From the IMG/VR virus record IMGVR_UViG_3300033066_001253, positions 13,223 to 77,222 of that record: a stretch of 64,000 nucleotides of DNA; one strand, given 5' to 3'. Below the pieces are notes generated by a model. It was not told the origin of the DNA. It did not search any database and was given only the letters and a program-made list of their open reading frames with translations. Positions within the stretch are counted from its first letter, which is position 1. Each line of letters opens with the position of its first letter. The DNA is from a virus. Taxonomy: Duplodnaviria; Heunggongvirae; Uroviricota; Caudoviricetes. Both the position numbers and the translations under genes were made by a program. Shown here one piece after another: positions 1 through 64,000 of this stretch.

Positions 1-95
1 AGAATTAGATCCTGCCAAAAATATCACATCCCAAAAATGCAAAACAAAACTAGAAGCAACCTATCAAGCAGTAGTAGAATTTATAAAATGGTATA

Positions 96-1049
96 ATGTC
101 CAAAAAGAAACAAATTCCCAAAATTCTTAAAGAAATAAAAAGTCACATCCCAATTGTGATGGATTATTCTTATCAGAAATCGATTTCATACAGTGCTTTT
201 AGTACTTATTATTCTTGTAAGAAAAAATGGGCTTTAAAATATAAAGATGGACATTATAAACAAGATTATAATTTAAACCTTGTTTTTGGAACTGCAATCC
301 ATAATACAATCCAAAACTATCTTACAGTAGCTTATGAAGTATCAGGAGTTGAAGCAGATCAAATAGATCTAGAAGAATACTTCCAAACCCAATTCACAGA
401 AGAATACCAAAAATCATTTAAAGACAACGGAAACAAACATTTTAGCAATGCTGCTGAAATGAGAGAATTTTATGAAGATGGAGTAAATATACTTAACTTT
501 ATAAAAAAGAACAGAAATAGATATTTTAGTAAAAGAGATTGGTATTTGGTAGGTGTAGAGATACCGATATTAGTGTCACCATATACACGTTTTAAAAACG
601 TTATATTTAAGGGTTTTATTGATCTCGTATTATACCATGAACCAACAAATAAATTTGTTATATACGACTTAAAAACATCGAGTCGTGGTTGGGTTGATAA
701 AGATAAAAAAGACGAAACAAAAATAGCTCAAATTTTATTATATAAACATTACTTTAGTAAACAATTTAATATTCCTATAGAAGATATAGATGTTGAATTT
801 TTTATTATGAAACGTAAAATCCCCAAATCAACAGATTTTCCAATATATCATATCCAGCAATTTAAACCTGCATCAGGTAAGAATAAAGTTAGTAAAGCTG
901 TTGAAAATTTGGAAAAATTTATACAAGATGTATTTGATGATAATGGTTTAAAAGATAAACAATACGAGGCTACACCTAGTGATTGGAATTGTCGTTATTG
1001 TGTATTTAAAACAGATAAGTCGCTTTGTTCTGTAGGAATTAATAAATAA
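96..1049 (+). CDS. PD-(D/E)xK nuclease, RecB/Cas4-like with Cys cluster
   Basis: 317 aa. GFIDLVLY ... VIYDLKTS resembles the RecB-family D ... (D/E)YKT core. One N-terminal Cys plus C-terminal CRYCx8C resemble the Fe-S ligand pattern of Cas4/AddB nucleases. Confidence 0.5.
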   Translation: MSKKKQIPKILKEIKSHIPIVMDYSYQKSISYSAFSTYYSCKKKWALKYKDGHYKQDYNLNLVFGTAIHNTIQNYLTVAYEVSGVEADQIDLEEYFQTQFTEEYQKSFKDNGNKHFSNAAEMREFYEDGVNILNFIKKNRNRYFSKRDWYLVGVEIPILVSPYTRFKNVIFKGFIDLVLYHEPTNKFVIYDLKTSSRGWVDKDKKDETKIAQILLYKHYFSKQFNIPIEDIDVEFFIMKRKIPKSTDFPIYHIQQFKPASGKNKVSKAVENLEKFIQDVFDDNGLKDKQYEATPSDWNCRYCVFKTDKSLCSVGINK

Positions 1050-1052
1050 AAC

Positions 1053-1289
1053 ATGGATAAATTAATAGAATTAGGATGGAAATGGAGATATGATACTTTT
1101 GAAACATATTGGAAACAAATCTATAATTATGAAATAATTGTATCTAAACATATAAAATACGAAAAAGCATGGACTTGTACTTTAGTTAAAAATGAAGGTG
1201 GTAATGACGAAATAACCATAAGTCATGATTGTTCGTTTGAATGGGTTAAAAAAATTGAAGATTTATTGAGTACTACAACATTTTTCTAA
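1053..1289 (+). CDS. hypothetical protein
   Basis: 78-aa ORF in same-strand array, ATG 4 nt after upstream stop. Confidence 0.35.
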   Translation: MDKLIELGWKWRYDTFETYWKQIYNYEIIVSKHIKYEKAWTCTLVKNEGGNDEITISHDCSFEWVKKIEDLLSTTTFF

Positions 1290-1332
1290 AAAGTACATAT
1301 ATTTATATACGTTAAACCGCAATATTAATATC

Positions 1333-1530
1333 ATGAAAGATAAAGAAACACAACTCACATCTGTCAAAGTACCAATTCAAATCTTTGAAGACTTCAAAGT
1401 AAATTCAATTCGTTACAAATTCTCATTCACTAAATTAGCAGAACGAGCAATGTATTTATATAATACAAATCCAGAATTTCAAAAAATGATTCACAACGTT
1501 AAAATAGATTTTAAAAGTTCTGAAGAATAA
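1333..1530 (+). CDS. hypothetical protein
   Basis: 65-aa ORF, no recognisable motif. Confidence 0.35.
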   Translation: MKDKETQLTSVKVPIQIFEDFKVNSIRYKFSFTKLAERAMYLYNTNPEFQKMIHNVKIDFKSSEE

Positions 1531-1585
1531 GATTGACTTTGTAAAAATAGGTTTTTATATTAAATAATAAATTAAAGTTATAAAA

Positions 1586-1834
1586 ATGGGTAAATTAAGT
1601 TATATTAATCCTTCAAATTTTGAACCTGAAGAGATAGAATTTGCTGATAATCAAATCAAATTAGCTGAATATGTTGAGGCTGCTGTTCATATGGAAGGAT
1701 TTCAAGTTTCAGGACCTATTATTAGTGATGATAAAAAGAAATTAGTTATTGGAGTGTTTGAAAAATCTACCAGTATGTTTGAAATTGCTCCTCCCTTAAG
1801 AGAAAGATATAAAATAATAATAGAAAAAATTTAG
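1586..1834 (+). CDS. hypothetical protein
   Basis: 82-aa ORF, AAAAATGG start context. Confidence 0.35.
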   Translation: MGKLSYINPSNFEPEEIEFADNQIKLAEYVEAAVHMEGFQVSGPIISDDKKKLVIGVFEKSTSMFEIAPPLRERYKIIIEKI

Positions 1835-1851
1835 AATTCATATATTTATCG

Positions 1852-2793
1852 ATGACACTAGAGTCGTCAATTATGGTAAAGAAAACAACAGAACAATTTA
1901 TTGAAGATGCAATTAAAATCCATGGGAATAAATTTGATTATTCTTTAGTAGAATATAAAGGAGTAAAGAATAAAGTTAAAATTAAATGTAGTGAAAGTCA
2001 TGTTTTTGAACAAACACCAAATGATCATTTAAATGGTCATGGATGTAAAATTTGTAGTGGATGGGGTTTAATGTCTGAAAATCCAAATGAATTTATTAAT
2101 AGAGCAGATAAAATTCATAATAATAAATATGATTATTCTAAAACCAAATATATAGAACATTCAACTCCATTAGTTATAACTTGTAAGATTCATGGAGATT
2201 TCAAAATGGCTCCTAAAGAACATATAATTAAAAAAGCAGGATGTCAGAAATGCAGTATGATAGTTTCTACTAAGAAAAGAACTTGGGATTTAGAAAAATT
2301 TATTATTAAAGCTAAAGAAATACATGGAAATAATTATGATTATTCAGAATCAATTTATATTAAAGCTTATAAAAAATTAAATATAAAATGTAAAATTCAT
2401 GGATTGTTTTCTCAAACACCCAAAGAACATATAAACCAAAAACATGGTTGTCCTATTTGTAGTTCTTCAAAAGGTGAGAAAAAAGTAGAAAAATGGTTGA
2501 GAGAAAATAATATTAATTTTATTCCTCAACATAAATTTAATGATTGTAAAAATAAAAGAAAATTACCATTTGATTTCTATTTACCTGATTTCAACACAGT
2601 TATTGAATATCATGGAGAACAACATTATAAAAAAATTCCGTTTTTTGAAAACAGATCTGGAGGATTAAAAGGTTTAAAAGAAAGAGATAAACTTAAAGAA
2701 AAATTTTGCAAATTAAATAATATTTCTTATATTAAAATATCATATAAGGAATTCGAAAACTTAGAAAATATATTAAAATCAAAATTATGTTAA
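1852..2793 (+). CDS. nuclease-like protein with repeated zinc-ribbon modules and C-terminal DUF559/Vsr-like endonuclease fold
   Basis: 313 aa. Four tandem about 45-aa repeats (IHGNK(F/Y)DYS ... C.IHG.F ... P..H...HGC..C). C-terminus FDFYLPDFNTVIEYHGEQH resembles the DF...IExDG.QH core of DUF559/Vsr-type PD-(D/E)xK endonucleases. Confidence 0.4.
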   Translation: MTLESSIMVKKTTEQFIEDAIKIHGNKFDYSLVEYKGVKNKVKIKCSESHVFEQTPNDHLNGHGCKICSGWGLMSENPNEFINRADKIHNNKYDYSKTKYIEHSTPLVITCKIHGDFKMAPKEHIIKKAGCQKCSMIVSTKKRTWDLEKFIIKAKEIHGNNYDYSESIYIKAYKKLNIKCKIHGLFSQTPKEHINQKHGCPICSSSKGEKKVEKWLRENNINFIPQHKFNDCKNKRKLPFDFYLPDFNTVIEYHGEQHYKKIPFFENRSGGLKGLKERDKLKEKFCKLNNISYIKISYKEFENLENILKSKLC

Positions 2794-2993
2794 ACAATTC
2801 AAATACTCTTGGTCGTCGCATAGAGAAAGAATACCGTAAAAAGATTCTCCTCATTTGCGACGACCTTTAACTCCGCGCTCATAGCGGAGTAGCAACTGTA
2901 GCTAGAGAAATAGTTACTCATACTGCTCATCATTTCAACTGGATCCAAATTGCAGGAAGTATCCAACACCCGGATAAAGGTAAAAAATTAGAT

Positions 2994-4316
2994 TTGTCAT
3001 TTGATGTAAATCAACAAACAGGATTAACAGATTCTAGTGTTATGTTATTTCCGGCTGATGGGTATGGAGATACAGGATTAGTTAGATATTTAATTGAAGC
3101 TGAGAAACCTGATGCAATCATGTTAATAACAGATCCAAGGTATTTCCAATGGTTATTTAATATTGAAAATGAAATTCGTAAGAAAATTCCTATTACTTAT
3201 TTACAAATTTGGGATAGTCCATTTCCCTACCCTTTATGGAATAAACCATTCTATGAATCATGTGATTTATTAATGGCTATTTCAAAACAAACATTAAATA
3301 TTAATAAAGTTGTTTTAGGAGGAGTTCCATTTAGAGAGGTAGGAGATGTTTTAGGTCAACCAAATGAAGATCCAAATTCAAAACGTTCATCTCAAATTTT
3401 ATTAAAATACATCCCTCACGGTTTAAATGAAAATAATTATTTCCCAATAGATAAATCCTATCCAAAATATAAAGAATTTGAAAAATTTAAGAAGGAATTA
3501 TTCAAAGGTAAAGAATATGAGTTTGTTTTATTTTTCAATTCAAGAAACATAAGACGCAAACAAATTCCAGACACTATTCTTGCTTGGAGAATGTTTTTAG
3601 ACAGACTTCCAAAAGAAAAAGCAGATAAATGTTGTTTATTACTTCATACTGAATTAGTAAGTGAACATGGAACTGATTTACCAGCAGTATCAAATTATTT
3701 ATTAGATGAATATTCAGAAAGTATAATTTATCATCAACAAGGTTTAGGTGTTGAACAAATGAATTGGTTATATAATAGTTCAGATGCTCAAATATTGATT
3801 ACTGATAATGAGGGGTGGGGATTAAGTTTAACTGAAGCAATTTTAGCAGGAAGACCAATCATAGCAAATGTACAAGGTGGAATGCAAGATCAAATGAGAT
3901 TTGAAGATACAGAAGGTAATTGGATTGATTTTAATCAAGATTTTCCTTCAAATCATAGAGGTACATTTAAGAAATGTGGATCTTGGGCTTATCCAATATT
4001 TCCATCAAACATTTCTATTCAAGGTTCACCAATGACACCTTATATCAGTTCAGATAGAGTAAGACCTGAAGATGCATCTAATGCTATTATGAATTGTTAT
4101 AATGATGGTCCTGAAGTTAGAAAAATAACAGGTGAAGCAGGAAGAAGATGGGCTACAGGAGATGAAGCAGGATTTACTAGCAAACATCAAGCAGAACGAG
4201 TTATAGAAGCATTTGATGAATTATTCAAAACTTGGAAACCAAGAGAAAAATTTGAACTTATCAATGCTACAGAACATAAGTTAGATGTAACTAGAAAACA
4301 TAAATTAATTTATTAA
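2994..4316 (+). CDS. glycosyltransferase, GT4/GT1-like
   Basis: 440 aa. NEGWGLSLTEAILAGRPIIANVQGG matches the GT4 E(G)FG(L)..EA.a.G.PvIa...GG motif. Track start is TTG; first in-frame ATG is at 3042, so the start is uncertain. Confidence 0.55.
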   Translation: MSFDVNQQTGLTDSSVMLFPADGYGDTGLVRYLIEAEKPDAIMLITDPRYFQWLFNIENEIRKKIPITYLQIWDSPFPYPLWNKPFYESCDLLMAISKQTLNINKVVLGGVPFREVGDVLGQPNEDPNSKRSSQILLKYIPHGLNENNYFPIDKSYPKYKEFEKFKKELFKGKEYEFVLFFNSRNIRRKQIPDTILAWRMFLDRLPKEKADKCCLLLHTELVSEHGTDLPAVSNYLLDEYSESIIYHQQGLGVEQMNWLYNSSDAQILITDNEGWGLSLTEAILAGRPIIANVQGGMQDQMRFEDTEGNWIDFNQDFPSNHRGTFKKCGSWAYPIFPSNISIQGSPMTPYISSDRVRPEDASNAIMNCYNDGPEVRKITGEAGRRWATGDEAGFTSKHQAERVIEAFDELFKTWKPREKFELINATEHKLDVTRKHKLIY

Positions 4317-4317
4317 A

Positions 4318-4608
4318 ATGAACAAACTTCAAAACATAAAAACATTCTTTAAAGAATTTAAATATCTTAAAAAATATTTCTTTCAAGAATTAAATAAAAT
4401 GACCTCTGAAAGACTAATGGTTGAACATTTAGCAAAATATAGTGCTCCTTTAATTAAGGAACATGAATATGATCCTAAAAAATTAGAGAAATATGTTGAA
4501 ATGTGTGAAGGAAAATTTAAAGATAGAAAAATCCCCAACCAAAATTATCTAAAAAAGGAAATTGAAAAATTAGATAATAATATTAATAAATTAGTAAAGA
4601 TAAAATAA
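4318..4608 (+). CDS. hypothetical protein
   Basis: 96-aa ORF, K/E-rich. Confidence 0.35.
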   Translation: MNKLQNIKTFFKEFKYLKKYFFQELNKMTSERLMVEHLAKYSAPLIKEHEYDPKKLEKYVEMCEGKFKDRKIPNQNYLKKEIEKLDNNINKLVKIK

Positions 4609-4611
4609 AAT

Positions 4612-5943
4612 ATGAATAAACCGTTATGCGTACTTAGTTGTGCAATCAATACATACAGTGGTTATGGAGCTCGTGCAAGAGGAATTGCACAAGCAATTAT
4701 TGAATTAAAAAAAGATGAATGGGATATAAAAATCATCCCACAACGTTGGGGCGACACGAGCCAAGGATTTATTGAAGATAATCCTGAATGGTCATTTTTA
4801 AATGAGTATTTACATCTTCATCCACAACTCCCAAAACAACCAGAAATTTTTATTCAACATACTGTTCCTAATGAATTCCAACCTATTGGAAAATATAATA
4901 TAGGTATTACAGCAGGAATAGAATCTGACATTTCAATTCCAGAATGGATTGAAGGTTTAAATCGTATGAATACGACTTGGGTTTCATCTAAACATGCTAA
5001 AACAGTATTTGAAAATTCTAAATTTGAAAAAAAAGATCAACAAGGTAGAACTGTTGGAGTTGTTCAATTAGAAAAACCAATTGAAGTTATATTTGAGGGG
5101 GCTGATTTAAATACTTACAAAGTCTTAGAAAAAAACTTAGAAAATTCAATTAATAAATCTTTTGATTTATTCTCTATTAAAGAAGATTTCTGTTTCCTTT
5201 TCATAGGACATTGGATGCAAGGTGATATTGGAGAAGATAGAAAAAATGTAGGATTATTAGTTAAATCATTTTTCGAAACATTCAAAAATAAACAAAATAA
5301 ACCTGCACTAATCCTAAAATCATCAGGAGCTGTTTCAAGTTATATGGATCGTGATATGCTTTTAAAACGTATCGATCAAATTAAACAAACAGTGAATAGT
5401 AAAGATTTACCAAACATCTATTTATTACATGGTGATTTTACAGATAAAGAAATAAACGAACTGTATAATCATCCTAAAGTAAAAGCAATGGTTTCACTTA
5501 CAAAAGGTGAAGGATTTGGAAGACCATTACTAGAATTCAGCTTATTAAATAAACCAGTAATAGCAAGTAATTGGAGTGGTCATTTAGATTTCTTAGATTC
5601 AAAATACAGTGTATTAATAAATGGTGAATTAAAACAAGTCCATCCTAGTACAGCAAATCAATTCCTAATTAGAGAAAGTAAATGGTTTTCACCTCATTAC
5701 CATGAAATTGGAGAAACTTTAACTAATGTTTATAAACGTTATGATAAATATCTTCCAGATGCTCGTAAACAATCTGAAATTAATAGAGAGAAGTTTAGTT
5801 ATGAAGCTATGAAAAATTTAGTTAAAGAACATTTGGATAAAGTACCTACATTTGCTAGACAAGTAGAATTAAAATTACCAAATTTGAAAGCTCCTGCAGG
5901 TATGAAACAAATTCAATTACCAAAACTTACTAAAATACAATAA
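4612..5943 (+). CDS. glycosyltransferase, GT4-like
   Basis: 443 aa. TKGEGFGRPLLEFSLLNKPVIASNWSG matches the GT4 C-terminal EGFG...E....PVIAs motif. Similar size to the 2994 gene. Confidence 0.5.
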   Translation: MNKPLCVLSCAINTYSGYGARARGIAQAIIELKKDEWDIKIIPQRWGDTSQGFIEDNPEWSFLNEYLHLHPQLPKQPEIFIQHTVPNEFQPIGKYNIGITAGIESDISIPEWIEGLNRMNTTWVSSKHAKTVFENSKFEKKDQQGRTVGVVQLEKPIEVIFEGADLNTYKVLEKNLENSINKSFDLFSIKEDFCFLFIGHWMQGDIGEDRKNVGLLVKSFFETFKNKQNKPALILKSSGAVSSYMDRDMLLKRIDQIKQTVNSKDLPNIYLLHGDFTDKEINELYNHPKVKAMVSLTKGEGFGRPLLEFSLLNKPVIASNWSGHLDFLDSKYSVLINGELKQVHPSTANQFLIRESKWFSPHYHEIGETLTNVYKRYDKYLPDARKQSEINREKFSYEAMKNLVKEHLDKVPTFARQVELKLPNLKAPAGMKQIQLPKLTKIQ

Positions 5944-6516
5944 ATGAATTCACCTATAGATGTTTTATTTTATAAAAAAATAGAAGAAATAGAAAAACAA
6001 ATACCTAAACCTAAATCTAAACAATTAAATGAGTTAAGAGAATATGTTGAAAAAACTCGAGAATTAACTTTTGAACAAATTATAAAAGAATATAGTGATC
6101 CTAGTAAAAGTTATCCCATATTTGATACACCTAATTTAAAAGGAGATGCAATAGGATGGTCTTGTCAATTTGAAGATGATCCTAGATTTGATGCTACTGT
6201 AAAAACAATATCTGATGGAGTTTATCAGTTTGATTTTAATTTCTTTGGAAGTAAAGATTATAACCAAAATCTTACTAAAAAAATAAAAGGAACAGATTAT
6301 ATGAATACTTTACATAAAATAGTTAGAGATAAATTAATTCCTTTTATTGATAAAAAAGAAATAGGAGATACTTTATATTTTAATGTAAATAATAAAGATG
6401 GATTGGGTGAAGCTAGAAAAAAGGTATTCTCTTATTTAATTAATAAATATATTGATAAAAATAAATTTGATATAGAGAATGAAGATTATGATTTTAATAT
6501 AACTAAGATAAAATAA
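5944..6516 (+). CDS. hypothetical protein
   Basis: 190-aa ORF, start overlaps upstream stop (TAAATG). Confidence 0.35.
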   Translation: MNSPIDVLFYKKIEEIEKQIPKPKSKQLNELREYVEKTRELTFEQIIKEYSDPSKSYPIFDTPNLKGDAIGWSCQFEDDPRFDATVKTISDGVYQFDFNFFGSKDYNQNLTKKIKGTDYMNTLHKIVRDKLIPFIDKKEIGDTLYFNVNNKDGLGEARKKVFSYLINKYIDKNKFDIENEDYDFNITKIK

Positions 6517-6524
6517 CTTAAAAA

Positions 6525-6995
6525 ATGACTGATCAATTATCAAATTGCAATAGATGTGGAGGTAATGCTTGTTACGTAACAGAAGTAGCTCCTGGAATTA
6601 AAACATACCAATGTTTTGGATGTGGTTTTTGTGCTTCATCTCCAATGACTGAAGGTAGTGATTTTCTAAAAGAACAAATGGAAGTATTACCTGATCTTTA
6701 CAAATCATTAATGGTTGTAGACGAAGATGGATTAGTTTGGATGCCAACAAATATCAATCTCCCAGAAACAGGAATGATCTTCGCTAATGGTTCATCTTCA
6801 GACAATTGGAAATGGGCTGCTGTTAAAGCAGTTCGAGTTAAAGAAGAAGAAAAAGAGAAATTCAAGAAAAAAGATGGAACTTATTTTGAATGGAAAATGA
6901 ATATGGAGTCTATGAAAGAATTTGATGAGAAGGACTTTATGGAGGCAATGGATTACTTAGGCTTATTTAAAGAGGTCGTGGAATCTAAAAAATAA
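6525..6995 (+). CDS. zinc-ribbon containing hypothetical protein
   Basis: 156 aa. N-terminal CNRCGG ... CFGCGFC (two CxxC pairs). Confidence 0.35.
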   Translation: MTDQLSNCNRCGGNACYVTEVAPGIKTYQCFGCGFCASSPMTEGSDFLKEQMEVLPDLYKSLMVVDEDGLVWMPTNINLPETGMIFANGSSSDNWKWAAVKAVRVKEEEKEKFKKKDGTYFEWKMNMESMKEFDEKDFMEAMDYLGLFKEVVESKK

Positions 6996-7012
6996 TTTCT
7001 TATATTTAAAGT

Positions 7013-7426
7013 ATGAGAGAAATAAAATTTAGAGCGTGGGATTTATACAACAATAGAATGGTTGAAAATCCTTATATTTTTGAAAAAGCAACCAAGCATA
7101 ATAATAATGGTAATGACTTAAATCCTTCATTTATTTTTTATGAAGATTGGAGAGATATTGATGATGGTATTTCAAGACCTTGTCATATAATGCAATATAC
7201 TGGTTTAAAAGATTTGAAAGATATAGAAATTTATGAAGGAGATATTATAAAATCTAATTCAAAAACCAATTTTAAAGTTGTATTTGGAGATGGAAGTAAT
7301 AAATATGATTACATTAATGGATGGATTTTAATAGGAATTCAATCATCTATTCAATGGTTATTATCTGCTGAAGGTAAATATGAAATTATAGGAAATATTT
7401 ACCAAAACCCAGAATTAATAAATTAA
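7013..7426 (+). CDS. YopX family phage protein
   Basis: 137 aa. N-terminal MREIKFRAWD and C-terminal IGNIYQNPELI are the hallmark ends of the YopX domain. Confidence 0.7.
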   Translation: MREIKFRAWDLYNNRMVENPYIFEKATKHNNNGNDLNPSFIFYEDWRDIDDGISRPCHIMQYTGLKDLKDIEIYEGDIIKSNSKTNFKVVFGDGSNKYDYINGWILIGIQSSIQWLLSAEGKYEIIGNIYQNPELIN

Positions 7427-7531
7427 AAGTTATGGAAAATATATTAATAGTGAAAGAATTAATCAACCAAGGGCTACTTGTTGTAGAATCGTAATAACTA
7501 TAGGAGATAATTATTATTTAATAAATATAAA

Positions 7532-7702
7532 ATGAGAGAAAAAGGTTATTATTGGGTTCAATTTGAAGAAATAGGTAAATTTATCATTGCTGAATATTTA
7601 GGAACTGATTGGGGTTGGCAACTACATGGGGGAACTGAATATTATGAAGATAATGATTTTCATTTTATTGACAATGAAAGAATTTTATTTAAAAGTTTAT
7701 AA
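7532..7702 (+). CDS. hypothetical small protein
   Basis: 56-aa ORF, below the track threshold. It fills the gap between the 7013 and 7706 genes. Confidence 0.25.
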   Translation: MREKGYYWVQFEEIGKFIIAEYLGTDWGWQLHGGTEYYEDNDFHFIDNERILFKSL

Positions 7703-7705
7703 AAA

Positions 7706-8356
7706 ATGATTATAACATATGCTATAACAGCTAAAGATGAAGCATCAGAATTAGAACGTCTACTCTCCCATCTTAAAAAACATATCCGAGAAACAGATGA
7801 AGTTATAATTCAACTTGATATTAATCATACTCCAGAAGTTTTAGAAGTATGTAATTTATATACAGGATTTAACCATGAACAAGATTTACATAACACAATC
7901 AAAAATTCTCAATTTTATGTTTTTGCTTTAGATGGTAATTTTGCTCAATTTAAAAATCAATTAAGTAGATTTGCTTCTGGAGATTATATATTCCAAATTG
8001 ATGCTGATGAAATCCCCGAAACTATATTAATTCATAATCTTCCAGAATTATTAGAAAGTAATCCAACAGTTGATTTATTTTTAGTTCCTAGAATTAATAC
8101 TGTTGAGGGTTTAACTGAAGAACATATTAAAAAATGGGGATGGAAAGTAAATGAATATGGTTGGATTAATTTTCCAGATTATCAAACCCGCTTATACAAA
8201 AATTCCAAAGATATAAGATGGGAAGGTAAAGTTCATGAACGAATAGAAGGAGTTAAAACATTTGTAGCTTTACCTGAAAATAATGAATGGGTTCTTATTC
8301 ATGAAAAAGATATTAAACGTCAAGAGAAACAAAACAATTTTTATAATACATTATGA
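7706..8356 (+). CDS. putative GT-A fold glycosyltransferase
   Basis: 216 aa. N-terminal IITYAIT and an acidic DADE motif are weakly reminiscent of DxD glycosyltransferases, and the gene lies in a glycan cluster. Confidence 0.25.
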   Translation: MIITYAITAKDEASELERLLSHLKKHIRETDEVIIQLDINHTPEVLEVCNLYTGFNHEQDLHNTIKNSQFYVFALDGNFAQFKNQLSRFASGDYIFQIDADEIPETILIHNLPELLESNPTVDLFLVPRINTVEGLTEEHIKKWGWKVNEYGWINFPDYQTRLYKNSKDIRWEGKVHERIEGVKTFVALPENNEWVLIHEKDIKRQEKQNNFYNTL

Positions 8357-8763
8357 TAAACCCAAAAGACGTAAGAATAGGAAATTATATTGGATTTGGA
8401 AATTCAACTTGTAAAGTTTACGAAATAAATGAAAAATACTTTTATGTTCTTGATGAAGAAAATACAAGTTTAAAAAGTACATTTACTGATTTAAACCCAA
8501 TTCCTCTAACAGAATCAGAACTTGAAAAATTAGGAGTTATAAAACAATACCAAGAAAATCCATTTGAAGAAGGAAAATATAGTTTAAATGAAGATGGAAC
8601 TAAATATTATAGTTGGGTTAAAGGAGCATTTAATTTAGAAATAAATAAAGATAGTAAAATAATGTTTGAAGTTTATTCTCATTATATTCCAGTAGATTAT
8701 GTTCATCAATTCCAAAACCTATATTATTTATTAACTAACGAAGAATTAACATATATAAAATAA
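8353..8763 (+). CDS. hypothetical protein
   Basis: 136-aa ORF overlapping neighbours by 4 nt. Confidence 0.35.
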   Translation: MINPKDVRIGNYIGFGNSTCKVYEINEKYFYVLDEENTSLKSTFTDLNPIPLTESELEKLGVIKQYQENPFEEGKYSLNEDGTKYYSWVKGAFNLEINKDSKIMFEVYSHYIPVDYVHQFQNLYYLLTNEELTYIK

Positions 8764-9573
8764 ATGAAGATATTTGTAAAATTTTTTGATCCTAAAATAT
8801 TTGAAGATAAATTATCTCATTTGAAACATATTGATTTTTCATTATTTATTGATGATATTCCAAAAACACAAGATGATCTATCTTCAATTAATATAATAGT
8901 TCTACAGGAACCTAATGGTTATTTTGGTTTATCAGATTGGACTATTCAAAATAAAGACATATTCCAGGCAATATTAACTTGGGATGATAGAGTATTAAAT
9001 AATTGTGAACAAGCTATATTTTTACCATTTGGACATAGTTGGTTCAAACCAGACCAATACATAACTCCAAAACCTAAAAAATTTGAAATAGCTCATTTAT
9101 GTGGAGTTTTAAATAAAACATATGGTCATTCAATGAGACATGAAATAATGGCTCGTAAAAATGAATTTAAATGTCCTACTAATTTTCATCAAACAATAGG
9201 AGATAGACATAATTTAGATGATGCTCGATTAGGTAAAGAAACAGTGTTTGGGAATTCACAGTTTGGAATTTGCATTGAGAATTTTTCACATAGAGGTTAT
9301 TTTACTGAAAAAATATTAGATTGTTTTTTAATGCGGACTATTCCAATTTATTGGGGTTGTTCGAACATATATGATTTCTTTAATATAGACGGTGTAATAC
9401 GCGTAAATAATGTAGATGATATAATTTATTGGTCTGAAACATTGGAAGGTAATTATGAATTAAGAATAGAGGTAATTGAAGAAAATTATCAATTAGCTTT
9501 AAAATATATAGACTATGAACAAAATATAGTTAATAAGGTAGAAGAAATATTTAAATTAAATAATTTAATATAA
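8764..9573 (+). CDS. GT10-like glycosyltransferase (alpha-1,3-fucosyltransferase-like)
   Basis: 269 aa. FGICIENFSHRGYFTEKILDCFLMRTIPIYWGC closely matches the FucT (GT10) signature FENS..YvTEK....F...IPiywG. Confidence 0.6.
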   Translation: MKIFVKFFDPKIFEDKLSHLKHIDFSLFIDDIPKTQDDLSSINIIVLQEPNGYFGLSDWTIQNKDIFQAILTWDDRVLNNCEQAIFLPFGHSWFKPDQYITPKPKKFEIAHLCGVLNKTYGHSMRHEIMARKNEFKCPTNFHQTIGDRHNLDDARLGKETVFGNSQFGICIENFSHRGYFTEKILDCFLMRTIPIYWGCSNIYDFFNIDGVIRVNNVDDIIYWSETLEGNYELRIEVIEENYQLALKYIDYEQNIVNKVEEIFKLNNLI

Positions 9574-9574
9574 G

Positions 9575-10726
9575 ATGGAAATAAAAAGAAAAATATGGTA
9601 TGCTCCTAATAAGTTTGAATCTTATGGAGAGGAAGAAATTAAAGCTGTTGAAAGTTGTCTTCGTGATGGTTGGTTAGCAGGATTTGGTCCAAAAAGCATT
9701 GAGTTTGAAAAAAGAATTGCAAAAGTTTTTGGTAAAAAATATGGTGTATTTGTTAACTCGGGTTCATCAGCTAATTTATTAGCATTAGCTTGTTTAAAAT
9801 TACCCAAAGGAAGTGAAGTAATAACCCCAGCATGTACATTTAGTACAACATTATCTCCAATACTTCATTTAGGTTTAAAACCTGTTTTTGTTGATGTTAA
9901 ATTAGATGGATATGTTCCTTTTTTATTATCTATACTTGATAAAATTACTCCAATAACAAAGGCAATTATAATCCCAAATCTTATTGGGAATAAAATTGAT
10001 TGGGATTATTTAAAAGAATTATTATTTGATGAGGGAAGGGGAGATATTGTTTTAATTGAAGATTCTTGCGATACTATTTCTGAAACACTTGGAAGTGACA
10101 TTTCAACTACTTCATTTTATGCTTCTCATATTATAACAGCAGGAGGAGCTGGAGGTATGGTAATGTTTAATGATGAAAAATTAAGAGACATAGCATTACA
10201 ATTTAGAGATTGGGGTAGAATGGGAGATAATTCAGAAATAATGAGTGAGAGATTTAGTCATGAAGTAGATGGGATTCCTTATGATCATAAATTTTTATAT
10301 GATGTTTTAGGTTACAACTTTAAATGTAGTGAAATGAATGCTGCCTTTGGATTAGTACAATTGGAACGTTTTGAACAATTTAAACAAATAAGAAGACAAA
10401 ATATTGAAAGATATTTAGAAAATCTTAAAAATGTAAAAGAAATATTATTACCTGATGATAGTATTAAACCAAACTGGTTAGCAATCCCTTTACAAACAGA
10501 AAGAAGATTAGAATTATTAAAATTTTTAGAAGATAATAACATTCAAACTAGAGTTACATTTTCAGGTAATATTACAAGACATCCAATTTATAGAGAATAT
10601 TTACAAGAATTCAAAAATTCAGATATAATAATGGCTAATGGGTTTCTCTTAGGAGCTCATCATGGAATGACGGTAGAAGATGTAGATTATGTTTGTGATA
10701 AAATCAAAGAATTTTTTAACAAATGA
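9575..10726 (+). CDS. DegT/DnrJ/EryC1/StrS-family PLP/PMP enzyme with His in place of the active-site Lys (sugar 3-dehydratase-like)
   Basis: 383 aa. GVFVNSGSSANLLALA is typical of the family. The Schiff-base position reads SFYASHII (His) instead of SFxxxK, as in ColD/E1 3-dehydratases. Confidence 0.75.
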   Translation: MEIKRKIWYAPNKFESYGEEEIKAVESCLRDGWLAGFGPKSIEFEKRIAKVFGKKYGVFVNSGSSANLLALACLKLPKGSEVITPACTFSTTLSPILHLGLKPVFVDVKLDGYVPFLLSILDKITPITKAIIIPNLIGNKIDWDYLKELLFDEGRGDIVLIEDSCDTISETLGSDISTTSFYASHIITAGGAGGMVMFNDEKLRDIALQFRDWGRMGDNSEIMSERFSHEVDGIPYDHKFLYDVLGYNFKCSEMNAAFGLVQLERFEQFKQIRRQNIERYLENLKNVKEILLPDDSIKPNWLAIPLQTERRLELLKFLEDNNIQTRVTFSGNITRHPIYREYLQEFKNSDIIMANGFLLGAHHGMTVEDVDYVCDKIKEFFNK

Positions 10727-11676
10727 TTAAAGTAGTATATATAACAGGTTGTTTAGGATTTATAGGATCTTATATTACAAGAACTTGTCTTGAAAAAGGT
10801 TGGTATGTTAAAGGTGTAGATAAAATTACATATGCTGCTAATAAAGATTTATTAGATGAATTTAAAAAATATCCTAATTTTTCATTTGTTCACTGTGATA
10901 TAAATGATTTAAAATTTTTATATGATTGTGACTATGTGATTAATGCTGCTGCCGAAACTCATGTTGGGAACTCAATAGCAAGTAGTGTTGAATTTATTAA
11001 ATCAAATATTGATGGTGTTCATAATTTACTAGAATTAATAAAAAATCATAGAGGGGAAAATATTAAAAAACCAACATTAATTCATTTCAGTACTGATGAA
11101 GTTTATGGAGATATAGACAAAGGAGCTCATACTGAAATAGATTTGTTAAAACCAAGCAACCCATATTCAGCAACAAAAGCAGCAGCAGACATGTTAATAA
11201 TGGCTTGGGGTCGAACACATAAAATACCTTATATCATTGTTAGACCAACCAACAATTATGGAGTAGGCCAATATGTGGAAAAACTTATTCCTAAAACATG
11301 TAAATACCTTAAATTAGGAAAGAAAATACCTTTACATAATAACGGATCTCCTATTCGAAATTGGTTACATGCTCAAGATACAACTGATGCTATTATAGCA
11401 ATTATAAAATCAGAAGTTGAAAATGAAATTTTTAATATTTGTGGAAGTTTTGAACAAAGTAATTTGGATACTGTAAAGAAAATTCTTATATTTAATAATC
11501 TAGATTTAGAAGATATAAATAAATATATTGATTGGTCATGTGATAGACCTGGACAAGATGTTAGGTATTCCTTAGATGATTCTAAATTAAGAAATTTGGG
11601 TTGGAAACCTAAAAAACAATTTGATAAAGAATTACAATCAATAATAAATTATTATAAAAATAAATTTATATGGTAA
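10723..11676 (+). CDS. NDP-hexose 4,6-dehydratase (RmlB-like SDR)
   Basis: 317 aa. TGCLGFIGS Rossmann motif, HFSTDEVYG and YSATKAA (YxxxK) match dTDP/CDP-glucose 4,6-dehydratases. Confidence 0.75.
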   Translation: MIKVVYITGCLGFIGSYITRTCLEKGWYVKGVDKITYAANKDLLDEFKKYPNFSFVHCDINDLKFLYDCDYVINAAAETHVGNSIASSVEFIKSNIDGVHNLLELIKNHRGENIKKPTLIHFSTDEVYGDIDKGAHTEIDLLKPSNPYSATKAAADMLIMAWGRTHKIPYIIVRPTNNYGVGQYVEKLIPKTCKYLKLGKKIPLHNNGSPIRNWLHAQDTTDAIIAIIKSEVENEIFNICGSFEQSNLDTVKKILIFNNLDLEDINKYIDWSCDRPGQDVRYSLDDSKLRNLGWKPKKQFDKELQSIINYYKNKFIW

Positions 11677-13457
11677 AGAAAAAAGCATTAGAATTTATTG
11701 TAGATTGTTTAATCCATAATGATATAAATACATTTTTTTTAGTTACGGGTGGTGCTATTGTTCCTACAATTGATTATATAGGAACCAATACTAATGCTAG
11801 ATATTATTGTTTCCAACATGAACAATCAGCAGCAATGGCTGCTGAATCATATTATAGAATAACAGGAAAATTAGGAGTAGTATTAAGCACTAGTGGTCCC
11901 GGTGCTCAAAATTTATTAAATGGAATATGTGGTTGTTGGTATGACTCAATCCCATGTTTATTTATCACTGGTCAAGTTAGTACTTATGAATCTATAAATT
12001 CAATAAAATCTAATCCTCGACAATTAGGTTTTCAAGAAATGCCCGTAGTTGAATCATTTAAACCTTTTACTAAATATATCAAACAAATAAATATTAATAC
12101 AATTAAAGATGATATCTATCAAGCTATTACATCTGCTTTAGAAGGACGCCCAGGACCTAGTTTATTAGATTTTCCAGTAGATGTTCAATTATCTGAAGTT
12201 GAGGATGATTTATTTAAAATTAAAAAACCTAAATTATCTATAAATAATAACATAATATATTCTATAGATTTACTAAAAAATAAACTTTCTAATTCAAAAA
12301 GACCATTATTGTTATTAGGACATGGTATTAGATTATCGGATGCTGTAAATGAAATTAAAGAATTAATCAATAAATTAAACATACCTTTTGTTGTATCTTG
12401 GGGAGGTTTTGATTTAATTGAACATTCTCATTCTAATTTTATAGGTACTATAGGAGTATATGGTAGTAGAGGTGGTAACTTCGCAATTCAAAATTGTGAC
12501 TTATTAATTTCAATAGGATCAAGATTAGACACTAGACAAACAGGAGGAGATTTAAAAACATTCTCTCGTAATTCTTATAAAGTAATGGTAGATATTGATT
12601 TAAATGAAATCAATAAAGGAAGAGGATTAAATATTGATCTACCTATTAATTGTGATGCCAAAATTTTTATTAATTCATGTTTAAATATTTTAGAACCTAT
12701 TAATATTGAAAAAGATTGGAAAAAACAATGTTTAGATTGGAGTAACCTTAATTTAGATAAACGAGAACCTAAAGAAAATTTATTAACATCTTATGAATTT
12801 TTAGAAGAATTAAATCATCACCTTGATGATGATTCTATAATAATCCCAGATGAAGGAGGACATTTGGTTTGGTCAATGCAATCATTAAAAACCAAACCAA
12901 ACCAAAGAATATTTTCTAATTTTGGTAACTCATCAATGGGATATAGTCTTCCAGCATCTATAGGGGCATCTATTGCTACCAACAAACAAGTAATTTGTAT
13001 AGATGGAGATGGTGGATTTCAAATGAATATTCAAGAATTACAAACTGTAAAACATTATAATTTACCTATTAAAATATTTATAATGAATAATAATTGTTAT
13101 GGTATTATTAAACAATTCCAAGATACATATTTTGATTCTAGATATATTGCTACTGAAGAACAAGATTATTCTGTTCCTAATTTTATTAAAATAGCAGAGG
13201 CTTATGGTATAAAATCAATAGAAGCTAATAAAAATAATTATAAGGAAGTTATTAATTTGGCTCTCAAAGAAAAAGATAGTATATTGGTGAATGTAATTAT
13301 AGATAAAGAACAAAAATTGATACCTAAATTAGAATTTGGAAATCCTTTGGAAGATATGTTTCCATATTTAGATGATGATTTAATAAAAGAAAACATGATT
13401 ATACCAATGATACCGAGAAAAGATAATACTCAAGGATGGGTAACTTTAAATAAATAA
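11670..13457 (+). CDS. thiamine-diphosphate-dependent enzyme, acetolactate-synthase-like (YerE-like C-C branching candidate)
   Basis: 595 aa. N-terminal TGGAIVPTIDY ... FQHEQSAAMAAESYYRITGK ... STSGPGAQNL is the ThDP pyrimidine-binding domain. IDGDGGFQMNIQEL ... MNNNCYG is the GDG-x24-NN ThDP motif. Confidence 0.85.
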   Translation: MVKKKALEFIVDCLIHNDINTFFLVTGGAIVPTIDYIGTNTNARYYCFQHEQSAAMAAESYYRITGKLGVVLSTSGPGAQNLLNGICGCWYDSIPCLFITGQVSTYESINSIKSNPRQLGFQEMPVVESFKPFTKYIKQININTIKDDIYQAITSALEGRPGPSLLDFPVDVQLSEVEDDLFKIKKPKLSINNNIIYSIDLLKNKLSNSKRPLLLLGHGIRLSDAVNEIKELINKLNIPFVVSWGGFDLIEHSHSNFIGTIGVYGSRGGNFAIQNCDLLISIGSRLDTRQTGGDLKTFSRNSYKVMVDIDLNEINKGRGLNIDLPINCDAKIFINSCLNILEPINIEKDWKKQCLDWSNLNLDKREPKENLLTSYEFLEELNHHLDDDSIIIPDEGGHLVWSMQSLKTKPNQRIFSNFGNSSMGYSLPASIGASIATNKQVICIDGDGGFQMNIQELQTVKHYNLPIKIFIMNNNCYGIIKQFQDTYFDSRYIATEEQDYSVPNFIKIAEAYGIKSIEANKNNYKEVINLALKEKDSILVNVIIDKEQKLIPKLEFGNPLEDMFPYLDDDLIKENMIIPMIPRKDNTQGWVTLNK

Positions 13458-13480
13458 ACAAATATCAAATTTTTTAAAAT

Positions 13481-14404
13481 ATGGCAGCAGATAGTAAAAC
13501 TAAAAAAACTATTTTAACATTAACAGGGAATAAAATAAAAAAAGAAAAAACAGTATTAGTTACTGCTTATGACTACCCCCAAGCAATTTTAGCAGACAGA
13601 GCAGGGGTAGATTGCATTTTGGTTGGTGATTCCTTAGGAATGACTCAACTAGGATATAAAACAACAATTCCTGTTACAATGGAAGATATGATTAGAAGTT
13701 GTGAAGCAGTTAGTAGAGGTTCCCAAAATGCTTTTTTGATTGGAGATATGCCTTATATGTCTTATCAACAATCAGATGAATTAGCTATTGAAAATGCAGG
13801 TAGATTTATAAGAGCAGGAATGGATATGGTAAAAGTAGAAGGAGCTATGGTTGAGCGTGTAAGAGCAATATCTAAAGCTGGGATTATGGTTATGAGTCAT
13901 TTAGGACTAACCCCTCATACCAGAGCAAAATTAGGTGGTTATAAAGTTCAAGGAAAAACAGCAGATCAAGCGGATATTATTTTACAACAAGCCTTAACCT
14001 TACAAGAAGCAGGTTGTTCAGCTTTATTATTAGAAGCTATGCCTAAAGAACCTGCAGAAATGATTGCTAAAAAATTATCCATTCCTGTTTATGGGATTGG
14101 TGGTGGAGATGGAGTTGATGGACAATTAGTAATATTTCATGATTTAACAGGTTTATTTTGGGAATTTAAATCTAAATTTGTTAAACGTTATTGTGAAGCT
14201 GGGAAGATTATTCAAGATGCTTTAGAACAATATGTTAATGAGGTTAAATCAGGAATATTTCCTTCCCCGGATAATTTTTATGAAATTAAAGAAGATGAAT
14301 TAGAAAAATTGTTGGGTGATGATAAATGGAAATATGAAAAAGATAGAGTAGAAAATAATACTACTCCCAATCATAGTGTTACACCAATTACTATTAATAA
14401 ATAA
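13481..14404 (+). CDS. PanB-like 3-methyl-2-oxobutanoate hydroxymethyltransferase family protein
   Basis: 307 aa. VTAYDYPQAILADRAGVDCILVGDSLGMTQLGY is near-identical to the PanB/KPHMT signature. It is not in a pantothenate context here. Confidence 0.7.
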   Translation: MAADSKTKKTILTLTGNKIKKEKTVLVTAYDYPQAILADRAGVDCILVGDSLGMTQLGYKTTIPVTMEDMIRSCEAVSRGSQNAFLIGDMPYMSYQQSDELAIENAGRFIRAGMDMVKVEGAMVERVRAISKAGIMVMSHLGLTPHTRAKLGGYKVQGKTADQADIILQQALTLQEAGCSALLLEAMPKEPAEMIAKKLSIPVYGIGGGDGVDGQLVIFHDLTGLFWEFKSKFVKRYCEAGKIIQDALEQYVNEVKSGIFPSPDNFYEIKEDELEKLLGDDKWKYEKDRVENNTTPNHSVTPITINK

Positions 14405-15207
14405 TGGATATTCTGATTACTGGAGGTAATGGTTATATTGCTAAAAGCATTTATAATAATTTTAGTAATAAATATAATATAACTAGAATTACCCGAAATG
14501 ATTTTGATTTATCTGATAAAAAAAGTACTGATAAATGGTTTAAGGGAAAATATTTTGATTTTGTAATCCATACTGCTATAAAGGGAGGAAGTAGATTAAA
14601 AGAAGATCCTTTAGATATAACTCATCAAAACGTTTCAATGTTTTATAATTTATTAAATAATAAAAACTGTTTTGGAAATTTAATAAATATAGGATCAGGA
14701 ATAGAAGATTCAAAACTTAATTCCCCCTATGTTTTAAGCAAAAAAATTATTAGTGATTTGATAAAACAATTACCTAATTTTTACAATATTAGAGTATTTG
14801 GTGTATTTGATGAAAATGAATTAAAAACTAGATTTATTAAAAATAATATTTTTAATTATATAAATCACCAACCACTAGAAATTTACCAAAACATAAAAAT
14901 GGATTTATTTTACATGAAAGATTTTATTAAAATCATATCTTATTATCTAGAATCAAATTATAATTTCGATCCACCTCAAAAACAATTAAATTGTTCTTAT
15001 CATAATAAATCAACTTTATTAGACACAGCAAAATTAATAAATAATTTAGGAACTCATAAATGTAATATAAAAATTCATAATCCTCAATATGGAGATGATT
15101 ATATAGGAATATGTAATACTCCTAAAATAGATAATGGGGATTTCATAATAGAATATTTAGGATTAGAATATGGGATTAAAGAAACATATGATATTTTAAA
15201 AAAATGA
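14404..15207 (+). CDS. NAD(P)-dependent sugar-nucleotide reductase/epimerase, RmlD-like
   Basis: 267 aa. N-terminal ILITGGNGYIA Rossmann motif; short SDR of the dTDP-4-dehydrorhamnose reductase type. Confidence 0.5.
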   Translation: MDILITGGNGYIAKSIYNNFSNKYNITRITRNDFDLSDKKSTDKWFKGKYFDFVIHTAIKGGSRLKEDPLDITHQNVSMFYNLLNNKNCFGNLINIGSGIEDSKLNSPYVLSKKIISDLIKQLPNFYNIRVFGVFDENELKTRFIKNNIFNYINHQPLEIYQNIKMDLFYMKDFIKIISYYLESNYNFDPPQKQLNCSYHNKSTLLDTAKLINNLGTHKCNIKIHNPQYGDDYIGICNTPKIDNGDFIIEYLGLEYGIKETYDILKK

Positions 15208-16148
15208 ATATTAAATTGATGTTACATATAATGCCTTGGGAAATAGATCAAGCATTGATGGTTGTTGACAAATTAAAAAAATCCACATATTATTTAGAAA
15301 ATGAAAATAAAATATTTATTAATACTGTTTTAAATTTATCCGATTCAATTATAGATTGGAATAAATCTAACATTCCAAAAGAATTTTTTATAAAAAAATA
15401 TAAAATAATATGTAATTTATTATCTTCTTATTATATTCATACTTCTCTCATATATGAAGGAGATAAAACATATGGTCATTTAGATTTACAAAAAACCTCA
15501 ATTTCAAAAGAAATAGATTATTATATTTACATATGTGCTGATATAGATTTTTCAGAACATTTATTATTCTATTTAATAGAATCAGCGAAACAAATCCATA
15601 ATGAATATTTTATCTTAACCCCTCAAATATTTAAAAGTTGGGATTCAAGTTGGGATATTTTAGTTAATGATAAATTCAAAAATATCCCTTATGAAAAATG
15701 TATTGATATAGATATTCATGAAATTAGATATCAATGTTTAGATTTAGATAATCCTAATGTTAAATCTATAGACCAATTTAAATTTGCTGGTTGGTTTGAT
15801 TTATATAATAAAAATTTTTATGAAAAATTAGTTCCTGTATTAGATGAATGGAATGGATATGGACCTTGGGATTTATATTCAATGAATATTTGTAATATAG
15901 CTAAACAATATGGAGTTGATGTGCAACAATATATTTTAGAAAATCAAATAACATGGTTTTCAGATGTAGGATGCCTTAGAAACTTTGAAGAATATGGGGG
16001 AGATGGACAGTTAAAAACATTATATAAAAATTTCCTAAATTTAAAACTTGGAAGACAAGAACAAAGATCTTATATTGATAAAAATTTAAATAAATATTTG
16101 AACCAATGGTTTGAATATGCTAAACAAAACCAAATAATAAATGTATAG
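15204..16148 (+). CDS. hypothetical protein in glycan cluster
   Basis: 314-aa ORF, no recognised motif. Embedded in the sugar operon. Confidence 0.4.
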
Positions 16149-16764
16149 CGAACCTGAAAAAAATGATCATCCTGATAGAATCAGAAAAGTTGGTAAATAT
16201 ACTTATGGTATAAATAATATTTGTATATATTATTGGGCTAATGGAAATTGGACAAAAGACGGAACAAAACTCCCAGAACCTGCATATCTTGAAATAGGAA
16301 ATTATTGTTCAATTTCAGGACATATTTTAATATACATGGGGGGTAATCACCATTATGAATGGGCATCTCAATATCCTTTTGGACATATTCACCAAAATGT
16401 TTTTAATAAATTTAATGGAGAAGGTCAACCATGGTCTAAAGGAAATGTGATTATAGGAAATGATGTTTGGATAGGAACATGTGCTACTATCCATAGTGGA
16501 GTAACAATTGGGGATGGAGCAGTAATAGCTTCTAATGCTGTAATAACAAAAGATGTAGAACCTTATTCTATAGTAGGAGGAAACCCTGCTAAATTTATTA
16601 AATATAGATTCCCAAAAGAAATTAGAGATAAATTATTAGAGTATAAATGGTGGGATTTGGATGATTATATTATAGATCATATTTCTCCACTATTATGTTC
16701 TGGTGATTTTGAAAATTTATTTAGAGTATTAGATGAAATTAAACAACAATTAAAAAACAATTAA
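16141..16764 (+). CDS. hexapeptide-repeat (left-handed beta-helix) acetyltransferase
   Basis: 207 aa. [46 protein letters not shown] shows canonical [LIV]G hexapeptide repeats of sugar/xenobiotic O-acetyltransferases. Confidence 0.8.
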
Positions 16765-16766
16765 AA

Positions 16767-17465
16767 ATGAAAACAATTACTACATATGAAGAGTTAATTG
16801 ATGATCTCTACAGTAATAATGTGACAATGGTTCACCCATCATTTATAAACTCAATACTAAACTTCTACCCAAACATATCCAAAGTAGAAGGAGATATTTT
16901 AGAATGTGGAGTCTGGAAAGGAGGAGTTTCAATATTCCTTAGTCATTTATTTAATGATAGAAATATTTGGGTGAGTGATTCATATCAAGGATTCCAACCT
17001 TTATCTCATGCTACTTATGAATATGATAAAGAAAGACATACTCCTGAATATACTCATTGTGCTAATGGTCCTATAGGAATTAGTTTAGAAGAAGTTAAAG
17101 CTAATTTTGAAAAATACGGTTTAGGAAATGAAGAAAGAATTAAGTTTTTAAAAGGATTTGTTAAAGATACTTTACCTACTTCAGGGATTGAAAAATTAGC
17201 TTTATTAAGAATTGATGTTGATGCCTATTCTGCTACTTTAGAAGTACTAAATGAAATGTATGATAAAGTTCAACCTGGAGGATATATTATTTTTGATGAC
17301 TCATGTCTATATGAGGTAATTGATGCTCTTAAAGTATTTTTTAAGCAAAAGAATTTAGAGGAATATATTTTTCACCCTCTCACAAATGAAAAATTAAATC
17401 TACATCTTAAGTATACTAACGATGACTCAGGATTTCCAACTGGGTGTTATATAATTAAACAATAA
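16767..17465 (+). CDS. TylF/MycF-family SAM-dependent O-methyltransferase
   Basis: 232 aa. GDILECGVWKGGVSIFL and RIDVDAYSATLEVL ... GGYIIFDD match the macrocin-O-methyltransferase fold. Confidence 0.65.
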   Translation: MKTITTYEELIDDLYSNNVTMVHPSFINSILNFYPNISKVEGDILECGVWKGGVSIFLSHLFNDRNIWVSDSYQGFQPLSHATYEYDKERHTPEYTHCANGPIGISLEEVKANFEKYGLGNEERIKFLKGFVKDTLPTSGIEKLALLRIDVDAYSATLEVLNEMYDKVQPGGYIIFDDSCLYEVIDALKVFFKQKNLEEYIFHPLTNEKLNLHLKYTNDDSGFPTGCYIIKQ

Positions 17466-18163
17466 TGAAACTTATCTACAGAATCTCAGACGCAGGTTAT
17501 AATAAAATAAAACCTAACTATATAAATAATGAAAATTGTTTAAGAAACGCTATAAAAATATTTCCGTGGTTAGAATATGATTGGTCTATCATAGCTGATA
17601 ATATATCTGAAGAAACAAGTAATATGATTCAAAAATATATTCCTAGAGATCATATTAATTATGTTTCTGTAGGACATGGAGCTGGTACATTTAATTTAGC
17701 TTTAGATGAAGCATTACAAAGTCCTGATGATGAAATAATTTATTTTTTAGAGAACGATTATTTACATAAACCAAACTCTGATAAAATATTACAAGAAGGA
17801 TTTGATCTAGGAGCATCTTTTGTGTCATTATATGATTGCCCAGATAAGTATTTAGATCCATCTGATGGAGGAAACCCATATTGTGAAGGTGGGGCTGAAG
17901 ATACTAGAGTATATTTAACTGATTCTTGTCATTGGAAAATAACAAATAGTACAACAATGACCTTTGCTTCTAAAGTGTCAACTTTAAAACAAACTGAGTC
18001 TATTCTTAGAAAATGGACTAATATGGGGCCTTATCCACAAGATTTTAAAATGTTTCTTGAATTAAGAGATAATAATAAATTATTAATTACACCAATGCCT
18101 GGGTATTCAACTCATGGAGAAACAGCTTGGTTATCACCTTTAACAAATTGGAGTGAAATATGA
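17465..18163 (+). CDS. hypothetical protein in glycan cluster
   Basis: 232-aa ORF, ATG overlaps upstream stop. Confidence 0.4.
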   Translation: MKLIYRISDAGYNKIKPNYINNENCLRNAIKIFPWLEYDWSIIADNISEETSNMIQKYIPRDHINYVSVGHGAGTFNLALDEALQSPDDEIIYFLENDYLHKPNSDKILQEGFDLGASFVSLYDCPDKYLDPSDGGNPYCEGGAEDTRVYLTDSCHWKITNSTTMTFASKVSTLKQTESILRKWTNMGPYPQDFKMFLELRDNNKLLITPMPGYSTHGETAWLSPLTNWSEI

Positions 18164-19383
18164 AAAAATATATACCTATAACCCAATGTCCTATTACAGG
18201 ACATGATGAGCAAATCAAATATTTTGATTTAGGAAATATTCCTTTAGTGAATAATCTATGTAATACTAGAGAAGAAGCACTTAATGCTGAAAAATTTCCT
18301 CTAAACATTAACTATTATCCCTCATCAGGAGAATCCTCATTAAGTATAGCAATTGATGGAGAACTTTTATTCTCACATTATCTATTTAAATCTGAAGTAA
18401 ATAAGCCATATTATGGACATTGCCAGGAAATGTTTAGATATGCTCAGGAATATGTTAAAGTAAAGGATGGAACAAAAATTGTTGATATTGGAGGAAATGA
18501 TGGTTCATTACTTGATGCTTTTAGAAGTATTAGTAATAAAAAACTAGAATTATTAAATATTGATCCATCCCAAAATTTAGCTAAACTAAATACTGAAAAA
18601 AATATACCATTTTTAACTAAATTTTTCTCATATGATATAGCTAAAACCTTAAATAAAACAGATATAATTACTTCTACAAATGTATTTCAACATTTATTTG
18701 ATATAAATTCATTTGTTAAAGGAATTGAATGTTTATTAAATGAAAATGGTATTTGGGTTTTGGAATTTCCATATTGGATTAATAGTATGGAAACTAATCA
18801 ATTTGATCAAATATATCATGAACATGTTTTTTATCATTCTGTTACACCTATGAAAATGATGATGGAAAAACATAATATGAAAATCATTAATATAACTGAA
18901 CAAAACATTCATGGAGGGACTTTACGACTTATAATTACTAAAAAGGATTCTATACTTACTCCTGACAACACGATTGATGAATATTTAGAATATGAAAAGA
19001 AATATGATTTAGAATATCACACTAAATGGGGTAAAGAAGTCCAAAATCATATCATTAATTCAAAAGAATTTATTAACAAATTAAAAAAAGAAGGTAAAAC
19101 AATTTTTGGTTTTGGTGCCGCTGCTAAAGGATGTATTTACATGAATGCAATGGATTTAACTCATCAAGATATTGATTGTGTAATTGATGATACTGATATT
19201 AAACAAAATAAATATATTCCTGGGGTTGGAATACAGATTGTAAATCGTGATATTTTAAAAACAACCCAACCAGATTATATTTTAATCTTAGCTCATAATT
19301 TTAAAGATTACATAATTGAATCATTAAAAAATGAATATAAGGGGAAATTTATTATATTAATACCTACTCCTCAAATACTCTAA
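18160..19383 (+). CDS. NDP-hexose C-methyltransferase-like SAM-dependent methyltransferase
   Basis: 407 aa. N-terminal C..TGH ... DLGNIPLVNNL and central VDIGGNDGSLL (SAM motif I), with size and layout like TylC3/TcaB9 sugar C3-methyltransferases. Confidence 0.5.
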   Translation: MKKYIPITQCPITGHDEQIKYFDLGNIPLVNNLCNTREEALNAEKFPLNINYYPSSGESSLSIAIDGELLFSHYLFKSEVNKPYYGHCQEMFRYAQEYVKVKDGTKIVDIGGNDGSLLDAFRSISNKKLELLNIDPSQNLAKLNTEKNIPFLTKFFSYDIAKTLNKTDIITSTNVFQHLFDINSFVKGIECLLNENGIWVLEFPYWINSMETNQFDQIYHEHVFYHSVTPMKMMMEKHNMKIINITEQNIHGGTLRLIITKKDSILTPDNTIDEYLEYEKKYDLEYHTKWGKEVQNHIINSKEFINKLKKEGKTIFGFGAAAKGCIYMNAMDLTHQDIDCVIDDTDIKQNKYIPGVGIQIVNRDILKTTQPDYILILAHNFKDYIIESLKNEYKGKFIILIPTPQIL

Positions 19384-19422
19384 TCTTTAATAATATTTAT
19401 ATATAAACCTAAAAATATAAAA

Positions 19423-20121
19423 ATGGATAATTTCAACTACATAGAATATTTAAAGAATAATCCTTTATTAAAGAAGAATTTATTAAATGAAATAACTCTT
19501 AAAAAAGCCCAAGAATATATTTATAATAATTTATATGATAAAGAAACCTTATCTTATGCTCCTGATTTTTATTTAAAACAATCAGAGGAAATGGCTGCTG
19601 ATTTTTTAAAATTCCAAGATAACTTACATGAAAAAGATATATATAAATATAAAGACTGGGATGATTTGGATGATGTGATAAGACATGCAAAAAATACAAA
19701 ATCCCAAAAAAAAATAAAAGCTGGTAAAGTAGATCCTAAAGATTTAAATGATCCTAATCTAATATATAATAAAGATAATATAAGAATATATAAAGCTCCT
19801 ACTAGAAAAGATGCTATAAAATATGGTTGTCACACTAATATGTGTATATCTTCTAGAGGATCAGGTGAAGAAAATTTTTGGAAACCTAATACAGCTCAAG
19901 GAGAAAAATTTTTCTTCATATTTAATGACAAACTAGAAGAAAACAATCCTAAATTTACACTTACTCTTAGGATTTTGAAATTAGAAAATGAATATGAATA
20001 TTCTATATTTTCTCAATTCAATAATCTTACTCCTTTATATCAAGGAACTAATTATAATAAATTATCTTCAATCCTACCTCAATTAAAATCATTAGAATCT
20101 TTATTTAATAAAAATATGTAG
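19423..20121 (+). CDS. hypothetical protein
   Basis: 232-aa ORF. Confidence 0.4.
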   Translation: MDNFNYIEYLKNNPLLKKNLLNEITLKKAQEYIYNNLYDKETLSYAPDFYLKQSEEMAADFLKFQDNLHEKDIYKYKDWDDLDDVIRHAKNTKSQKKIKAGKVDPKDLNDPNLIYNKDNIRIYKAPTRKDAIKYGCHTNMCISSRGSGEENFWKPNTAQGEKFFFIFNDKLEENNPKFTLTLRILKLENEYEYSIFSQFNNLTPLYQGTNYNKLSSILPQLKSLESLFNKNM

Positions 20122-20178
20122 AAATCTCTAATCTTGGCTCTTAAATAAAGGTTTTGTATATTTATTAAAATTAAAGTT

Positions 20179-20358
20179 ATGGAAAATCATATTGAAAAAG
20201 ATGGATTTAAAGTTTGGATGTTTAAAGGAAATCCAATGTTATTTCCTAAAGATTGGACTATAGATGATATTGTTGCTTTTGGTAAAACTGAAAGAATATG
20301 TCCTATTTGTGGAGAAAAAGAAATCCCACCACATCATTTTACTTCACATTTAAAATAA
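20179..20358 (+). CDS. hypothetical small Cys-containing protein
   Basis: 59-aa ORF with CPICGE motif. It precedes the AAGTTATG start of the next gene. Confidence 0.25.
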   Translation: MENHIEKDGFKVWMFKGNPMLFPKDWTIDDIVAFGKTERICPICGEKEIPPHHFTSHLK

Positions 20359-20366
20359 AACAAGTT

Positions 20367-21191
20367 ATGATAAAATACAAACACAAACCCTCAGGAGATT
20401 GGGTAGAAGAATCTAATGATCATTATTACGTACTCCAATCAGATGGAAGACCAATTCCTAGACATCTAATAGAAAATTGTAGTGATTGGGAAGTATATGT
20501 TAAAACTTCAACTCCTACAACAGCAGAAGAATTCAATGAAAAATATAAAGATTATCTTGGAAAAGGACACTATGGTTTGGATCTAGGACATCCTGAAGCT
20601 ATAAAATATCTTGATGAAGAATTTCAAACTTTAACTAAAATAGAAGGATTCAAATATTCTCAAATTAAATCAAAATTTAATAGTTTTAGATTTTATGCTG
20701 ATAATTTACCTGAAGGTAAATCTATAGAAATAGAAAAAAATCTATATAAAATATATAATCCAGAACCTAAACCACAACCAAAGGATCGAAGATTAATCGT
20801 ATCCAGAATCCAAACCCCAGACGGTACAATCCTCACCTCATATCATAGACATGATTATGTAATTCATTTAGATAAAAATGGAGAAGAATATATGTTAGAT
20901 GGAGGTAATGATTATCAAAGAAGATCAGTGAATAAAGTACCTGCAACTGATCTATCAGTTTACTCAGATGCTCCTTTTGAAGTAATTAGAGAAGTATTTT
21001 GTAGAGGTGGGAGAGGTAAAGATGGAAAACAACCATTAACATGGGTTCCAATGTCTAAAATGAGTAATAGTTGGTTAGAGGCTTGTATTGTTTACAATGA
21101 AGAGAGAGGAATGGGTGAATCATTCGCAAGTCAAATGTATGAGAAAGAATTGGATTACAGAAAAGAAAATAATATTGTTATAGAGGATTAA
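20367..21191 (+). CDS. hypothetical protein
   Basis: Track ORF 20298-21191 trimmed to the internal ATG at 20367 (CAAGTTATGA context). Shares an about 60-aa domain with ORF 21687-21944. Confidence 0.4.
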   Translation: MIKYKHKPSGDWVEESNDHYYVLQSDGRPIPRHLIENCSDWEVYVKTSTPTTAEEFNEKYKDYLGKGHYGLDLGHPEAIKYLDEEFQTLTKIEGFKYSQIKSKFNSFRFYADNLPEGKSIEIEKNLYKIYNPEPKPQPKDRRLIVSRIQTPDGTILTSYHRHDYVIHLDKNGEEYMLDGGNDYQRRSVNKVPATDLSVYSDAPFEVIREVFCRGGRGKDGKQPLTWVPMSKMSNSWLEACIVYNEERGMGESFASQMYEKELDYRKENNIVIED

Positions 21192-21382
21192 AATTATGGA
21201 TATAAAAATGAAAATTGAATCTAATAAAAATTCAATTAATATTGAAAATTTAAGTAATATGGAATTTGAAAAAGTAAGGTTATTGTTATATAATATATTT
21301 ACTTTCTCCGGAGATGATAAATCAAAGAATGAATTATCATCTAAAACTATTATAGATTTAATGAAACCTTCATAAAATTATT

Positions 21383-21682
21383 ATGGAAAAATTAACAACA
21401 TTTGTAAATCGTATGAAAAAACTCAATATTGAAATTGAGTTAGCAGGAAATTATCCTTGGGTTTATATTAATAAAATAAATGATAAAAGAGTTATTGAAC
21501 AATTTGAAGCTAATCATGGTTTTACAATTATATTCCAACCAGTTGATAAAAATGAATTCACAGATATAACTGAAATATTTAATTTAATTAGAAAATATAT
21601 TAGTTGTGAGAGGTGTGGTAGTTTGAGATCACATAAAATGGATTGTGGATATGCTAGAACAATAATACATTTAAATAAATAA
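21383..21682 (+). CDS. hypothetical protein
   Basis: 99-aa ORF. Confidence 0.35.
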   Translation: MEKLTTFVNRMKKLNIEIELAGNYPWVYINKINDKRVIEQFEANHGFTIIFQPVDKNEFTDITEIFNLIRKYISCERCGSLRSHKMDCGYARTIIHLNK

Positions 21683-21686
21683 AGTT

Positions 21687-21944
21687 ATGACTTCAATACA
21701 ATTCAATGAAAAATATAAAGATTATTTATCTGAAGGACATTATGGTTTAGCTTTAGAAGATAAAGATATGATCAATTATTTAGATAAAGAATTTCAAGAA
21801 TTAATTAAAATTCCAAATTTCAAATATTCTCAAATTAAACAAAAGTTTGAATGGTTTAGGTTTTATGCTAAAGAATTATCATTAGATAAAATAGATGAAA
21901 TAGAACATAATTTAAGATTAATCCAATTAAGTAAATATGAATAA
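21687..21944 (+). CDS. hypothetical protein, paralog of the N-terminal domain of 20367-21191
   Basis: FNEKYKDYL.(E/K)GHYGL ... YLD(K/E)EFQ.L.KI..FKYSQIK.KF..FRFYA is shared with the 20367 gene. Confidence 0.4.
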   Translation: MTSIQFNEKYKDYLSEGHYGLALEDKDMINYLDKEFQELIKIPNFKYSQIKQKFEWFRFYAKELSLDKIDEIEHNLRLIQLSKYE

Positions 21945-22167
21945 AGAACAAGAGAAAGCTAGAGAATTGACTAGTAAATTTCTTCATGAAACTAATGTTT
22001 ATTTCCCTGATAATCAAATTTCATATAAACAAGCTAAACATATGGCTGCAATATGTGTAAGAGAAATTATTTTAGGATATGAGTTTGATTCATTAGTTAT
22101 AGAACATGAACGAATAATGGATAAAATTAATTATTGGGATGAAGTAGAAAAAATTTTAAATTTATAA
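21937..22167 (+). CDS. hypothetical protein
   Basis: 76-aa ORF overlapping the upstream stop. Confidence 0.35.
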   Translation: MNKEQEKARELTSKFLHETNVYFPDNQISYKQAKHMAAICVREIILGYEFDSLVIEHERIMDKINYWDEVEKILNL

Positions 22168-22270
22168 TCATGACTCTACTTTTTATAATTCTTAAATTAA
22201 CAGAACATACTGATATTAGTTGGTGGTGGATTTTATTATTTATTTTATTAGATTCAAATAGAGATTAAAT

Positions 22271-22450
22271 TATGAAACTTACAATAAAAACAGATGAAAT
22301 AGAAATGACTGTTGAACAAGATTTAGGTTCAATGGGAAGTAAATATTCTGAAATCAATGATAATTTTGTGAATGTTATAAAAAATCTTATTGAAAAATGT
22401 TCTATTGAAAGTCAAAATATAATTAATAAAAGAAACACCTCTCATGAATA
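22271..22450 (+). CDS. hypothetical small protein
   Basis: 59-aa ORF whose stop overlaps the GT2 start (ATGAATAA). Confidence 0.25.
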
Positions 22451-23214
22451 AAATTTCAGTAATAATTCCAACATATAAATCTCCAGATTCTCTAGACCTC
22501 TGCCTTAAATCCCTCATCGAAGGTCAAGCTAATAAAAATCAACTATTAGTAGTAGTAGATGGTCATTATGACTTGAATAAAGATGTTCTTGAAAAATATA
22601 AAGAACACATTAATATATTGGATCTTCCTGAAAATCAGGGACTCAGTCGAGCAACCAATTTAGGTGTATATAATACGTTGTATGACCGTATATTAATAAT
22701 TAATGATGATAATGTCGCTTGTGAATTTTGGGATGAAAAATTAAATAAACATTATGATAGAAATCCTAACTCTGTTATATCTCCAAATCAAGTAGAACCT
22801 ACACCTAGTATGTTTTCTCAATTTTTAATTAAAGATTTAGGTAGGGATCCTAAAACTTTTAATTTAAACCAATTTAACAATTATTTAAAATCATTTTCTA
22901 ATCCAACCAGAACTTTAGATAATACAGGTTCAACATTGCCTATCTTTATGAATAAAACAGATTATTTAAGAGTTGGAGGATGGGATGAAAATTATGAATT
23001 AGGTCTTGTGAGTGACTGGGACTTTTTCCTCAAATGTCAACTTTCAGGATTAAAAATGTTAAGACTTTATACTTGTAGTTTTTATCATTTCACCTCATTA
23101 TCAGTCAATGGAGAAAAACGAAGACAAGCTGAAATAAATGCTCATGAATATGCAAGATATAAGTGGGGGAAATATATTTCTCACGACCCAATTACAAATT
23201 TAAAATATTTATAG
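22444..23214 (+). CDS. glycosyltransferase family 2
   Basis: 256 aa. ISVIIPTYKSPDSLDLCLKSL ... LLVVVDG is the canonical GT2 N-terminal signature. Confidence 0.75.
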   Translation: MNKISVIIPTYKSPDSLDLCLKSLIEGQANKNQLLVVVDGHYDLNKDVLEKYKEHINILDLPENQGLSRATNLGVYNTLYDRILIINDDNVACEFWDEKLNKHYDRNPNSVISPNQVEPTPSMFSQFLIKDLGRDPKTFNLNQFNNYLKSFSNPTRTLDNTGSTLPIFMNKTDYLRVGGWDENYELGLVSDWDFFLKCQLSGLKMLRLYTCSFYHFTSLSVNGEKRRQAEINAHEYARYKWGKYISHDPITNLKYL

Positions 23215-23255
23215 AAAAGCTTGTTTTTTAAAATATAAATTTATATATTTACCTT

Positions 23256-23573
23256 ATGAAAGATAATAAAACTAACATACACACTCCACTCTCAATCGTT
23301 CTCCAATTTGATGAACCAAAAGAATTAGAAAATTTATATAAAAGTAAAGATTTTAATAAACTAATTTATGAGGAAACAGAGAAAACACTTGATTTTATTA
23401 TTAAAAATAAACCTGAAAAAATAGATTTATTCAAATTAACTAATATTGGATTAATGGTTTCAGTGTCAAAAGATGGATATAGTGATTTGATAGATAATGT
23501 AATTAAATACTATGAAGGTAGTAATAATTATGAAAAATGTAGTGAATTAATTAAATTAAAAGAACAATTATGA
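23256..23573 (+). CDS. hypothetical protein
   Basis: 105-aa ORF. Confidence 0.35.
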   Translation: MKDNKTNIHTPLSIVLQFDEPKELENLYKSKDFNKLIYEETEKTLDFIIKNKPEKIDLFKLTNIGLMVSVSKDGYSDLIDNVIKYYEGSNNYEKCSELIKLKEQL

Positions 23574-23731
23574 CAACATTCGGATATTATTCAAATTCAG
23601 ATCCTACTGAAGAAATTATTACTAAAAAACAATTTAGATGTTGGATTGAAGCATTAATGTATTGGTGTGGGGTAAAACAACTAGATGCTGGTCAATTTAC
23701 TAATTTGTTTACTATAAAAGAGATTAAATGA
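23570..23731 (+). CDS. hypothetical small protein
   Basis: 53-aa ORF with ATGA overlaps at both ends. Confidence 0.25.
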   Translation: MTTFGYYSNSDPTEEIITKKQFRCWIEALMYWCGVKQLDAGQFTNLFTIKEIK

Positions 23732-24174
23732 AAGCACGCAACAAAATAAAAGAAATATTTTCCAAAATGTTAAGTCCTAAAATTGAACTTAACAACACAG
23801 AACTAGAATTTGAAGGTGAAGATATAGAAAAAGAATTATTCGTTTCTATGGTTCAAAGTTGGTCACATGCCTGGAAACAACAAAATACTTTATTTAGTAA
23901 ATATGGTATTGATTTTTCAGGTTATGATAATTTATTATATAGTTCAATAGAGAAATCTGTTATATTATTATTTGGACATACCAAAGCTCAAATAGTAAAT
24001 ACATTTGTTTATAGTAGTCTTAATTTAGAAGAAGATTCACTTAAAATAACTGATAAAAATAATCTTTCATATTTTATATCATCTCCAGAAGAATTATTTG
24101 ATTTTTGTGTTTTGGTAAATGATAAAGATTTATATGAAGATGATGAACAAGATGATAATGAAGAAGAAAAATAA
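23728..24174 (+). CDS. hypothetical protein with acidic C-terminus
   Basis: 148 aa ending in EDDEQDDNEEEK. Confidence 0.35.
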   Translation: MKARNKIKEIFSKMLSPKIELNNTELEFEGEDIEKELFVSMVQSWSHAWKQQNTLFSKYGIDFSGYDNLLYSSIEKSVILLFGHTKAQIVNTFVYSSLNLEEDSLKITDKNNLSYFISSPEELFDFCVLVNDKDLYEDDEQDDNEEEK

Positions 24175-24177
24175 ATT

Positions 24178-24483
24178 ATGACAAAAAACTTACAACCAAT
24201 CCCATCAGGTATCCCTTGCAAACATTGCACAGAAGATATTCCTCAACAACGCATTAACGCTTGTCCAGGAACAACAACTTGTGTTAAATGCTCTGATGTA
24301 AAAACTAAAAAACCTATTACTTTACAAAAAGGAACAGGTGATGATACTTACACTGAAACTATCATAGTTGATGATGAAACTTACCAAAAACATCTTCAAA
24401 TAGAAATGGCTAATAGAAGAGCTTTAGGAATAGTTGATCATAAATTAGAAGATGAGAAACCTAAAACAGATGAAAAAATATAA
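24178..24483 (+). CDS. DksA/TraR-family C4 zinc-finger protein
   Basis: 101 aa. CKHCTEDIPQQRINACPGTTTCVKC fits the C..C.x.I...R......C..C signature. Confidence 0.5.
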   Translation: MTKNLQPIPSGIPCKHCTEDIPQQRINACPGTTTCVKCSDVKTKKPITLQKGTGDDTYTETIIVDDETYQKHLQIEMANRRALGIVDHKLEDEKPKTDEKI

Positions 24484-24486
24484 ATA

Positions 24487-25140
24487 ATGCCTTTAGCTAA
24501 ACCTCTCTCAAAATCCCAAATTCTAAGTGCTATGGATAATACACTTAGTAATTTTGCTGCAGCACGTTATTTAAATTGCTCTTATAATCATTATAAGCGT
24601 TATGCTAAATTATATGTTGATGAAGAGACAGGCCAAACATTATTCCAAAAACATCTAAATGCTTCTGGAAAAGGTATTCCTAAATTTATAAAAGGATATA
24701 GTCTTAGTAGTTATCCAATTATGGATATTATTGAAGGAAGAGTAAATAGTGATCATTTCAGTCCTAATAAAATAAAGGATGCAATGATTAGAGAAGGTTT
24801 ATTAGAAGAAAAATGTTCTAATTGTAATTTTACAGAACGTAGAGTATTAGATTTTAAGATGCCTTTATTAATGCATTTCAAAGATAATAATAAAAAGAAC
24901 TATTTTCCAAACAACATAGACTTATATTGTTATAATTGTTATTTTTTAAATATTGGAGATGTATTTACTCCAAAACAAGAATTAACAATTCAAGATCATA
25001 AATCAGTAGTAATGAATGATGTTGAGTGGGAATTAGATGAATATCATAAAGCTCAATTAGATGAGATTATTATGAGACATAATCCAACTCCATCAGGAAG
25101 TGCAGATGATGATCCTTACAGCTTAGTTTCTAGAATATAA
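24487..25140 (+). CDS. hypothetical Cys-rich protein
   Basis: 217 aa with CSNC ... CYNC pairs. Confidence 0.35.
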   Translation: MPLAKPLSKSQILSAMDNTLSNFAAARYLNCSYNHYKRYAKLYVDEETGQTLFQKHLNASGKGIPKFIKGYSLSSYPIMDIIEGRVNSDHFSPNKIKDAMIREGLLEEKCSNCNFTERRVLDFKMPLLMHFKDNNKKNYFPNNIDLYCYNCYFLNIGDVFTPKQELTIQDHKSVVMNDVEWELDEYHKAQLDEIIMRHNPTPSGSADDDPYSLVSRI

Positions 25141-25317
25141 TGGCAAAAAAAAAGGTAAAAAATCGAAAACTGAACGTCATGAGGCCTTGTTAAAGGATTA
25201 TGATAAAGCTAAGCAAGACAAATTAGAAAAAATTGCTGATAAAATGTTAAAACATGATAGTAAAAATCAACAATTGAAAAATAAAAATGTTAATCCTAAA
25301 TTTTTAGATTTATTTTA
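25140..25317 (+). other. small basic protein ORF interrupted at an A9 tract (frameshift or slippage site)
   Basis: ATG at 25140 overlaps the upstream TAA. After the A9 run (25145-25153) the clean coding frame (..KTERHEALLKDYDKAKQDKLEKIADKMLKHD ... LDLF*) is +1 relative to the ATG. An A10 would restore a 59-aa ORF. Confidence 0.35.
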
Positions 25318-25608
25318 ATGAACAGAGAATTTAAAATAAAAAACAAAGAAAGTTTTGATGAAGAAATAGAAGGAAACTTAGAAATTTCAAATCTAATAGT
25401 TAATACTATTCTAGATAATATCAATACAACTAAAAAACACATTTATGCTTTAAGTATTATTTTAGAAGATACAGGTGAAGGTTATGATTTTACTATAAAT
25501 AGAGATAGCTTTCGTGATACTTTAAATAAAAATTTATATATTCAAGAAAGATATGAGCAGTATGAAGTTTGTAATAAAATTTTAAAAGCTTTAGAAAAAT
25601 TAAATTAA
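25318..25608 (+). CDS. hypothetical protein
   Basis: 96-aa ORF. Confidence 0.35.
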   Translation: MNREFKIKNKESFDEEIEGNLEISNLIVNTILDNINTTKKHIYALSIILEDTGEGYDFTINRDSFRDTLNKNLYIQERYEQYEVCNKILKALEKLN

Positions 25609-25673
25609 AAAAATCGTTGTTTATAAAATAAAATTTCATATATTTAACTTATAAATTAAATAAATAAAAAGTT

Positions 25674-25994
25674 ATGAAAATAGGTAATAAAACAAAGTTG
25701 TATTTAAGAAAAATATTCCAATACTCACTCCTAGTAGTAATGTTTGGAATTGGATTTACAACTAAATCATTTAGTGATAAATTAAAACGACCAGAACCAA
25801 AACCAAACCCATACTCTCAAATTTATTCAACTAAAGATATATCAATTGCAGTTGATGCATCAAATAGTTTATTGATGGTTACTAAAAATACAGGTGAATA
25901 TATTGTTTATTCTGATTCAGTTGGACAAACAATTTTCAAAATGTATGCTAATAGAATTTATCAACAAAATATAAATAATACTGAAATTAAATAA
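25674..25994 (+). CDS. hypothetical membrane-anchored protein
   Basis: 106 aa. Hydrophobic N-terminal segment; conserved promoter-like motif upstream (25646-25660). Confidence 0.4.
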   Translation: MKIGNKTKLYLRKIFQYSLLVVMFGIGFTTKSFSDKLKRPEPKPNPYSQIYSTKDISIAVDASNSLLMVTKNTGEYIVYSDSVGQTIFKMYANRIYQQNINNTEIK

Positions 25995-25995
25995 T

Positions 25996-26295
25996 ATGAA
26001 AAAACTAATTTTAATCTTATTATTGTTTTGTTCATTACAATCAATATCTCAAAAATCATATGGTTATAGTACTTCAGATAAAAAAGAATTTGGAGCAGCT
26101 ATGATTGTTGGAGGTGTAAGTTTATCAACTGCAATGATTCTAGAAGATGCTCATTCATATGGAACTTATAATCAAACAACAAAAAATAGTGTGACTTATG
26201 TAACACCTCCATTCTATAAACAATTTCCGAAAAACGTATTTTTTGTAGTTGGAATTGGATTTACAATAACAGGATTATTAAGTTTAAAACATTAG
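25996..26295 (+). CDS. hypothetical secreted/membrane protein
   Basis: 99 aa. Signal-peptide-like MKKLILILLLFCSLQSIS and a C-terminal hydrophobic segment. Confidence 0.4.
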   Translation: MKKLILILLLFCSLQSISQKSYGYSTSDKKEFGAAMIVGGVSLSTAMILEDAHSYGTYNQTTKNSVTYVTPPFYKQFPKNVFFVVGIGFTITGLLSLKH

Positions 26296-26418
26296 CCCGA
26301 AGTACAAGGGATCGAAGATAGATTTAACCCTCTGGCTTAGAAATAAGTGAATACGGAAGTCTCTAAATCGTAGGTTAGCACAGTTTGTAACTCTGGGGAT
26401 ATTTGAAAAGTTACATTT

Positions 26419-26493
26419 GGTCCTTTCGCCAAGTTGGTTAAGGCACTTCACTCATAATGAAGAGATACACAGGTTCAACTCCTGTAGGGACCA
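26419..26493 (+). tRNA. tRNA-Met (anticodon CAT; elongator Met or Ile-lysidine type)
   Basis: Manual cloverleaf. Acceptor GGTCCTT/AGGGACC (7 bp, one G-U). D-stem GCC/GGC. Anticodon stem CTTCA/TGAAG with loop CTCATAA. T-arm ACAGG-TTCAACT-CCTGT. Discriminator A; no encoded CCA. Confidence 0.7.
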
Positions 26494-27421
26494 CAAAAAA
26501 ACAAGTTAAAACGTATCGTCAAATCGTATCGTTGACTATAATAATTTCGGTTAGAAATTAGTTTGGGTTTAAGAAGAGCTCGTAGCTTAAATCATAGATA
26601 AGGATCAGGAGCTGTTATTAGGGGGTAATTACCTAATCGGAAAAATAAAGATCACTTGTTTTTTTACGTTCTTTGAAAAATTAAATTACTTGCTGAAGAT
26701 AAATAGAGAGCGGAAACGTGTACTTAATCATGCTAAGATGATGTTATTTATTGTAAGATATATTGGATATCAGAAGCTCCGAAAGGATGTCACTAAGCGT
26801 GTTTGAATCGCATATCATTAAATATATTCCACTTAGAAATGGACAAGTAATTTATATAAAATAGGTTAAACATTGATTCCTTGAATTATAAAGAGACTCT
26901 TAAACTGGAAAGATACCATAAGAGACGGTGGTATATGCTTTATAATCTAAAAATACTATCAGTAATGTTAGATGTGTTGTTCCCTTGAGAAAGGAATATT
27001 AAATGAAAGAGGGATACGAATTATAAAACTTAATCTCTACAACACAAATGAGCTCTCAGCAAAGTTATTACACGCTTCCCATAGAATCTGTGAAGTAAGA
27101 AGAGCAAAGTTATTTTAATGTAACTGGTGACTACACTCTTATGGAGAGGTAAGGATAATGAGAGGAATAATACGTCCTTTAATAATAATATGACCCTACC
27201 CTTTAGGAGGCCCTTATTTGGATAAGGAGAGCCTATAAAGCGAGGGTGCTAATAAAAAACAAATGTCTAAGAAAAAAATTACATATCCTTATTTTTATGA
27301 CTTAGTCATAGAGGATTATATTCTTCCTAAAAAGAAGAAAAAGAAATCTAAAAAGAAAAAGAAAAAATAGTCTTTGTTCTTAAAATAATATTTAGTATAT
27401 TTAACTTATAAATTAATAGAT

Positions 27422-27610
27422 ATGGGATTTTTAAGTGAAATAATAAAACAACAACCTCTAAATGAATTAAGAAAACCTTTCAATAGATTACAAAATTATT
27501 GGTTACCTGTAGGATTTAATGGTGTTGATTATCAAAAATCAAATTGTAAAAATTGTGGAGCCAATGAATATAAGGATAATAAATGTAAATACTGTGGAAC
27601 TAAACATTAA
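27422..27610 (+). CDS. zinc-ribbon small protein
   Basis: 62 aa. CKNCGANEYKDNKCKYCG. Confidence 0.35.
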   Translation: MGFLSEIIKQQPLNELRKPFNRLQNYWLPVGFNGVDYQKSNCKNCGANEYKDNKCKYCGTKH

Positions 27611-27613
27611 ATA

Positions 27614-28135
27614 ATGAATAAACTTAAATTCATAACAATATTTACAGCCATTATATTGTGTTTAACACTGTATATTAAATGCGATCATGATGAAGTCATA
27701 TACGATATTGATATTCAAAAAAACATTACTATAAACGATCCTCCATCGTTACAAATGTATTTCTATATAAAAAAATATGCTAAAATATATGATATTCCTG
27801 AAGAATATGCTTTTGGTTTAGCATATCAAGAAACAAGATATGCCGGACCTTTTCACTGGGATTACAACCATAAACAAAAATCATATGCTAATGCTTATGG
27901 ACCAATGCAAGTCCAAATTCCAACAGCTCGTGGTTTAAACAAAGATAATATTTCAGAAAAAATATTGACTGAAAATATAGAATATAATGTTATGACTTCT
28001 ATGAAGTTATTAAGAAGATTGAAGGATAAACATGGGGATTGGAGGTTGGTTTTTGGAGCATATAATTCAGGAAAACCTATTATAAATGATTATGCAATTA
28101 AAATTTATAATAAACAATATTACTGGGTAAAATGA
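27614..28135 (+). CDS. lytic transglycosylase (SLT domain) with N-terminal signal/anchor
   Basis: 173 aa. YQETRY (catalytic E-S/T), AYGPMQVQIPTARGL (GLMQ-like) and AYNSG match SLT-domain motifs. Hydrophobic N-terminus. Confidence 0.6.
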   Translation: MNKLKFITIFTAIILCLTLYIKCDHDEVIYDIDIQKNITINDPPSLQMYFYIKKYAKIYDIPEEYAFGLAYQETRYAGPFHWDYNHKQKSYANAYGPMQVQIPTARGLNKDNISEKILTENIEYNVMTSMKLLRRLKDKHGDWRLVFGAYNSGKPIINDYAIKIYNKQYYWVK

Positions 28136-28485
28136 GAGATAAAAAGGTTATAATAAGAAATAGTTGTGATATTTGTGGTAAGGTTTATGATAGAGTTCCA
28201 AACCATAATTCCCCAGAAACTAATATTGATTATTCTTCAAATATTAAGCTTCAACATAGAAGATATATAAATGAATTTCATTGGCAATTTGGACAACCAT
28301 CCAAATTACTTATAGCTAATAAATGGGTTGAAACCCCTGATGTTGTAACTACTGATTTAGAAGATATTTGTTTAGAATGTAGTGAATATATCATAACAAG
28401 AATTATAAGTGATTTATCTAATTGGAAAAATTGGCAAAAAATACCTACAAAATATTTAAAAGAATTTGAAAATAAAAATTTATAA
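28132..28485 (+). CDS. hypothetical Cys-containing protein
   Basis: 117 aa. CDICGK ... CLECSEY. Confidence 0.35.
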   Translation: MRDKKVIIRNSCDICGKVYDRVPNHNSPETNIDYSSNIKLQHRRYINEFHWQFGQPSKLLIANKWVETPDVVTTDLEDICLECSEYIITRIISDLSNWKNWQKIPTKYLKEFENKNL

Positions 28486-28488
28486 AAT

Positions 28489-28881
28489 ATGAAACTAAAA
28501 ACACTTATAAAATTAATTAAATCTGGTGAAATCACTGATAAACAACATATTGAAAATCTCATAAATAATTATGATGTTGGTGATAAAGGGTTATCATTTG
28601 AAGAATATTATCATATTCCAGGAGATTTCTTAGATGAAAAATTAAATTATATTTTAAAACAATGTAATTTTAAAGATAAAAAACAACCAAAACAACAAAA
28701 AATGACAAAGTCAAAATCAAGCTCAAGTAGCTCAAAAAGCAAAAAAGTATCAAAAGTAAAAATCGAAACAACCCCAAGCGGATCTTACCGTGTTCGTAAA
28801 TCTAAAAATGGAGTAGTTGTTAATCGTACTTTCTCTAAAAAGAAAGATGCCGTTACATTCCGTGATGCTTTTTATGCTTAA
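28489..28881 (+). CDS. hypothetical protein with Ser/Lys-rich linker and basic C-terminal domain (AP2-like?)
   Basis: 130 aa. C-terminal GSYRVRKSKNGVVVNRTFSKKKDAVTFRDA loosely resembles AP2/integrase-type DNA-binding domains. Confidence 0.35.
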   Translation: MKLKTLIKLIKSGEITDKQHIENLINNYDVGDKGLSFEEYYHIPGDFLDEKLNYILKQCNFKDKKQPKQQKMTKSKSSSSSSKSKKVSKVKIETTPSGSYRVRKSKNGVVVNRTFSKKKDAVTFRDAFYA

Positions 28882-28888
28882 AATTAAT

Positions 28889-28924
28889 TTTCCTCTCAAA
28901 CATTGGTTTGGGAGGAATTTTTTA
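28889..28924 (+). terminator. rho-independent terminator
   Basis: Hairpin TTCCTCTCAAAC-ATTG-GTTTGGGAGGAA (12 bp with one G-U) followed by TTTTTT. Confidence 0.6.
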
Positions 28925-28977
28925 AAATTGTCATTGTAAATTAAAATTAAGGTTGTATATTTAATAAAATAAAGATT

Positions 28978-30177
28978 ATGAAACCAGTAGAAATAGTAAC
29001 AATTAAAAATAAAATTCAATTATTCAAAAAAGAAGATCAAGCAACTTCTGTTGAATTAATAGAATTAGAAGAAGTAGGTTATGAATTAATAGCTCAAAAA
29101 GATCTATATCAAATAGGAGACAAAGCTATTCTTATTCAACCTGATTATAATGTTTCAGATATTCCATTATTTGAATCATATATTAGACCTAATGGAGACG
29201 AATCTAAATCAATGTTAGGTAAGGTTGAAGGTAAACCTAGAAGAATTAGAGCTAAAAAATTCACTCTAAGTAAAGAACCTAATGGGGATCCTGTTTATAG
29301 TAATGGAATTTTATTACCCGAATTAGAAGTTAGAATATATTTATGTGGTAAAAGAAAAATATTATTAACAGAAACAAATTTAGGAAATAATCTTACTGAA
29401 GAATTAGATATTACCAAATACGAAGAACCTGAACCAAACCAAAAAGGAGGATTAAAATCAGGTCAAACTGAAGGTAAATTTCCTGAGGGTTTATATAAAA
29501 CTGATGAAGAAAATATTAATAATCTTTGGAATTATATTGAAAAGAAAATTGGTTATCCTATTACATTAGTTGGTACTGAAAAAGTAGATGGAAGTAGTAT
29601 TACTATTGGAGTAACTCCTAAACTTACAGAAGGATTTATTTGTTCTAGAAATTTAAGAAAAAAACTTACAATTAAAAAACCAATAGGAAAAAGAAATAAA
29701 AATTTATTTGAAAAATTATTGTTTTGGAAAAAATTTGATTTAAATATCTACCAAGAAATAGATAATGAAGATGATTTTGTAAAATATGGTAAACCTTATT
29801 TAAATAAATTAAAATCAAATCACGTTAATATTATCTTAAGAGGAGAACTTAATGGAGGTAAATTAAAAGGTTCTGGAAACAAAAATAATCCAGCATCTAA
29901 AGAAGAAGCTAATATTAAGTTTTTTGGAATGGATAAAGTAAATGAATATGGAGATGCTATAAAATTACCTTATGAAGTTTTTAGACAACATATGAATGGT
30001 TTAGGTTTTCCAACAGTTAAAGAAGTATTTTGTAAAGAATTTAATTCGAAGGAAGAATTACTTAATGAATGTAATAATTATTTTAAACAAAATATGATTG
30101 AGGGAATTGTAGTTAGGACTTTAGATTCTAAGTTTAGTTCTAAAATTATGAATTTAGAATATGATAGTAAAAAATAA
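28978..30177 (+). CDS. ATP-dependent RNA/DNA-ligase-like covalent nucleotidyltransferase
   Basis: 399 aa. Motif I TEKVDGSS (KxDG), motif III IILRGELNG, motif IIIa FFGMD, motif IV EGIVVR and a motif V-like SSKIMN in canonical order. No OB domain after motif V (Rnl-like). Confidence 0.5.
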   Translation: MKPVEIVTIKNKIQLFKKEDQATSVELIELEEVGYELIAQKDLYQIGDKAILIQPDYNVSDIPLFESYIRPNGDESKSMLGKVEGKPRRIRAKKFTLSKEPNGDPVYSNGILLPELEVRIYLCGKRKILLTETNLGNNLTEELDITKYEEPEPNQKGGLKSGQTEGKFPEGLYKTDEENINNLWNYIEKKIGYPITLVGTEKVDGSSITIGVTPKLTEGFICSRNLRKKLTIKKPIGKRNKNLFEKLLFWKKFDLNIYQEIDNEDDFVKYGKPYLNKLKSNHVNIILRGELNGGKLKGSGNKNNPASKEEANIKFFGMDKVNEYGDAIKLPYEVFRQHMNGLGFPTVKEVFCKEFNSKEELLNECNNYFKQNMIEGIVVRTLDSKFSSKIMNLEYDSKK

Positions 30178-30296
30178 ACAATCTAATATCAAAATAAGTT
30201 ATGAGCAAAACATCCAACAAATCCAAAGTAGAAACTTTAAAGTTATGGATTCCAACTTTAAAAAGTAAAAAGGTTAAACAACCACTTAAACCTAAG

Positions 30297-30327
30297 AGAG
30301 AGAATTAATTTCTCTCTTTTTTATTTG
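30297..30327 (+). terminator. rho-independent terminator
   Basis: AGAGAGAA-TTAAT-TTCTCTCT hairpin plus TTTTTTATTT. Confidence 0.6.
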
Positions 30328-30362
30328 TCGAGGTTTTATAAATTAAAAGTCGTATGTTTAAA
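30328..30362 (+). promoter_or_regulatory. conserved phage promoter (TCGAGG ... CGTATGTTTA)
   Basis: -33-like TCGAGG and -7-like CGTATGTTTAAA spaced about 18 nt, upstream of the ATG at 30376. Confidence 0.5.
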
Positions 30363-30375
30363 TAAATTAAGAATT

Positions 30376-30549
30376 ATGAAAGGACAATACGTAATAATAG
30401 ATCTTAGAAATATGGATTTCATGAAAGATGAAAATGGTAAAATTAACTATTATAATACAGAAGAAGAAGCATGTAATGTTTGTGGAATATATGAATTTGA
30501 GAATGCTTGGGTAATGAAATTAATTTATAACCATATAGAAGAATTATGA
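30376..30549 (+). CDS. hypothetical protein
   Basis: Track ORF 30325 (TTG) trimmed to the ATG at 30376, because the promoter motif lies in the extension. Confidence 0.35.
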   Translation: MKGQYVIIDLRNMDFMKDENGKINYYNTEEEACNVCGIYEFENAWVMKLIYNHIEEL

Positions 30550-30878
30550 AACCAGAAGATAAATTATATTCAGATATTGAAAATTCTATTATGAAATGGA
30601 GTAATGATGGAAATAAAACAGCAGGATTTCTTACTAGAAAAATCCTAAAATTAATTCCTCCTTATGTTAAAGTAACCAACAAACATATTTCAGAACAAGA
30701 TGAAATCATATTTGAATTATATACTAAATTAGAAATTTCAGAGAAAAAATTAAAAAACTTAAAGAAAAAATCATATTCTAAAGCTAAAGTAGAATCTTTA
30801 CTTCATAAAGCAACTATTGAAGCTGCTAATAATGATGGGTTTGATTTTTGGGATTTTATAGAAAAACATTTAAAATAA
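30546..30878 (+). CDS. hypothetical protein
   Basis: 110-aa ORF with ATGA overlap. Confidence 0.35.
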   Translation: MKPEDKLYSDIENSIMKWSNDGNKTAGFLTRKILKLIPPYVKVTNKHISEQDEIIFELYTKLEISEKKLKNLKKKSYSKAKVESLLHKATIEAANNDGFDFWDFIEKHLK

Positions 30879-30933
30879 TTGTCTTTGTTATTAAATTCAA
30901 ATTTCATATATTTAACTTATAAAATTGATAAAT

Positions 30934-31233
30934 ATGAGTAAATTATTATATAAGAAAAAGAAAGGTTTAAGAATTAAAAAACGTTTTTATTCTGTAACTA
31001 TTGGTGGTAATATTGGTTTATGGTTTAGTTGTAAAGATAATAAAATTAAAACTATTGAAGAATGTAGAAAAGATGGTGAAGGTTATAGTTCACATTCTAA
31101 TAAACCTATAAGAAGTATTAAAGCATTTAGGAGATTTATTAAAAATAATATAAATGATATACCTATTGGAGCTTCATTTATATTATTAAACACATGGGTA
31201 GGATATGATGTAATTTATATTAAATTTAAATAA
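30934..31233 (+). CDS. hypothetical protein
   Basis: Track ORF 30925 (TTG) trimmed to the ATG at 30934; promoter motif at 30905-30920. Confidence 0.35.
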   Translation: MSKLLYKKKKGLRIKKRFYSVTIGGNIGLWFSCKDNKIKTIEECRKDGEGYSSHSNKPIRSIKAFRRFIKNNINDIPIGASFILLNTWVGYDVIYIKFK

Positions 31234-31239
31234 AATAAT

Positions 31240-31590
31240 ATGACAAATAAAGAAATCTCAGAAAAATCAAATCCAAAAAAATTCACACGTGAATATGAGA
31301 ATATAGTAACCAAAATAAAACAAATCTGGCATTATGATTTGGAAAAATTTGGAAATGGAGCTCATAAAATAGAGACTATTTATCCAGATGGAATGGAAAC
31401 CTACAACGAAAAACAAAAAGGTTCTCATAAAATAGATGGTAAACCTAATAAACCTGTTAATTCTGAAAAATTAAAGAATGGTGATTGTGAGGATGATAGT
31501 TTGCCGTTGACGCAGAGAAGATATTGGAGTGCAGCTACAAATAAATTTGTAGGATATACTCGTGCTCGTAATTTAAATTTAATTAAATAA
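31240..31590 (+). CDS. hypothetical protein
   Basis: 116-aa ORF. Confidence 0.35.
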   Translation: MTNKEISEKSNPKKFTREYENIVTKIKQIWHYDLEKFGNGAHKIETIYPDGMETYNEKQKGSHKIDGKPNKPVNSEKLKNGDCEDDSLPLTQRRYWSAATNKFVGYTRARNLNLIK

Positions 31591-31612
31591 AAATAAATAA
31601 AAAACAAATAAA

Positions 31613-32404
31613 ATGAAAAAAGGTTTAATTACAATTTTAGTGTTCTTAGGATTAACATTAATTGCTTCAGCATTTCTTGTTCGTTGTGAAAGAATAGATG
31701 CAGGACATGAAGGTATTTTAGTAAAAATGTATGGGTCTGAAAAAGGAGTTCAAGACATAAATCTAGTAACAGGAAGGGTTTGGTATAATCCTATGACTGA
31801 AGAGGTGTTTGAAATGCCTACATTTGTCCAAACCTTAGATTATGATGCTTTTGATGTTAATGCTAAAGATGGTAGTAGTTTTACAGTAGATCCAACATTA
31901 TCTTTAAAAGTTGTGGAAGGACATTCACCAATTATATTCAAAAAATACCGAAAACCTATTGAAGAGGTTAGTAAAGTAACAGTGTATAATTATCTTAAAG
32001 ATGCTTTTAGGCTTCAAATGAATAAATATACCACAGATGAAATTGTATCTAATAGAGAAAAATTTGAAAATGATGTTCAAAATCATTTAACAAAGGTTCT
32101 TGCTGATGAAGGTTTTAAATTAGAACAATTAACCTCTGGATTGAAATATCCTAAAACCATAGTTGATGCTGTAAATGATAAAAACAAGATGATACAGGAA
32201 GCTATGGGAGCTAAAAATAAATTACTAAAAGATTCAATTGAGGCTCAAAGTAAAATTATCAAAGCTACAGCTGAAAAACGAGCTAATGATTTAAAACAAT
32301 CATCATTGACACCAATGTTAATTCAACAAATGTTTATTGATAAATGGGATGGTAAAACACCTCTATATGGTAATGCTCCAGTAATGTTTAAAAACGTACA
32401 ATAA
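31613..32404 (+). CDS. SPFH/band-7 (prohibitin-homology) domain membrane protein
   Basis: 263 aa. N-terminal TM. Then a pattern typical of SPFH domains, through the Ala/Lys/Glu-rich C-terminal helix (IQEAMGAKNKLLKDSIEAQSKIIKATAEKRAN). Confidence 0.45.
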   Translation: MKKGLITILVFLGLTLIASAFLVRCERIDAGHEGILVKMYGSEKGVQDINLVTGRVWYNPMTEEVFEMPTFVQTLDYDAFDVNAKDGSSFTVDPTLSLKVVEGHSPIIFKKYRKPIEEVSKVTVYNYLKDAFRLQMNKYTTDEIVSNREKFENDVQNHLTKVLADEGFKLEQLTSGLKYPKTIVDAVNDKNKMIQEAMGAKNKLLKDSIEAQSKIIKATAEKRANDLKQSSLTPMLIQQMFIDKWDGKTPLYGNAPVMFKNVQ

Positions 32405-32410
32405 CAATTT

Positions 32411-32644
32411 ATGAAAAAAGATAAAAAACCGTTTACCAAATACTGGTTAAAAGCTAAAAAACTAGCAGAAGATAAAAATGTAGATGAAGCAGTTTCAATG
32501 TTAGAAACAATGATATGTAATTTAGCTGAATTATCTATGAAAGGTGAGAAAATGTTGGAAGATGTTGAAATTGATTTATGGAAATGTAGAGCCTGGGATA
32601 AAATCGAACACTTAGGCATACTTCCAGAATATAAAGAGATTTAA
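32411..32644 (+). CDS. hypothetical protein
   Basis: 77-aa ORF. Confidence 0.35.
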   Translation: MKKDKKPFTKYWLKAKKLAEDKNVDEAVSMLETMICNLAELSMKGEKMLEDVEIDLWKCRAWDKIEHLGILPEYKEI

Positions 32645-32683
32645 TGTCTTGGTTTATAAAATAATATTTCGTATAATTAACCT

Positions 32684-32887
32684 ATGAAAAAATTAGTAAA
32701 TCAATTACTCAAAAAAGATAAAGATTTTATCATTATAAATCCTAAAAACGAAGTTTATATTGGTTTAATAGGAGGTGAGCCTGCATTTAGTAATGACTGG
32801 AATGAAGCTAAGAAACTAAATGATCAGGAACAGATGAATAAAATTCAAAGAGGTTATTATATGAAACTTGATAAAATGGAATTATGA
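32684..32887 (+). CDS. hypothetical protein
   Basis: 67-aa ORF; promoter motif GTCTTGG ... CGTATAATTAACC upstream. Confidence 0.35.
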   Translation: MKKLVNQLLKKDKDFIIINPKNEVYIGLIGGEPAFSNDWNEAKKLNDQEQMNKIQRGYYMKLDKMEL

Positions 32888-33156
32888 AACGAGGAGAAAC
32901 AGGTAAATTAGTTTATGATTTCGATCAATCTCAACACCTAGAAATCTGTATAGAAGATAAATGGTACCGTTCAACTGCTCGTGAATTTAGAAGTTTTGAT
33001 GGAAAACGTAGAATAAATAATAACAATTATGAAGGTTCAGTATATTATTTTAAAACAAATGATAAAGTAATGTCTTTGTTATCTAAAGAAAATATCATAT
33101 ATTCACCTTCTGTTGATTATATAGAAGCAAATAAAAGAATAGGAGAAACATTTTAA
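32884..33156 (+). CDS. hypothetical protein
   Basis: 90-aa ORF. Confidence 0.35.
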   Translation: MKRGETGKLVYDFDQSQHLEICIEDKWYRSTAREFRSFDGKRRINNNNYEGSVYYFKTNDKVMSLLSKENIIYSPSVDYIEANKRIGETF

Positions 33157-33165
33157 AAATAGGTT

Positions 33166-33399
33166 ATGGAAAAATTTTTTAAAACACTAATAGGAATGGG
33201 TAAAGTAGTAATAGCTTTCCTATTAATCCAAATATATGTTGAACAATGGATTCAATACTACAGAGATAAAAACTGGTTAGGATTTATTCTTATGTCTGTA
33301 ATTCCAGGTTTAGCCGCTTATTATTTATTTTTCGAAATTTATGATGGTAAACCACCTCCAGGATTCGATAATCCTTATATGGATTATGATAATAGATAA
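33166..33399 (+). CDS. hypothetical membrane protein
   Basis: 77 aa with two hydrophobic segments. Confidence 0.35.
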   Translation: MEKFFKTLIGMGKVVIAFLLIQIYVEQWIQYYRDKNWLGFILMSVIPGLAAYYLFFEIYDGKPPPGFDNPYMDYDNR

Positions 33400-33438
33400 A
33401 TGTCTTGGTTATAATAAAAAACATTAGTATATTCAATT

Positions 33439-33741
33439 ATGTTTAAAATAGGTAAAAAAGTAATTTGTATTAAAACACATTCCCAAGGTGTAGTTCAAGA
33501 AGGTAAAATATACCCTATCCTAGACTTAAAAGAATGTCCTCAATGTAAATTATTAATGATTGATGTTGGAGTTAAAGCTCATAAAGTATTTGCTAAATGT
33601 AATTGTGGTAATGGTCATTTTTCGAATGGAATACATTGGATTGCTTCAAGTATATTAAGACCACTAGATGAATCGTTTGCTGAAGGAGTATTAGAGAATA
33701 TAATGGAACAAATATTAGAAGAAGAATTAGAAACAGTTTAA
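33439..33741 (+). CDS. hypothetical Cys-rich protein
   Basis: 100 aa. CPQC ... CNCGNGH. Confidence 0.35.
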   Translation: MFKIGKKVICIKTHSQGVVQEGKIYPILDLKECPQCKLLMIDVGVKAHKVFAKCNCGNGHFSNGIHWIASSILRPLDESFAEGVLENIMEQILEEELETV

Positions 33742-33750
33742 ATAAAAATT

Positions 33751-34329
33751 ATGCAACAAGAAACCGAAAAAGCATATAAACAAATCCTAAAACTAATTAA
33801 TAAACATAAGGATTTAATTACTTTTGATATTGAGCAATTAGAAAAGAAAGCCAAAGATCATTTGTTTTTTCTTCAATTAAAAGAAGAATATGGATTTAAC
33901 TTAGATCCTAAACAACATAATATGCCTTACAACAAATATTATAACAATTTTAATTCTGAATATAAAAGTATTTCTTGGTGGGGAGATAAACACCCAGATA
34001 GAAAAATATCTTGGTCTGATGATGGGAAACAACCTGAAAATGAATGGTTATTCAAATTATCGTTTTCAACAGGTGCTTATTCTTTAGGAAGTGATTATGA
34101 TGGACAACAAGAATTATTTCAACAATTTTTCAATGAATTAAAAACATATTCTCCAAAATATTTAGATACTACAAATAAATCACTTTATTTTTCTTTAGAT
34201 AATGCTGGGAAAATATTTAATGAGTTTGATTCTATTTTGAAAAAATATGTTAAATTGAATCAAGATGACTATAAAAGAAGACAAATCATAAAAATGGAAA
34301 AAGAATTAGAAAAATTAAAAACTCAATAA
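33751..34329 (+). CDS. hypothetical protein
   Basis: 192-aa ORF. Confidence 0.35.
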   Translation: MQQETEKAYKQILKLINKHKDLITFDIEQLEKKAKDHLFFLQLKEEYGFNLDPKQHNMPYNKYYNNFNSEYKSISWWGDKHPDRKISWSDDGKQPENEWLFKLSFSTGAYSLGSDYDGQQELFQQFFNELKTYSPKYLDTTNKSLYFSLDNAGKIFNEFDSILKKYVKLNQDDYKRRQIIKMEKELEKLKTQ

Positions 34330-34340
34330 AAACCAAACAT

Positions 34341-34556
34341 ATGAAATACCAAATCCAAAAAGACAACCAAACAAACACAATTATTTTAGTAGAAGATGTT
34401 GAAACTGATTTCAATCCTATTGTATTAGATACAGATCCAAAAGATATTAATTTTTGGAGTCCTAAAACAGGATTATATATTCAGGATACAGAATTTACAG
34501 TTGATGAAGTTGAAATAGGAGAAGAATTATATAATTTAGTAGCTAAACCTAACTAA
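34341..34556 (+). CDS. hypothetical protein
   Basis: 71-aa ORF. Confidence 0.3.
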   Translation: MKYQIQKDNQTNTIILVEDVETDFNPIVLDTDPKDINFWSPKTGLYIQDTEFTVDEVEIGEELYNLVAKPN

Positions 34557-34557
34557 T

Positions 34558-34893
34558 ATGCACTCACATAAATTTAATTTAGATAATAATTACTCTATTA
34601 AAATAGAACGTAATGATGAAGGTAAACATATTTACCTGATTGATAATATTCTAGGAATAACTAAATTAATAGGTACTATTAATAATAGTTGTAAATGGGT
34701 GTTTGCTACACCTAATATTCAACAAGATTTCTTCAAATTAGTTAAAAAATATAGAAATATTTTCAAAAATAATTTTAACAAATCATTAGAAGATACACAT
34801 GAAATAACGTTAGATAAACAATTTACTTGTTTTCGACGCAGAATGCATATTAAAATAGGTCGCACGTTAAATAAACTAAAACACGTTATATAA
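34558..34893 (+). CDS. hypothetical protein
   Basis: 111-aa ORF. Confidence 0.35.
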   Translation: MHSHKFNLDNNYSIKIERNDEGKHIYLIDNILGITKLIGTINNSCKWVFATPNIQQDFFKLVKKYRNIFKNNFNKSLEDTHEITLDKQFTCFRRRMHIKIGRTLNKLKHVI

Positions 34894-35549
34894 TGAAAAT
34901 ATATAAACAGTTACCAATCCCAAAAACATCAGCGTGGGATAAAACAACTACCTACAACCCATACACCCTCCTAGACAGACTTATTTATACTAAATTTAAA
35001 TATAGTTGGTTACATGCAAAATGGGATAAATATATTGATGATCCAATCACCAATATAAAACATGGTATGATTAATTTATGGGCTTGGTTTCCAGTTATTT
35101 GGAAAAGTAGGAGATGGGATCATGGTTTTACATTAGAAATTCTTCAAAAATCACTTGAACTACAACGTAAAGAAATTGTTGGAGCTAATAGACATGAAGG
35201 TGTATCAGATATAAATCGTTATATTACTTTATGTCTTAATTTAATTGAAAGAATTAATGAAGATTATTATAATTTAGAATATTCTGATTACCATGAATCT
35301 AAATTTGAATTTATTCCTTGTGAAGATAATCCTGGATATTCAACACTGAATTCTGATATTATTAGTGAAAATTTTGATGATTATTTTAAAATATATCCTA
35401 ATAGTTTAAGAAGAGTACTTGAAAAAGATCCTGAACTTATTGAAGATAGAAAATATTTAGCAATGAAAGTAGGAGATTATAATCAACAAAAATGCCATAA
35501 CTTATTATTTAAAATATTAAATGAAAAAATCAATCACTTCTGGGACTAA
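34893..35549 (+). CDS. hypothetical protein
   Basis: 218-aa ORF. Confidence 0.35.
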   Translation: MKIYKQLPIPKTSAWDKTTTYNPYTLLDRLIYTKFKYSWLHAKWDKYIDDPITNIKHGMINLWAWFPVIWKSRRWDHGFTLEILQKSLELQRKEIVGANRHEGVSDINRYITLCLNLIERINEDYYNLEYSDYHESKFEFIPCEDNPGYSTLNSDIISENFDDYFKIYPNSLRRVLEKDPELIEDRKYLAMKVGDYNQQKCHNLLFKILNEKINHFWD

Positions 35550-35847
35550 ATATAGTGCTGAATTAATAACTCCTAATCCAGACCCAAAACCAAAATATAA
35601 ACTTACTAGATTGAATGATGGTTTAGTAAAACAAGGAGATAAAGTACAATTTGTTGTTTGGAAAGAAGATAAAACAGCAGAAAAAATGATTGATGAACCT
35701 AAACTAGGAACCTCACTTATGTTAGATCCTAGATTCAATTATGCTTGGTTAACAACAACTATAACTCAAATCATAGAACAAACAGATAACACCCTTAAAT
35801 TTCAGACAGAGAATTCAACATACTTATTAGAAAAATTACATGATTAA
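35521..35847 (+). CDS. hypothetical protein
   Basis: 108-aa ORF; 29-nt overlap with the upstream gene. Confidence 0.3.
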   Translation: MKKSITSGTKYSAELITPNPDPKPKYKLTRLNDGLVKQGDKVQFVVWKEDKTAEKMIDEPKLGTSLMLDPRFNYAWLTTTITQIIEQTDNTLKFQTENSTYLLEKLHD

Positions 35848-36811
35848 AAAATTATTATTAATATTATTATTTCCAATTACATTATTTTCTCAAACATATC
35901 CAATTGTAGAGGAATTTAATGCAGGAACTACTTGGACTTATACTAATGGTGCAGGATTACAAAATTATGGAGGTGCAGAAAATTATGCTACATTCAATAT
36001 TGGTTCTACTCCATACCCAAATAATTCAAATATAACAATTACATCACCAACCTATAATTTTACTTCAACTTGTAGTTCTAATTTAACAGTTAGTTTTCCT
36101 ATTGTAGGTAGAATAGAAAATGGATTTGATTTTGTTTATTTTCAATATTTTGATGGAGGTGTTTGGGTTACTCAATCTACATTTACAGGAATTCAAAATT
36201 CAACTCCTTCATATTCAATTCCTAATACAGCCACTCAATTTAGATTTTTAATGGTTACAGATTGTTCTGTAAATGGATATAAAGGTGGAAATCCATCATG
36301 TAATTTATCTGTTGGGACTTGTACTCCTGCTGTTGGTAACTGTTCTGGTTTAACATCAGTTTATTATTATGATATAACTAGATTTACTATAAATTGTGCT
36401 ACTCCCTTACCAATTTCAATTTTCAAATATGATGTTTCTTATTTTGAAAACAATATTTTAGTTGAATGGGTTACAATAAGTGAGAATAACAATGATTATT
36501 TTACTGTTGAAAAATCAAATAATGGAGTTGATTGGAATGTGATTGGAACTTTACCTGGTAATAATAGTTTTATTTATAAAAAATATAAATTTATAGATAA
36601 AGAACCATGTTCAGGATATAACTACTATAGATTATCTCAAACTGATTTTGATGGAGAACAAACATATATTGGAATTAGAGTAATATTATGTGAAAATGAA
36701 GTTGAAGCAGAATATTATAATATGCAAGGAATTAAAGTGGATATAAATAATTCTCCTAATGGAATATATATTAAAAAATATAATAATCAAATAACAAAAA
36801 TAATAAAATAA
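35840..36811 (+). CDS. secreted protein with T9SS (Por) C-terminal sorting domain
   Basis: 323 aa. N-terminal signal peptide MIKKLLLILLFPITLFSQ. Ser/Thr/Asn-rich beta-rich middle. C-terminus EYYNMQGIKVDINNSPNGIYIKKYNNQITKIIK fits the Por_Secre_tail pattern (vYN.lGq.V ... GiYi.k.......KiiK). Confidence 0.5.
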   Translation: MIKKLLLILLFPITLFSQTYPIVEEFNAGTTWTYTNGAGLQNYGGAENYATFNIGSTPYPNNSNITITSPTYNFTSTCSSNLTVSFPIVGRIENGFDFVYFQYFDGGVWVTQSTFTGIQNSTPSYSIPNTATQFRFLMVTDCSVNGYKGGNPSCNLSVGTCTPAVGNCSGLTSVYYYDITRFTINCATPLPISIFKYDVSYFENNILVEWVTISENNNDYFTVEKSNNGVDWNVIGTLPGNNSFIYKKYKFIDKEPCSGYNYYRLSQTDFDGEQTYIGIRVILCENEVEAEYYNMQGIKVDINNSPNGIYIKKYNNQITKIIK

Positions 36812-36812
36812 T

Positions 36813-37079
36813 ATGAAATCACCTACACCCCTAAACACCCCCAAAATCCCAAGTAAAACCCCTTTACAAAAAGCATTTACAGATTATATTAATAATAGAT
36901 ATTATATAGTTCAAGTAATAGCCTTAATTATCTTATCAGCAGTCTTATTTCATATTAATGAATTTGAATGTTTGAGAGATATTATAATTATGTTAATTCC
37001 TATTTTAGGAGCATTTTTTATACCTATTATTTTTATTTTTATTTGGGCTTATCAATATAAGAAAGGAACTAGAAAATGA
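36813..37079 (+). CDS. hypothetical membrane protein
   Basis: 88 aa, two TM-like segments. Confidence 0.35.
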   Translation: MKSPTPLNTPKIPSKTPLQKAFTDYINNRYYIVQVIALIILSAVLFHINEFECLRDIIIMLIPILGAFFIPIIFIFIWAYQYKKGTRK

Positions 37080-37489
37080 TTTTAATTAGTTTAATATGTT
37101 TTATGATAGCAGCTCGATATAATGCTGTTATGGATGTTTTAACACATCATTTTGAGGATTCAATTTTTTATGTTGAAGGAGATAAAGAAAATACTCAATG
37201 GTATGATCCTTCTATTTCATGGAAAAATAAATATATTGGTTATGATCCTAAAAACGGAAGATTAAAATGGAATAATACTAAATTCAATTATCCTGTTCAA
37301 ATAACTGATGCTTGGCATTTGAATAAAACAAAGATGATTATATTTTTAGCTCTAAGCATTATTACATTTCCAGGCAACTTTAGTTTATTACAATTAATAG
37401 GATTATTTATTAGTTTTGGATTTGCTTGGAATATTATATTTAGTCTATTTTATAATCATATCTTAAGAAAAGATGTCTTTGTAATTTAA
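37076..37489 (+). CDS. hypothetical membrane protein
   Basis: 137 aa, multiple hydrophobic segments. Confidence 0.35.
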   Translation: MILISLICFMIAARYNAVMDVLTHHFEDSIFYVEGDKENTQWYDPSISWKNKYIGYDPKNGRLKWNNTKFNYPVQITDAWHLNKTKMIIFLALSIITFPGNFSLLQLIGLFISFGFAWNIIFSLFYNHILRKDVFVI

Positions 37490-37529
37490 GAAATAAATCG
37501 TATAGTTATATAAATTAAAAATATTAGTT

Positions 37530-38393
37530 ATGAAAGTAAAAGTATTAAAATCAAGTTTAGATACTTATTGGTATTCTGATAAAATCGGAAGAGTTTTTAA
37601 TGTTGAAAATTGTCCTGGAGAAGATTATATAGTCCAAGATATAGAACATATTGACTCAGGTTTATTAAAATCAGATTGTATTGAAGTGCCTGATGAATGG
37701 TGTGTAAAAGTAGGAAATGATGAAGATGTTAATAGAGATCATCCAGTTATAAAATATTTAAATCAAAAATATAAAAAAGAACATGATGGTTCAGCTACAT
37801 ATTATGGTGTTAAGGATAATGATTCTACTTTTACATCTACTGGATCAGGTCCATTTGGTAAATTATTAACACTAGAAGAATTTGAATTAATATTTTTAGA
37901 TAAAAAACCAGAAGACATGAAACAAGAAAATAAAAAATTAATTGGTTATAAATTAAATGGAACTGTAACAGCTCAACAAGTAGCTGATTTAATACAGTGT
38001 AGTCCTGATATTTATAAAAATGGATGTTTTTTATTATATCCAATACATTTTGATGGTGGATCCATTTGTTCTGTTAAAGGAGCAGGAAATAAATTAAAAG
38101 AATTAGGAGTTCTAGACCTTTGGTTCACTCCAGTCTACGAAGAAGAAACCAAAACAATCACCTCAGGTTCTGAAAGAATAGAAATTAAAATAACACCTGG
38201 TAAATCAATTGAGGCTCAAGGAAAAACAATAAAAATTGAGTTGTTAAAAGAAATTTATGAGGATATGGTTGATAATGTCTTTCATGAAAATAATACAGGG
38301 TGGGGAATTAAATTTCCATCAGTAAAAATAGGATGTTCAATATTCACAGCTCAAGAAATATCAGAAATAATTTCTATTTACAATGGAGAGTAG
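37530..38393 (+). CDS. hypothetical protein, paralog of 43363-44220
   Basis: 287 aa. Shares GVLDLWF ... IGC..F ... EIS.I with ORF 43363. Confidence 0.4.
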   Translation: MKVKVLKSSLDTYWYSDKIGRVFNVENCPGEDYIVQDIEHIDSGLLKSDCIEVPDEWCVKVGNDEDVNRDHPVIKYLNQKYKKEHDGSATYYGVKDNDSTFTSTGSGPFGKLLTLEEFELIFLDKKPEDMKQENKKLIGYKLNGTVTAQQVADLIQCSPDIYKNGCFLLYPIHFDGGSICSVKGAGNKLKELGVLDLWFTPVYEEETKTITSGSERIEIKITPGKSIEAQGKTIKIELLKEIYEDMVDNVFHENNTGWGIKFPSVKIGCSIFTAQEISEIISIYNGE

Positions 38394-38462
38394 TGAACCT
38401 GGATTTGAAGATGATGTTATAATTATAGTAGTTGTTTTAATAATAATTTTAATGAGATTTTT

Positions 38463-38888
38463 ATGAAACTCTATAGAATAAGATTATGGTTTAGTTGGAA
38501 ATGGTTCTATTTTAAAAGATGGATAAAATTAACCAAAGATCAAATCACAGGTAAAAACCCATACCGTCTCCAAGCAGGTGGGAATTGTCCTGTTCAAATA
38601 GAAGGATTTACTAAAGAAGGTAAATGGTTTTATTTTAGAGCTAGAGGAAGTCATTGCCAATTTGTTATTTGTAATAATGAAGAAGAATATATGGGAATCT
38701 TAGGAAGAGATGAACCATATCTATTTGAACGTGATTTAAAATATGGTAAAGATCAATATCAAGCAGGGTGGATACCTCATGATGATGCAATTAGATTATG
38801 TACTGTTTGGTTAAATGAATGGTATGAAAAACAAGATGAATTTAAGATTAGTAAGAAAGCATTAAAAATGATAAATAATTTAAAATAA
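38463..38888 (+). CDS. hypothetical protein
   Basis: 141-aa ORF. Confidence 0.35.
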   Translation: MKLYRIRLWFSWKWFYFKRWIKLTKDQITGKNPYRLQAGGNCPVQIEGFTKEGKWFYFRARGSHCQFVICNNEEEYMGILGRDEPYLFERDLKYGKDQYQAGWIPHDDAIRLCTVWLNEWYEKQDEFKISKKALKMINNLK

Positions 38889-39232
38889 TGTCAGAAATAC
38901 TTCATTTTATAGGTTTATGTCCAGATTCATTATCACATTTTGATTTGATGGATTTAATAGCTTTGAATTATAATCAAATTCAAATATTGAGTTTTTATAT
39001 AAGAAAATGTCTTGGTTTTTAAGTTAAAAGATCGTATGTTTATGTTATGGAAAAGCTAGAAAAAATATTATTAATAAGCCTAGGTGTTTATATAATTGGT
39101 TATTATGTAATTTTAAATACAATGTTATGAGTAGTTTAAGTAATAAGAATAATGATTTTGAGGATTTTGGTTGGTTAATAATCGTATTGATTTTAATCAC
39201 ATTAATGTTTATAAGATAAAAAAATAAAAGTT

Positions 39233-39571
39233 ATGAATAATTTAAATAATTTACCTCCACTTTATATAGGACAAAAGGTTGTTTATATAACTGGTTATAA
39301 TATGCCTAAAGATTCAATTCATATTGTGAAAGATGTTTTTAAAATAAAATGTTGTAATACATGGATTATATCTATTACAACTCCTTTTATTATAGGGAAA
39401 GGATATCATCTATGCTCTTGTTGTAATACAGAACTTAGTAGTGATTTTATATTAAATTCCCCACAAAACAACTCTTTTTTGGCATCTAGTTTCAGAGCTC
39501 TTAAATCTCAATCCTTTCCACTCCTAACATACTCCAAAGTATTAGAAGAAATAGATGTAAGTGCTAATTAA
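39233..39571 (+). CDS. hypothetical Cys-rich protein
   Basis: 112-aa ORF. Confidence 0.35.
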   Translation: MNNLNNLPPLYIGQKVVYITGYNMPKDSIHIVKDVFKIKCCNTWIISITTPFIIGKGYHLCSCCNTELSSDFILNSPQNNSFLASSFRALKSQSFPLLTYSKVLEEIDVSAN

Positions 39572-39626
39572 TGTCGTTGTTTATAAAATAAAATTTTGTA
39601 TATTTAAATAAATTAAAATCAAAGTT

Positions 39627-39824
39627 ATGACAAAAGACAAACGAAACTATAAAAAAGATAGTGAAGAAGCTGTTAAACAAATTCTTCAAAAAGAAATCAA
39701 TAATATCAGACATCAGTTAAGTGATAAAAGTCATAAAATTGAAATGATGGCTCGTGAACAAAAAATCCTAAAGAAAACATTACATGAATTATTTGAATTG
39801 AGAAATAAATTAAATAAGAAATAA
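39627..39824 (+). CDS. hypothetical coiled-coil protein
   Basis: 65 aa, K/E-rich. Confidence 0.3.
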   Translation: MTKDKRNYKKDSEEAVKQILQKEINNIRHQLSDKSHKIEMMAREQKILKKTLHELFELRNKLNKK

Positions 39825-39825
39825 T

Positions 39826-40014
39826 ATGTTTAAAATAATAATAAAATATATTCTTAAGTTTATAATGGGAACTATATGTTTTGCTTTATTATATACTTGT
39901 GCTCAAAAAGCAGATCCCGAACTAGGAGGTGGTTTATTAAAAATATTTGCAATTTGTTTTGGAGCTTATGAAACCATTCTTATATTAGAAGATATAGATA
40001 AATTAAATAAATAA
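39826..40014 (+). CDS. hypothetical membrane protein
   Basis: 62 aa, hydrophobic. Confidence 0.3.
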   Translation: MFKIIIKYILKFIMGTICFALLYTCAQKADPELGGGLLKIFAICFGAYETILILEDIDKLNK

Positions 40015-40019
40015 AGGTT

Positions 40020-40787
40020 ATGATATTAATCGGAAGTAAAGCCATAAAACATTGGTATCCAGACTTTCCACGCACCCCAAAAGATACAGATTATGCTGTT
40101 GGAGTAGATGAAAGAGGATTATACCCATACATCAAAGGAATGGAATTTTTACCAAACCCAATCTTAGATGAATTATATAAACCTCACAATGGTGTTGAAG
40201 AAATATGTTCACCAGAACATTTAACAACACTAAAAGCATCTCATTTGATGTGGAATATTAATTTCGACAAACATATGTTTGATTTGCAGTTCCTACTCAA
40301 AAAAGGAAACAAAATTGATGAAGAATTGTTCTGGAAATTATATTATTATTGGAATGAATACCATGGTAAAAACAAACGTAGTGATCTTAAGATGAATAAA
40401 GATGAATTCTTTGATAATGCTATTAATTATTCAGTTGCACAACATGATGATTTACATTTATTAATAAATCCAACTCCCATTTACACCAAAGTATTAAAAG
40501 ACGGATGTGATGTAGAATTGGATGAAAATAAATTTTACAATCTAACTCATGAAGAAAAACTTGAATTTGTTAGAGAGGAATGTTATGTAATGGCTTGGGA
40601 AAGATACAAACCTTTAGGATTCAGACATGCTTATGGAAGGATGATAAAGAAATTTTTAATTAACCATATACCTAAATTCGCAATAATATTCTTATTAGAA
40701 AATTGGATTGAATTACATAGAGCACCGTATGATTTTATTAAAAAAATAGATGAAGGATTAAAAATAAAACAATTAATAACAATATAA
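40020..40787 (+). CDS. hypothetical protein, possible Pol-beta-type nucleotidyltransferase
   Basis: 255 aa. N-terminal LIGSKAIKHWYPDFPRTPKDTDYAV loosely fits the hG(G/S)x(9-17)DhD minimal nucleotidyltransferase motif. Tentative. Confidence 0.3.
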   Translation: MILIGSKAIKHWYPDFPRTPKDTDYAVGVDERGLYPYIKGMEFLPNPILDELYKPHNGVEEICSPEHLTTLKASHLMWNINFDKHMFDLQFLLKKGNKIDEELFWKLYYYWNEYHGKNKRSDLKMNKDEFFDNAINYSVAQHDDLHLLINPTPIYTKVLKDGCDVELDENKFYNLTHEEKLEFVREECYVMAWERYKPLGFRHAYGRMIKKFLINHIPKFAIIFLLENWIELHRAPYDFIKKIDEGLKIKQLITI

Positions 40788-40788
40788 A

Positions 40789-41097
40789 ATGACAGCAGAA
40801 GAAATTAAAAAAATAATCGAAGAAAACAATTTACAAAGGGGATTAATGGATTATGAAAACACAGAAGAAACAGCTGAAAAATTAGAATCTTTAGGGGTTG
40901 TTAATTTTGAAGAAGTAGATAGTGTTTGTAATTCTGATGAGATGTATACTATTATTCATTTTAAAAATGATAATATATTTCTAAAACTAAAAGGTGAATA
41001 TGATAGTTATGGAGAATGTCAACATGACTATGATTGTGGAATTGAAGAAGTATTTCCTAAAACAATCCAACAAACAATTTATACAGCTAAAAAATAA
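40789..41097 (+). CDS. hypothetical protein, member 1 of a 4-gene tandem paralog family
   Basis: 102 aa. C-terminal (F/I)K.....h.hK..G.Y.SYGE ... V.P.T.Q shared with the next three genes. Confidence 0.4.
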   Translation: MTAEEIKKIIEENNLQRGLMDYENTEETAEKLESLGVVNFEEVDSVCNSDEMYTIIHFKNDNIFLKLKGEYDSYGECQHDYDCGIEEVFPKTIQQTIYTAKK

Positions 41098-41101
41098 ACA
41101 A

Positions 41102-41398
41102 ATGAAAGATCAATTAATCAGTATCAGAGTTCTAAATGAACTATTATCAGAAACAACTAGAGAAAAATACAAATTAAATGAAGTACCAGGTCATTTTGGA
41201 GTTCCTGAAGATGGAGAAGGTTATCAAGGAGAATACAATGAAACCTTCTATTTCTATCAACATCCAGATATGCCCTCAAATATCTTCTTAAGACTAACAG
41301 AACATACTGATAGTTATGGAGATAATGAATCGATTGTAGAATATCAGTTTGTTGAAGGAAAAGCAAAGCAAGTAACAGTTTACGAACCAATTAAATAA
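41102..41398 (+). CDS. hypothetical protein, paralog family member 2
   Basis: Track ORF 40994 trimmed to the ATG at 41102 (AAATGAAAGAT), just after the upstream stop. Shares ...TDSYGDNES ... QVTVYEPI. Confidence 0.4.
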   Translation: MKDQLISIRVLNELLSETTREKYKLNEVPGHFGVPEDGEGYQGEYNETFYFYQHPDMPSNIFLRLTEHTDSYGDNESIVEYQFVEGKAKQVTVYEPIK

Positions 41399-41404
41399 TA
41401 AAAA

Positions 41405-41713
41405 ATGAATTTTGAAAAACTAAAAGAAGATTTCAAAGAGAAATATCAAGAAAATTATTATGAATTCCTAGAAAATGCAATTAGTAATGAAAGTGGATTT
41501 AATATTGAATTAATAGAAGAAATGAATGATTCAACATATAATTCATATGGTAATGAAGATTCAGATATTTATAAAATTTTTGAATTTAAGGATTATAATT
41601 GTTATGTAAGATTTTCAGGAAATAGATCATCATATCAAGGAGAAGAATGGGATGAAATGGAAGAAGTAAAACCTTCAACCAAAGTAGTAACAAATTTTGA
41701 ACCAGTTAATTAA
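41405..41713 (+). CDS. hypothetical protein, paralog family member 3
   Basis: 102 aa. ...YVRFSGNRSSYQGEEWDEMEEV ... VTNFEPV. Confidence 0.4.
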   Translation: MNFEKLKEDFKEKYQENYYEFLENAISNESGFNIELIEEMNDSTYNSYGNEDSDIYKIFEFKDYNCYVRFSGNRSSYQGEEWDEMEEVKPSTKVVTNFEPVN

Positions 41714-41726
41714 ATAAAAATAAAAA

Positions 41727-42059
41727 ATGGAAAAATTAGATTATAATCAAATTATGGAAGTATTAAAACATAAATTTGAAGAAGAATATGGTGAAACAGG
41801 AGAGAAGGCTGTTTGGAGTTTTGCATTTGAAGGATGTGAATCTGAAAAGTGGGGATTAGGAGAGATGCAAACACCATACCGAAAAGGTGGTGAAGGACAA
41901 GGATCAGAATGGTATTCTATTAAATACTTTAAAGATCATGATGTTTATATTAAAGTAGAAGGTTATTATTCGTCATACAACGGAACTGATTTCGATGATG
42001 GATGGGATTGTTGTTCACAAGTAGTTCCAACTCAAAAAACAATAACAGTATACGAATAA
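41727..42059 (+). CDS. hypothetical protein, paralog family member 4
   Basis: 110 aa. ...YIKVEGYYSSYNGTDFDDGW ... ITVYE. Confidence 0.4.
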   Translation: MEKLDYNQIMEVLKHKFEEEYGETGEKAVWSFAFEGCESEKWGLGEMQTPYRKGGEGQGSEWYSIKYFKDHDVYIKVEGYYSSYNGTDFDDGWDCCSQVVPTQKTITVYE

Positions 42060-42066
42060 AATTAAT

Positions 42067-42094
42067 CCCTCTCCTAAAAAAGAGGGATTTTTTG
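42067..42094 (+). terminator. rho-independent terminator
   Basis: CCCTCT-CCTAAAAA-AGAGGG hairpin followed by ATTTTTTG. Confidence 0.6.
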
Positions 42095-42130
42095 TCTTGG
42101 AAAATTAATAAAACAATCGTATGTTTAACT
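42094..42130 (+). promoter_or_regulatory. conserved phage promoter (GTCTTGG ... CGTATGTTTAACTTATAAATTAATAAA)
   Basis: Full-length copy of the recurrent motif upstream of the ATG at 42148. Confidence 0.5.
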
Positions 42131-42147
42131 TATAAATTAATAAAAAT

Positions 42148-42299
42148 ATGAAATATTTAGCGTTATTAGGATTTGTTTGTGCTATTGCGAATATAATTGT
42201 AAATTATCATTTTAATAATACACAAGCAGTACTGGGTTGGGTAGCAGCAGCTGCATGGAGTCTTAATAGTTTTATCCAAGAATTAATATCTGAAAAATA
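42148..42299 (+). CDS. hypothetical small membrane protein
   Basis: 50-aa hydrophobic ORF; stop overlaps the ATG at 42300. Confidence 0.3.
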
Positions 42300-42803
42300 A
42301 TGAGCCGAGTATTCCTAATATCAGATCTACATTTTGGTCATGAAAACATGGCCAAAAAACGAGGATTTAAATCATCTGCAGAACATGATGAATATATCAA
42401 ACAACAATGGAATTCAGTAGTTCATAAAAGAGATATTGTTTGGATTTTAGGTGATATTAGTATGGAAGAACCTAAATATTACTACTTATTAGATGAATTA
42501 AATGGATCTAAACGAGTAATAATGGGAAATCATGATCTACCAAAACATTCCAAATCCCTACTCAACCACGTTGATCAAATAGCAGGAATGACTCGTTATA
42601 AAAAATGTTGGTTAACACATTGTCCAGTTCATCCTCGAGAACTTGATTTTCGAGTTGAAAGAAATATTCATGGTCATCTTCATGAAGATAATATTATGAA
42701 GAAAAGATGGTTTGGATTGGAGATTCAGGATAAAAGATATATAAATGTAAGTTGTGAACAAGTAAATTATACTCCACAACTATTTGATGATTTAATAAAA
42801 TAA
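42300..42803 (+). CDS. metallophosphoesterase (calcineurin-like phosphatase)
   Basis: 167 aa. All signature motifs in order: DLHFGH, GDISME, GNHDL, GHLHE. Confidence 0.8.
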   Translation: MSRVFLISDLHFGHENMAKKRGFKSSAEHDEYIKQQWNSVVHKRDIVWILGDISMEEPKYYYLLDELNGSKRVIMGNHDLPKHSKSLLNHVDQIAGMTRYKKCWLTHCPVHPRELDFRVERNIHGHLHEDNIMKKRWFGLEIQDKRYINVSCEQVNYTPQLFDDLIK

Positions 42804-42806
42804 AAA

Positions 42807-43304
42807 ATGGAAAAATTAACTTTTGGAGATTATGCTTGTGCAACCTTAGGATTTATAGTATTATATATTCTAGTAAATATGATTATTAATTTAATATGGT
42901 TGAAATTTATAGGCCTTGTTAAAATTCATCTACCTATTCCTAAAAAATACATTGGTAAAAAATCACCAATATATAAATTATCAACTAGTAGTTGGAGTGG
43001 AAATAAAATAATTGAAAAATTTAATTTAAAATATAGACCTCATGAAGGTTTTACTATGTTAAATTACATATTATTTCCATTCCCCTTTGAATGGATGAGA
43101 TATGGTTATGATGAATTTAGAGATGAAGCAGTTAATATTGAGGAAGGTAAAACAATTGAATCTATTAAAAATTTAGGAAGTTATTATGAAAAAAGAGCTG
43201 CAATAGGTAGAAAACAAGAAAAAATAGCAGATAATAAACGCAATAAAAAACAAAATCATATTGATAAACTAAATAAAGAATTCAAAGAAAATTATATTAA
43301 ATAA
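42807..43304 (+). CDS. hypothetical membrane protein
   Basis: 165 aa. N-terminal TM; basic C-terminal tail. Confidence 0.35.
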   Translation: MEKLTFGDYACATLGFIVLYILVNMIINLIWLKFIGLVKIHLPIPKKYIGKKSPIYKLSTSSWSGNKIIEKFNLKYRPHEGFTMLNYILFPFPFEWMRYGYDEFRDEAVNIEEGKTIESIKNLGSYYEKRAAIGRKQEKIADNKRNKKQNHIDKLNKEFKENYIK

Positions 43305-43362
43305 TCTGTCTTGATTATATAAAACATAATTCATATATTTAACTTAAATAAAAATAATAAAC

Positions 43363-44220
43363 ATGAGTAAATTTAATGTAGGTGATAAAGTGAAAATTCC
43401 TAAAACCAAAAAAGGATATAATGATTACAGTTATGATTCATTTTATGATGAGATTAATGATAAAGGATATTCTAATTTAGTTATTGATAAAATTCAATCT
43501 GATGGAAGTATTAGATTAAAAGGACCTAATAATGGTTATTTAGGAATGGATGTTTTTTATGAATCAGATCTAGAACTTTATGAAGAAAGATATAAAGCAT
43601 CTGAATTAAAAAATGGAAGAATTGTTATTTTATGTCAAAATCAGGAGGAATTTAGTAAAGCTCAAACTCTATGTAATAGAGATGATTTAAAAACAAATAA
43701 TTTTCCTGTTGAATTTTATCCTTGGAATAATGATGGTGATTTTACTGATGGAGATGGGACTCATATGTTAAAATGGAATGATATTCCTCGTTCATACAAC
43801 ATGCCAACCCCAACCCACTGCATTAACTTCTCACAAATCGACTTTGAAACAGAAACTAAAACAAATAATAATATGAAATTGAAAAGATTTAAATTAGTAA
43901 AAACAGAATATGGAAAAGCTTATTTAGCATTAACTGGATTATCAAAAATTGGTGATTTTGATTTAGGTTCAAATACTTATAATATTCTTCAAAAAGCAGG
44001 AGTTCTAGATTTATGGTTTGAAGAAGTTCCTGACACAATTAAAATTCATGGTTATGAAGTTAAAAAAACAAATAATGGATTCAAAATTGGATGTAAAGCA
44101 GTCACATTTCAACAATTACAAAACTTTAGAGATTTCATGGAGATGAATGGTTTTAGTGATATTTCATTTGGTGAATATAAAGTTACAATGAAAGAAATCT
44201 CACAAATTCTAGCACTATAA
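43363..44220 (+). CDS. hypothetical protein, paralog of 37530-38393
   Basis: 285 aa. Shared GVLDLWF block. Confidence 0.4.
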   Translation: MSKFNVGDKVKIPKTKKGYNDYSYDSFYDEINDKGYSNLVIDKIQSDGSIRLKGPNNGYLGMDVFYESDLELYEERYKASELKNGRIVILCQNQEEFSKAQTLCNRDDLKTNNFPVEFYPWNNDGDFTDGDGTHMLKWNDIPRSYNMPTPTHCINFSQIDFETETKTNNNMKLKRFKLVKTEYGKAYLALTGLSKIGDFDLGSNTYNILQKAGVLDLWFEEVPDTIKIHGYEVKKTNNGFKIGCKAVTFQQLQNFRDFMEMNGFSDISFGEYKVTMKEISQILAL

Positions 44221-44438
44221 TGAAACAAGAACTCATTCAAATCAACAACAAAACAGTCCAATACTCCTCAATCCGAATAGAGGATATTCATAAATGGGAT
44301 TATCCAGATTTTTGTGATGCATTTGCTGCAGAAGCAGAATTTGAAGATGGAACTGAATTAAATGATGAAGAATTGGAGGAATTGAATGATAAATATGGAG
44401 ATATTATTCATCAAAAGGTTTGGGAAACTTTACATTAA
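44220..44438 (+). CDS. hypothetical acidic protein
   Basis: 72 aa. Confidence 0.3.
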   Translation: MKQELIQINNKTVQYSSIRIEDIHKWDYPDFCDAFAAEAEFEDGTELNDEELEELNDKYGDIIHQKVWETLH

Positions 44439-44479
44439 TCGTTGTTTAAATAAGAATTTAACGTATGTTTAAAGTATAA
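44439..44479 (+). promoter_or_regulatory. conserved phage promoter (TCGTTG ... CGTATGTTTAAAG)
   Basis: -33-like TCGTTG 44439-44444, -7-like CGTATGTTTA 44462-44471, ATG 44492. Confidence 0.5.
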
Positions 44480-44491
44480 ATAAAATAAGTT

Positions 44492-44698
44492 ATGAAACGA
44501 ATTGTAATAGCAACTCAACCACAACTCCAAGACATAGGAATAGATAGAAACTTAACTGATATGGAAGTTGAAGTTATTTATCGTTATCCTGATGGTTGGT
44601 TTCAAGTCAAAGTTCCTCCAAAACAAAAAATAATTAATATTTTAGGAGACAAAGCTAACTATGAGGAATATGATATTCCAGGTAAATATTTAAAATAA
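44492..44698 (+). CDS. hypothetical protein
   Basis: 68-aa ORF. Confidence 0.35.
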   Translation: MKRIVIATQPQLQDIGIDRNLTDMEVEVIYRYPDGWFQVKVPPKQKIINILGDKANYEEYDIPGKYLK

Positions 44699-44699
44699 T

Positions 44700-44742
44700 T
44701 CGTTGCTCTTAAACTAATATTTCGTATGTTTAACTTATAAAT
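44700..44742 (+). promoter_or_regulatory. conserved phage promoter
   Basis: TCGTTG 44700-44705 ... CGTATGTTTAACTTATAAATTAATAAA 44723-44749 ... AAGGTTATG. Confidence 0.5.
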
Positions 44743-44758
44743 TAATAAAATTAAGGTT

Positions 44759-45562
44759 ATGGAAAATATTCAATTAACAAAAGATGAATTAGAAATGATT
44801 CGTCTTAAACGTGAACAAGATGAATTAGCTGCTAAACAAAAAGAAGTTGAAAAGCAAATTAAGCGTCAAAAACGAATTGATGATGAACGTAATCGAATTG
44901 AAAAATTTATTAAGGAAAAACAAACAGAAAAAGCAGTTGTTGAAGGATTCCTCAATACATTAAATAGTTTTCATATTTTACCTGTCTATGAATTAATAAC
45001 TAGAACTCATTCAAAACAATTCAAATTATATGATTGGGTTGATGGAGAAAATGATGATGTTTATTTTTTAGAAGATGTTCCATTTGATTACTATAAAATC
45101 AAACGTATTGGTTATCATTTTGAAATAGAAGCTAACTATAATTCTAGAAAGAAAGGATGGCAAACTGTATATGATTGGTTTTTAAGATACGATTACAAAA
45201 ACTACAAATCAGCTAAAACAGTTGATACTAAAATAAATGATAAAATAGAGACACTTGAATCTAAGAAATTACACGAACAAAAACAACTATCATCAAAAGA
45301 AATTGTATCTCAAATATTAACTGATAAATATCCTGAAGCAACAATAAAACATGATTCTGAATGGATATCAAACAGATGGGATAAAGACAGAGGTGGTTAT
45401 TCACAAGGATATTTTACAGTAAAATTTGAAAATGGAGTTGAATTAAAATGTATCTATAGAACTGATGGAACATATAGTTCAGAAGTAAAATATCTTTACA
45501 ATGTTATTAGTAATGAAGAATTAATTGAATTAGTTAAAAATTTACCTAAAAAGGAGAAATAA
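44759..45562 (+). CDS. hypothetical protein with N-terminal coiled coil
   Basis: 267 aa. N-terminal K/E/Q-rich helix. Confidence 0.35.
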   Translation: MENIQLTKDELEMIRLKREQDELAAKQKEVEKQIKRQKRIDDERNRIEKFIKEKQTEKAVVEGFLNTLNSFHILPVYELITRTHSKQFKLYDWVDGENDDVYFLEDVPFDYYKIKRIGYHFEIEANYNSRKKGWQTVYDWFLRYDYKNYKSAKTVDTKINDKIETLESKKLHEQKQLSSKEIVSQILTDKYPEATIKHDSEWISNRWDKDRGGYSQGYFTVKFENGVELKCIYRTDGTYSSEVKYLYNVISNEELIELVKNLPKKEK

Positions 45563-45873
45563 TTATGAAGAAGATAGAATGTTATATCAAAATTATGTTT
45601 TTACCTTATCCTAAAAACAGATGGTGGAAATCAAGATTAAATTTAATTAATCAAGGTTTAATATAAGTCGTGATTTGTAAATTAATCTAACATATATTTA
45701 CTCAAAATTAAGGTTATGAAAAAATACCAAATAATAGTTATTGGAGGTCCTGAATATCTTATAGAAGCTAAAGGATTTGAGTTTGATATTGGATTTTATA
45801 TGTTTTATGATGAAAATAAGATAATATTTTTGTATACTCCTATTAATTTAACAATAATTAAACCTCTATAATT

Positions 45874-46389
45874 ATGCAAGAACTAATAAATAAATTCAAC
45901 GAAATTAAAGGTGTATCCTTTGTTTCAATCGTTTATACAAACGCTCAAAACGAACTACAACACACCGTTTTCAATGTTGGTACTAACTATGCAACCGCGA
46001 AACAAAAAGATTATGAATATCTGAAACAATTTAATATTTCAGAACATAACTCTTATCCTCAAGAACTACTACAAGAAGCATTAGATTCATTAATAAGTGA
46101 TTTCGAAAAACCATCAAAACCAAGAATGGATAATTTTATTCATTTAAACAATGGTTTAAAAATGCATCAAGAAACACATGAACTTTATGTGTATGGAATG
46201 GAAATATCTAAAAAGGTATTGGTTGAAGGTGAATATAAAGAAGATACTAGAAAACCACTAACTAAAGCCAAGGATTATATTCGTTCATTTCTAAGAACAT
46301 CTAAATTCAGACAATATAAAATTGAGCGAGCTGAATGTTTTACTGTTAAAGGAGATACATTAGTATTTGAAACTGTAGATGCAATTTAA
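45874..46389 (+). CDS. hypothetical protein
   Basis: 171-aa ORF. Confidence 0.35.
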   Translation: MQELINKFNEIKGVSFVSIVYTNAQNELQHTVFNVGTNYATAKQKDYEYLKQFNISEHNSYPQELLQEALDSLISDFEKPSKPRMDNFIHLNNGLKMHQETHELYVYGMEISKKVLVEGEYKEDTRKPLTKAKDYIRSFLRTSKFRQYKIERAECFTVKGDTLVFETVDAI

Positions 46390-46445
46390 TATATCTTGGT
46401 TTATAAATTAAATTTTCGTATAGTTATATTATAAAATTAACAAAT

Positions 46446-48104
46446 ATGAGTAATAAAAAACAAAAAACATTGAATGATTTTACTCCTGAAATTCAAGCTA
46501 AAATACCAAAATATATTGAAAAATATACTAAAGGTATTTTTGATGGAGGTAGGTATAATAATTTTACCAAGGAAAAAGCAGAGAAATTTATTGATTGGAA
46601 TTATGAATTGTCTGGTTATAAAAAACCCATAGTTTTAGTAGCTGAAAATCCATATGAATCTCAAATATTTTTTAATTATATTAAAACCAATGAAAAAGTT
46701 TGGGCTCCTTTATTATATTTAGGTTATTGTTTGAAAAATAACATTCCTATACCTGATAATATATTAAAACAAGATAATAAACAGTTGCGCTCTCAGTTGG
46801 ACTCTCAGTTGCGCTCTCAGTTGCGCTCTCAGTTGGACTCTCAGTTGCGCTCTCAGTTGCGCTCTCAGTTGGACTCTCAGTTGTACTCTCAGTTGGACTC
46901 TCAGTTGGGCTCTCAGTTGTACTCTCAGTTGGACTCTCAGTTGGGCTCTCAGTTGTACTATCAGTTGTGCTCTCAGTTGGACTCTCAGTTGGACTCTCAG
47001 TTGGACTCTCAGTTGTGCTCTCAGTTGGACTCTCAGTTGCGCTCTCAGTTGGGCTCTCAGTTGGGCTCTCAGTTGGGCTCTCAGTTGTACTCTCAGTTGT
47101 GCTCTCAGTTGGACTCTCAGTTGCGCTCTCAGTTGGGCTCTCAGTTGGGCTCTCAGTTGCGCTCTCAGTTGTACTCTCAGTTGTACTCTCAGTTGTGCTC
47201 TCAGTTGGACTCTCAGTTGCGCTCTCAGTTGCGCTCTCAGTATAATGATGATTATTTATTTACAACCAACATATACTCCAATTCATTATTAGCTTGGTGG
47301 AAATTTATGAAGGATGAATTTAATTTAGAATCAGAAATAGGAATTCAATTAGATTCTTGGAATGATTTATATGAAGATTCCAATATTTATTCTGCTATTT
47401 TTAGTGAATTAGTTTGTATAGTTTCAAAATATCCTAAGAAAATAACAAGAAATCAAAATAATGATTTACATAATATCGAAGAAAGTTCAATTGATTGGAG
47501 TTATTCAACTGATTTGACTAAATTTGATTGTTTTTATATAAATGGAAGAAATGTTCCTTCAAAATATTTTGAATCTATTTCTAATAAAACTTTTTCAATG
47601 GATGATTTTACAAAAGAAACCAATGAAGAATATAAATCATCTTGTATAGTTTTAATGCAAGAAAAACATGGTGATGAATATTTAGTTAATTTCTTTAGAC
47701 AAAACCTAAAAGAAATAGATACATTTGTTGATAAAAAAGATGATAAATATCTTGAAGGTACTACCAAAGGAATGAATGTTGGGGTTTATACATTGTTTAA
47801 AGGAGAAATAAATGACGAAAAAATAGCGTATGTAAGATGTTATTGTCCATCAACAGACCGAATGTTTTTCTTAGGAGTTGATTCAATACATAAAACTCCC
47901 AAAGATGCAATTGCTTCTTTATATAGAATTCCAAACAAACTTAAAAATCATATTAAATCAATTTCAAGACAAGGTGAACGTTTTAGTACTATCTTAACAA
48001 GTGAAGGTAAAAAAATACTTAAAACCTTATCAAAAGAAGAAATAGGAAATACAACAGGATTAAAAGGAGATGAATATTTTAATTTAATAAAATATGAATT
48101 TTAA
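46446..48104 (+). CDS. hypothetical protein carrying a 38-unit (R/D/G/Y/C)SQL tetrapeptide repeat
   Basis: 552 aa. Non-repetitive N-terminal (about 113 aa) and C-terminal (about 290 aa) domains flank the repeat. Confidence 0.5.
   Translation: MSNKKQKTLNDFTPEIQAKIPKYIEKYTKGIFDGGRYNNFTKEKAEKFIDWNYELSGYKKPIVLVAENPYESQIFFNYIKTNEKVWAPLLYLGYCLKNNIPIPDNILKQDNKQLRSQLDSQLRSQLRSQLDSQLRSQLRSQLDSQLYSQLDSQLGSQLYSQLDSQLGSQLYYQLCSQLDSQLDSQLDSQLCSQLDSQLRSQLGSQLGSQLGSQLYSQLCSQLDSQLRSQLGSQLGSQLRSQLYSQLYSQLCSQLDSQLRSQLRSQYNDDYLFTTNIYSNSLLAWWKFMKDEFNLESEIGIQLDSWNDLYEDSNIYSAIFSELVCIVSKYPKKITRNQNNDLHNIEESSIDWSYSTDLTKFDCFYINGRNVPSKYFESISNKTFSMDDFTKETNEEYKSSCIVLMQEKHGDEYLVNFFRQNLKEIDTFVDKKDDKYLEGTTKGMNVGVYTLFKGEINDEKIAYVRCYCPSTDRMFFLGVDSIHKTPKDAIASLYRIPNKLKNHIKSISRQGERFSTILTSEGKKILKTLSKEEIGNTTGLKGDEYFNLIKYEF
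46783..47240 (+). repeat. 12-bp perfect-length tandem repeat (NNC TCT CAG TTG) x about 38, in-frame within the CDS
   Basis: Units TCTCAGTTG plus a variable codon CGC/GAC/GGC/TAC/TGC (once TAT). Visible directly as repeated gctctcagttg/gactctcagttg strings. Confidence 0.9.
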
Positions 48105-48158
48105 AAATAATCGTTGTTTATAATAAAATAAATCGTATATTAATTTAAATAATAAAAC

Positions 48159-48398
48159 ATGAAAACAAAAACGTTAAAAAGAGTAAATGTAGCTCCAAGT
48201 TCAACAGAAGGACATTTTATTAAAGGAGCTAAAAAGGTAATTGATTTAGATATGGTTACAGAAACGTTCCTAGTTGAAGGCCCTTCAACACTTGAAACAA
48301 AAAACCATACATCCTTAGAAATTGAAGAAGATTGTTTAATTACTTGTCAAGTAGTTTATAATCCATTTGAAAAGATGTATAGTAAATCAAGAGATTAA
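48159..48398 (+). CDS. hypothetical protein
   Basis: 79-aa ORF. Confidence 0.35.
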   Translation: MKTKTLKRVNVAPSSTEGHFIKGAKKVIDLDMVTETFLVEGPSTLETKNHTSLEIEEDCLITCQVVYNPFEKMYSKSRD

Positions 48399-48402
48399 AT
48401 TA

Positions 48403-48430
48403 GGAGAGGAGTAAAATCCTCTTCTTTGTT
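48403..48430 (+). terminator. rho-independent terminator
   Basis: GGAGAGGA-GTAAAA-TCCTCTTC hairpin followed by TTTGTTT. Confidence 0.5.
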
Positions 48431-48476
48431 TATTAAAATATTTAACTTATATTTAATCAACTTAAAAATAAATAAC

Positions 48477-48644
48477 ATGACAGAGTTCGAAGAAAATCAT
48501 CCAAAACAACTAAAAGAATTTTTACAAAAATTAAATGATTTAGTTGATAAATTCCATCCTAACATCTATTTAATAGATGGTATTTTTAAAGGAGTTCAAC
48601 AAATTGAAGTTGCTGTGTTAGATGAATTAAATAAAGATAAATAA
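48477..48644 (+). CDS. hypothetical protein
   Basis: Track ORF 48426 trimmed to the ATG at 48477, because the upstream part is the promoter motif. Confidence 0.35.
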   Translation: MTEFEENHPKQLKEFLQKLNDLVDKFHPNIYLIDGIFKGVQQIEVAVLDELNKDK

Positions 48645-48645
48645 C

Positions 48646-48846
48646 ATGGAAGATTTATTTCAAGATTATCTTAGGGATTATTATAATGAACCTGAACTAG
48701 AGTTAATTACTATCGGTAAACGCCCCCTTGATAAAAATCCAAATAAGCGTGTTTGGTTTACAGTTCCTGGAGAAACGATGAGAGATACAGATATTTCTGT
48801 GTGGAGACTTTTAGCTTGGGTTTATAAACAACAAAAAATTAAATAA
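48646..48846 (+). CDS. hypothetical protein
   Basis: 66 aa. Confidence 0.35.
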   Translation: MEDLFQDYLRDYYNEPELELITIGKRPLDKNPNKRVWFTVPGETMRDTDISVWRLLAWVYKQQKIK

Positions 48847-49300
48847 CTATGAACTTTCTAAACTTAATATTATTCTTTATATATATGGGTTTTTGTACTA
48901 TTGATGTTTACTCAAAATCATATGTATTTGCTGTTATGTGGGGTTCTTTAGCTTTAATGACTTTAGCCTTTTTTATAATAGGTGAAATTAAAAACTATAT
49001 TAATAAAAAATTATAAATAAAACATTATAAAACAATTCACCTCCCAACAACTATGGGACAAATTTACAAAACTGAATAAAGTAGAACAATATGAAGTTAT
49101 GTCAGGAGCATTAGATTATATGAAGATGTATAATGATAAAACAAAGCAGTTTTGTATATTTAGAGCTATGGGTTATATGGATAGTGGAGCGGATGGATTA
49201 AATTATTACAAATTATAAACGTAATATAATTTATTATAAGCGATTGTCTTGGTAATCCATATAAATCATCATATATTTAAATAAATTAATATAAAACGTT

Positions 49301-49483
49301 ATGACAAATAAAGAAATAGCATTAGAAAAATTGCAAGGTTTAAGAGGTAATTATTGTGATGAAGATATACTTAATTATATAATGAAGAATTATTTATCAG
49401 GTGATGAAGCTCTTAAAGCAATGGATTATGCTGAAGGTGAATTTTATCAAAATGGTGAAGATGAAGAGGAAGAAGAAAATTAA
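49301..49483 (+). CDS. hypothetical acidic protein
   Basis: 60 aa; ends with EDEEEEEN. Confidence 0.3.
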   Translation: MTNKEIALEKLQGLRGNYCDEDILNYIMKNYLSGDEALKAMDYAEGEFYQNGEDEEEEEN

Positions 49484-49497
49484 ATTAATATAATAAC

Positions 49498-49749
49498 ATG
49501 AAAGATGTAATTTATATATGGTATAGAGGTGAAAGTCCAATCAAAGGTAAAATTATTGGACAATTTACTGAAAAAAGTGGAATTACGGATGTTGAAAATA
49601 TTGAAATAGAAACTAAATATAAGAATTTTGATGTTTGGAGAGAAAAGGATACTGACCAGTGGTATGATGAACATTCAAATGAAATATATTTAAGTAGAAT
49701 TAAACCAAAATACAAAAAAGCTAAAATAAATTTCTCAATTTATGACTAA
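49498..49749 (+). CDS. hypothetical protein
   Basis: 83 aa. Confidence 0.35.
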   Translation: MKDVIYIWYRGESPIKGKIIGQFTEKSGITDVENIEIETKYKNFDVWREKDTDQWYDEHSNEIYLSRIKPKYKKAKINFSIYD

Positions 49750-49996
49750 TTCAGATCAACGTCAACACTACATCACCACCAGAACTCAAAACCAACTCGA
49801 CCTAGGCTTAGCTTATGAGTTGTATATGGAAACAGAACATCCAACACCAAAACTACCACTACAACATTTCCAACATTTATTTATGCAGTGGGTTCAATTT
49901 AGTGGTTCTGAATTAGAAAGATATTTCCAACATTATGATCAAAAATTTAATGTTAGAAAATTAACTAAGAAAGATGGAAGTGTGATATTTTTATAG
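49742..49996 (+). CDS. hypothetical protein
   Basis: 84 aa; slightly GC-richer. Confidence 0.35.
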   Translation: MTNSDQRQHYITTRTQNQLDLGLAYELYMETEHPTPKLPLQHFQHLFMQWVQFSGSELERYFQHYDQKFNVRKLTKKDGSVIFL

Positions 49997-50043
49997 GCGA
50001 GGTTTTATAAATTGTATTTCATATGTTTATATAAATTAAAGCA

Positions 50044-50268
50044 ATGGAAAAAATAGATTGTCATAGTTCAACTCCTAAACAAGATTTAATTGATTTTGTA
50101 AAACGTAATAAAGGTAAAATTATATCACTTCATTGGGAAGGAAACATGTATGATATTTGGGGTGATGATGATATAACTGAATATGACACAAATGTACCAG
50201 AACTTTACATACAAATATTGGAATCAATTAAAAATCATTATATACATGGTATAAAATGTATTAATTAG
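50044..50268 (+). CDS. hypothetical protein
   Basis: 74 aa. Confidence 0.35.
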   Translation: MEKIDCHSSTPKQDLIDFVKRNKGKIISLHWEGNMYDIWGDDDITEYDTNVPELYIQILESIKNHYIHGIKCIN

Positions 50269-50331
50269 ATTTTTAAAATATATTCGTTGTTTTATAAAAC
50301 TTAAATCGTATAGTTACTCAAAATTAAGGTT

Positions 50332-50583
50332 ATGAAAAAGATAAAATTTGAAGAGTTAAAACAATCTATTTTTGATGAAGAATTAGCTTTATTAGAAGAT
50401 ATGTATTCTGATAAACAATTAACTTATGATGAAAAAGAGAAATCATCACTCGAAATTATAGCTGAATTTGAATTAATAAATGATTTAAATAATCTACACG
50501 ATTATTTGATGGGGTGTGGGTTTGATGAGGATTTAGCTTATGAAAGAATTATTAATCATTTAGTAGAAGAACCTAAACCCTAA
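50332..50583 (+). CDS. hypothetical protein
   Basis: 83 aa; promoter TCGTTG ... CGTATAGTTACTC ... AAGGTTATG upstream. Confidence 0.35.
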   Translation: MKKIKFEELKQSIFDEELALLEDMYSDKQLTYDEKEKSSLEIIAEFELINDLNNLHDYLMGCGFDEDLAYERIINHLVEEPKP

Positions 50584-50587
50584 CATT

Positions 50588-50986
50588 ATGAACCCATTTA
50601 ATAAACCATTCAACGATTGGACTGTAAATGATTTTAACGAAGCTAAAAAAATCACTAATCCAATCAAAATAAAACAAATTGCTACTAAACATAAAGTAGA
50701 TGATTCGGAATTAATACAATTAGAAGAATTCAAAGCTAAAGACTGGAATGAATTAAATCAAAACCTAAAGGAGAGATTTGGAACAGGTTCATTTAGATTC
50801 TTCAATAATAAACGAGTTAATCACAGGATGATTAAAATATGTGCTGACCATGAAACAATTAAAATATTCGATTATTTAAAATATAATTATCCAGAATTCG
50901 AACCTACATATTTTGATTTTAAAAAAGAAAAATGGCCAAATCGAAGAGCGATTTCAACATTTGTAACTATTAAATGTCCTTTATAA
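50588..50986 (+). CDS. hypothetical protein
   Basis: 132 aa. Confidence 0.35.
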   Translation: MNPFNKPFNDWTVNDFNEAKKITNPIKIKQIATKHKVDDSELIQLEEFKAKDWNELNQNLKERFGTGSFRFFNNKRVNHRMIKICADHETIKIFDYLKYNYPEFEPTYFDFKKEKWPNRRAISTFVTIKCPL

Positions 50987-51044
50987 TCGTGGCTCTAAAA
51001 AAACTATATCGTATATTTACTTTCATAATAATAAAAATGATAAG

Positions 51045-51227
51045 ATGAGTAAAACAATCAACGATTTTATAAAAGAATTACAACGGATTAGTCCTGATAA
51101 ACGTGAATTACCTTTAGTAATAGGATTACCAAATGGTGAAGTTGGAGAACCTGAAATAAAAATGTTTTGGGAAAATCCAATGGATATGATGAAAAAAGGT
51201 CCTAATAAAATGATTATAACTTATTAA
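51045..51227 (+). CDS. hypothetical protein
   Basis: 60 aa. Confidence 0.3.
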   Translation: MSKTINDFIKELQRISPDKRELPLVIGLPNGEVGEPEIKMFWENPMDMMKKGPNKMIITY

Positions 51228-51316
51228 AAATCCAAAATAGTTAGTAGGAAGACACAATAATAGTTCAAATAACATCCTAACAGAATATCTTATTAACTTA
51301 TTAAAATAAAAATATT

Positions 51317-51697
51317 ATGAAACTAACAAAGGAATGGTTAAAAGAAAATTGTGATAGATATCTTTATGATGTGACTGATTTTTATTGTTTTGGTAAAGGA
51401 GATCATGAATTTTATTTAAGACCGAGTGGTGGTGGAGAATATGGTTTTTATTGGGGTGTTGGTTGTCCTGAATTAGGAAGTAATTCTCAAGAAATGTATG
51501 ATTGTCAGGAAATAATTACACTCCAAGACCTAAAAATACTTAAAACAATGTGTTTAGGAAACCGAGACGATAGAGATATGTTAGTAAAAACATTATTCTT
51601 AGATTTATCAGTTGAAGAATGTCTTGATTTATATAAAATTAAATTAGATATTGAGAAACAAAGATTAAGTGAATTTGCTAAAAGTCTTGGTAAATAG
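51317..51697 (+). CDS. hypothetical protein
   Basis: 126 aa. Confidence 0.35.
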   Translation: MKLTKEWLKENCDRYLYDVTDFYCFGKGDHEFYLRPSGGGEYGFYWGVGCPELGSNSQEMYDCQEIITLQDLKILKTMCLGNRDDRDMLVKTLFLDLSVEECLDLYKIKLDIEKQRLSEFAKSLGK

Positions 51698-51741
51698 TTT
51701 AAATTAACGTATGTTTAACTTATAAATTTAAAATAAAAGTT

Positions 51742-52104
51742 ATGGAAAATCCAATCATTAAAAAACAATCAAAACACACTAGTTTTAGTATGTTTTTAAG
51801 TGTTAATACCAAAACACAGATTAATTCAACTTTGAAAGCAGAAATTGATTTTCAAGTTATTATTTGTTTTGATGAGAATGATAAACCAGTTATTGAACAA
51901 CCTGAACCAATGGAAATTATTGAGTTAGAATTTATGGGAAATAAAATTCCTGGAAGTACTGATAATATGAAAGAAACCATAAAGTTTTTGAAAGATCAAA
52001 TGAATATTGATGTTTGGAGAGTATGTTCTGAAAAATTGGAAAGTAAAATTGAAAAAATAGGAATATCTAAATTTGTAGAACAACAAACCAAAATTAAAAT
52101 ATAA
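51742..52104 (+). CDS. hypothetical protein
   Basis: 120 aa; promoter CGTATGTTTAACTTATAAATTT upstream. Confidence 0.35.
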   Translation: MENPIIKKQSKHTSFSMFLSVNTKTQINSTLKAEIDFQVIICFDENDKPVIEQPEPMEIIELEFMGNKIPGSTDNMKETIKFLKDQMNIDVWRVCSEKLESKIEKIGISKFVEQQTKIKI

Positions 52105-52110
52105 AAGGTT

Positions 52111-52371
52111 ATGAAACAACAAGAAAAACAACCCCTCGACTCTAATTCCAAAAAGAAAATTAGAGCATTCATAATAGTAATTGGAATCCTAATTGGAGTA
52201 GGATTAATTGCTGAAAAAATAAATCCCTCACCAACAGCTTGTGACTGTATGAAAAACCTAGATAAAGGTTATTATGACTTACTAAGCAAACCGGATAAAG
52301 AAGTAAGAAATTATTGTAATGACAAGTATGCAGGAAGTGCTACGATGTGGTTAGAATGTAATGGAAAATAA
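52111..52371 (+). CDS. hypothetical membrane-anchored Cys-containing protein
   Basis: 86 aa with one TM segment. Confidence 0.35.
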   Translation: MKQQEKQPLDSNSKKKIRAFIIVIGILIGVGLIAEKINPSPTACDCMKNLDKGYYDLLSKPDKEVRNYCNDKYAGSATMWLECNGK

Positions 52372-52374
52372 ATT

Positions 52375-52409
52375 AAACGAAGCCCTAATAAGGGCTTTCG
52401 TTGTTTTAT
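52375..52409 (+). terminator. rho-independent terminator overlapping the next promoter -33 element
   Basis: AAACGAAGCCC-TAATAA-GGGCTTTCGTT hairpin then GTTTTAT. The 3' arm contains the TCGTTG of the downstream promoter. Confidence 0.6.
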
Positions 52410-52438
52410 AAAATATATTTCGTATGTTTAGAGTATAA
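52398..52438 (+). promoter_or_regulatory. conserved phage promoter
   Basis: TCGTTG 52398-52403; CGTATGTTTA 52421-52430; ATG 52450. Confidence 0.5.
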
Positions 52439-52449
52439 AATTAGATAAT

Positions 52450-52881
52450 ATGATAGCTAATAAAGAAATAAATCCTCTCAAACACCTTCAAGGAAACGAT
52501 TTAAAAGTATTTAAATTTGTTACTTATGAAATGGGAGAACAATTTTATGATTATGATTGGTTTAGTCGTTCTTGTGAAAGACAAAGAATGGACCCTATTA
52601 TAACATGTATAATTGATCAACAGCTAAATCAATGGGGAGGTCCTTCATGTTTAAAACCAGAATGTAGATTGGAGAAGGAATTATTTGTATTTTTAAATAA
52701 TCAAGATGGTAAAGGTTATATTGAAATTGAAATGGATTTAACTTCAGGTGGCTATCTAACTAATGTTGAACCATCTAGTCATGGTTGGCCTGCATCTTAT
52801 GGTTTTGAGGTTTATTCATACGATATGAAAAAATGTGAAGTGAAATATTGTGAAAAATTCTTTAGATTTCTTATTGGATAA
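52450..52881 (+). CDS. hypothetical Cys-rich protein
   Basis: 143 aa. Confidence 0.35.
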   Translation: MIANKEINPLKHLQGNDLKVFKFVTYEMGEQFYDYDWFSRSCERQRMDPIITCIIDQQLNQWGGPSCLKPECRLEKELFVFLNNQDGKGYIEIEMDLTSGGYLTNVEPSSHGWPASYGFEVYSYDMKKCEVKYCEKFFRFLIG

Positions 52882-52934
52882 TATCGAGGTTTTATAATTA
52901 ATAAATCATATATTTAACTTATAAATTAAATAAC

Positions 52935-53294
52935 ATGGAAAATAAATTAATAGGTAAATATGCTGGTGTTGATACTAGAAAAGTATTGAAAGAAGATTAT
53001 AATAAAAAATATTTTGTTATAACTAAATGTATTGATTCTTATGCTGAAGGAATAACAGGAACTTCATACTATTGTACTGTGTTAACTAATGATGATAAGG
53101 GATTTGATAATAAAAAAGATGCAAAGATATTATTAAATGAAAGAAAGAAAGAGTTAAAAACAAAAATAACACAAAAAGATAGAGGTTATGGAAGTTTAGG
53201 TAGATTTTACACTCATTTAATAATGAGTAATGATGAATTAGTTAATTTTATGGAAAATAATAGATATCCAATTTATTCAATAAATTTTAAATAA
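52935..53294 (+). CDS. hypothetical protein
   Basis: 119 aa. Confidence 0.35.
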   Translation: MENKLIGKYAGVDTRKVLKEDYNKKYFVITKCIDSYAEGITGTSYYCTVLTNDDKGFDNKKDAKILLNERKKELKTKITQKDRGYGSLGRFYTHLIMSNDELVNFMENNRYPIYSINFK

Positions 53295-53295
53295 C

Positions 53296-53493
53296 ATGAC
53301 AATATTAGATATGTTTAAGGAACTTAATAGTTTTGTTCCTTGCAGTAAATACTTTGTTCAAGCAAGTAAATCAAAAATTACTACCGAAAACGATGATGAA
53401 TTTGCTTGGTTAGTAAAAGATTGGACTCATGGTGTTTATGATGAAGACCCAATGACGTTAGTTTATGAATTGTTAAATTTAATTGAGAAATAA
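53296..53493 (+). CDS. hypothetical protein
   Basis: 65 aa. Confidence 0.3.
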   Translation: MTILDMFKELNSFVPCSKYFVQASKSKITTENDDEFAWLVKDWTHGVYDEDPMTLVYELLNLIEK

Positions 53494-53494
53494 A

Positions 53495-53707
53495 ATGGAA
53501 TTTACATTAGGATTTGGAGAATTTATTGGAAAAAATATCACCTTAAGAGATGAAGGAAAATATTATTGTGGAGATTACATTGAAGGAAGATATTATAGTG
53601 GGAAATTTGGAGGAACAATAAGTGATGATAGAGGAATATGGTTTATAGTTGATGATAAAAAAATTAAAGTATCAAACACAACAAAGATTAAATTTGATAT
53701 CAAATAA
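53495..53707 (+). CDS. hypothetical protein
   Basis: Track ORF 53483 trimmed to the ATG at 53495 (TAAAATGG) to avoid overlap. Confidence 0.3.
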   Translation: MEFTLGFGEFIGKNITLRDEGKYYCGDYIEGRYYSGKFGGTISDDRGIWFIVDDKKIKVSNTTKIKFDIK

Positions 53708-53915
53708 AATCGTTGCTACTTAAACTAACTCCCGTATAGTTAACTCAAATAAAAAGATATGTACTCAATAAACTGTAATTATTACCAAAAACAATTCAAA
53801 TCAATTGCTTTGTTAATTCAAGATGTTATTGATTCAGGACAAGATCCAAATTATGAAATAACACACAACGGAAAGAGAACAGGTGAAATATTAAACGATT
53901 TAATACAATATTAAT

Positions 53916-54113
53916 ATGAGCTATCCAAGAATAGATAAACATTCAGTCGAGAGAATCGAAGGAAGTTGTAATATGAAAGCACTTGAAAACTTCAAAAAAT
54001 CATTCAAGCAAATTGCTGATGAAATGATTAAGGAAGGGTTTGATGTTCAAGATGTTCATGATTATTTAGTACAAACTATTGAAGAACACTTGACTGAATT
54101 AGATGATGAATAA
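53916..54113 (+). CDS. hypothetical protein
   Basis: 65 aa. Confidence 0.3.
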   Translation: MSYPRIDKHSVERIEGSCNMKALENFKKSFKQIADEMIKEGFDVQDVHDYLVQTIEEHLTELDDE

Positions 54114-54114
54114 A

Positions 54115-54150
54115 TCGTTGTTATAAGTAAAACAATTCGTATAGTTATAT
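54115..54150 (+). promoter_or_regulatory. conserved phage promoter
   Basis: TCGTTG 54115-54120, 19-nt spacer, CGTATAGTTA 54138-54147, AAGGTTATG start at 54164. Confidence 0.5.
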
Positions 54151-54163
54151 AAATAAAAAGGTT

Positions 54164-54418
54164 ATGATAACAATAGATAAATTAACTCAAGTTAATGGTA
54201 ATTCATTAAATCACCCTCGTTATGTTGTTGGTTGGTGGTGTTTAGGATTTAAAACCTACGAAGAAACAATTCAAAAATGTAAAGAATTGGGTGGTAAAAA
54301 ATTTCACAATAAACAATTTGGAGGTGGTATTGTTTTTGTTTCATGGAATAAACATGAATTAATTAACCAACTTAACGAATTAATAAGAAGGAATCAAGAT
54401 ATTGTCGAGATTAATTAA
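54164..54418 (+). CDS. hypothetical protein
   Basis: 84 aa. Confidence 0.35.
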   Translation: MITIDKLTQVNGNSLNHPRYVVGWWCLGFKTYEETIQKCKELGGKKFHNKQFGGGIVFVSWNKHELINQLNELIRRNQDIVEIN

Positions 54419-54445
54419 ATTAATATTCGTATAGTTATATTATAA
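54405..54445 (+). promoter_or_regulatory. conserved phage promoter
   Basis: GTCGAGA ... CGTATAGTTATATTATAAAATTAATAATTAAGGTTATG. Confidence 0.45.
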
Positions 54446-54462
54446 AATTAATAATTAAGGTT

Positions 54463-54708
54463 ATGAAATTAGAATTAAACCGAGAAGGTAAAAAATTAGT
54501 TAAAGAACTAAAAAAACTCCATGATATGATGGATGATTTTGGTTGTAGTTTTGAACATCTTCATGAAAATGATAATGAAAAATATTGTCTTGCTAATTCA
54601 TTAAGAGAAATGATTGATGAAAAATATTCTAAAGAAGAATATATGGAAATGTACGAATTGGATGAGGATGAATTTGAGATTTATGAACCATACCTAAAAC
54701 AAAACTAA
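54463..54708 (+). CDS. hypothetical acidic protein
   Basis: 81 aa. Confidence 0.35.
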   Translation: MKLELNREGKKLVKELKKLHDMMDDFGCSFEHLHENDNEKYCLANSLREMIDEKYSKEEYMEMYELDEDEFEIYEPYLKQN

Positions 54709-54709
54709 T

Positions 54710-54925
54710 ATGAAAACAATTAAAGCCAAAGACCTAAAAATAGGTGATAAAATATTTGATATCCCTCCAGGAGATATTGATAGATTACAATTTGAAGTAA
54801 TAGGAATGGATGAAAATGATATCCATTTAAAACCATTATCTGATGATTTACATGGTTATATTTTTGATAAAGATAAAGATTATATGAGTTTTCCTATTGG
54901 GATGGATGATTGGTACTTAGTTTAA
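54710..54925 (+). CDS. hypothetical protein
   Basis: 71 aa. Confidence 0.3.
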   Translation: MKTIKAKDLKIGDKIFDIPPGDIDRLQFEVIGMDENDIHLKPLSDDLHGYIFDKDKDYMSFPIGMDDWYLV

Positions 54926-54985
54926 TTATCGAGGCTCAACTAAAATAATTTCGTATAGTTATATAACTTAAAAAACATAAATAAT

Positions 54986-55366
54986 ATGGAAATTAAATTA
55001 ACACCTAAGGAATCAGAAGATTACTTCTACAATGCTTTATGTAACGGTTTAGGTTATATTAGTGGATATGGTTTAGCAGTTGATTATGATACAAAAGAAT
55101 ATCAAGCAGCTAAAAAATCATTAGGAGGATCACCATGCTACGAAGATGTGTTTATGGAAATGCTTCGAAAAGGAGGTAAATTAACATTAGTTGATGAAGA
55201 ATGTGATGGAGAATATACACGTTCAATCACATTAAAAGAAATACATGAACGAGTTCAAAAAACAGATTCTGACCACTTATTAGCTATGGTTAATGAAAAT
55301 GATGATGCAACGACAGCAGATGTTATTCTCCAAACAGTGTTTTTTGAGGAAATAATATTTGGCTAG
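54986..55366 (+). CDS. hypothetical protein
   Basis: 126 aa. Confidence 0.35.
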   Translation: MEIKLTPKESEDYFYNALCNGLGYISGYGLAVDYDTKEYQAAKKSLGGSPCYEDVFMEMLRKGGKLTLVDEECDGEYTRSITLKEIHERVQKTDSDHLLAMVNENDDATTADVILQTVFFEEIIFG

Positions 55367-55400
55367 ATTATTAATAAAACATTTCGTATAGTTACCTCAA
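55358..55400 (+). promoter_or_regulatory. conserved phage promoter
   Basis: TTGGCTAGA ... CGTATAGTTA (55385-55394) ... ATG 55411. Confidence 0.45.
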
Positions 55401-55410
55401 ATAAAGAGAT

Positions 55411-55698
55411 ATGAAAAATATTAAAACATACAACCAAGTCAAAGTAGGTGATATAGCAATGGAACACCCCCATGCAGGTGGGTTCTATGATCATGAACTA
55501 GGTAAAATAGTATGGAAAGGTACTGCAGATGAATTGAGAAAATCAAAATGGGTTGATTTAATAATGGATTGGGAAACCGAAAAAGAATATATTGATGACT
55601 ATGATTTAGTAATAGTTAAGATGGAAGGTGATTTCCCTGATAATATATTATTCAGTTATGATAACGATCCTTGTAGTTGTGTAGTATTTGAAAAATAA
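55411..55698 (+). CDS. hypothetical protein
   Basis: 95 aa. Confidence 0.35.
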   Translation: MKNIKTYNQVKVGDIAMEHPHAGGFYDHELGKIVWKGTADELRKSKWVDLIMDWETEKEYIDDYDLVIVKMEGDFPDNILFSYDNDPCSCVVFEK

Positions 55699-55756
55699 TT
55701 TGGCTAGGTTTAATAAATAATAATTCGTATAGTTAAATATATTAAAAATTAAGGTT

Positions 55757-56053
55757 ATGTCAAAATATAAGGAATTAAGGTTAAATCCACCCAAATTAAC
55801 AATTAAAAAGGATGCTCGTGAAGTAATTTTTACAACAGTATCATGCATGTGTGATAACATTCACTATATAACATTTAAAAAGAATGAAAGTGGTGATTTT
55901 AAAATGGATGGTGGAGGATTTGCACTAAGCAATTGGCAAATGAAACACCCTAAACACGATATTGAATGGGAAGCAGATGCAGGAGAATGGCAAGGTGTAA
56001 TAGCTATGATAAATTCAGGTACTAAAGCTGTATCAGAGGTAAAAAGCAGATAA
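55757..56053 (+). CDS. hypothetical protein
   Basis: 98 aa. Confidence 0.35.
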   Translation: MSKYKELRLNPPKLTIKKDAREVIFTTVSCMCDNIHYITFKKNESGDFKMDGGGFALSNWQMKHPKHDIEWEADAGEWQGVIAMINSGTKAVSEVKSR

Positions 56054-56059
56054 TATAAG

Positions 56060-56100
56060 TCGAGGTTTAATAAATAACAATTCGTATAGTTAAATATATT
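56060..56100 (+). promoter_or_regulatory. conserved phage promoter
   Basis: TCGAGG 56060-56065 ... CGTATAGTTA 56083-56092 ... AAAGGTTATG at 56114. Near-identical to the copy at 55700-55756. Confidence 0.5.
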
Positions 56101-56113
56101 AAAAATAAAGGTT

Positions 56114-56410
56114 ATGTCTAAAACAAAACAACCAAAATTCATTCAAGTATCACCTAACGAAGTTAAATTCGAATACAAGGGATATAAGTTCTTATTAATT
56201 GAACAAGACAGAGGTGTGTACTCGGCAGGTAGAGCAGTCCAGTTATACCAAACAGATGGATTGGATAAAAAACATATTAAGGAAATGGGTTGGACTAAAA
56301 ATGATAATTATCGTGGGATGGAATCATCTGATGCTCATTATAAATCAAGATTAACAACAATGGATGGTTGTAAGAGTATAGCCCAAGATTATTTAGATAA
56401 ACTGTTATAA
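56114..56410 (+). CDS. hypothetical protein
   Basis: 98 aa. Confidence 0.35.
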   Translation: MSKTKQPKFIQVSPNEVKFEYKGYKFLLIEQDRGVYSAGRAVQLYQTDGLDKKHIKEMGWTKNDNYRGMESSDAHYKSRLTTMDGCKSIAQDYLDKLL

Positions 56411-56463
56411 TATAAGTCGAGGTTTATAATAAATCGATTCGTATGTTTACCAAAATTAAGGAT

Positions 56464-56748
56464 ATGATAAAATTAACAAAATTATTTAAACAACACAATG
56501 GGGGGGAATTTGGTTTAGGTTGTGCTCAAATCCATTCAAACCATTATGAATGTTCATTAGAACACATATTAAATATGGTTAATGAATTAAAAAAAGATTT
56601 CCCAAATATTAAGGATGAAGATATTAAAATTCAAAAATATGGTGGAAACCGAATAAAAGGAATAACATTTGTTGAAGTATTTTTTACTACTAAAGTAAAA
56701 ATACCTGAAGGTTATCAAGAAATAACTCAATTAGAATATATTTTATAA
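56464..56748 (+). CDS. hypothetical protein
   Basis: Track ORF 56443 trimmed: its first ATG lies inside the CGTATGTTTACC promoter element. Real start AAGGATATG at 56464. Confidence 0.35.
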   Translation: MIKLTKLFKQHNGGEFGLGCAQIHSNHYECSLEHILNMVNELKKDFPNIKDEDIKIQKYGGNRIKGITFVEVFFTTKVKIPEGYQEITQLEYIL

Positions 56749-56821
56749 ATTAATAGGGTATAATGTAAATAGTGGTAAGACATAAACATGGTTCCGGTAA
56801 GGGATGATGGTTTACAAAATG

Positions 56822-56882
56822 GATGTGGTGACACAAGCCGAGGTAGGTTCGAATCCTACCATACCTTATTATTTTTTAAATC
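56822..56882 (+). ncRNA. tRNA-like element (canonical T-arm GTAGG-TTCGAAT-CCTAC, upstream cloverleaf not resolved)
   Basis: GGTAGGTTCGAATCCTACC at 56853-56871 is a textbook T-stem-loop inside an about 190-nt ORF-free gap. I could not pair a complete acceptor stem by eye. Confidence 0.3.
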
Positions 56883-56965
56883 TGAAGCAGAGAAATTAAT
56901 AATAATCCAGGTCGTGGTTACTCAACAATCAAATCGTATAATTACATTATAATAAAACAAATAAT

Positions 56966-57148
56966 ATGGTATCTCAATCCCAACATATATTACTAAAAAT
57001 AGATCAATTATTACAAAATAAAGAATTTATCAGGGAAACAGAATTGGATGATATGGAACCCAACCAACGATTTATATTTATGTGTAAAAATTATAATGAT
57101 GAAGATGTGGATCAAATGTATTATGAGGTGTTTGGGTTAGAGTATTAA
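56966..57148 (+). CDS. hypothetical protein
   Basis: 60 aa. Confidence 0.3.
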   Translation: MVSQSQHILLKIDQLLQNKEFIRETELDDMEPNQRFIFMCKNYNDEDVDQMYYEVFGLEY

Positions 57149-57190
57149 TCGAGGCTAATCAAATAACGTTTCGTATGTTTAACTTATAAG
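57149..57190 (+). promoter_or_regulatory. conserved phage promoter
   Basis: TCGAGG 57149-57154 ... CGTATGTTTAACTTATAAGATTAATAA ... AAGGTTATG at 57217. Confidence 0.5.
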
Positions 57191-57216
57191 ATTAATAATT
57201 AAATAAAATTAAGGTT

Positions 57217-57399
57217 ATGGATATTCAAGAAGAACAATTACGAGCAATGGTTAAATTATTAAGAACAACCATTACCAAAATGGAAAATATAATTGGAACT
57301 AATTGTCAAATAACAAGTATTGATGTAGGTGGGATGATTAGTTCATTACAAGATGACCTACATGAGGTAGAAATTGAGTTACATGACACTGTTAATTAA
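57217..57399 (+). CDS. hypothetical protein
   Basis: 60 aa. Confidence 0.3.
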   Translation: MDIQEEQLRAMVKLLRTTITKMENIIGTNCQITSIDVGGMISSLQDDLHEVEIELHDTVN

Positions 57400-57961
57400 A
57401 GTATAGCAAACCATAGTGATGTTAGGTGGGTGTGGTTTTGTGTAAGGTTGTGTGTCGGAGTTCTTAAAGAGTGTATATGGCCTGGGGTGAGGTGTGGGGA
57501 ACGGGTAGGGTCGGGAAATGAAACATTTCATGGCGCTGTTCCTCCTCCTCGTATTCGACAAATATATACTTTCTATTCCATGCACCGCATCCCCCCTATT
57601 CCATGCATCGCATCTTCTTATTTCGTGGTTATTTAGTTTAATTTTCGTATAGTTAATCAACTTAAAAATAAATAGTTATGATGGAATTTAAATTTTACAC
57701 ATGGTTCTACACTAGTGAAATTACTGGATTAGAATATCAGTTTGGAATGAATTAATAAACACCCTAATGACAAATTTAGAACCACACCCACTCTATTTCA
57801 CATCTGTAAATCCAGGTGAGGTGTTTTGGAAATGTTATGGGATCGAAATTATAGTTGTGTGTTTGAATTAAATATAGTTTCTATAAATAATCGTTGTTAT
57901 TGAGATATAGATTCGTATGTTTAAAATAAGAAATTAATTATAAACGTTAATATAAGTGGTT

Positions 57962-58165
57962 ATGAAAAAATCCCAAATACTCAAAAAATTAGGTGAATTC
58001 CTAGATCCTATAGAAATTGGATTCCTACAAATAATTACTAATGGTAATCCAGGTGGAATTGAAATATGTTTTGCTATTTGTAGAATATTAAATGTTGTAC
58101 CTTCTCACCATGAAAAAGAGGTATCGGGATTATTAAAACAATTATTAAAAATCCATTTTAAATGA
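57962..58165 (+). CDS. hypothetical protein
   Basis: Track ORF 57956 (GTG) trimmed to the ATG at 57962. Confidence 0.35.
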   Translation: MKKSQILKKLGEFLDPIEIGFLQIITNGNPGGIEICFAICRILNVVPSHHEKEVSGLLKQLLKIHFK

Positions 58166-58354
58166 TTCGTTGCTCAACTAAATAAAATTCGTATAGTTAA
58201 GCAATAAAGAAATTTAACAAAACGTTGTTTGAAATATTAGTCTCGACCTCCACATCAAAATAAAGACAAATTAAGAGTCGTTGCCTATTAAAAAACAAAT
58301 CGTATAGTTAAAGTATAAATAAAATAAATAATTAACAATTAAAAAATCAAGGTT

Positions 58355-58735
58355 ATGAAAAAAGAAACAAAAAACACAGGAAAAAAAGCAAGTAACAAAG
58401 TTGCTAAAGTTGAAGTAGTTGAAACACCAGTTGTTGAGACTCCAATCCAAGAAACAGTTGTAGATACTACAACAAATCCAGTAAAAGTAGAAACACGTGG
58501 TCGTAAAGTTGATCCAAACAGCCCTCGCCAAATCCGTTTAGCTAAAATGGCTGAAAATAAAGCGAAAGGTGTTGATGGAAGAGGTCGTCATACAGATCCT
58601 AACAGTGCCCGTCAAGCTAAATTAGCAGCATTTGAAGCTAAAAAGGCAGCAGGTATTGAAATAAAAAGAGGACGTCCAGCTGGAAGTGGAAAGAAAGTTG
58701 AAGTGGCTCCTGTTGAGGAAGCAAAAGGAGAATAA
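58355..58735 (+). CDS. Lys/Ala-rich basic protein with internal repeat (possible DNA-binding/histone-like)
   Basis: 126 aa. Internal repeat GRKVDPNSPRQ(I/A)RLA / GRHTDPNSARQAKLA; K/A/E-rich. Followed by a strong terminator. Confidence 0.4.
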   Translation: MKKETKNTGKKASNKVAKVEVVETPVVETPIQETVVDTTTNPVKVETRGRKVDPNSPRQIRLAKMAENKAKGVDGRGRHTDPNSARQAKLAAFEAKKAAGIEIKRGRPAGSGKKVEVAPVEEAKGE

Positions 58736-58745
58736 TAACAAATGA

Positions 58746-58779
58746 CCCCCACCCAAATATAGTGGTGGGGGTTTATTTT
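58746..58779 (+). terminator. rho-independent terminator
   Basis: CCCCCACC-CAAATATAGT-GGTGGGGG hairpin (8 GC-rich bp) followed by TTTATTTT. Confidence 0.75.
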
Positions 58780-58850
58780 AAAAAATATCGAGGTTATAAG
58801 TATTAGGTTTCGTATAGTTATATTATAATAAAAATTAATAACACAACATT

Positions 58851-59030
58851 ATGGAACAATTAGTGGTAAATAAAATTATTGGTGGTTTAATGGGTATTAA
58901 GAATGGTACCAAACAACCTAAAGACGTAGCTCCATGGTTAAACCGATTAAAAGGTATTAATGAGGGGTTATATGAAGATTATTTAGTTAAATATAAGAAG
59001 TTAACACAAGGTGAGGAGGAGACTGTATGA
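58851..59030 (+). CDS. hypothetical small protein
   Basis: 59-aa ORF below the track threshold. Preceded by a CGTATAGTTATATTATAATAAAAATTAATAA promoter copy; stop overlaps the ATG at 59027. Confidence 0.3.
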   Translation: MEQLVVNKIIGGLMGIKNGTKQPKDVAPWLNRLKGINEGLYEDYLVKYKKLTQGEEETV

Positions 59031-59215
59031 TAATTAAACGTAGTGTTGATACAGATAATAGTGGAGTTAAATGGTGGGCTGTATCTCATTCTCAAGATGG
59101 TACACCTGATCAAATATCATGTTTTAATTGGTTTCGTTCTAAAGCCGAAGCAGATAAATATTATTCTACATTACCAGGTGCCAAGGAGGTAGTTAGTAAG
59201 AGTCGTTGTTTATAG
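59027..59215 (+). CDS. hypothetical protein
   Basis: 62 aa. Confidence 0.3.
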   Translation: MIIKRSVDTDNSGVKWWAVSHSQDGTPDQISCFNWFRSKAEADKYYSTLPGAKEVVSKSRCL

Positions 59216-59277
59216 ATTTATGTTTCGTATAGTTAAACATAATAAGAAATTAATATAAATAATTAAAATATAATATT

Positions 59278-59559
59278 ATGAAATATCAAATCAAAAGTAT
59301 ATTTGAACAAATTGCAGAGCAAGTATTCAAAATGAGTGATGTAGTTAAAGCAAAACAATTCATAGCTGAATTTGTAGTTGAAAAAGGTATTAATGATAAA
59401 GACAAACAACTGATATTAAATAATATCCAGGGTTGTAAAAATATAGTTGCCCTCCAACGTTATATTTGTAACTCATTGTTAAAATATGAGGGTATGAGTG
59501 TAGGTAAACCAGGTAAGGTTGAGGTGAGTGAACCAAGTGTTGATGTAGTGGTTGAATAA
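59278..59559 (+). CDS. hypothetical protein
   Basis: 93 aa. Confidence 0.35.
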   Translation: MKYQIKSIFEQIAEQVFKMSDVVKAKQFIAEFVVEKGINDKDKQLILNNIQGCKNIVALQRYICNSLLKYEGMSVGKPGKVEVSEPSVDVVVE

Positions 59560-59642
59560 TTATAATGTCTTTGTTTTATTAAATATGTTTCGTATATTTA
59601 ACTTATAAGATTAATAATTAATAATAATTAAAAATAAATAAC

Positions 59643-59810
59643 ATGAACGATTTTGAAAAAATAAAACAACATTTATCTGAATTGGTAAAATTAGTTGGTA
59701 AAAACACTGAAAATGCTGATAATATTGATTTATATGATATGTGTGATGGTTTAGAACAAATGTTAGATATATTTGAAAGTATTGAAGGTTTTGAAAAATA
59801 TGACGAATAA
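59643..59810 (+). CDS. hypothetical small protein
   Basis: 55-aa ORF below threshold; promoter CGTATATTTAACTTATAAGATTAATAA upstream. Its stop abuts copy 1 of the 24-bp direct repeat. Confidence 0.3.
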   Translation: MNDFEKIKQHLSELVKLVGKNTENADNIDLYDMCDGLEQMLDIFESIEGFEKYDE

Positions 59811-59905
59811 TTTCATGGTGTAGTTAGTTGAATAGTTATAATATCGTTGCTACTTAAAATAACTCTCGTATATTTAACTCAAATAAATAATTAAAATATA
59901 ATAAT

Positions 59906-60169
59906 ATGAAAAATTTAATTCCAATAACAGTTGAAGGTTTGAAACAATTAAATAAATTATTGAATGATTATTATTTAAAAGATTTAAATGAAAGATTATT
60001 CAATGATGTAGATACAGATTGTTTGAATCATTGTATAAGTAGTGATATAAATGGAAATAAAGTATTTAATGAATATGAACGTTTAATTACGAATAAATTC
60101 ATTCTTGAACAAATAGATATAATAAATTGGAATTATTGTAATTTAAGACAATTAGAATTGACTTTATAG
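59906..60169 (+). CDS. hypothetical protein flanked by 24-bp direct repeats
   Basis: 87 aa. Confidence 0.35.
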   Translation: MKNLIPITVEGLKQLNKLLNDYYLKDLNERLFNDVDTDCLNHCISSDINGNKVFNEYERLITNKFILEQIDIINWNYCNLRQLELTL

Positions 60170-60779
60170 AAATTTCATGGTGTAGTTAGTTGAACAAGAG
60201 TAGGCGTTCCGACAAGTCGGGATGCCTTTCTCTTTCCTTTTCTTTCTTCCCGACATGTCTTCTAGAAGAAGAAGTCCCTAGGACTTGACGCGTACGGCGG
60301 TATACCGTATGGGGGGAGTATTGTGTGGGATACCACGCGCGCTGATGTCCGTCGGGCGGGGCGCCGGTGTTCCGGAAGGCCCCGACGACCTAACAACGTA
60401 CGTATAACATATAAGGATCGATTTGTATATCCCTATATCTAACCCAAACCACTCAATAACCCAAACCGAACAACCACTCCCAAACCCCTTTAAAAAAATA
60501 AGTTTGTCTTGGTTCTTCTAAAAAATTATCGTATGTTTCCACTATAGGGTTTTTGGAATAATAATCGCAAATCTCAAAAAGTAAGAGAATGACAAAAATA
60601 TAGTTTATAAAAAAGAATATATACAAATATAAATAATAAATAACTATGGAAAACAAAAACCATATTTTTATATAGATGGAGAAACAGGTAAACAAAAATA
60701 TTTACTTGGTGCTTGGAGAGTTGGAGTACATGAAAATTGGACAATAGGTGAAATTGAATTAAATGACTAAATATAAATT

Positions 60780-60986
60780 ATGAATTGGATATCAGTTACA
60801 AATAAATTACCAACATGTTGGTCTCAACATGGGAAAGACTATGGAAGTGGTTATTTACTTGGTTATACTAAATATAATGAAGTAGTAATAACTCAATTAT
60901 GGAATAATAAAGATTGGGAAAATGAAGATGAGGAAGATGATTATATCACTCATTGGATGAATTTACCTTTACCACCACAAACATAA
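60780..60986 (+). CDS. hypothetical protein
   Basis: 68 aa. Confidence 0.35.
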   Translation: MNWISVTNKLPTCWSQHGKDYGSGYLLGYTKYNEVVITQLWNNKDWENEDEEDDYITHWMNLPLPPQT

Positions 60987-61035
60987 AACTTCGAACCTGT
61001 TCCATATTTATATCCGAACCTAAAGCCTCAATATT

Positions 61036-61695
61036 TTGGATCGTATATATACATTCTCAGATCTGGAAAATATAAATAGGTTTATATCATCCCTCAAACG
61101 TAAAGCCAAAAAATATAATATTAGGCTTGAACTCAACAACGATAAATTTGTTACTATTTCAGATGAAATAAAATGTAGCGGTTATTTTGAGGAAAAATTC
61201 AAACATCATCCCGGCTTGTTAACTACTGCTACAGGTAAACCTATTAATATGTGGTTACCTGTTTTGGTACATGAATCCTGTCATATGGATCAATGGGAGG
61301 AAAAAACACCTATATGGAAAGAATATCAATCTTCTGATACTGCTATTATTGATATGTGGTTAGCTGGAAAACGCGTAAATAGTGAGAAAGTATATAGAGC
61401 TTTAGATATAAGTAGGGATATGGAGTTAGATTGTGAACGTAGGTCAGTTAATAAAATAATTAAGTTTAATTTACCCATTGATATAACTGAATATATACAA
61501 AAAGCCAACTGTTATATATTTTTTTATAATTATCTTAAGATAAGTAAGAAATGGAGTTTACCTGGTAATAGTCCTTATAATAATCCAAATATATATAAGA
61601 AAGTGAGTGGAGATTGGTATGATGATTATAGTGTAACTCCTAAAGAAATCGATCGTTTATTTAAAAAATATAAAATAGGATATGATAAAATCTAA
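61036..61695 (+). CDS. hypothetical HExxH-motif protein (possible zinc metallopeptidase)
   Basis: Contains VLVHESCHMDQWEE (HExxH + E). Track start is TTG at 61036; first in-frame ATG is at 61249 and a CGTATATATACA promoter-like element lies at 61040-61051, so the true start is uncertain. Confidence 0.35.
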   Translation: MDRIYTFSDLENINRFISSLKRKAKKYNIRLELNNDKFVTISDEIKCSGYFEEKFKHHPGLLTTATGKPINMWLPVLVHESCHMDQWEEKTPIWKEYQSSDTAIIDMWLAGKRVNSEKVYRALDISRDMELDCERRSVNKIIKFNLPIDITEYIQKANCYIFFYNYLKISKKWSLPGNSPYNNPNIYKKVSGDWYDDYSVTPKEIDRLFKKYKIGYDKI

Positions 61696-61769
61696 ATATA
61701 AGTAGGAATAGGGAAAAAGATTCATATATTTATTGGAGTACAACTTAATATTAATATTAAAAAATTATA

Positions 61770-62174
61770 ATGAAAAAAGAAGAATTTAAAAACCTTATTA
61801 ACGAATGTGTTAAGGAGGTTATGCTTGAAGAAAAAGCAGCTAAAAAAGGTAAAGCCATTAAGCAAATTAAAGAAATTGCTGATGAACATGGTATTACTAA
61901 AGATGAATTAAATGAAATTTTTGGTTTCTCTGCTAAAGAAAAAGAAGCTAAGAAAGCTAAAGCAGAAGAAGTTTATGCTAAAAGATATAAAGCTAAAGAA
62001 GCAGAAGCAGCTAAACGTAATGATATAGATGTTCCAACATATCACAAAGCAATGGTTGACTATTTAATATCTACTAATTTAGTGCCGGGACCTGCTACTT
62101 ATGATAAAGCTAAAGGTAAAATGGTTAGTGCTGGTAAAACTGGTGGTATCGCTGGTATTGTTGGTGGTAATTAA
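61770..62174 (+). CDS. hypothetical K/A/E-rich protein with Gly-rich C-terminus
   Basis: 134 aa. Confidence 0.35.
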   Translation: MKKEEFKNLINECVKEVMLEEKAAKKGKAIKQIKEIADEHGITKDELNEIFGFSAKEKEAKKAKAEEVYAKRYKAKEAEAAKRNDIDVPTYHKAMVDYLISTNLVPGPATYDKAKGKMVSAGKTGGIAGIVGGN

Positions 62175-62200
62175 TTAACAGAATATATAGAGAATTAAAG

Positions 62201-62227
62201 AGCCGATCATTTAGATCGGCTTTTTTA
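62201..62227. terminator. bidirectional rho-independent terminator
   Basis: Perfect AGCCGATC-ATTTA-GATCGGCT hairpin flanked by A-run and T-run. Sits between convergent + and - strand genes. Confidence 0.75.
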
Positions 62228-62411
62228 TTACAATGTTATGGGTCCTTTTTTCTAAATACCAATATTTAGGATATTCTTCTTCTATTTTCATGGAGCTTTT
62301 ACTCCATAAGGTTTCGATTCTAAACCAAAATAATTCTCCCTTATCAGTATGATACCAACTGGAATAAGTAGGAGGATCTGTTAACGCATCAAATTGATAA
62401 AATTCTTTCAT
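62211..62411 (-). CDS. hypothetical protein (minus-strand cassette)
   Basis: 66 aa, Trp/Tyr-rich. Confidence 0.35.
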   Translation of the reverse strand: MKEFYQFDALTDPPTYSSWYHTDKGELFWFRIETLWSKSSMKIEEEYPKYWYLEKRTHNIVIKKPI

Positions 62412-62412
62412 A

Positions 62413-62613
62413 TTAATTTTCTAATCGTTTTAGTAATTCATCAGCACAATCAACAGATCTATTTACAATCCATTCAATAGTTCTATCACTTCTAATTAAT
62501 CCTTGCATAGCTAATCCTGCAAAATATTCTCTTTTAGTTAGTCCTTTAATAAAATTAGGATGATTATAATTTTCATTTCCTACTGGATATATTGGTTGAT
62601 CTTTGTTTTCCAT
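62413..62613 (-). CDS. hypothetical protein (minus-strand cassette)
   Basis: 66 aa; 1-nt spacing to neighbours. Confidence 0.35.
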   Translation of the reverse strand: MENKDQPIYPVGNENYNHPNFIKGLTKREYFAGLAMQGLIRSDRTIEWIVNRSVDCADELLKRLEN

Positions 62614-62614
62614 A

Positions 62615-63037
62615 TTATTTATTTTCTAAAATTGATTTATCGTAATTATTTAATGAATCAATACCACTCTCAGATATTTTATCTAAAATATTATCTATTG
62701 TTTGATTTTCTGTTAAAAAATCATCTATTAAAATTCTTAACATAGCATCAGTATGTTTATCTTCTAGTCTTGGTAAATTACCCTTTAATATATCTTCGGT
62801 AATATCTTTATTAACAAAGTTAATACTTAATGTATGGAATACTTCAAATATATCATTTAAAATTTCTTCTTCTCCAAACGCAAACATACACTGTAATCCT
62901 AATTCATTTTCAAATTCAATATATTTGAATGAATGAAATAAATCTTCTATTTGATTTACTAATTCAGGTGTTTGAGCTGTTAAAATATCATTAAGTTCTA
63001 ATGATGTATGTCCTGTTGTTATTTTAAGAAATTTCAT
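62615..63037 (-). CDS. hypothetical acidic protein (minus-strand cassette)
   Basis: 140 aa. Confidence 0.4.
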   Translation of the reverse strand: MKFLKITTGHTSLELNDILTAQTPELVNQIEDLFHSFKYIEFENELGLQCMFAFGEEEILNDIFEVFHTLSINFVNKDITEDILKGNLPRLEDKHTDAMLRILIDDFLTENQTIDNILDKISESGIDSLNNYDKSILENK

Positions 63038-63128
63038 AACTTTTATTTTTTATTAATTTTATAATATAAATATATGACTATTTTGGCGATAAACCACGAC
63101 AAAAAATATTTTCTTAATATTTATAATC

Positions 63129-63674
63129 ATGAAAAAATATAATATAATTGAATTAAGAACGGAGTTTAAACGATTAAACTATATTTGGTTTCCATTTATG
63201 TTAGTTGGTGTTCGTTCTAAAGCCAATATTCCTGACCAATTTGATGATTTAATTGGTGTTATTAAAAATGATACTATTACTTGGTTTAATTGTACAACAA
63301 ATCCTGGAACTCATTGGTTGAAAAACTTATTGAATCCTAAAGGTGCTGCTTTACTTAAACCAAATCAATATTTAAATACTTGGCAAATAGCTTTACATCA
63401 AGGTAAATATGAAGCATTATGTCAACGTAAACCAGTAACTGTTTATCGTGATGGTGATAAAGATAACATTGCTGAGGAAACAGCTATTACTGAAACTGGA
63501 TTGTTTGGGATTAATATACATAGAGCTAATCCAAGTGCTATAAGTAAAATTATAGATAAATGGAGTGCAGGTTGTCAAGTTCTTAACGACCCAAATGAAT
63601 TTAAAGAATTATTAAGATTATGTAAGCTTTCAGGACAAAAAGAATTTACATACACGTTATTAAATGAGTTTTAA
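63129..63674 (+). CDS. hypothetical protein, candidate cell-wall hydrolase (endolysin?)
   Basis: 181 aa with conserved-looking Cys (WFNCTTNPG) and His (GINIHRANP) about 75 aa apart. It sits immediately upstream of a 2-TM holin-like gene. Function inferred mainly from context. Confidence 0.25.
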   Translation: MKKYNIIELRTEFKRLNYIWFPFMLVGVRSKANIPDQFDDLIGVIKNDTITWFNCTTNPGTHWLKNLLNPKGAALLKPNQYLNTWQIALHQGKYEALCQRKPVTVYRDGDKDNIAEETAITETGLFGINIHRANPSAISKIIDKWSAGCQVLNDPNEFKELLRLCKLSGQKEFTYTLLNEF

Positions 63675-63691
63675 ACTTAACTTTTAAAAAA

Positions 63692-63928
63692 ATGAACGCA
63701 TTGAAAAATTATTACAAACCAACACCTAAAAAATGGAGAAAATTAGGTGATGCTATTTTAGCTACTTCAGTATTTGTTACTGGTGGTGGTTTATTAGCTT
63801 TTGATCAACTTAAAGACATTTTTGGAGATGGTTTCCTTAAATGGTCTATAGGTATTGCATTTATTGCTGGTGTTGTAGGGAAATTCCTTACAAATCTATT
63901 TAAAGAAGACGAAACCCCCTCAGTTTAA
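63692..63928 (+). CDS. holin-like small membrane protein
   Basis: 78 aa. Two hydrophobic segments (ILATSVFVTGGGLLAF; IGIAFIAGVVGKFL) and a charged C-terminus. Confidence 0.35.
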   Translation: MNALKNYYKPTPKKWRKLGDAILATSVFVTGGGLLAFDQLKDIFGDGFLKWSIGIAFIAGVVGKFLTNLFKEDETPSV

Positions 63929-63951
63929 TTTAAATAAACTTATTAATTAAA

Positions 63952-63981
63952 TGGTTTAGATTTATTTCTAGACCATTTTTA
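63952..63981 (+). terminator. rho-independent terminator
   Basis: TGGTTTAGA-TTTATT-TCTAGACCA hairpin (9 bp, one G-U) followed by TTTTTATT. Confidence 0.55.
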
Positions 63982-64000
63982 TTCTAAATATAGGTAGGAA

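Follow-up and report, generated by a model that had tools for sequence, protein, structure and literature searches.

A viral island with a predicted pathway for an acyl-branched 3,6-dideoxyhexose, encoding a PanB-type enzyme next to a YerE-like ThDP-dependent carboligase

Results

Organisation of the island

Rather probably, the island described here serves an aquatic, Immutovirus-like myovirus for sugar decoration, and its core would provide an acyl-branched 3,6-dideoxyhexose in nucleotide-activated form, following the logic of YerE and ErwE, with PanB replacing the cluster aldolase. It was identified in a 64-kb stretch of viral DNA (the window) of a source contig of about 148 kb. The analysis established the gene families and catalytic motifs as well as their conservation and co-variation, the family assignments resting on profile searches (Pfam, NCBIfam), PDB comparison and fold searches. 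All ORFs listed by an earlier sequence-only reading, including a GT2 gene further downstream, were found on the plus strand, and their families were confirmed by profile or fold searches (Table 1). Of three proteins formerly listed as unknowns, those starting at 15204 and 17465 turned out to have GT-A folds, while 5944 keeps this status.

Table 1 Features of the island in the window
Coordinates	Strand	Assignment	Support
2994..4316	+	GT4-like glycosyltransferase, scaffold member 1	Pfam Glycos_transf_1 27.0 bits (cutoff 26.4)
4612..5943	+	GT4-like glycosyltransferase, scaffold member 2	Pfam Glycos_transf_1 26.4 bits (cutoff 26.4)
5944	+	Window-specific ORF without family assignment	
6525..6995	+	Small conserved scaffold protein	43% identity to immuto35A_91
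7706..8356	+	GT-A (GT2-like) glycosyltransferase	Pfam Glycos_transf_2 4.5e-06; DAD motif
8764..9573	+	GT10-like (fucosyltransferase-type) candidate glycosyltransferase	Pfam Glyco_transf_10 24.1 bits (cutoff 23.9)
9575..10726	+	PLP/PMP-dependent NDP-4-keto-6-deoxyhexose 3-dehydratase	DegT 1.8e-74; His for Schiff-base Lys
10723..11676	+	NDP-glucose 4,6-dehydratase, dTDP-glucose type	TIGR01181 302 bits vs CDP type 77 bits
11670..13457	+	YerE-like ThDP-dependent carboligase	Three ThDP domains
13481..14404	+	PanB-type alpha-keto-acid hydroxymethyltransferase	Pfam 7.3e-97
14404..15207	+	Short SDR, proposed side-chain ketoreductase (YerF/ErwF role)	Pfam Epimerase 1.6e-12
15204..16148	+	GT-A-fold glycosyltransferase candidate	Fold searches
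16141..16764	+	Hexapeptide-repeat O-acetyltransferase (CatB/Vat class)	Pfam Hexapep; NCBIfam CatB 3.6e-41
16767..17465	+	TylF-like sugar O-methyltransferase, window-specific	Pfam TylF 7.3e-43
17465..18163	+	GT-A-fold glycosyltransferase candidate, strongly conserved between islands	Fold searches
18160..19383	+	NDP-hexose 3-C-methyltransferase (TylC3/TcaB9/KijD1 class)	Methyltransf_14 3.2e-34
22444..23214	+	GT2 glycosyltransferase, far end of the cassette	Pfam Glycos_transf_2 3.7e-17

The island has three parts. A conserved scaffold, which is common to Flavobacterium phage immuto, comprises two GT4-like proteins, a small unknown protein and one GT-A enzyme. The core consists of the dTDP-type 4,6-dehydratase, the His-variant 3-dehydratase, the YerE-like ThDP carboligase, PanB and the SDR, and the lineage-specific tailoring genes encode the acetyltransferase, the O- and 3-C-methyltransferases and further glycosyltransferases. 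Between 8353 and 19383 the ORFs are tightly packed with start/stop overlaps of 1–8 nt, and this translational coupling speaks for a branched-sugar pathway.

Comparison with known pathways and proposed route

Bacterial pathways for acyl-branched sugars comprise those for yersiniose (YerE/YerF), erwiniose (ErwI/J/E/F), caryophyllose (MMAR_2331/2332) and ‘gastriose’ (MygI/E/F), in which a cluster-encoded aldolase provides a gamma-hydroxy-alpha-keto acid, a ThDP ligase joins it to the keto-sugar and a reductase follows (Steitz et al. 2022, PMC9306805). The window shares with these systems the 4,6-dehydratase and His-type 3-dehydratase leading to an NDP-4-keto-3,6-dideoxyhexose, the ALS-like ThDP carboligase for the C-4 ketone, a cluster-encoded enzyme for the gamma-hydroxy-alpha-keto acid donor, an NAD(P)H reductase and a dedicated glycosyltransferase. 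The yersiniose-type route that had been proposed from the combination of 4,6-dehydratase, His-variant DegT protein, ThDP enzyme and reductase was retained. In the bacterial systems the donor is made by a pyruvate aldolase (BphI or HpcH/citrate-lyase type), whereas in the window this role is predicted for PanB, which is a folate-dependent hydroxymethyltransferase with the PEP-mutase/isocitrate-lyase fold. Furthermore, the 4,6-dehydratase is of the dTDP type instead of the CDP type, the 3-dehydratase lacks the Cys-rich insertion of E1, and the carrier is a virus. The predicted route belongs to a known kind of pathway, of which it would be a new form.

From these assignments we infer the substrates, order of steps, product and acceptor as follows. 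Host NDP-glucose, most likely dTDP-glucose, would be converted into a 4-keto-6-deoxy sugar by the 4,6-dehydratase (10723), and removal of the 3-OH by the His-variant PLP/PMP enzyme (9575) would yield the 4-keto-3,6-dideoxy sugar. In parallel, PanB (13481) would form a gamma-hydroxy-alpha-keto acid from methylene-tetrahydrofolate and an alpha-keto acid, giving ketopantoate from alpha-ketoisovalerate or 4-hydroxy-2-oxobutanoate from pyruvate. The ThDP enzyme (11670) would decarboxylate this donor and join the resulting acyl carbanion to the keto-sugar at C-4, after which the SDR (14404) would reduce the side-chain carbonyl. The GT-A enzymes 7706 and 15204 would then move the branched sugar onto the acceptor, the underlying glycan being built by the putative glycosyltransferases 2994, 4612 and 17465 of the scaffold. 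To our knowledge no described sugar has the branch predicted here, which would be C3, or C5 with a gem-dimethyl group.

The 4,6-dehydratase and the 3-dehydratase

The product of 10723 matches the Pfam families GDP_Man_Dehyd and Epimerase, and its clear preference for the dTDP-type model (Table 1) replaces the former comparison with the CDP-type dehydratase Eod. The 9575 protein shares the DegT fold and His at the Lys position with ColD and E1 (RfbH, DdhC). Its top PDB match is E1 (3bcx, 2e-61), followed by ColD at 1.5e-41, and comparison with the H220K mutant 3bb8 aligned His185 with His220 of E1, as had been predicted for the Schiff-base position. This position is His in 73 of 75 DegT proteins encoded next to the ThDP gene. 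Nevertheless, the description as E1/ColD-like holds only in part: the Cys-rich insertion of E1, which we take to be its Fe–S region, is missing from 9575, and the protein is therefore ColD-like in its cofactor logic. It also stays below the RfbH equivalog cutoff (277 vs 423). In some related phage islands a genuine RfbH-type enzyme (475 > 423) takes its place.

PanB and the donor of the ThDP enzyme

The 13481 protein exceeds both NCBIfam cutoffs for PanB (281 > 207.6; 313 > 272). Comparison with 1m3u revealed that it retains all catalytic motifs for alpha-keto acid and Mg2+ (GDSLGM, D..P, VKxEG, HLGLTP, LLLE), and no remodelling of the active site was visible by sequence. In 56 viral loci, and also in one bacterial cluster that has all steps of the logic, the panB gene adjoins that of the ThDP enzyme. 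Residue 421 of the ThDP enzyme is Ser in all 51 viral loci with PanB (51/51) and also in the bacterial locus with PanB, whereas 13 of the 15 PanB-less viral loci belonging to the same clade have Ala there; the two exceptions (L022, L056) have Ser421 but no PanB within the stored stretch. Because of the adjacency, the intact motifs and the tracking of PanB by Ser421, PanB is proposed as the source of a gamma-hydroxy-alpha-keto acid donor of the ketopantoate type. An earlier suggestion, by which PanB introduces a second C1 branch into the sugar, is most likely wrong, the intact alpha-keto-acid motifs fitting the slot of the donor-making aldolase.

Alternatively, the ThDP enzyme could use pyruvate and attach a two-carbon, yersiniose-like branch, PanB separately hydroxymethylating the sugar or the acetyl side chain. 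We regard this as unlikely, although pyruvate is the donor of YerE (PMC9306805) and about 13 prasinovirus-like loci have kept the ThDP enzyme in the absence of PanB, so that PanB is not obligatory and the ligase can act alone. In principle the alpha-hydroxy-ketone formed by YerE might also chelate Mg2+ like an alpha-keto acid. However, PanB has lost none of the residues for binding and enolising an alpha-keto acid, and the Ser/Ala switch at residue 421 is as expected if the donor changes. Moreover, the aldolase of the only system tested works ahead of the ThDP enzyme, and pyruvate is rejected by ErwE, which accepts 4-hydroxy-2-oxoacids (PMC9306805). Against PanB as donor supplier count the loci without it, Ser421 in L022 and L056, and the quaternary beta-carbon of ketopantoate, a sterically demanding ThDP donor; with the active site not visibly remodelled, a plain role of PanB in pantothenate synthesis may also be conceived. 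The SDR 14404, with the motifs TGGNGYIA and YVLSK, has counterparts at its position in most loci; its weak resemblance to reductases also counts against our preferred reading.

The ThDP enzyme in comparison to acetolactate synthases

The best NCBIfam families of 11670 are ALS large subunits and PanB passes its own cutoffs, so that both could be auxiliary metabolic genes, acetolactate synthase for valine, leucine and isoleucine and PanB for pantothenate and CoA, located among sugar genes by chance. The homologous genes of prasinoviruses have been read in this way, as ALS, aminotransferase and ketopantoate hydroxymethyltransferase for branched-chain amino acids and pantothenate (PMC5371798, PMC5454428, PMC6851583). 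For the window such a role is very improbable. Its ThDP enzyme stays below every ALS equivalog cutoff (388 vs 538), its best PDB matches are 5ahk (317 bits), which we take to be PpYerE, and the YerE-like JanthE (8rph, 314 bits), about 90 bits above AHAS (~227), and Phe replaces the specificity Trp of AHAS. Pfam profile searches detected no IlvN, IlvC, IlvD, PanC or PanE at the island, in line with the former view that 11670 is no ordinary IlvB, and the gene is translationally coupled between those for the 4,6-dehydratase and PanB. The ThDP gene co-occurs with His-DegT in 69 of 76 loci. Among 66 bacterial relatives (30–43% identity), 46 have a DegT gene and 31 a dehydratase-like SDR gene at a distance of no more than 10 kb, and none is flanked by ilv genes. 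Under our preferred reading the auxiliary genes that were named ‘ALS’ and ‘PanB’ in viruses would be sugar-pathway genes.

Occurrence in viruses and phage context

The core was found again in about 70 IMG/VR viral contigs, and more than 120 related protein clusters (at least 63% identity) occur on contigs of up to 204 kb. It is present in Ostreococcus lucimarinus virus 2, and the protein clusters include OlV5, OlV6, OlV7 and OtV-2. In these prasinoviruses homologous GT-A, PanB, ThDP enzyme, SDR, His-DegT and dTDP-type 4,6-dehydratase genes are similarly arranged, with identities to the window of 64% (DegT), 45–50% (ThDP enzyme) and 48–57% (PanB). Unlike in the window, they lie on both strands and are flanked by genes for a eukaryote-type GT34 and an FkbM methyltransferase, and the host is a eukaryotic green alga. 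That phages and Ostreococcus viruses share the core argues for the branched-sugar reading. Such a pathway had been called undescribed on a phage, which is too strong, since the core occurs widely among uncultured viral contigs, is found in cultured prasinoviruses (annotated as ALS/PanB metabolic genes), and a cultured Flavobacterium phage has the scaffold as well.

In this phage, vB_FspM_immuto (Immutovirus), flanks and scaffold have the same order as in the window (identities 39–52%): PD-(D/E)XK nuclease, two glycosyltransferases of ~440–480 aa, a 150-aa protein, GT2, cassette, DksA-like protein and HNH endonuclease. The cassette between scaffold and flank varies among relatives; that of immuto encodes WecE-type aminotransferases, a PglB-like acetyltransferase, an epimerase and other glycosyltransferases but, unlike the window, no ThDP enzyme, PanB or 3-dehydratase. 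An origin of the block as a piece of a bacterial O-antigen or capsule cluster, be it on a cellular contig or as a recent phage capture without function in infection, is hardly credible. Its gene families are typical for bacterial polysaccharide clusters, and the core logic is also complete in one Deltaproteobacteria MAG. However, besides the many viral relatives and the immuto synteny, G+C is even over island and flanks (0.24–0.29), the flanks carry phage genes (nuclease, HNH, YopX, RNA ligase, PHROG matches), the closest bacterial ThDP match is just 44% identical, and Wzx, Wzy, an initiating transferase and membrane proteins are absent.

Acceptor, glycosyltransferases and tailoring enzymes

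The lack of flippase and polymerase had been pointed out before, and no transmembrane-like segment was seen in any of the 30 ORFs located from 96 to 25140. Because no membrane proteins are encoded at the island, a soluble cytoplasmic target, e.g. a virion structural protein, is favoured as acceptor. The reported absence of a nucleotidyltransferase applies to the 64-kb window, which has no homologue of the nucleotidyltransferases that do occur in related islands; this counts against the proposed pathway, with 64 of about 148 kb of the contig covered.

Within the scaffold, 2994 is 52% identical to the glycosyltransferase immuto35A_89 and is kept in group A loci, and 4612 is 50% identical to immuto35A_90, which is annotated as RfaG-like. 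The 6525 protein has no Pfam match and was found in 11 related loci. The 7706 enzyme (44% identity to immuto35A_92) has homologues in 50 loci and is the sole glycosyltransferase accompanying the core in phages and prasinoviruses alike.

The C-methyltransferase had been thought to contribute further C-branching, but together with the O-methyltransferase and the acetyltransferase it belongs to a variable tailoring cassette limited to the nearest relatives. O-acetyl, O-methyl and 3-C-methyl groups would be added by this cassette, perhaps to a second sugar that also originates from the 4-keto intermediate. No homologue of the TylF-like protein 16767 was found among the related loci retrieved. PDB matches of 18160 are 4rv9 (8e-54), TcaB9 (2.6e-34) and KijD1. 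Copies are located in locus L152, with identities of 93% for the acetyltransferase (58% in L079), 81% for the 3-C-methyltransferase, 91% for the GT10-like protein (found in 8 related loci) and 80% for the GT2 at 22444 (62% in L079).

Organisation of the sugar island

Profile searches were applied to the ORFs of the window, which has a G+C content of about 26% and carries nearly all of its ORFs on the + strand. Genes are named by their start positions. All ORFs of the sequence-only reading were found in place, and the gene families named there agreed with the searches. Of the three genes which that reading had left as unknowns, 15204 and 17465 turned out to encode GT-A-fold proteins, and 5944 is still without a family. 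Between 8353 and 19383 neighbouring genes overlap or abut by 1–8 nt, which points to one translationally coupled operon; promoter and terminator scans of the window gave counts not above shuffled expectation. Queries taken from related islands detected no nucleotidyltransferase, no second ThDP enzyme of the E1_dh/transketolase type, no GT34 and no FkbM in the 64-kb window.

Features of the sugar island and further genes of the window
Feature	Position	Strand	Evidence
HNH/treble-clef homing endonuclease	1852-2793		PHROG 559, 2.9e-71
GT4-like proteins	2994, 4612	+	at Pfam cutoff (profile search)
YopX-family gene	7013-7426		5.4e-22
GT2-like GT-A	7706	+	profile search; DAD motif
GT10-like protein	8764	+	at Pfam cutoff
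DegT enzyme	9575	+	profile search
4,6-dehydratase	10723	+	profile search
ThDP enzyme, three domains	11670	+	profile search
PanB	13481	+	profile search
Short SDR	14404	+	profile search; motifs TGGNGYIA (cofactor) and YVLSK (YxxxK)
Hexapeptide acetyltransferase, CatB/Vat-type	16141	+	profile search
TylF methyltransferase	16767	+	profile search
NDP-sugar 3-C-methyltransferase	18160	+	full-length similarity to 4rv9, TcaB9, KijD1
GT2	22444	+	profile search
tRNA-Met (CAT)	26419-26494
RNA ligase	28978-30177
SPFH/Band-7 protein	31613-32404		PHROG 200
DUF7275/DUF7277 protein	40020-40787		~35% identity to Streptomyces, Gordonia and Vibrio phage counterparts

The homing endonuclease gene lies between the nuclease gene and the first glycosyltransferase gene and is missing at that position in every related locus. 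Related islands also lack the YopX-family gene, which is located within the glycosyltransferase scaffold and is followed by the largest gap of the island (280 nt). The tRNA gene stands alone downstream of the island.

Two dehydratases and a YerE-like ThDP enzyme

The 4,6-dehydratase 10723 scored 302 bits against TIGR01181, the model of the dTDP-glucose type, versus 77 bits for the CDP type, and matched GDP_Man_Dehyd with 5e-56. Thus, the nucleotide assumed in the sequence-only reading needs correction, and the window enzyme differs from the Yersinia pathway, which has a CDP-type dehydratase. For the DegT enzyme 9575 a PDB search gave Yersinia E1 (2e-61) and then ColD as the closest solved structures. 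His185 aligns with His220 of E1 (chains of the wild-type and of the H220K mutant were compared), bearing out the histidine that had been proposed for the Schiff-base position; this position is occupied by His in 73 of 75 DegT homologues adjoining a ThDP gene. E1 carries a Cys-rich insertion, RDCYCAPGCDNTC, which we take to be its Fe-S region. The aligned segment is deleted in 9575 and contains no Cys. Together with a score of 277 bits for the RfbH equivalog, below its cutoff of 423, the missing insertion identifies 9575 as a predicted His-type 3-dehydratase with ColD-like cofactor logic. A true RfbH/E1-type enzyme replaces the 9575 type in some related phage islands.

The ThDP enzyme 11670 stayed below the cutoff of every ALS equivalog (TIGR00118 gave 388 bits where 538 are required, and the other ALS models were far under their thresholds), and among the ORFs scanned neither an ACT-domain small subunit nor an ilv gene was found near it, the neighbouring genes encoding the 4,6-dehydratase and PanB. 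The residue aligned with the acceptor-specificity Trp of AHAS ('QWED' motif of the plant enzyme) is Phe in 11670 as well as in 5ahk, which we take to be YerE of Pseudomonas protegens (PpYerE). An ordinary IlvB with an IlvN partner, which had been named as evidence that would speak against a sugar pathway, is thus not what was found, and on score, gene context and the Trp to Phe exchange a biosynthetic acetohydroxyacid synthase (IlvB/G/I with IlvN/M/H) was rejected. In the PDB search 11670 reached 317 bits with 5ahk and 314 bits with 8rph versus about 227 bits with genuine AHAS; 8rph is JanthE, a YerE-like ketone-accepting carboligase, and the CDG motif is visible in the alignment of this search. 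The central idea of the sequence-only reading, a YerE-type route to a branched sugar, is right; dehydratase, His-DegT and YerE-like ThDP enzyme are all present. The short SDR 14404 is a candidate for the NAD(P)H-dependent side-chain ketoreductase of the YerF/ErwF type; its similarity to characterised reductases is weak. In metagenomes, more than 120 protein clusters of the ThDP enzyme at ≥63% identity were found on contigs of up to 204 kb, and the window's own ThDP protein was found on a JGI contig of 147,923 bp.

PanB as candidate donor-forming enzyme

PanB 13481 passed both NCBIfam PanB cutoffs (281 against 207.6 and 313 against 272) and has retained the motifs for catalysis and Mg2+ binding known from E. 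coli KPHMT (1m3u). The products of PanB are by definition 4-hydroxy-2-oxoacids. The island has no PanC, PanD or PanE gene, none occurs among the annotated ORFs and Pfam tables checked for the relatives, and the island contains no BphI or HpcH aldolase. In 56 loci PanB adjoins the ThDP gene, which is the position of the expected donor-forming enzyme.

One common scheme was shown for erwiniose, caryophyllose and related sugars: an aldolase of the cluster forms a gamma-hydroxy-alpha-keto acid, which is joined by a ThDP enzyme of the YerE kind to an NDP-4-keto-3,6-dideoxyhexose, and a reductase completes the branch (Steitz et al., PMC9306805). ErwE accepts 4-hydroxy-2-oxoacids and rejects pyruvate (PMC9306805). 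While the donor-making cluster enzyme of known YerE/ErwE-type pathways is a pyruvate aldolase, the window has PanB, with a product of the same chemical class. Because of this product class and its location exactly at the place of the aldolase, we read PanB as the donor-forming enzyme: 13481 would provide a 4-hydroxy-2-oxoacid to 11670 instead of a cluster aldolase. This putative role corrects the earlier suggestion that PanB contributes further C-branching.

When the ThDP enzymes are arranged in a tree, PanB accompanies them throughout both groups of viral loci (described below), the only branches without it being a few subclades and the outgroups. Residue 421 of the ThDP enzyme (Ser in 'GN-S-SMG', window 12930-12932) aligns to a Gly of the AHAS motif 'GLGAMG', two residues before the conserved Met, in a region that presumably contacts the ThDP cofactor. 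It is Ser in all 51 viral loci with PanB and in the single bacterial locus with PanB, and Ala in 13 of the 15 viral loci of the same clade without PanB; the remaining bacterial homologues mostly have Gly or Ala there. Tree distribution and Ser421/Ala covariation are suggestive of a functional coupling between PanB and the ThDP enzyme, short of proof since the sequences are related to one another. Residue 405 changes as well, Ser being replaced by Cys or Thr.

The predicted product is a 3,6-dideoxyhexose with an acyl or hydroxyalkyl branch at C-4, and the substrate of PanB and the acceptor are likewise predictions. The branch might be, for example, 4-C-(1,3-dihydroxy-2,2-dimethylpropyl).

Related loci in phages, prasinoviruses and bacteria

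Comparison of 76 IMG/VR loci with a relative of the ThDP enzyme by tblastn and clustering separated them into two groups. Window-like phages make up group A; all their genes lie on one strand, in the order nuclease, GT4, GT4, small protein, GT-A, (GT10-like), DegT, dehydratase, ThDP enzyme, PanB, SDR, GT-A (15204-like). In the about 50 loci of group B the ThDP enzyme is 45–50% and DegT 64% identical to the window counterpart. These loci have a dTDP-type dehydratase and a PanB above cutoff and are flanked by genes for PhoH, asparagine synthase, GT34, FkbM, DUF5773 and DUF5904. One of them (L025) was assigned by exact look-up to Ostreococcus lucimarinus virus 2 (OlV2), in which the ThDP enzyme YP_009172526 adjoins PanB YP_009172525, and the protein clusters of these two also hold OlV5, OlV6, OlV7 and OtV-2. 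According to this, group B represents prasinoviruses. The earlier view that no such complex pathway has been described for a phage has to be corrected, as the core is also present in these other viral loci, including OlV2.

GT34 (GMA12/MNN10 family, eukaryote-typical) adjoins the core in most prasinovirus loci and in the phage-like loci L009, L012, L013 and L074; its presence beside the core in both kinds of virus suggests that viruses infecting different domains have exchanged genes. The related phage islands L079 (8840-10017), L003 and L016 have a second ThDP enzyme, a split E1_dh/Transket_pyr pair immediately upstream of the ALS-like one.

For the bacterial ThDP relatives (30–43% identity), 46 of 66 loci contain a DegT gene no more than 10 kb away and 31 of 66 a dehydratase-like SDR, and these neighbours mark the loci as YerE-like sugar clusters. 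One Deltaproteobacteria MAG contains the full set of nucleotidyltransferase, dehydratase, E1-type DegT, two GT2, ThDP enzyme, PanB and SDR. Among GenBank phages a near-identity DNA search gave no match to the window, and tblastn of ThDP enzyme, PanB and DegT gave only weak matches (≤46%), most of them due to host sequence contained in phage records or to cyanophage DegT genes that are unrelated. The panB of 'Microcystis phage MaAM05' was dropped as a precedent: at the end of this record (L001, MW495066.1 251360-273876) it is located beside panC and sufBCDS, together with iscU and guaD, and the region looks bacterial, not phage.

Conserved scaffold and variable cassette

Among cultured phages, Flavobacterium phage vB_FspM_immuto (Immutovirus, 160 kb) is the nearest to the window. 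This phage has in common with it, in the same order, nuclease (42%), both large glycosyltransferases (52% and 50%), small protein (43%), GT2 (44%) and, downstream, a DksA-like protein and an HNH endonuclease, with identities of 39–52% over the syntenic genes, but has a different sugar cassette between the shared scaffold and the downstream flank. Yet another cassette occupies this position in a 168-kb metagenomic relative (L156). The closest relative (L152) retains acetyltransferase, C-methyltransferase and the far GT2; elsewhere among the relatives there are additional nucleotidyltransferase-HAD fusions, GT61 and a split ThDP enzyme of the E1 type. Genes are mosaic in the lineage of the window: its PanB is 96% identical to that of two relatives whose DegT enzymes are 77% and 34% identical. 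Judged by the differing cassettes at one position and by this mosaicism, the locus is best described as a scaffold of conserved glycosyltransferases into which a hypervariable sugar cassette is set.

The 232-aa protein encoded at 17465-18163 is a member of a 4027-protein family, of which the best 120 clusters are all ≥75% identical, a conservation far above that of neighbouring genes. L156 carries a 79% identical copy (10001-10699) in its different sugar island, and the counterpart in L152 is merely 38% identical. Upstream of its glycosylation locus immuto (L157 85-3011) encodes DpdA and QueF (7-deazaguanine DNA modification) and GroEL/ES; the corresponding part of the window genome falls outside the 64 kb.

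Acceptor and implications

For the acceptor we lean towards a soluble target, for example a virion protein: the island encodes no membrane component, bacterial and algal viruses have the core in common, and the cassette varies. Modification of the host O-antigen was considered as purpose of the island; the absence of membrane proteins makes it less likely (transmembrane-like segments in 0 of 30 ORFs between 96 and 25140). Glycosylation of DNA is a less favoured candidate; no hydroxymethylase or other base-modification gene was seen among the ORFs scanned.

Acyl-branched sugars of the YerE/ErwE kind are already known from bacteria. In the literature searched, no description of the PanB-coupled version, of its presence in viruses or of the predicted branch was found, and no relevant link of yersiniose, YerE or PanB with either viruses or O-antigen clusters emerged. 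We propose, with more doubt than confidence, that bacterial and green-algal viruses share an unrecognised route to a new class of sugars, 3,6-dideoxyhexoses with a PanB-derived C-4 branch, which would decorate their own virions. In that case the locus of the phage would act as a hypervariable, serotype-like cassette for virion glycans. The putative PanB-coupled route by itself predicts a type of sugar branch so far unreported and a new use of PanB, a folate-dependent C1 aldol reaction feeding a ThDP carboligase, of interest for glycobiology and for the biocatalysis of tertiary alcohols. The module occurs in phages and in eukaryotic algal viruses, in a hypervariable cassette flanked by conserved glycosyltransferases. 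Taken together, these features suggest that aquatic viruses commonly make glycans of their own and that this trait is diversifying.

In prasinoviruses the ThDP enzyme was assigned to branched-chain amino-acid synthesis and PanB to pantothenate synthesis (PMC5371798, PMC5454428, PMC6851583). If the proposal is true, the 'acetolactate synthase' and 'ketopantoate hydroxymethyltransferase' AMGs of prasinoviruses and of viromes from aquatic habitats have been misread and serve glycan synthesis, which changes the reading of two viral AMGs cited as evidence for algal viruses boosting amino-acid and vitamin synthesis of the host. The idea is directly testable, as cultured systems exist with PanB (OlV2, OlV5, OlV6, OlV7, OtV-2), without it (PanB-less prasinoviruses) and with the scaffold (immuto).

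For a Micromonas virus, 'transketolase N-terminal/B subunit' genes were reported (PMC5454428). The Micromonas viruses MpV1 and MpV-PL1 were reported to carry acetaldehyde dehydrogenase together with ALS and aminotransferase genes (PMC5454428). This combination recalls ErwJ plus ErwE from the erwiniose genes, so these viruses may have another donor route.

Follow-up and report, generated by a model that had tools for sequence, protein, structure and literature searches.

The gene under study, carried by a phage DNA stretch of 64,000 nucleotides (hereafter the window), probably encodes a PMP-dependent nucleotide-sugar 3-dehydratase devoid of an iron-sulfur cluster, as judged from its sequence and its modelled fold. 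It is an exact ATG-to-stop ORF with a product of 383 amino acids. The positions of this gene, of its relevant segments and of the neighboring genes are reported in Table 1.

Pfam profile PF01041 (DegT_DnrJ_EryC1) matches the protein over profile positions 4-359 of 360 (E 1.8e-74; 251.6 bits against a gathering cut-off of 19.8). The top PDB match by sequence is E1 (DdhC/AscC/RfbH), the CDP-6-deoxy-L-threo-D-glycero-4-hexulose 3-dehydrase of Yersinia pseudotuberculosis (3bcx; E 2e-61, 39% identity). An AF2 model, obtained from a diverse 27-sequence alignment, reached pLDDT 94; a model based on 20 sequences at at least 76% identity reached only pLDDT 58.8 and was discarded. Comparison of the retained model with E1, ArnB, perosamine synthase and ColD (WbdK), the GDP-4-keto-6-deoxy-D-mannose 3-dehydratase of E. 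coli O55 (PDB 2gms), gave TM values of 0.82-0.87, the best fold match being again E1 (0.87). A preliminary description of the locus had proposed a DegT-family enzyme acting as a 3-dehydratase rather than as an aminotransferase: the whole-domain match and the fold confirm the family, and the predicted activity is supported, on sequence and model, by the position of a characterised 3-dehydrase at the top of both comparisons.

The score against the NCBIfam RfbH equivalog (NF011936), 277.3 bits, is under the cut-off of 423 bits. In a neighbor-joining tree, ColD, 29.5% identical to the 383-aa protein, falls in a separate clade, and the sequences of the query type group apart from the bulk of those bearing the cluster. 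By these sequence comparisons, the protein is an orthologue of neither E1 nor ColD, and belongs to a separate, cluster-free branch located beside E1.

Table 1. Features of the analysed locus, with positions in the window.
Feature	Position	Strand	Basis
Upstream glycosyltransferases: GT1 (2994-4316), GT1 (4612-5943), GT2 (7706-8356), GT10-like (8764-9573)	2994..9573	+	
DegT-family His-type NDP-4-keto-6-deoxyhexose 3-dehydratase homologue, 383 aa	9575..10726	+	PF01041, 3bcx match, AF2 model
D163-S164-C165-D166	10061..10072	+	alignment
Active-site loop FYASHIITAGGAGG, residues 181-194, corresponding to SFxxxK...GEGG of aminotransferases	10115..10156	+	sequence, alignment columns
Segment RDWGRMGDNSEIMSERF, counterpart of the E1 cluster-ligand segment	10205..10255	+	alignment
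dTDP-glucose 4,6-dehydratase homologue, 317 aa	10723..11676	+	TIGR01181, PDB matches, motifs
YerE-like ThDP-dependent carboligase, 595 aa	11670..13457	+	three TPP_enzyme domains, PDB matches
PanB (3-methyl-2-oxobutanoate hydroxymethyltransferase) homologue	13481..14404	+	NF001452, TIGR00222, PF02548
Short-chain dehydrogenase/reductase (SDR), 267 aa	14404..15207	+	Pfam Epimerase, E 1.6e-12
314-aa ORF	15204..16148		
Hexapeptide-repeat acetyltransferase	16141..16764	+	profile matches
TylF-type sugar O-methyltransferase	16767..17465	+	Pfam PF05711, E 7e-43
NDP-hexose C-methyltransferase type, Methyltransf_14 C-terminal domain	18160..19383	+	Pfam PF08484, E 3e-34

Active site and iron-sulfur segment

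Replacement of Lys by His at the PLP position is a known hallmark of enzymes which remove the 3-OH of activated sugars. In a MAFFT alignment of the 383-aa protein with E1, ColD and the E. coli K-12 proteins ArnB and WecE, His185 shares one column with E1 H220, ColD H188, ArnB K188 and WecE K181; the mutant chains deposited in the PDB, H220K for E1 and H188N/H188K for ColD, point to the same column. A ColD double variant, H188K S187N (PDB 3gr9), whose changed residues correspond to H185 and S184 of the phage protein, is reported to have gained amino transfer (Cook et al. 2009). The codon of His185 (CAT, 10127-10129) is two base changes away from any Lys codon, and the loop is free of Lys, since the closest lysines are K147 and K202. 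This agrees with the substitution claimed in the preliminary description, and the arrangement that would speak against it, an offset His with a Lys nearby, was looked for: the His was found in register. A pairwise HMMER alignment against ColD alone sets His185 opposite the second His of ColD, H189, a shift explained by the sequence SSFYSHH of ColD; the multiple alignment and the Ser+5 spacing, the same as in SFxxxK, assign His185 to the catalytic position and not to the H189 column.

H185 is invariant in alignments A1 (27 sequences, down to 39% identity) and A2. In a set of 160 aligned sequences, made up of cluster representatives and references, His is kept in 152; three of the other eight are Lys-type aminotransferases, and the rest are truncated or misaligned. 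At E 1e-30 or better, the homologues amount to 574 cluster representatives. A search for related loci used a 10-sequence alignment as query. The catalytic-position His occurs in every one of the 80 viral loci; among the 80 cellular ones, the SF[Y]xxH loop was recognized in 77, the search pattern having failed on the other three.

The cofactor site retains D163, the SF-motif Ser (S180) and the GSSAN loop, with D163, S180 and N61-S62-G63-S64 invariant in A1. D163 is the conserved Asp aligned with E1 D191 and ArnB D160. D166 and Y182 are the equivalents of E1 D194 and Y217, where aminotransferases have His or Gln in the first case and His in the second. The Glu of GEGG is replaced by Ala192, with one additional Gly (the motif reads GGAGG), and Leu302 is found at the position of E1 F345. 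Across the branch, active-site and cofactor residues stay invariant even among sequences only about 40% identical.

According to an alternative which we judge unlikely, the protein is a C4 aminotransferase which uses His in place of Lys, and its product, a 4-amino-4,6-dideoxy sugar, is N-acetylated by the nearby hexapeptide acetyltransferase. SpnQ, the TDP-4-keto-2,6-dideoxy-D-glucose 3-dehydrase of spinosyn forosamine synthesis, is of the His type and transaminates with PLP and glutamate when reductant or reductase are absent (PMC8987622), so that His by itself is compatible with amino transfer; E1 and ColD, however, had no transaminase activity where SpnQ had it (PMC8987622), and the combined changes Lys-to-His, His-to-Asp (D166) and His-to-Tyr (Y182) are the set found in the E1 dehydrase. 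A hexapeptide-repeat acetyltransferase is encoded 5 kb downstream, but is closest to O-acetyltransferases of the CatB/Vat type. In phage immuto, a cultured relative, the syntenic gene encodes a true Lys-type aminotransferase; in the window, the neighboring YerE-like enzyme requires a 4-keto sugar as acceptor rather than a 4-amino one.

The 3-dehydratase reading raises the question of the iron-sulfur cluster. Segment RDWGRMGDNSEIMSERF is devoid of Cys, and its length is 4 residues less than that of its E1 counterpart, which bears C251, C253 and C261. With C193, these form the ligand motif of E1, which we take to be C-X57-C-X1-C-X7-C, a numbering fitting the 3bcx sequence. The residue numbers of these [2Fe-2S] ligands are reportedly given by Agnihotri et al. 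2004. Binding of the E1 cluster by four cysteines is described in PMC8987622. Three of the four are thus absent from the 383-aa protein, where only the equivalent of C193 (C165) is left, and this residue is Ala in the close phage homologues P0008, P0045 and P0063.

The whole 64-kb window was searched for a plant-type ferredoxin motif and for an E3-like ORF (CX4CX2CX~29C), and neither was found; Pfam scans of its larger ORFs revealed no FNR-like domain. The E1 [2Fe-2S] motif is missing from all the relatives examined, 80 viral and 80 cellular, and none of the 80 cellular loci has an E3-like ORF within 8 kb of the gene. When 149 sequences were scored, a CxC...C motif was present in 56, while 84 had no Cys in the segment. 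The loss of three cysteines out of four, together with the lack of an E3-like reductase in the window, favours a ColD-type chemistry on an E1-like scaffold; a ColD-like mechanism is what the preliminary description had anticipated for a protein without the E1-type motif.

It seems very improbable that the enzyme is instead a reductive 3-dehydrase of the E1/SpnQ type, in which host ferredoxin or flavodoxin reduces the 3,4-ene-PMP adduct by two one-electron transfers, and PMP is regenerated without glutamate. SpnQ works with general cellular reductases and no dedicated E3 (PMC8987622), so the missing phage E3 is not decisive alone, and both sequence and fold are nearer to E1 than to ColD; against this, E1 and SpnQ both require a [2Fe-2S] cluster of their own (PMC8987622), the ligands of which are largely missing here, the fourth being not conserved among close homologues, with the motif absent from the viral and cellular relatives searched and no E3-like ORF in the window or near the gene in the cellular ones.

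Gene neighborhood and proposed pathway

The 4,6-dehydratase homologue overlaps with its start the stop of the DegT gene (ATGA), and the two genes are, from the sequence, translationally coupled. Its match to TIGR01181, the dTDP type, has E 4e-90 and 302 bits, whereas the CDP-type profile gives 1e-21 and 77 bits and the GDP-type profile 6.5e-12; every top PDB match is a dTDP-glucose 4,6-dehydratase, and the protein retains the motifs STDEVYG and YSATK. The CDP-glucose partners RfbF and RfbG were not found at the locus, where the neighbor is this dTDP-type enzyme, and profile comparison detected no Gmd-type dehydratase there. No nucleotidyltransferase is encoded in the 64-kb window, and for this reason the nucleotide is deduced only from the type of the 4,6-dehydratase.

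The best PDB matches of the carboligase are 5ahk (1.7e-93) and 8rph (JanthE, YerE-like; 1.9e-92), while true acetolactate synthases match at 2.4e-66 or weaker; the YerE-like assignment is based on 8rph. A YerE-like ThDP enzyme is found within 6-8 kb of the gene in 27 of the 80 viral and 16 of the 80 cellular loci. With 312.9 bits against NF001452 and 281 bits against TIGR00222, the PanB homologue exceeds the respective cut-offs of 272 and 207.55; it also matches PF02548 with E 7e-97. By analogy with the scheme in PMC9306805, it may be the source of the hydroxylated alpha-keto-acid donor. The SDR is a candidate YerF-like reductase, acting on the side chain or on C4, and its homologues come after the TPP enzyme in loci L006, L036 and L069. 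PDB sequence searches with the SDR and with the 314-aa ORF gave no match. Homologues of the C-methyltransferase adjoin a His-type DegT gene in 18 of the 80 cellular loci. Small ORFs and a YopX gene are interspersed among the upstream glycosyltransferases.

The activity, the nucleotide, the dependence on glutamate and the downstream steps that we infer from the sequence data are the following. The adjacent 4,6-dehydratase would convert NDP-glucose, most likely dTDP-glucose of the host, to NDP-4-keto-6-deoxy-D-glucose, the C4 of which would form a Schiff base with PMP bound to the DegT protein. His185, in the place of the PLP-lysine, would take the C4' proton, with expulsion of the 3-OH and formation of a 3,4-ene intermediate. 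Since both the [2Fe-2S] cluster and an E3 reductase are lacking, this intermediate would be hydrolysed as in ColD, to give NDP-4-keto-3,6-dideoxyhexose and ammonia, and PLP would be returned to PMP by L-glutamate. Such a mechanism, with its reliance on glutamate, has been documented for ColD (PMC8987622), and a second example has been described (PMC10680097). The 4-keto product would then serve as the ketone acceptor of the YerE-like enzyme, and after carboligation the sugar would be reduced, methylated and acetylated, and the phage glycosyltransferases would transfer it.

The YerE-like enzyme, the PanB homologue, the reductase and the methyl- and acetyltransferases indicate that the final product is probably a C4-acyl-branched, further decorated 3,6-dideoxyhexose of the yersiniose/erwiniose type. 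A 3,6-dideoxyhexose had been predicted in the preliminary description: its 3,6-dideoxy character is kept in the present reading, while a plain form of the sugar is improbable in view of these neighboring genes. A literature search for dTDP-linked 4-keto-3,6-dideoxy sugars found only unrelated papers on mycarose.

Distribution of the branch and phage context

Members of the cluster-free branch are encoded on at least 104 viral contigs, as well as by diverse bacteria and archaea; the branch is frequent among phages, candidate-phyla-radiation bacteria, Pelagibacteraceae and rhizobia, and also in some archaea. It includes proteins in which the DegT domain is fused to RmlC-, RmlD- and 4,6-dehydratase-like domains. 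Some cellular members adjoin RfbF and RfbG; in the cultured Ensifer adhaerens, a member scoring 316 bits against NF011936 is located within a CDP-glucose operon. Genes of the branch show a strict association with those for 4,6-dehydratases and for enzymes using 4-keto-3-deoxy sugars, and close homologues are already called E1-type 3-dehydrases in the JGI automatic annotation. As far as literature searches reached, no characterised or assayed member was found. This, with the loss of the GEGG Glu, would leave room for a different PMP/PLP chemistry on the keto-sugar (epimerisation, keto-isomerisation) or for a non-catalytic scaffold, but the invariance of active-site and cofactor residues and the strict gene association make either hardly credible.

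The phage from which the window derives is a relative of Flavobacterium phage immuto. The window has 27% G+C, overlapping genes all on one strand and tailed-phage markers, and shares the gene order GT1-GT1-GT2-DegT with related phage contigs and with phage immuto. The low G+C had suggested a giant virus as the source, but the single coding strand, the gene overlaps and the tailed-phage markers led to rejection of this origin. A near-identity DNA search with positions 1-25000 against GenBank phages gave no match. Modification of phage DNA by the glycosyltransferase/sugar gene cluster, which adjoins replication genes, was considered and dropped, as no support was found; the only DNA-modification link found for phage immuto is 7-deazaguanine (QueD, QueE, QueF and DpdA genes; title of PMC10516641).

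The presence of an elaborate, antibiotic-style deoxysugar gene cluster in a phage suggests that these phages, which are abundant and aquatic, produce their own unusual branched sugar. A broader, tentative proposal, rather doubtful when its steps are taken jointly, is that large aquatic Immutovirus-related phages encode a complete route to an undescribed acyl-branched 3,6-dideoxyhexose. In this route a cluster-free E1-like 3-dehydratase would yield dTDP-4-keto-3,6-dideoxyglucose with glutamate as reductant, a YerE-like carboligase would add a branch derived from ketopantoate or a different hydroxymethylated alpha-keto acid that PanB produces, and conserved phage glycosyltransferases would attach the C-/O-methylated and acetylated sugar to the virion or the infected cell. 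If this is true, the cluster-free branch would represent a third class of sugar 3-dehydratases, hybrid in mechanism and widespread in uncultured bacteria and archaea. The Lys-to-His switch per se is textbook knowledge; what is new is a large branch resembling E1 without the iron-sulfur cluster and the reductase of E1, the wide occurrence of this branch, and its place within a deoxysugar gene cluster of a phage. The enzyme would provide an oxygen-insensitive, one-protein route to NDP-4-keto-3,6-dideoxyglucose, the acceptor for YerE-type carboligases, which are of interest for the biocatalytic synthesis of tertiary alcohols (PMC12247030).

Comparison with known systems

The 383-aa protein shares with E1 the His at the Lys position, the equivalents of D194 and Y217 and the RDWGR...RF framework. 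E1 acts on NDP-4-keto-6-deoxy-D-glucose, and its product is the acceptor of YerE in yersiniose synthesis. Unlike E1, the protein has neither the [2Fe-2S] motif (C251, C253, C261) nor an E3 partner, its partner dehydratase is of the dTDP and not of the CDP type, and it has GGAGG for GEGG and Leu for F345.

ColD and the heptose C3-dehydratase of Campylobacter jejuni HS:5 are, as here, His-type DegT proteins with no Fe-S cluster and no reductase partner, and the chemistry of ColD, with hydrolysis of the ene-amine, release of ammonia and PMP from L-glutamate, is proposed for the phage protein too. The context of ColD is that of GDP-mannose (Gmd, ColC) or GDP-heptose, while the phage protein is partnered by a 4,6-dehydratase of the glucose type; the loops also differ, SSFYSHH and EDNCES in ColD corresponding to SFYASHI and EDSCDT in the 383-aa protein.

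SpnQ is similar as a 3-dehydrase of the His type whose substrate is linked to dTDP and which has no E3 gene of its own (PMC8987622). It is set apart, by its description, in that the [2Fe-2S] motif is kept and pairs of ferredoxin or flavodoxin with a reductase are needed (PMC8987622). Its substrate is already 2-deoxygenated, unlike the one proposed here, and the 64-kb window revealed no 2,3-dehydratase.

Gene clusters for the acyl-branched sugars yersiniose, erwiniose and caryophyllose are described by Steitz et al. 2022 (PMC9306805). They combine the enzymes making NDP-4-keto-3,6-dideoxyglucose, the known YerE acceptor, with a YerE-like ThDP enzyme, an NAD(P)H reductase and an enzyme of the aldolase type, which forms a hydroxylated alpha-keto acid; a SAM methyltransferase is present in some cases (PMC9306805). 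The same module logic is found at 9575-15207, where genes for the 4,6-dehydratase, the 3-dehydratase, the YerE-like enzyme, the putative alpha-keto-acid-forming PanB and the reductase are co-located; unlike the clusters of PMC9306805, this one is encoded by a phage, has a PanB homologue in place of the pyruvate aldolase and a 3-dehydratase without the Fe-S motif, and likely uses dTDP rather than CDP as the nucleotide.

The catalytic-position histidine and its surroundings

The DegT-family gene is an ATG-to-stop ORF with exact bounds, whose 383 aa product matches the Pfam family DegT_DnrJ_EryC1 from end to end (E 1.8e-74). The motif cited in the preliminary description as evidence for a Lys-to-His replacement at the PLP position, FYASHIITAGGAGG, corresponds to residues 181-194. 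The protein was compared with the [2Fe-2S] 3-dehydrase E1 (RfbH) and the cluster-free GDP-sugar 3-dehydratase ColD, both rebuilt from residue-level PDB alignments, and with the Lys-type aminotransferases ArnB and WecE of E. coli K-12, taken from NC_000913. In the multiple alignment His185 shares one column with E1 H220, ColD H188, ArnB K188 and WecE K181, which bears out the replacement; the altered residue of the PDB mutants E1 H220K, ColD H188N and ColD H188K falls in the same column. The HMMER pairwise alignment with ColD alone pairs His185 with the second His of ColD, because ColD reads SSFYSHH, as compared to SFYASH in the phage protein and SFYPAH in E1. The register of the catalytic position is settled by the multiple alignment and by the Ser+5 spacing, as in SFxxxK. 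The lysines closest to His185 are K147 and K202, so that the arrangement named beforehand as fatal to this reading, a His off the catalytic position and a Lys in the same loop, does not occur.

The His is conserved far more than chance would allow. No sequence deviates from it in a 27-sequence alignment, at identities down to 39%, and it is present in 152 of 160 sequences when representatives of 50%-identity clusters are aligned with the references; of the eight exceptions, three belong to the Lys-type aminotransferases and the remainder are truncated or misaligned. Every one of the 80 IMG/VR viral loci carries it, and the SF[Y]xxH loop was recovered at 77 of 80 loci of cellular genomes, the search pattern having failed on the other three.

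Among solved structures, the closest in sequence is the Yersinia pseudotuberculosis E1 3-dehydrase (3bcx; E 2e-61, 39% identity), followed by ColD (2.6e-41, 29.5%), with ordinary sugar aminotransferases ranking below. An AlphaFold model built from a diverse alignment (pLDDT 94) has a predicted fold of E1 type, the top Foldseek matches in the PDB being E1 chains (TM 0.87). The top NCBIfam model is RfbH, at 277 bits, under its equivalog cut-off of 423 bits; close homologues are labelled CDP-6-deoxy-D-xylo-4-hexulose-3-dehydrase by the JGI pipeline. The cofactor-site residues D163 and S180 and the GSSAN loop are retained. Asp166 corresponds to E1 D194, where aminotransferases have His or Gln, and Tyr182 to E1 Y217, where they have His. 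A transaminating enzyme working with His in place of Lys is unlikely beside these companion residues.

Absence of the cluster ligands and proposed mechanism

The spacing of the cluster cysteines of E1 was reportedly given by Agnihotri and co-workers in 2004 as C-X57-C-X1-C-X7-C, a pattern that cysteines 193, 251, 253 and 261 of 3bcx fit. A check for this motif had been proposed in the preliminary description, and the motif turned out to be absent: only the first ligand is retained (C165), close phage homologues have Ala even there, and the segment holding the remaining ligands in E1 is replaced by RDWGRMGDNSEIMSERF, four residues shorter and devoid of Cys. A plant-type ferredoxin motif was detected in none of the ORFs of the 64-kb window, nor did Pfam scans of its larger ORFs reveal an FNR-like domain.

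At E 1e-30 or better, matches are limited to 574 clusters (50% identity). Among 149 scored sequences, 56 contain a CxC...C motif, typically with a SFYPAHH...GEGG loop, while 84 have no Cys in the motif segment and typically a query-like loop, SFYASH.ITAGGxGGM. In a neighbour-joining tree with the Lys-type enzymes as outgroup, ColD forms a small clade of its own and the query-type cluster-free sequences form a group distinct from most of the cluster-bearing E1-type ones, with which a few other motif-less sequences are interspersed. Neither the 80 cellular nor the 80 viral relatives have the cluster motif, and no ORF similar to E3, the reductase partner of E1, lies within 8 kb at the 80 cellular loci.

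E1 and SpnQ, the 3-dehydrase of the spinosyn pathway, hold a [2Fe-2S] cluster on four cysteines and require a reductase, whereas ColD has neither, its ene-amine being hydrolysed and PMP restored from L-glutamate (PMC8987622). Since cluster ligands and reductase are absent while sequence and predicted fold are E1-like, the phage protein is E1-like by descent and ColD-like in its absences, and we infer chemistry of the ColD type. A reductive mechanism of the E1/SpnQ type drawing on host reductases, with which the E1-like descent would agree, is very improbable given the missing ligands.

The features observed together are a His at the catalytic position, E1-type companion residues, an E1-like predicted fold, the lack of cluster ligands and E3, coupling to a 4,6-dehydratase and a YerE-like neighbour. 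In the mechanism proposed, the protein would bind PMP and form a C4 ketimine with a probably dTDP-linked substrate; the 3-OH would be expelled with the help of His185, hydrolysis of the ene-amine would yield NDP-4-keto-3,6-dideoxyhexose and ammonia, and L-glutamate would restore PMP, the product being afterwards branched at C4. A cluster-free, PMP-dependent 3-dehydratase with such ColD-type turnover is probably the correct reading; other chemistry, or no catalysis at all, deserves hardly any weight next to the conserved His and retained cofactor site.

The sugar gene cluster and its relatives

The features are listed below.

Features of the window and of related loci
Feature	Position	Strand	Remarks
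HNH/DUF723 homing-endonuclease gene	1852-2793	+	
Glycosyltransferase-like genes	2994-9573	+	
YopX gene	7013-7426	+	
DegT(His) gene	9575-10726	+	
His185 codon (CAT)	10127-10129		
4,6-dehydratase, 317 aa			start overlaps DegT stop (ATGA)
ThDP enzyme, 595 aa	11670-13457	+	nearest solved: 5ahk 1.7e-93, 8rph 1.9e-92
PanB homologue	13481-14404	+	above both NCBIfam PanB cut-offs; between YerE-like enzyme and reductase
Short SDR			after PanB homologue
314-aa protein			no matches
Hexapeptide acetyltransferase			same gene run
TylF-type O-methyltransferase			same gene run
Weakly GT2-like protein	17465-18163	+	same gene run
NDP-hexose C-methyltransferase type			same gene run	
GT2	22444-23214	+	glycosyltransferase-like; farther along window
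tRNA-Met (CAT) gene	26419-26494	+	only one
Second half of window	about 48-64 kb		few ORFs >100 aa
Immuto gp177, syntenic DegT	L009 25022-26221		normal Lys-type aminotransferase; SLQAIKHITS, DDAAHA
Second His-type DegT gene	L003 19822-20997		also in L004, L005
Ensifer adhaerens L18 locus	L055 5987-12520		

The 4,6-dehydratase retains the STDEVYG and YSATK motifs; the dTDP-glucose type is its top family model (E 4e-90; CDP type 1e-21, GDP type 6.5e-12), and its top PDB matches are all dTDP-glucose 4,6-dehydratases. The ThDP enzyme would be named acetolactate synthase by annotation pipelines, while its nearest solved relatives are YerE-like, ketone-accepting carboligases, 8rph being JanthE; true acetolactate synthases match at 2.4e-66 or weaker. 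This kinship points to a C4-branched sugar as the predicted phage product. E1 produces CDP-4-keto-3,6-dideoxy-D-glucose, which is the physiological acceptor of YerE. The PanB homologue is scarce (2/80 related viral and 1/80 cellular loci). PanB normally makes ketopantoate, which belongs to the gamma-hydroxy alpha-keto acids, the kind of donor favoured by ErwE; the phage PanB may be a source of a hydroxymethylated alpha-keto-acid donor, e.g. ketopantoate, rather than serve pantothenate synthesis. The layout agrees with the unifying scheme for acyl-branched sugars of Steitz et al. 2022 (PMC9306805), in which enzymes for the 4-keto-3,6-dideoxy sugar are combined with an aldolase-type enzyme that makes a hydroxylated alpha-keto acid, with a YerE-like enzyme and a reductase, and in some cases with a methyltransferase.

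The association recurs. Within 6 kb, 27 of 80 viral loci have a YerE/ALS-like enzyme and 10 further ones a split transketolase-like ThDP enzyme; a TPP enzyme was found within 8 kb at 16 of 80 cellular loci, and in a Wolfebacteria MAG the order is 4,6-dehydratase, DegT(His), TPP enzyme. The cluster-free His-type domain also occurs in multidomain fusion proteins (P0123, P0124, P0127, P0145, P0148, P0153, P0156), with RmlC- and RmlD-like domains in P0124, RmlD-like alone in P0127 and 4,6-dehydratase-like domains in P0145 and P0148, an arrangement suggestive of 3,6-dideoxy-L-hexose synthesis by a single polypeptide. In the cultured rhizobium Ensifer adhaerens L18, the operon runs in the order RfbF, RfbG, cluster-free RfbH-like gene, C-methyltransferase, SDR, GT and contains no E3; accordingly, the branch is not bound to one nucleotide. 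Pairing of a His-type DegT gene with a C-methyltransferase is also seen in Ruegeria, Sphingomonas and Novosphingobium.

The G+C content of the window is about 27%, nearly all of its genes share one strand, and it contains phage genes for a PD-(D/E)XK exonuclease, HNH endonuclease, RNA ligase, YopX and an SLT lysozyme domain. Flavobacterium phage vB_FspM_immuto (160-kb Immutovirus) has an exonuclease with 41.6% identity to this one and the same gene order: exonuclease, GT, GT, small ORF, GT2, DegT gene. As the syntenic immuto DegT is of Lys type, the sugar module following GT1-GT1-GT2 has been swapped between lineages of the phage family. Relatives with 63-81% identity to the query are encoded on at least 104 IMG/VR contigs, the longest of which reaches 270 kb. 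In related metagenomic contigs, some from lakes, the upstream genes include GroES, GroEL and a clamp loader; these contigs conserve GT1, GT1, GT2, DegT(His) and 4,6-dehydratase, and diverge beyond.

The cluster and its surroundings hold as many as six glycosyltransferase-like genes, two large GT1 and one GT2 being common to the whole phage family, immuto included. The HNH/DUF723 and YopX genes, probably mobile insertions, break the exonuclease/glycosyltransferase block relative to the related contigs L003-L006. The second DegT gene of L003-L005 (SFYFAHHMSTIEGG, EDVCES) groups with ColD. Its module also encodes a split transketolase-like ThDP enzyme along with an RmlC-like protein, a B12-radical SAM enzyme and a methyltransferase, and these contigs have two putative 3-dehydratases in one cluster. 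In six homologues (P0138, P0253, P0263, P0213, P0225, P0267), inserts of ~300 aa ending in HN-C, which look like inteins, are located at active-site cysteines, either at ED(S/C)C|D or within the iron-sulfur motif (RDC|...|CWC).

Comparison with known 3-dehydratases

The Lys-to-His hallmark is well known and already auto-annotated, and so is no surprise to a specialist; what is added is the cluster-free branch together with its breadth, and the predicted phage-borne branched-sugar pathway. A literature search covering few subscription papers, which may therefore have missed one, returned neither a characterised member of the branch nor a dTDP-linked 3,6-dideoxy route. From the E1 subfamily the phage protein differs in cluster motif, E3 partner, NCBIfam cut-off and CDP partners, and from the ColD subfamily in orthology and GDP-mannose context; we infer that it descends with E1 and works like ColD.

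Follow-up and report, generated by a model that had tools for sequence, protein, structure and literature searches.

A virus-borne sugar operon that pairs PanB with a YerE-like carboligase, a probable variant of the acyl-branched sugar pathway

In the biosynthesis of erwiniose, caryophyllose, and gastriose, an aldolase makes a γ-hydroxy 2-keto acid, which a YerE homologue then joins to CDP-4-keto-3,6-dideoxyglucose, with a reductase acting afterward (PMC9306805). These systems are represented by ErwE/ErwF/ErwI-ErwJ of Pectobacterium atrosepticum, MMAR_2332/MMAR_2331 of Mycobacterium marinum, and MyGE/MygI of M. gastri (Steitz et al. 2022, PMC9306805). ErwE was found to reject pyruvate and to accept 4-hydroxy-2-oxobutanoate (PMC9306805). 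We analysed a stretch of viral DNA of 64,000 nt, here referred to as the window (positions 13,223 to 77,222 of IMGVR_UViG_3300033066_001253, Caudoviricetes), in which a ThDP-dependent enzyme is encoded next to a PanB-type hydroxymethyltransferase. Sequence comparison and analogy suggest that the operon at 9575–15207 is probably a virus-borne variant of the acyl-branched sugar pathway with PanB in the place of the aldolase. Its product would most likely be a branched-chain sugar not yet described, for which we infer both the donor acid and the sugar. We found no paper on the pairing of PanB with a YerE-like enzyme in a branched-sugar pathway.

All features given with coordinates here lie on the plus strand. 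The operon comprises, in order, a PMP-type NDP-4-keto-6-deoxyhexose 3-dehydrase (E1/RfbH-like; 9575–10726), an RmlB-like NDP-glucose 4,6-dehydratase (10723–11676) that overlaps its two neighbours by 4 and 7 nt, a YerE/ErwE-like ThDP-dependent carboligase (11670–13457; 595 amino acids), PanB (13481–14404; 307 amino acids), and an extended-SDR reductase (14404–15207), the start of which overlaps the PanB stop. PanB sits within a translationally coupled sugar operon. The ThDP and PanB ORFs are both real and intact and are separated by a gap of 23 nt, so that, counted from the final base of the ThDP stop codon, the PanB start is 24 nt further on. The sequence-only reading had described the two as fused in an operon, which is correct in the sense of a shared operon; they are two separate proteins and not a fusion protein. 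A conserved ORF of the same operon (15204–16148) gave no Pfam match and is kept beside the SDR gene in viral loci of the window's own clade. The tailoring genes at 16141–19383, with tight or overlapping junctions, encode a hexapeptide acyltransferase (16141–16764; Pfam Hexapep and CatB/Vat-like NCBIfam matches), a TylF-like O-methyltransferase (16767–17465; Pfam TylF, 7e-43), a GT2-like ORF (17465–18163; weak Pfam Glycos_transf_2 match), and a sugar C-methyltransferase (18160–19383; Pfam Methyltransf_14, 3e-34). Upstream of the operon, a glycosyltransferase block (2994–9573) that is syntenic in related viral loci contains GT1-like ORFs (2994–4316 and 4612–5943), a GT2 (7706–8356), and a GT10-like ORF (8764–9573), with Pfam scores that equal or barely exceed the gathering score. 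A YopX gene and small unknown ORFs are scattered through this block. The earlier assignment to a glycan locus was right, given the 4,6-dehydratase, E1-like dehydrase, SDR, methyltransferases, acyltransferase, and several glycosyltransferase-like ORFs. No nucleotidyltransferase is encoded in the window.

The 3-dehydrase matched Pfam DegT_DnrJ_EryC1 (1.8e-74) and scored 277 bits with the NCBIfam model for RfbH, below its cut-off. The best PDB match was Yersinia E1 (3BCX) at 211 bits, compared with 146 for ColD; a His residue replaces the PLP-Lys (SFYASHIIT), and the Cys-rich Fe-S segment of E1 is absent. The 4,6-dehydratase carries TDE and YxxxK motifs, matched Pfam GDP_Man_Dehyd and Epimerase, and scored 302 bits with TIGR01181 (dTDP-glucose 4,6-dehydratase; cut-off of 365). 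Judging from these families, the two enzymes would turn host NDP-glucose into an NDP-4-keto-3,6-dideoxyhexose, with the 3-dehydrase providing the 3,6-dideoxy-4-keto acceptor. The SDR protein (Pfam Epimerase, 1.6e-12, and RmlD_sub_bind; motifs TGGNGYIA and YVLSK) is of the sugar-nucleotide extended type according to Pfam and NCBIfam, not PanE/ApbA or IlvC, and is a candidate branch-ketone reductase with the role of YerF/ErwF.

The ThDP enzyme had been read as acetolactate synthase–like. It is indeed full length (Pfam TPP_enzyme_N, 4.5e-29; TPP_enzyme_M, 1.9e-30; TPP_enzyme_C, 2.6e-39) and carries the expected motif, with IDGDGGFQM (G446-D447-G448) followed after 24 residues by N473-N474. A catalytically dead protein had been envisaged, but the ThDP-activating Glu is present as E51 in H50-E51-Q52, and when 15 divergent viral ThDP homologues were aligned, neither E51 nor GDG-X24-NN varied. 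The enzyme is thus complete and catalytically equipped. Its closest kin, however, are YerE-like enzymes and not acetohydroxyacid synthase (AHAS). The best PDB matches were 5AHK (317 bits) and JanthE (8RPH, 314 bits), with true AHAS proteins at 228 bits or less, and in a neighbour-joining (NJ) tree the enzyme, PpYerE, and JanthE clustered together, with AHAS placed elsewhere; the placement relative to YerE and IlvB that had been proposed as a check therefore came out on the side of YerE. The enzyme also fell under every AHAS equivalog cut-off of NCBIfam (for TIGR00118, 388 versus 538). As had been noticed from the sequence, it has no regulatory-subunit partner, in that no ORF for an AHAS small subunit follows the ThDP gene in the window. 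In Salmonella, for comparison, ilvM comes after ilvG. As judged from these comparisons, the protein is a ketone-accepting YerE-like carboligase, as are PpYerE and JanthE, and not an acetolactate synthase. The statement that neither enzyme belongs to classical nucleotide-sugar pathways needs qualification in its case, given that YerE-type enzymes belong to a known, if rare, nucleotide-sugar pathway. Of the end products suggested, a branched-chain sugar derived from a 2-keto acid is the likely one.

The motifs quoted earlier as a PanB signature, TAYDYPQA and VGDSLGMTQLGY, are present in the ORF at 13481–14404, and family models confirm the assignment (Pfam Pantoate_transf, 324 bits, 7e-97), with curated NCBIfam cut-offs being passed for both TIGR00222 (281 versus 207.55) and NF001452 (313 versus 272). 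Alignment with E. coli PanB (1M3U; 2e-58) showed conservation of D45, S46, D84, K112, E114, H136, E181, and I202, of which we take the first five to be the carboxylate and Mg ligands of the E. coli enzyme. D45, D84, K112, and E114 are invariant, and S46 is kept in the window but is Thr in one viral subgroup. An AlphaFold2 model gave TM scores of 0.90–0.93 with PanB structures and of about 0.55 with other members of the ICL/PEP-mutase superfamily, and a fold search with this model ranked 28 PanB chains first (TM of 0.83–0.93). By sequence, modelled fold, and every catalytic residue, the ORF is thus a PanB. Its COOH-terminal tail, which contains a conserved Trp, is disordered in the model. E. 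coli PanB takes several 3-substituted 2-oxoacids, with I202 and I212 shaping its scope (PMC7611260); the corresponding residues in the window PanB are Ile and Leu.

PEP mutase shares a fold superfamily with PanB, phosphonopyruvate decarboxylase depends on ThDP, and pairs of the two occur in polysaccharide loci, so that the genes might be mistaken for a module making 2-aminoethylphosphonate (AEP) for a glycan. The NCBIfam matches, however, were to PanB models only, with no PEP-mutase model among them, and these family scores already effectively refute such a module. The TM scores given above, the complete PanB catalytic set, the 595–amino acid, three-domain YerE-like architecture of the ThDP protein, and the fact that no AEP transaminase was seen beside the pair leave it next to no probability.

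Given that PanB is canonical in every sequence test, a glycan decorated with pantoate as an acyl or ester group, in place of a carbon branch, also has to be weighed. Acetolactate synthase would then lead to 2-ketoisovalerate, PanB would convert this to ketopantoate, and the SDR would yield pantoate. Two genes further downstream is a hexapeptide acyltransferase, and bacterial loci of type B contain PanB and an acyltransferase without a ThDP enzyme. We nevertheless consider this scheme quite improbable, as both the YerE-like grouping of the ThDP enzyme without a small subunit and the sugar-nucleotide type of the SDR argue against it, genes for IlvC or IlvD were not observed, and the viral loci conserve the 4,6-dehydratase and 3-dehydrase together with the pair but not the acyltransferase.

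A query with PanB only identified 80 viral loci, and in 78 of these the ThDP gene was the immediate neighbour; one of the remaining loci was cut at the contig end and the other had the ThDP gene two ORFs away. Both genes were present in 113 of 132 non-redundant viral loci, being directly adjacent in 108 and separated by one ORF in 5. In one of these five (L150), the ThDP gene is broken into two parts and the intervening ORF is the latter part, and L148, L149, and L152 have the same appearance in the cluster tables; the fifth is L076. Both gene orders occur, and identity across viral loci ranges from 31 to 73% for the ThDP enzymes and from 68 to 96% for PanB. Near the ThDP gene in 131 viral loci, we found a dehydrase in 109 and, within 6 genes, the 4,6-dehydratase in 92 and an SDR of the window's cluster in 83. 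A His-type dehydrase lay within 7 kb in 108 of the 131, and 121 of 123 DegT-family neighbours were His-type dehydrases. The pairing is not due to chance. Its description as unusual does not fit a combination present in more than 100 viral contigs as well as in polysaccharide loci of bacteria, but the notion of a functionally linked, C–C bond–forming pair in a sugar pathway agrees with the conserved adjacency and with the pathway genes that travel with it.

These counts also bear on whether PanB might instead be an auxiliary metabolic gene that raises host pantothenate and CoA synthesis during infection, with the ThDP gene beside it by accident. PanB does exceed the NCBI equivalog cut-off, and its nearest relatives outside its clade (45–51% identity) show the same catalytic pattern. 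Against such a role, which we judge highly improbable, the genes are adjacent or one ORF apart in all 113 loci, in both orders and with ThDP lineages only 31–38% identical, and PanB lies inside a coupled sugar operon. Moreover, the SDR-PanB-ThDP triad is also found in bacterial polysaccharide loci, with the SDR gene directly beside PanB-ThDP, and the PanBs of viral and bacterial polysaccharide loci form a clade separate from 13 canonical PanBs (100/100 NJ bootstrap). Bona fide PanB membership together with a panBCD context elsewhere in the phage had been set against the idea of a pair; the family membership was found, but a search of the window and of 2.84 Mb from related viral loci found neither panC nor panD, and the idea stands overall.

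With regard to the order of the two steps, the sequence-only reading had offered as one of two options a YerE-type reaction followed by hydroxymethylation. Like YerE, the ThDP enzyme would use pyruvate to add an acetyl branch, and PanB would then hydroxymethylate the branch methyl group on the NDP-sugar, ending in the same 1,3-dihydroxypropyl branch. At the five engineering hotspots of JanthE that were examined, the ThDP enzyme of the window is similar to PpYerE, which uses pyruvate, and these positions revealed no residue signature common to PanB-linked ThDP enzymes. In addition, PanB-less viral loci encode ThDP enzymes 70–84% identical to PanB-linked ones, and PanB is therefore dispensable in close relatives; its loss could reflect provision of the same acid by the host or, equally well, an optional tailoring step. 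Three PanB-less loci (L141, L143, and L146) have an HMGL-like aldolase of the BphI/ErwI family adjoining the ThDP gene, and several bacterial YerE-like loci likewise carry a BphI/ErwI-family aldolase beside it, a swap that speaks for PanB in the role of the aldolase. PanB chemistry requires a Mg-chelated 2-keto-carboxylate, and the retention of the Mg- and carboxylate-binding residues, with the Thr substitution noted above, argues against a reaction on the NDP-sugar, as does a PanB-like fold without an extra NDP-binding element in the model and fold search. Two bacterial PanBs are 98% identical, one from an SDR-PanB-ThDP locus (P0215) and the other from a locus with HpcH, MaoC, and a hexapeptide transferase but no ThDP enzyme (P0225), which indicates that the PanB substrate is independent of the ThDP product, although the argument is limited by the fact that this subgroup shares only about 45% identity with the window PanB. 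In the sole tested precedent, moreover, the analogous reverse order is excluded, given the rejection of pyruvate by ErwE (PMC9306805). We therefore regard it as unlikely and the lesser of the two options; PanB most likely acts before the ThDP enzyme, on a free keto acid.

The PanB active site is fully conserved, which suggests that, in the proposed acyl-branched pathway, PanB would hydroxymethylate a free 2-keto acid of the host at C3, with 5,10-methylene-tetrahydrofolate supplying the hydroxymethyl group, yielding the γ-hydroxy (4-hydroxy) 2-keto acid donor. The product would be ketopantoate from 2-ketoisovalerate, 4-hydroxy-3-methyl-2-oxobutanoate from 2-oxobutanoate, or 4-hydroxy-2-oxobutanoate from pyruvate. 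Ketopantoate may be a poor ThDP donor, having a quaternary carbon beside the carbonyl. By analogy with ErwE, MMAR_2332, and MyGE, the YerE-like enzyme would decarboxylate the hydroxy-keto acid and join the resulting acyl-anion equivalent to the sugar at its C4 ketone, giving a tertiary alcohol with a 3-hydroxyacyl branch. The adjoining SDR could then reduce the branch ketone to form a 3,6-dideoxy-4-C-(1,3-dihydroxyalkyl)hexose, which the downstream methyl- and acyltransferases and the phage glycosyltransferases would tailor and attach to an acceptor.

Among known systems, pantothenate PanB (E. coli 1M3U, N. meningitidis 1O66) shares 40–46% identity, the fold, and the metal, substrate, and catalytic residues with the window protein, which differs in its sugar-operon context without panC, panD, or panE, its conserved-Trp tail, and its separate clade. 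The AHAS large subunit (IlvB/IlvG/IlvI) has the same three-domain ThDP architecture, GDG-X24-NN motif, and activating Glu, but the window enzyme matches YerE-like structures better than AHAS structures by about 90 bits and has neither a regulatory subunit nor ilv neighbours. The yersiniose A pathway (YerE/YerF, Yersinia pseudotuberculosis) also combines a 4,6-dehydratase and an E1-type 3-dehydrase with the same carboligase subclass and a reductase next to it; YerE, however, takes pyruvate directly with no donor-building enzyme, whereas PanB is here all but obligatorily linked. As in the erwiniose, caryophyllose, and gastriose systems, a single cluster contains, by gene families, a deoxy-keto-sugar module, a YerE-like carboligase, a donor-building enzyme, and an NAD(P)H reductase. 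The 3-dehydrase here lacks the E1 Fe-S segment, the carrier is a phage genome, and the predicted branch is C3–C5 with a primary alcohol, compared with C4–C7 for branches of that type known so far. In those systems, a pyruvate aldolase of the BphI or HpcH type builds the donor, whereas here folate-dependent PanB would stand in for ErwI, MMAR_2331, or MygI and lengthen the donor acid by one carbon in an aldol reaction with a formaldehyde equivalent. What is new is thus the probable use of a known acyl-branched-sugar logic with PanB replacing the pyruvate aldolase.

The window looks phage-like: its content includes a PD-(D/E)XK exonuclease, YopX, an RNA ligase, endolysin-like ORFs, and many small ORFs, its G+C content is low (~26%), and the genes of the studied region and nearly all of the window lie on the + strand. 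The genes between 9575 and 19383 overlap or stand no more than 23 nt apart. They begin with an E1/RfbH-like protein of the DegT family (9575–10726, + strand) and an RmlB-like 4,6-dehydratase (10723–11676, + strand), which are followed by the ThDP enzyme (11670–13457), PanB (13481–14404), and an extended SDR (14404–15207, + strand). The two central ORFs are as the sequence-only reading had described them, in that both are intact (595 and 307 amino acids, respectively), they are separated by 23 nt, and their catalytic motifs were found. The glycan locus in which that reading placed them was also confirmed by the presence of the dehydrase, the dehydratase, the SDR, an acyltransferase, methyltransferases, and at least six glycosyltransferase-like ORFs in the sugar locus.

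The DegT-family protein has His at the position of the PLP-Lys of aminotransferases, Yersinia E1 ranks first among its structural relatives, and we assign it from its sequence as a sugar 3-dehydrase. Such His-type dehydrases made up 121 of the 123 DegT neighbours in viral loci. Missing from the window protein is the segment of Yersinia E1 that is rich in Cys and holds the [2Fe-2S] centre (RDCYCAPGCDNTC); the bacterial homologue in locus L247 retains it. Given that no E3-type reductase gene was found near the 3-dehydrase, this enzyme may act in a ColD-like manner, without a reductase partner.

Directly after the SDR lies a 314-amino acid ORF without a Pfam match (15204–16148, + strand). Viral loci of the window's own clade retain this ORF, which may encode a hitherto unrecognised enzyme of the pathway with a transferase or tailoring function. 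The same operon continues (16141–19383) with a CatB/Vat-like hexapeptide acyltransferase, a TylF-type O-methyltransferase, and a TylC3-type sugar C-methyltransferase, the products of which would either decorate the branched sugar further or modify a second sugar. No sugar nucleotidyltransferase was found in the window. In related phages, a HAD and NTP_transferase fusion is located two genes past the SDR (15 of the 132 viral loci; L154, 12604–13962), and tblastn yielded no match for the 4,6-dehydratase in L018 or L019, which belong to the contig family of L154. Despite the number of glycosyltransferase-like ORFs, no flippase, polymerase, or lipid-carrier transferase was found in the glycan region (96–24174), and none of the 27 ORFs in that region contains a transmembrane-like segment. 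The absence of such segments suggests that a soluble target, perhaps a virion protein, is glycosylated in the cytoplasm.

The Pyr, middle, and PP domains of the ThDP enzyme (TPP_enzyme_N, TPP_enzyme_M, and TPP_enzyme_C) all exceeded the Pfam gathering score in one chain. Both the ThDP-activating Glu (E51, within H50-E51-Q52) and the GDG-X24-NN Mg/diphosphate motif (G446-D447-G448 with N473-N474) were invariant in an alignment with 15 divergent viral homologues. The best solved relatives of the enzyme were 5AHK (317 bits) and JanthE (8RPH, 314 bits), with acetohydroxyacid synthases (AHAS) scoring at most 228 bits. We take 5AHK to be PpYerE, an identification that fits the numbering of V479 after subtraction of a 20-residue tag and that is also consistent with the statement that the solved YerE-like structures are those of PpYerE and JanthE. 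JanthE is a characterised, ketone-accepting YerE-like carboligase (PMC12188165). In a neighbour-joining (NJ) tree that was rooted on three AHAS sequences, was constructed without bootstrap, and had PpYerE and JanthE as its only characterised YerE-like anchors, the window enzyme, all viral homologues, and 40 bacterial homologues formed one clade with these two anchors. None of the AHAS equivalog cut-offs was reached by the ThDP enzyme (388 bits for the best AHAS model versus a cut-off of 538), and neither a small regulatory subunit nor ilv genes were found around its ORF in the window. We assign ORF 11670–13457 on these comparisons to the YerE-like enzymes and not to the acetohydroxyacid synthases.

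The gene context of the YerE class is also present, with the 3-dehydrase and 4,6-dehydratase located directly upstream of the ThDP gene and the SDR one gene downstream, after PanB. This context is conserved across viral loci: a 3-dehydrase was found within six genes of the ThDP gene in 109 of 131 loci, a 4,6-dehydratase in 92, and an SDR in 83. By analogy, the ThDP enzyme is predicted to join a 2-keto-acid donor to a ketone acceptor. Mapping of the JanthE hotspots (V121, Y268, P293, Y297, and K567) onto the ThDP enzymes revealed no pattern that separates those linked to PanB, those linked to an aldolase, and those linked to neither.

For ORF 13481–14404, scores were 281 bits with TIGR00222 (cut-off 207.55), 313 bits with NF001452 (cut-off 272), and 324 bits with Pfam PF02548 (Pantoate_transf), and E. 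coli PanB matched at 2e-58. Residues D45, S46, D84, K112, E114, H136, E181, and I202 of E. coli PanB are all conserved, with I212 being replaced by Leu; we take the metal, substrate, and catalytic roles of these residues to be those in the E. coli structure. An AF2 model of the protein (pLDDT of 77, pTM of 0.80) matched 28 PanB chains in a fold search with target-normalised TM values of 0.83 to 0.93, its superposition on PanB structures gave a TM of 0.90 to 0.93, and the next best folds were methylisocitrate lyases of the ICL/PEP-mutase superfamily (TM of ~0.55). Sequence, modelled fold, and catalytic residues all assign ORF 13481–14404 as a PanB. Given that the TM of the model to PanB is far above that for other superfamily members, we rejected PEP mutase as its identity; no PEP-mutase model matched the sequence. 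A phosphonate reading of the pair, as PEP mutase and phosphonopyruvate decarboxylase, was likewise rejected on the basis of the PanB models and fold. E. coli PanB accepts several 3-substituted 2-oxoacids, with its scope being tuned by I202 and I212 (PMC7611260). The window PanB has Ile and Leu at these positions, and its candidate substrates are ketoisovalerate, 2-oxobutanoate, and possibly pyruvate. Residues 267–307 of the protein comprise a C-terminal helix (ELEKLLG) and then an invariant Trp (W283), features common to sugar-locus PanBs. The tail after W283 is disordered in the AF2 model, and Firmicutes PanBs have similar tails without the Trp.

A tblastn search that covered the 64-kb window and 156 viral loci, together 2.84 Mb, detected neither panC nor panD, and no Pfam match to pantothenate-pathway families beyond PanB was obtained among ~25 scanned window ORFs. 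Canonical panB reference genes adjoin panC, unlike viral panB. The reading of this gene as a pantothenate auxiliary gene was considered and rejected. In an NJ analysis, sugar-locus PanBs formed one clade with a bootstrap value of 100/100 relative to 13 canonical PanBs, a sample without Bacteroidota, Actinobacteria, or Archaea, so that the separateness of this clade is provisional. Five positions considered as diagnostic residues of a 'glycan PanB' were clade-specific with respect to eight canonical references but were common across 150 family representatives, and no residue signature setting the sugar-locus clade apart from other PanBs was found against these representatives.

A search of IMG/VR with PanB as the sole query yielded at least 115 relatives at 68–96% identity. 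The ThDP gene was the immediate neighbour of PanB in 78 of the 80 loci fetched from this search; one of the other two was cut by the contig end, and the other had the ThDP gene two ORFs away. Among 132 dereplicated viral loci obtained by pooling of the PanB-query and ThDP-query loci, 113 contained both genes, which were directly adjacent in 108 and separated by one ORF in five, and both gene orders occurred. Such conservation of the PanB-ThDP pairing far exceeds what chance would produce. The intervening ORF in L150 (9989–11750) is the second half of a split ThDP gene (consecutive ORFs of 340 and 250 amino acids), which points to an enzyme that is truly split or else to a shared frameshift. 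L148, L149, and L152 resemble L150 in cluster tables, and the fifth locus with an intervening ORF is L076.

Comparison with individual viral loci gave 96% identity for PanB and 73% for the ThDP enzyme in L001; in L003, the values were 84% for PanB, 77% for the 4,6-dehydratase, and only 36% for the ThDP enzyme. Across the viral loci, identity to the window proteins ranged from 31 to 73% for the ThDP partner versus 68 to 96% for PanB, and PanB-linked ThDP enzymes were spread over several separate lineages of the YerE-like clade in the NJ tree. These patterns suggest that the ThDP gene has been replaced repeatedly next to a stable PanB, and hence that the linkage to PanB outlived such replacement. 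Loci without PanB also contain ThDP enzymes, with identities of up to 84% to those linked to PanB. The loss of PanB in such close relatives is ambiguous, fitting a donor supplied by the host and also PanB as an optional tailoring step. The latter would be compatible with a reverse order of reactions, in which a YerE-type step comes first and its product is then hydroxymethylated by PanB.

Bacterial loci bear on this order. A scan of species-representative genomes with the ThDP alignment revealed one PanB-linked locus (L160) among the 80 listed, a number that reflects a sample and not a frequency. L160 (119–14433), from a Bacteriovoracales single-cell genome, contains the PanB-ThDP pair in a sugar context that differs from the phage operon, the neighbouring genes encoding a CMP-type cytidylyltransferase, an ABC transporter, and radical-SAM/SPASM, GNAT, DegT, and SIS-HAD proteins. 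With the L160 PanB as the seed, a protein search yielded at least 119 homologues at 63–68% identity among the best 120 of 8000 candidates (E ≤ 1e-20). Long bacterial contigs, a few of which bear the names Odoribacter or Prevotellaceae, carry many of these homologues, and the pair recurs there. In one type of context (type A; L243, L244, L247, and L248), PanB and then the ThDP enzyme are preceded, in this order, by an NTP-transferase, an E1-like dehydrase, a 4,6-dehydratase, and an SDR, and these loci are assigned by gene content to the same module as the phage operon. In the other (type B; L245, 4801–8631, and L246, 3806–7591, with one contig named Odoribacter splanchnicus), PanB is flanked by two HpcH/HpaI-type lyases with a MaoC hydratase between them and by a hexapeptide transferase, and the ThDP enzyme is absent. 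The MaoC protein is mesaconyl-CoA-hydratase-like, and the type B cassette probably serves to make an acyl decoration of an unusual kind.

The PanB proteins P0215, from a type A locus, and P0225, from a type B locus, are 98% identical. Given that the same enzyme would then serve pathways with and without a ThDP step, the substrate of PanB is unlikely to be the ThDP product, although the window PanB shares only ~45% identity with this bacterial subgroup. The 98% identity and the retention of the carboxylate and Mg ligands in PanB jointly favour an order in which PanB acts first, on a free 2-keto acid. The reverse order, which the sequence-only reading had put forward as a YerE-like addition followed by hydroxymethylation, is thus less likely. 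That reading was right with regard to the linked pair and the analogy to YerE, as judged from the conserved adjacency in viral loci, the structure scores, and the NJ tree. The pair that it regarded as unusual is, however, common, being found in 113 viral loci and on bacterial contigs.

Neither megablast with 10 kb nor tblastn with a 552-amino acid window protein yielded a match among 50,697 GenBank phage records. In the same collection, tblastn matches reached at most 46% identity for PanB and 33% for the ThDP enzyme, and none showed the pair. Many of these matches are in bacterial-looking or unverified records, with AFYI01000001.1, MW495066.1 (257–270 kb), and OR84xxxx resembling bacterial chromosome; examples include a Salmonella WGS contig that carries panB-panC-panD and, in 'Microcystis phage MaAM05', a region where panB and panC accompany sufBCD. 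The PanB and AHAS matches in such records provide no evidence for phage genes. Full-text literature searches gave no description of PanB tied to YerE-like enzymes, branched sugars, or phage or O-antigen loci, and a 2025 review of these ThDP enzymes named viruses as unexplored.

Ketopantoate, the canonical product of PanB, is a 4-hydroxy-2-keto acid, and PanB chemistry amounts to an aldol reaction in which a 2-keto acid adds to a formaldehyde equivalent. In the biosynthesis of erwiniose, caryophyllose, and gastriose, an aldolase (ErwI with ErwJ, MMAR_2331, or MygI) makes a gamma-hydroxy 2-keto acid, which the YerE homologues ErwE, MMAR_2332, and MyGE couple to CDP-4-keto-3,6-dideoxyglucose, with the branch ketone being reduced in a third step by the ErwF reductase (Steitz et al. 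2022, PMC9306805). ErwE rejects pyruvate and accepts 4-hydroxy-2-oxobutanoate, -pentanoate, and -hexanoate (PMC9306805). The position next to the ThDP gene that is taken by PanB in the phage operon is occupied in some related loci by an HMGL-type aldolase. Three viral loci without PanB (L141, L143, and L146, some labelled as giant-virus MAGs) have an HMGL-like aldolase of the BphI/ErwI family adjoining the YerE-like ThDP gene and, by analogy, represent an erwiniose-type scheme in viruses; an HMGL-like aldolase adjoins the ThDP gene in several bacterial loci as well. This exchange of PanB and aldolase is the strongest comparative argument for PanB filling the donor-building role, with its product then serving as the putative donor for the ThDP enzyme. 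We consider an acyl-branched-sugar scheme with PanB as donor builder to be moderately probable, our confidence being tempered because we infer every catalytic step. Ketopantoate as donor would place a crowded quaternary centre beside the new bond.

A broader proposal is offered only tentatively and is in our view rather doubtful. The virus-encoded PanB might divert ketopantoate, or a close hydroxymethylated 2-keto acid, from vitamin-B5 metabolism, and the ThDP enzyme might use this acid as donor in making sugars of a new class, 3,6-dideoxy-4-C-(1,3-dihydroxy-2,2-dimethylpropyl or -2-methylpropyl)hexoses. A large group of uncultivated phages and giant-virus-like contigs might display these sugars on their virions or on infected cells, bacteria might display them on surface polysaccharides (some of the contigs being named Bacteroidales), and folate-dependent one-carbon transfer might be a general, unrecognised route to glycan side chains.

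To our knowledge, the established routes to branched sugars are limited to SAM methylation, ThDP acyloin addition, and aldolase-built donors; if our proposal is correct, a folate-dependent hydroxymethyltransferase would join these enzymes. A new family of branched deoxysugars would also have been predicted from sequence alone, a use proposed by the authors of the unifying scheme (PMC9306805). With the module being carried by more than 110 viral contigs and many long bacterial contigs, an unrecognised sugar may then be widespread on phage particles and bacterial surface polysaccharides. PanB and YerE-like enzymes both serve as biocatalysts, and a natural cascade from PanB to the ThDP enzyme would be of direct use in the synthesis of chiral tertiary alcohols. 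The proposal, if correct, would also caution against the labelling of viral panB as an auxiliary gene of cofactor metabolism.

Compared with the scheme of Steitz et al. (2022), all other elements are present in the window operon, with PanB in place of the aldolase as the putative donor builder. The acyl-branched-sugar scheme itself is known; the novelty would lie in a phage-encoded, folate-dependent PanB that builds the donor.
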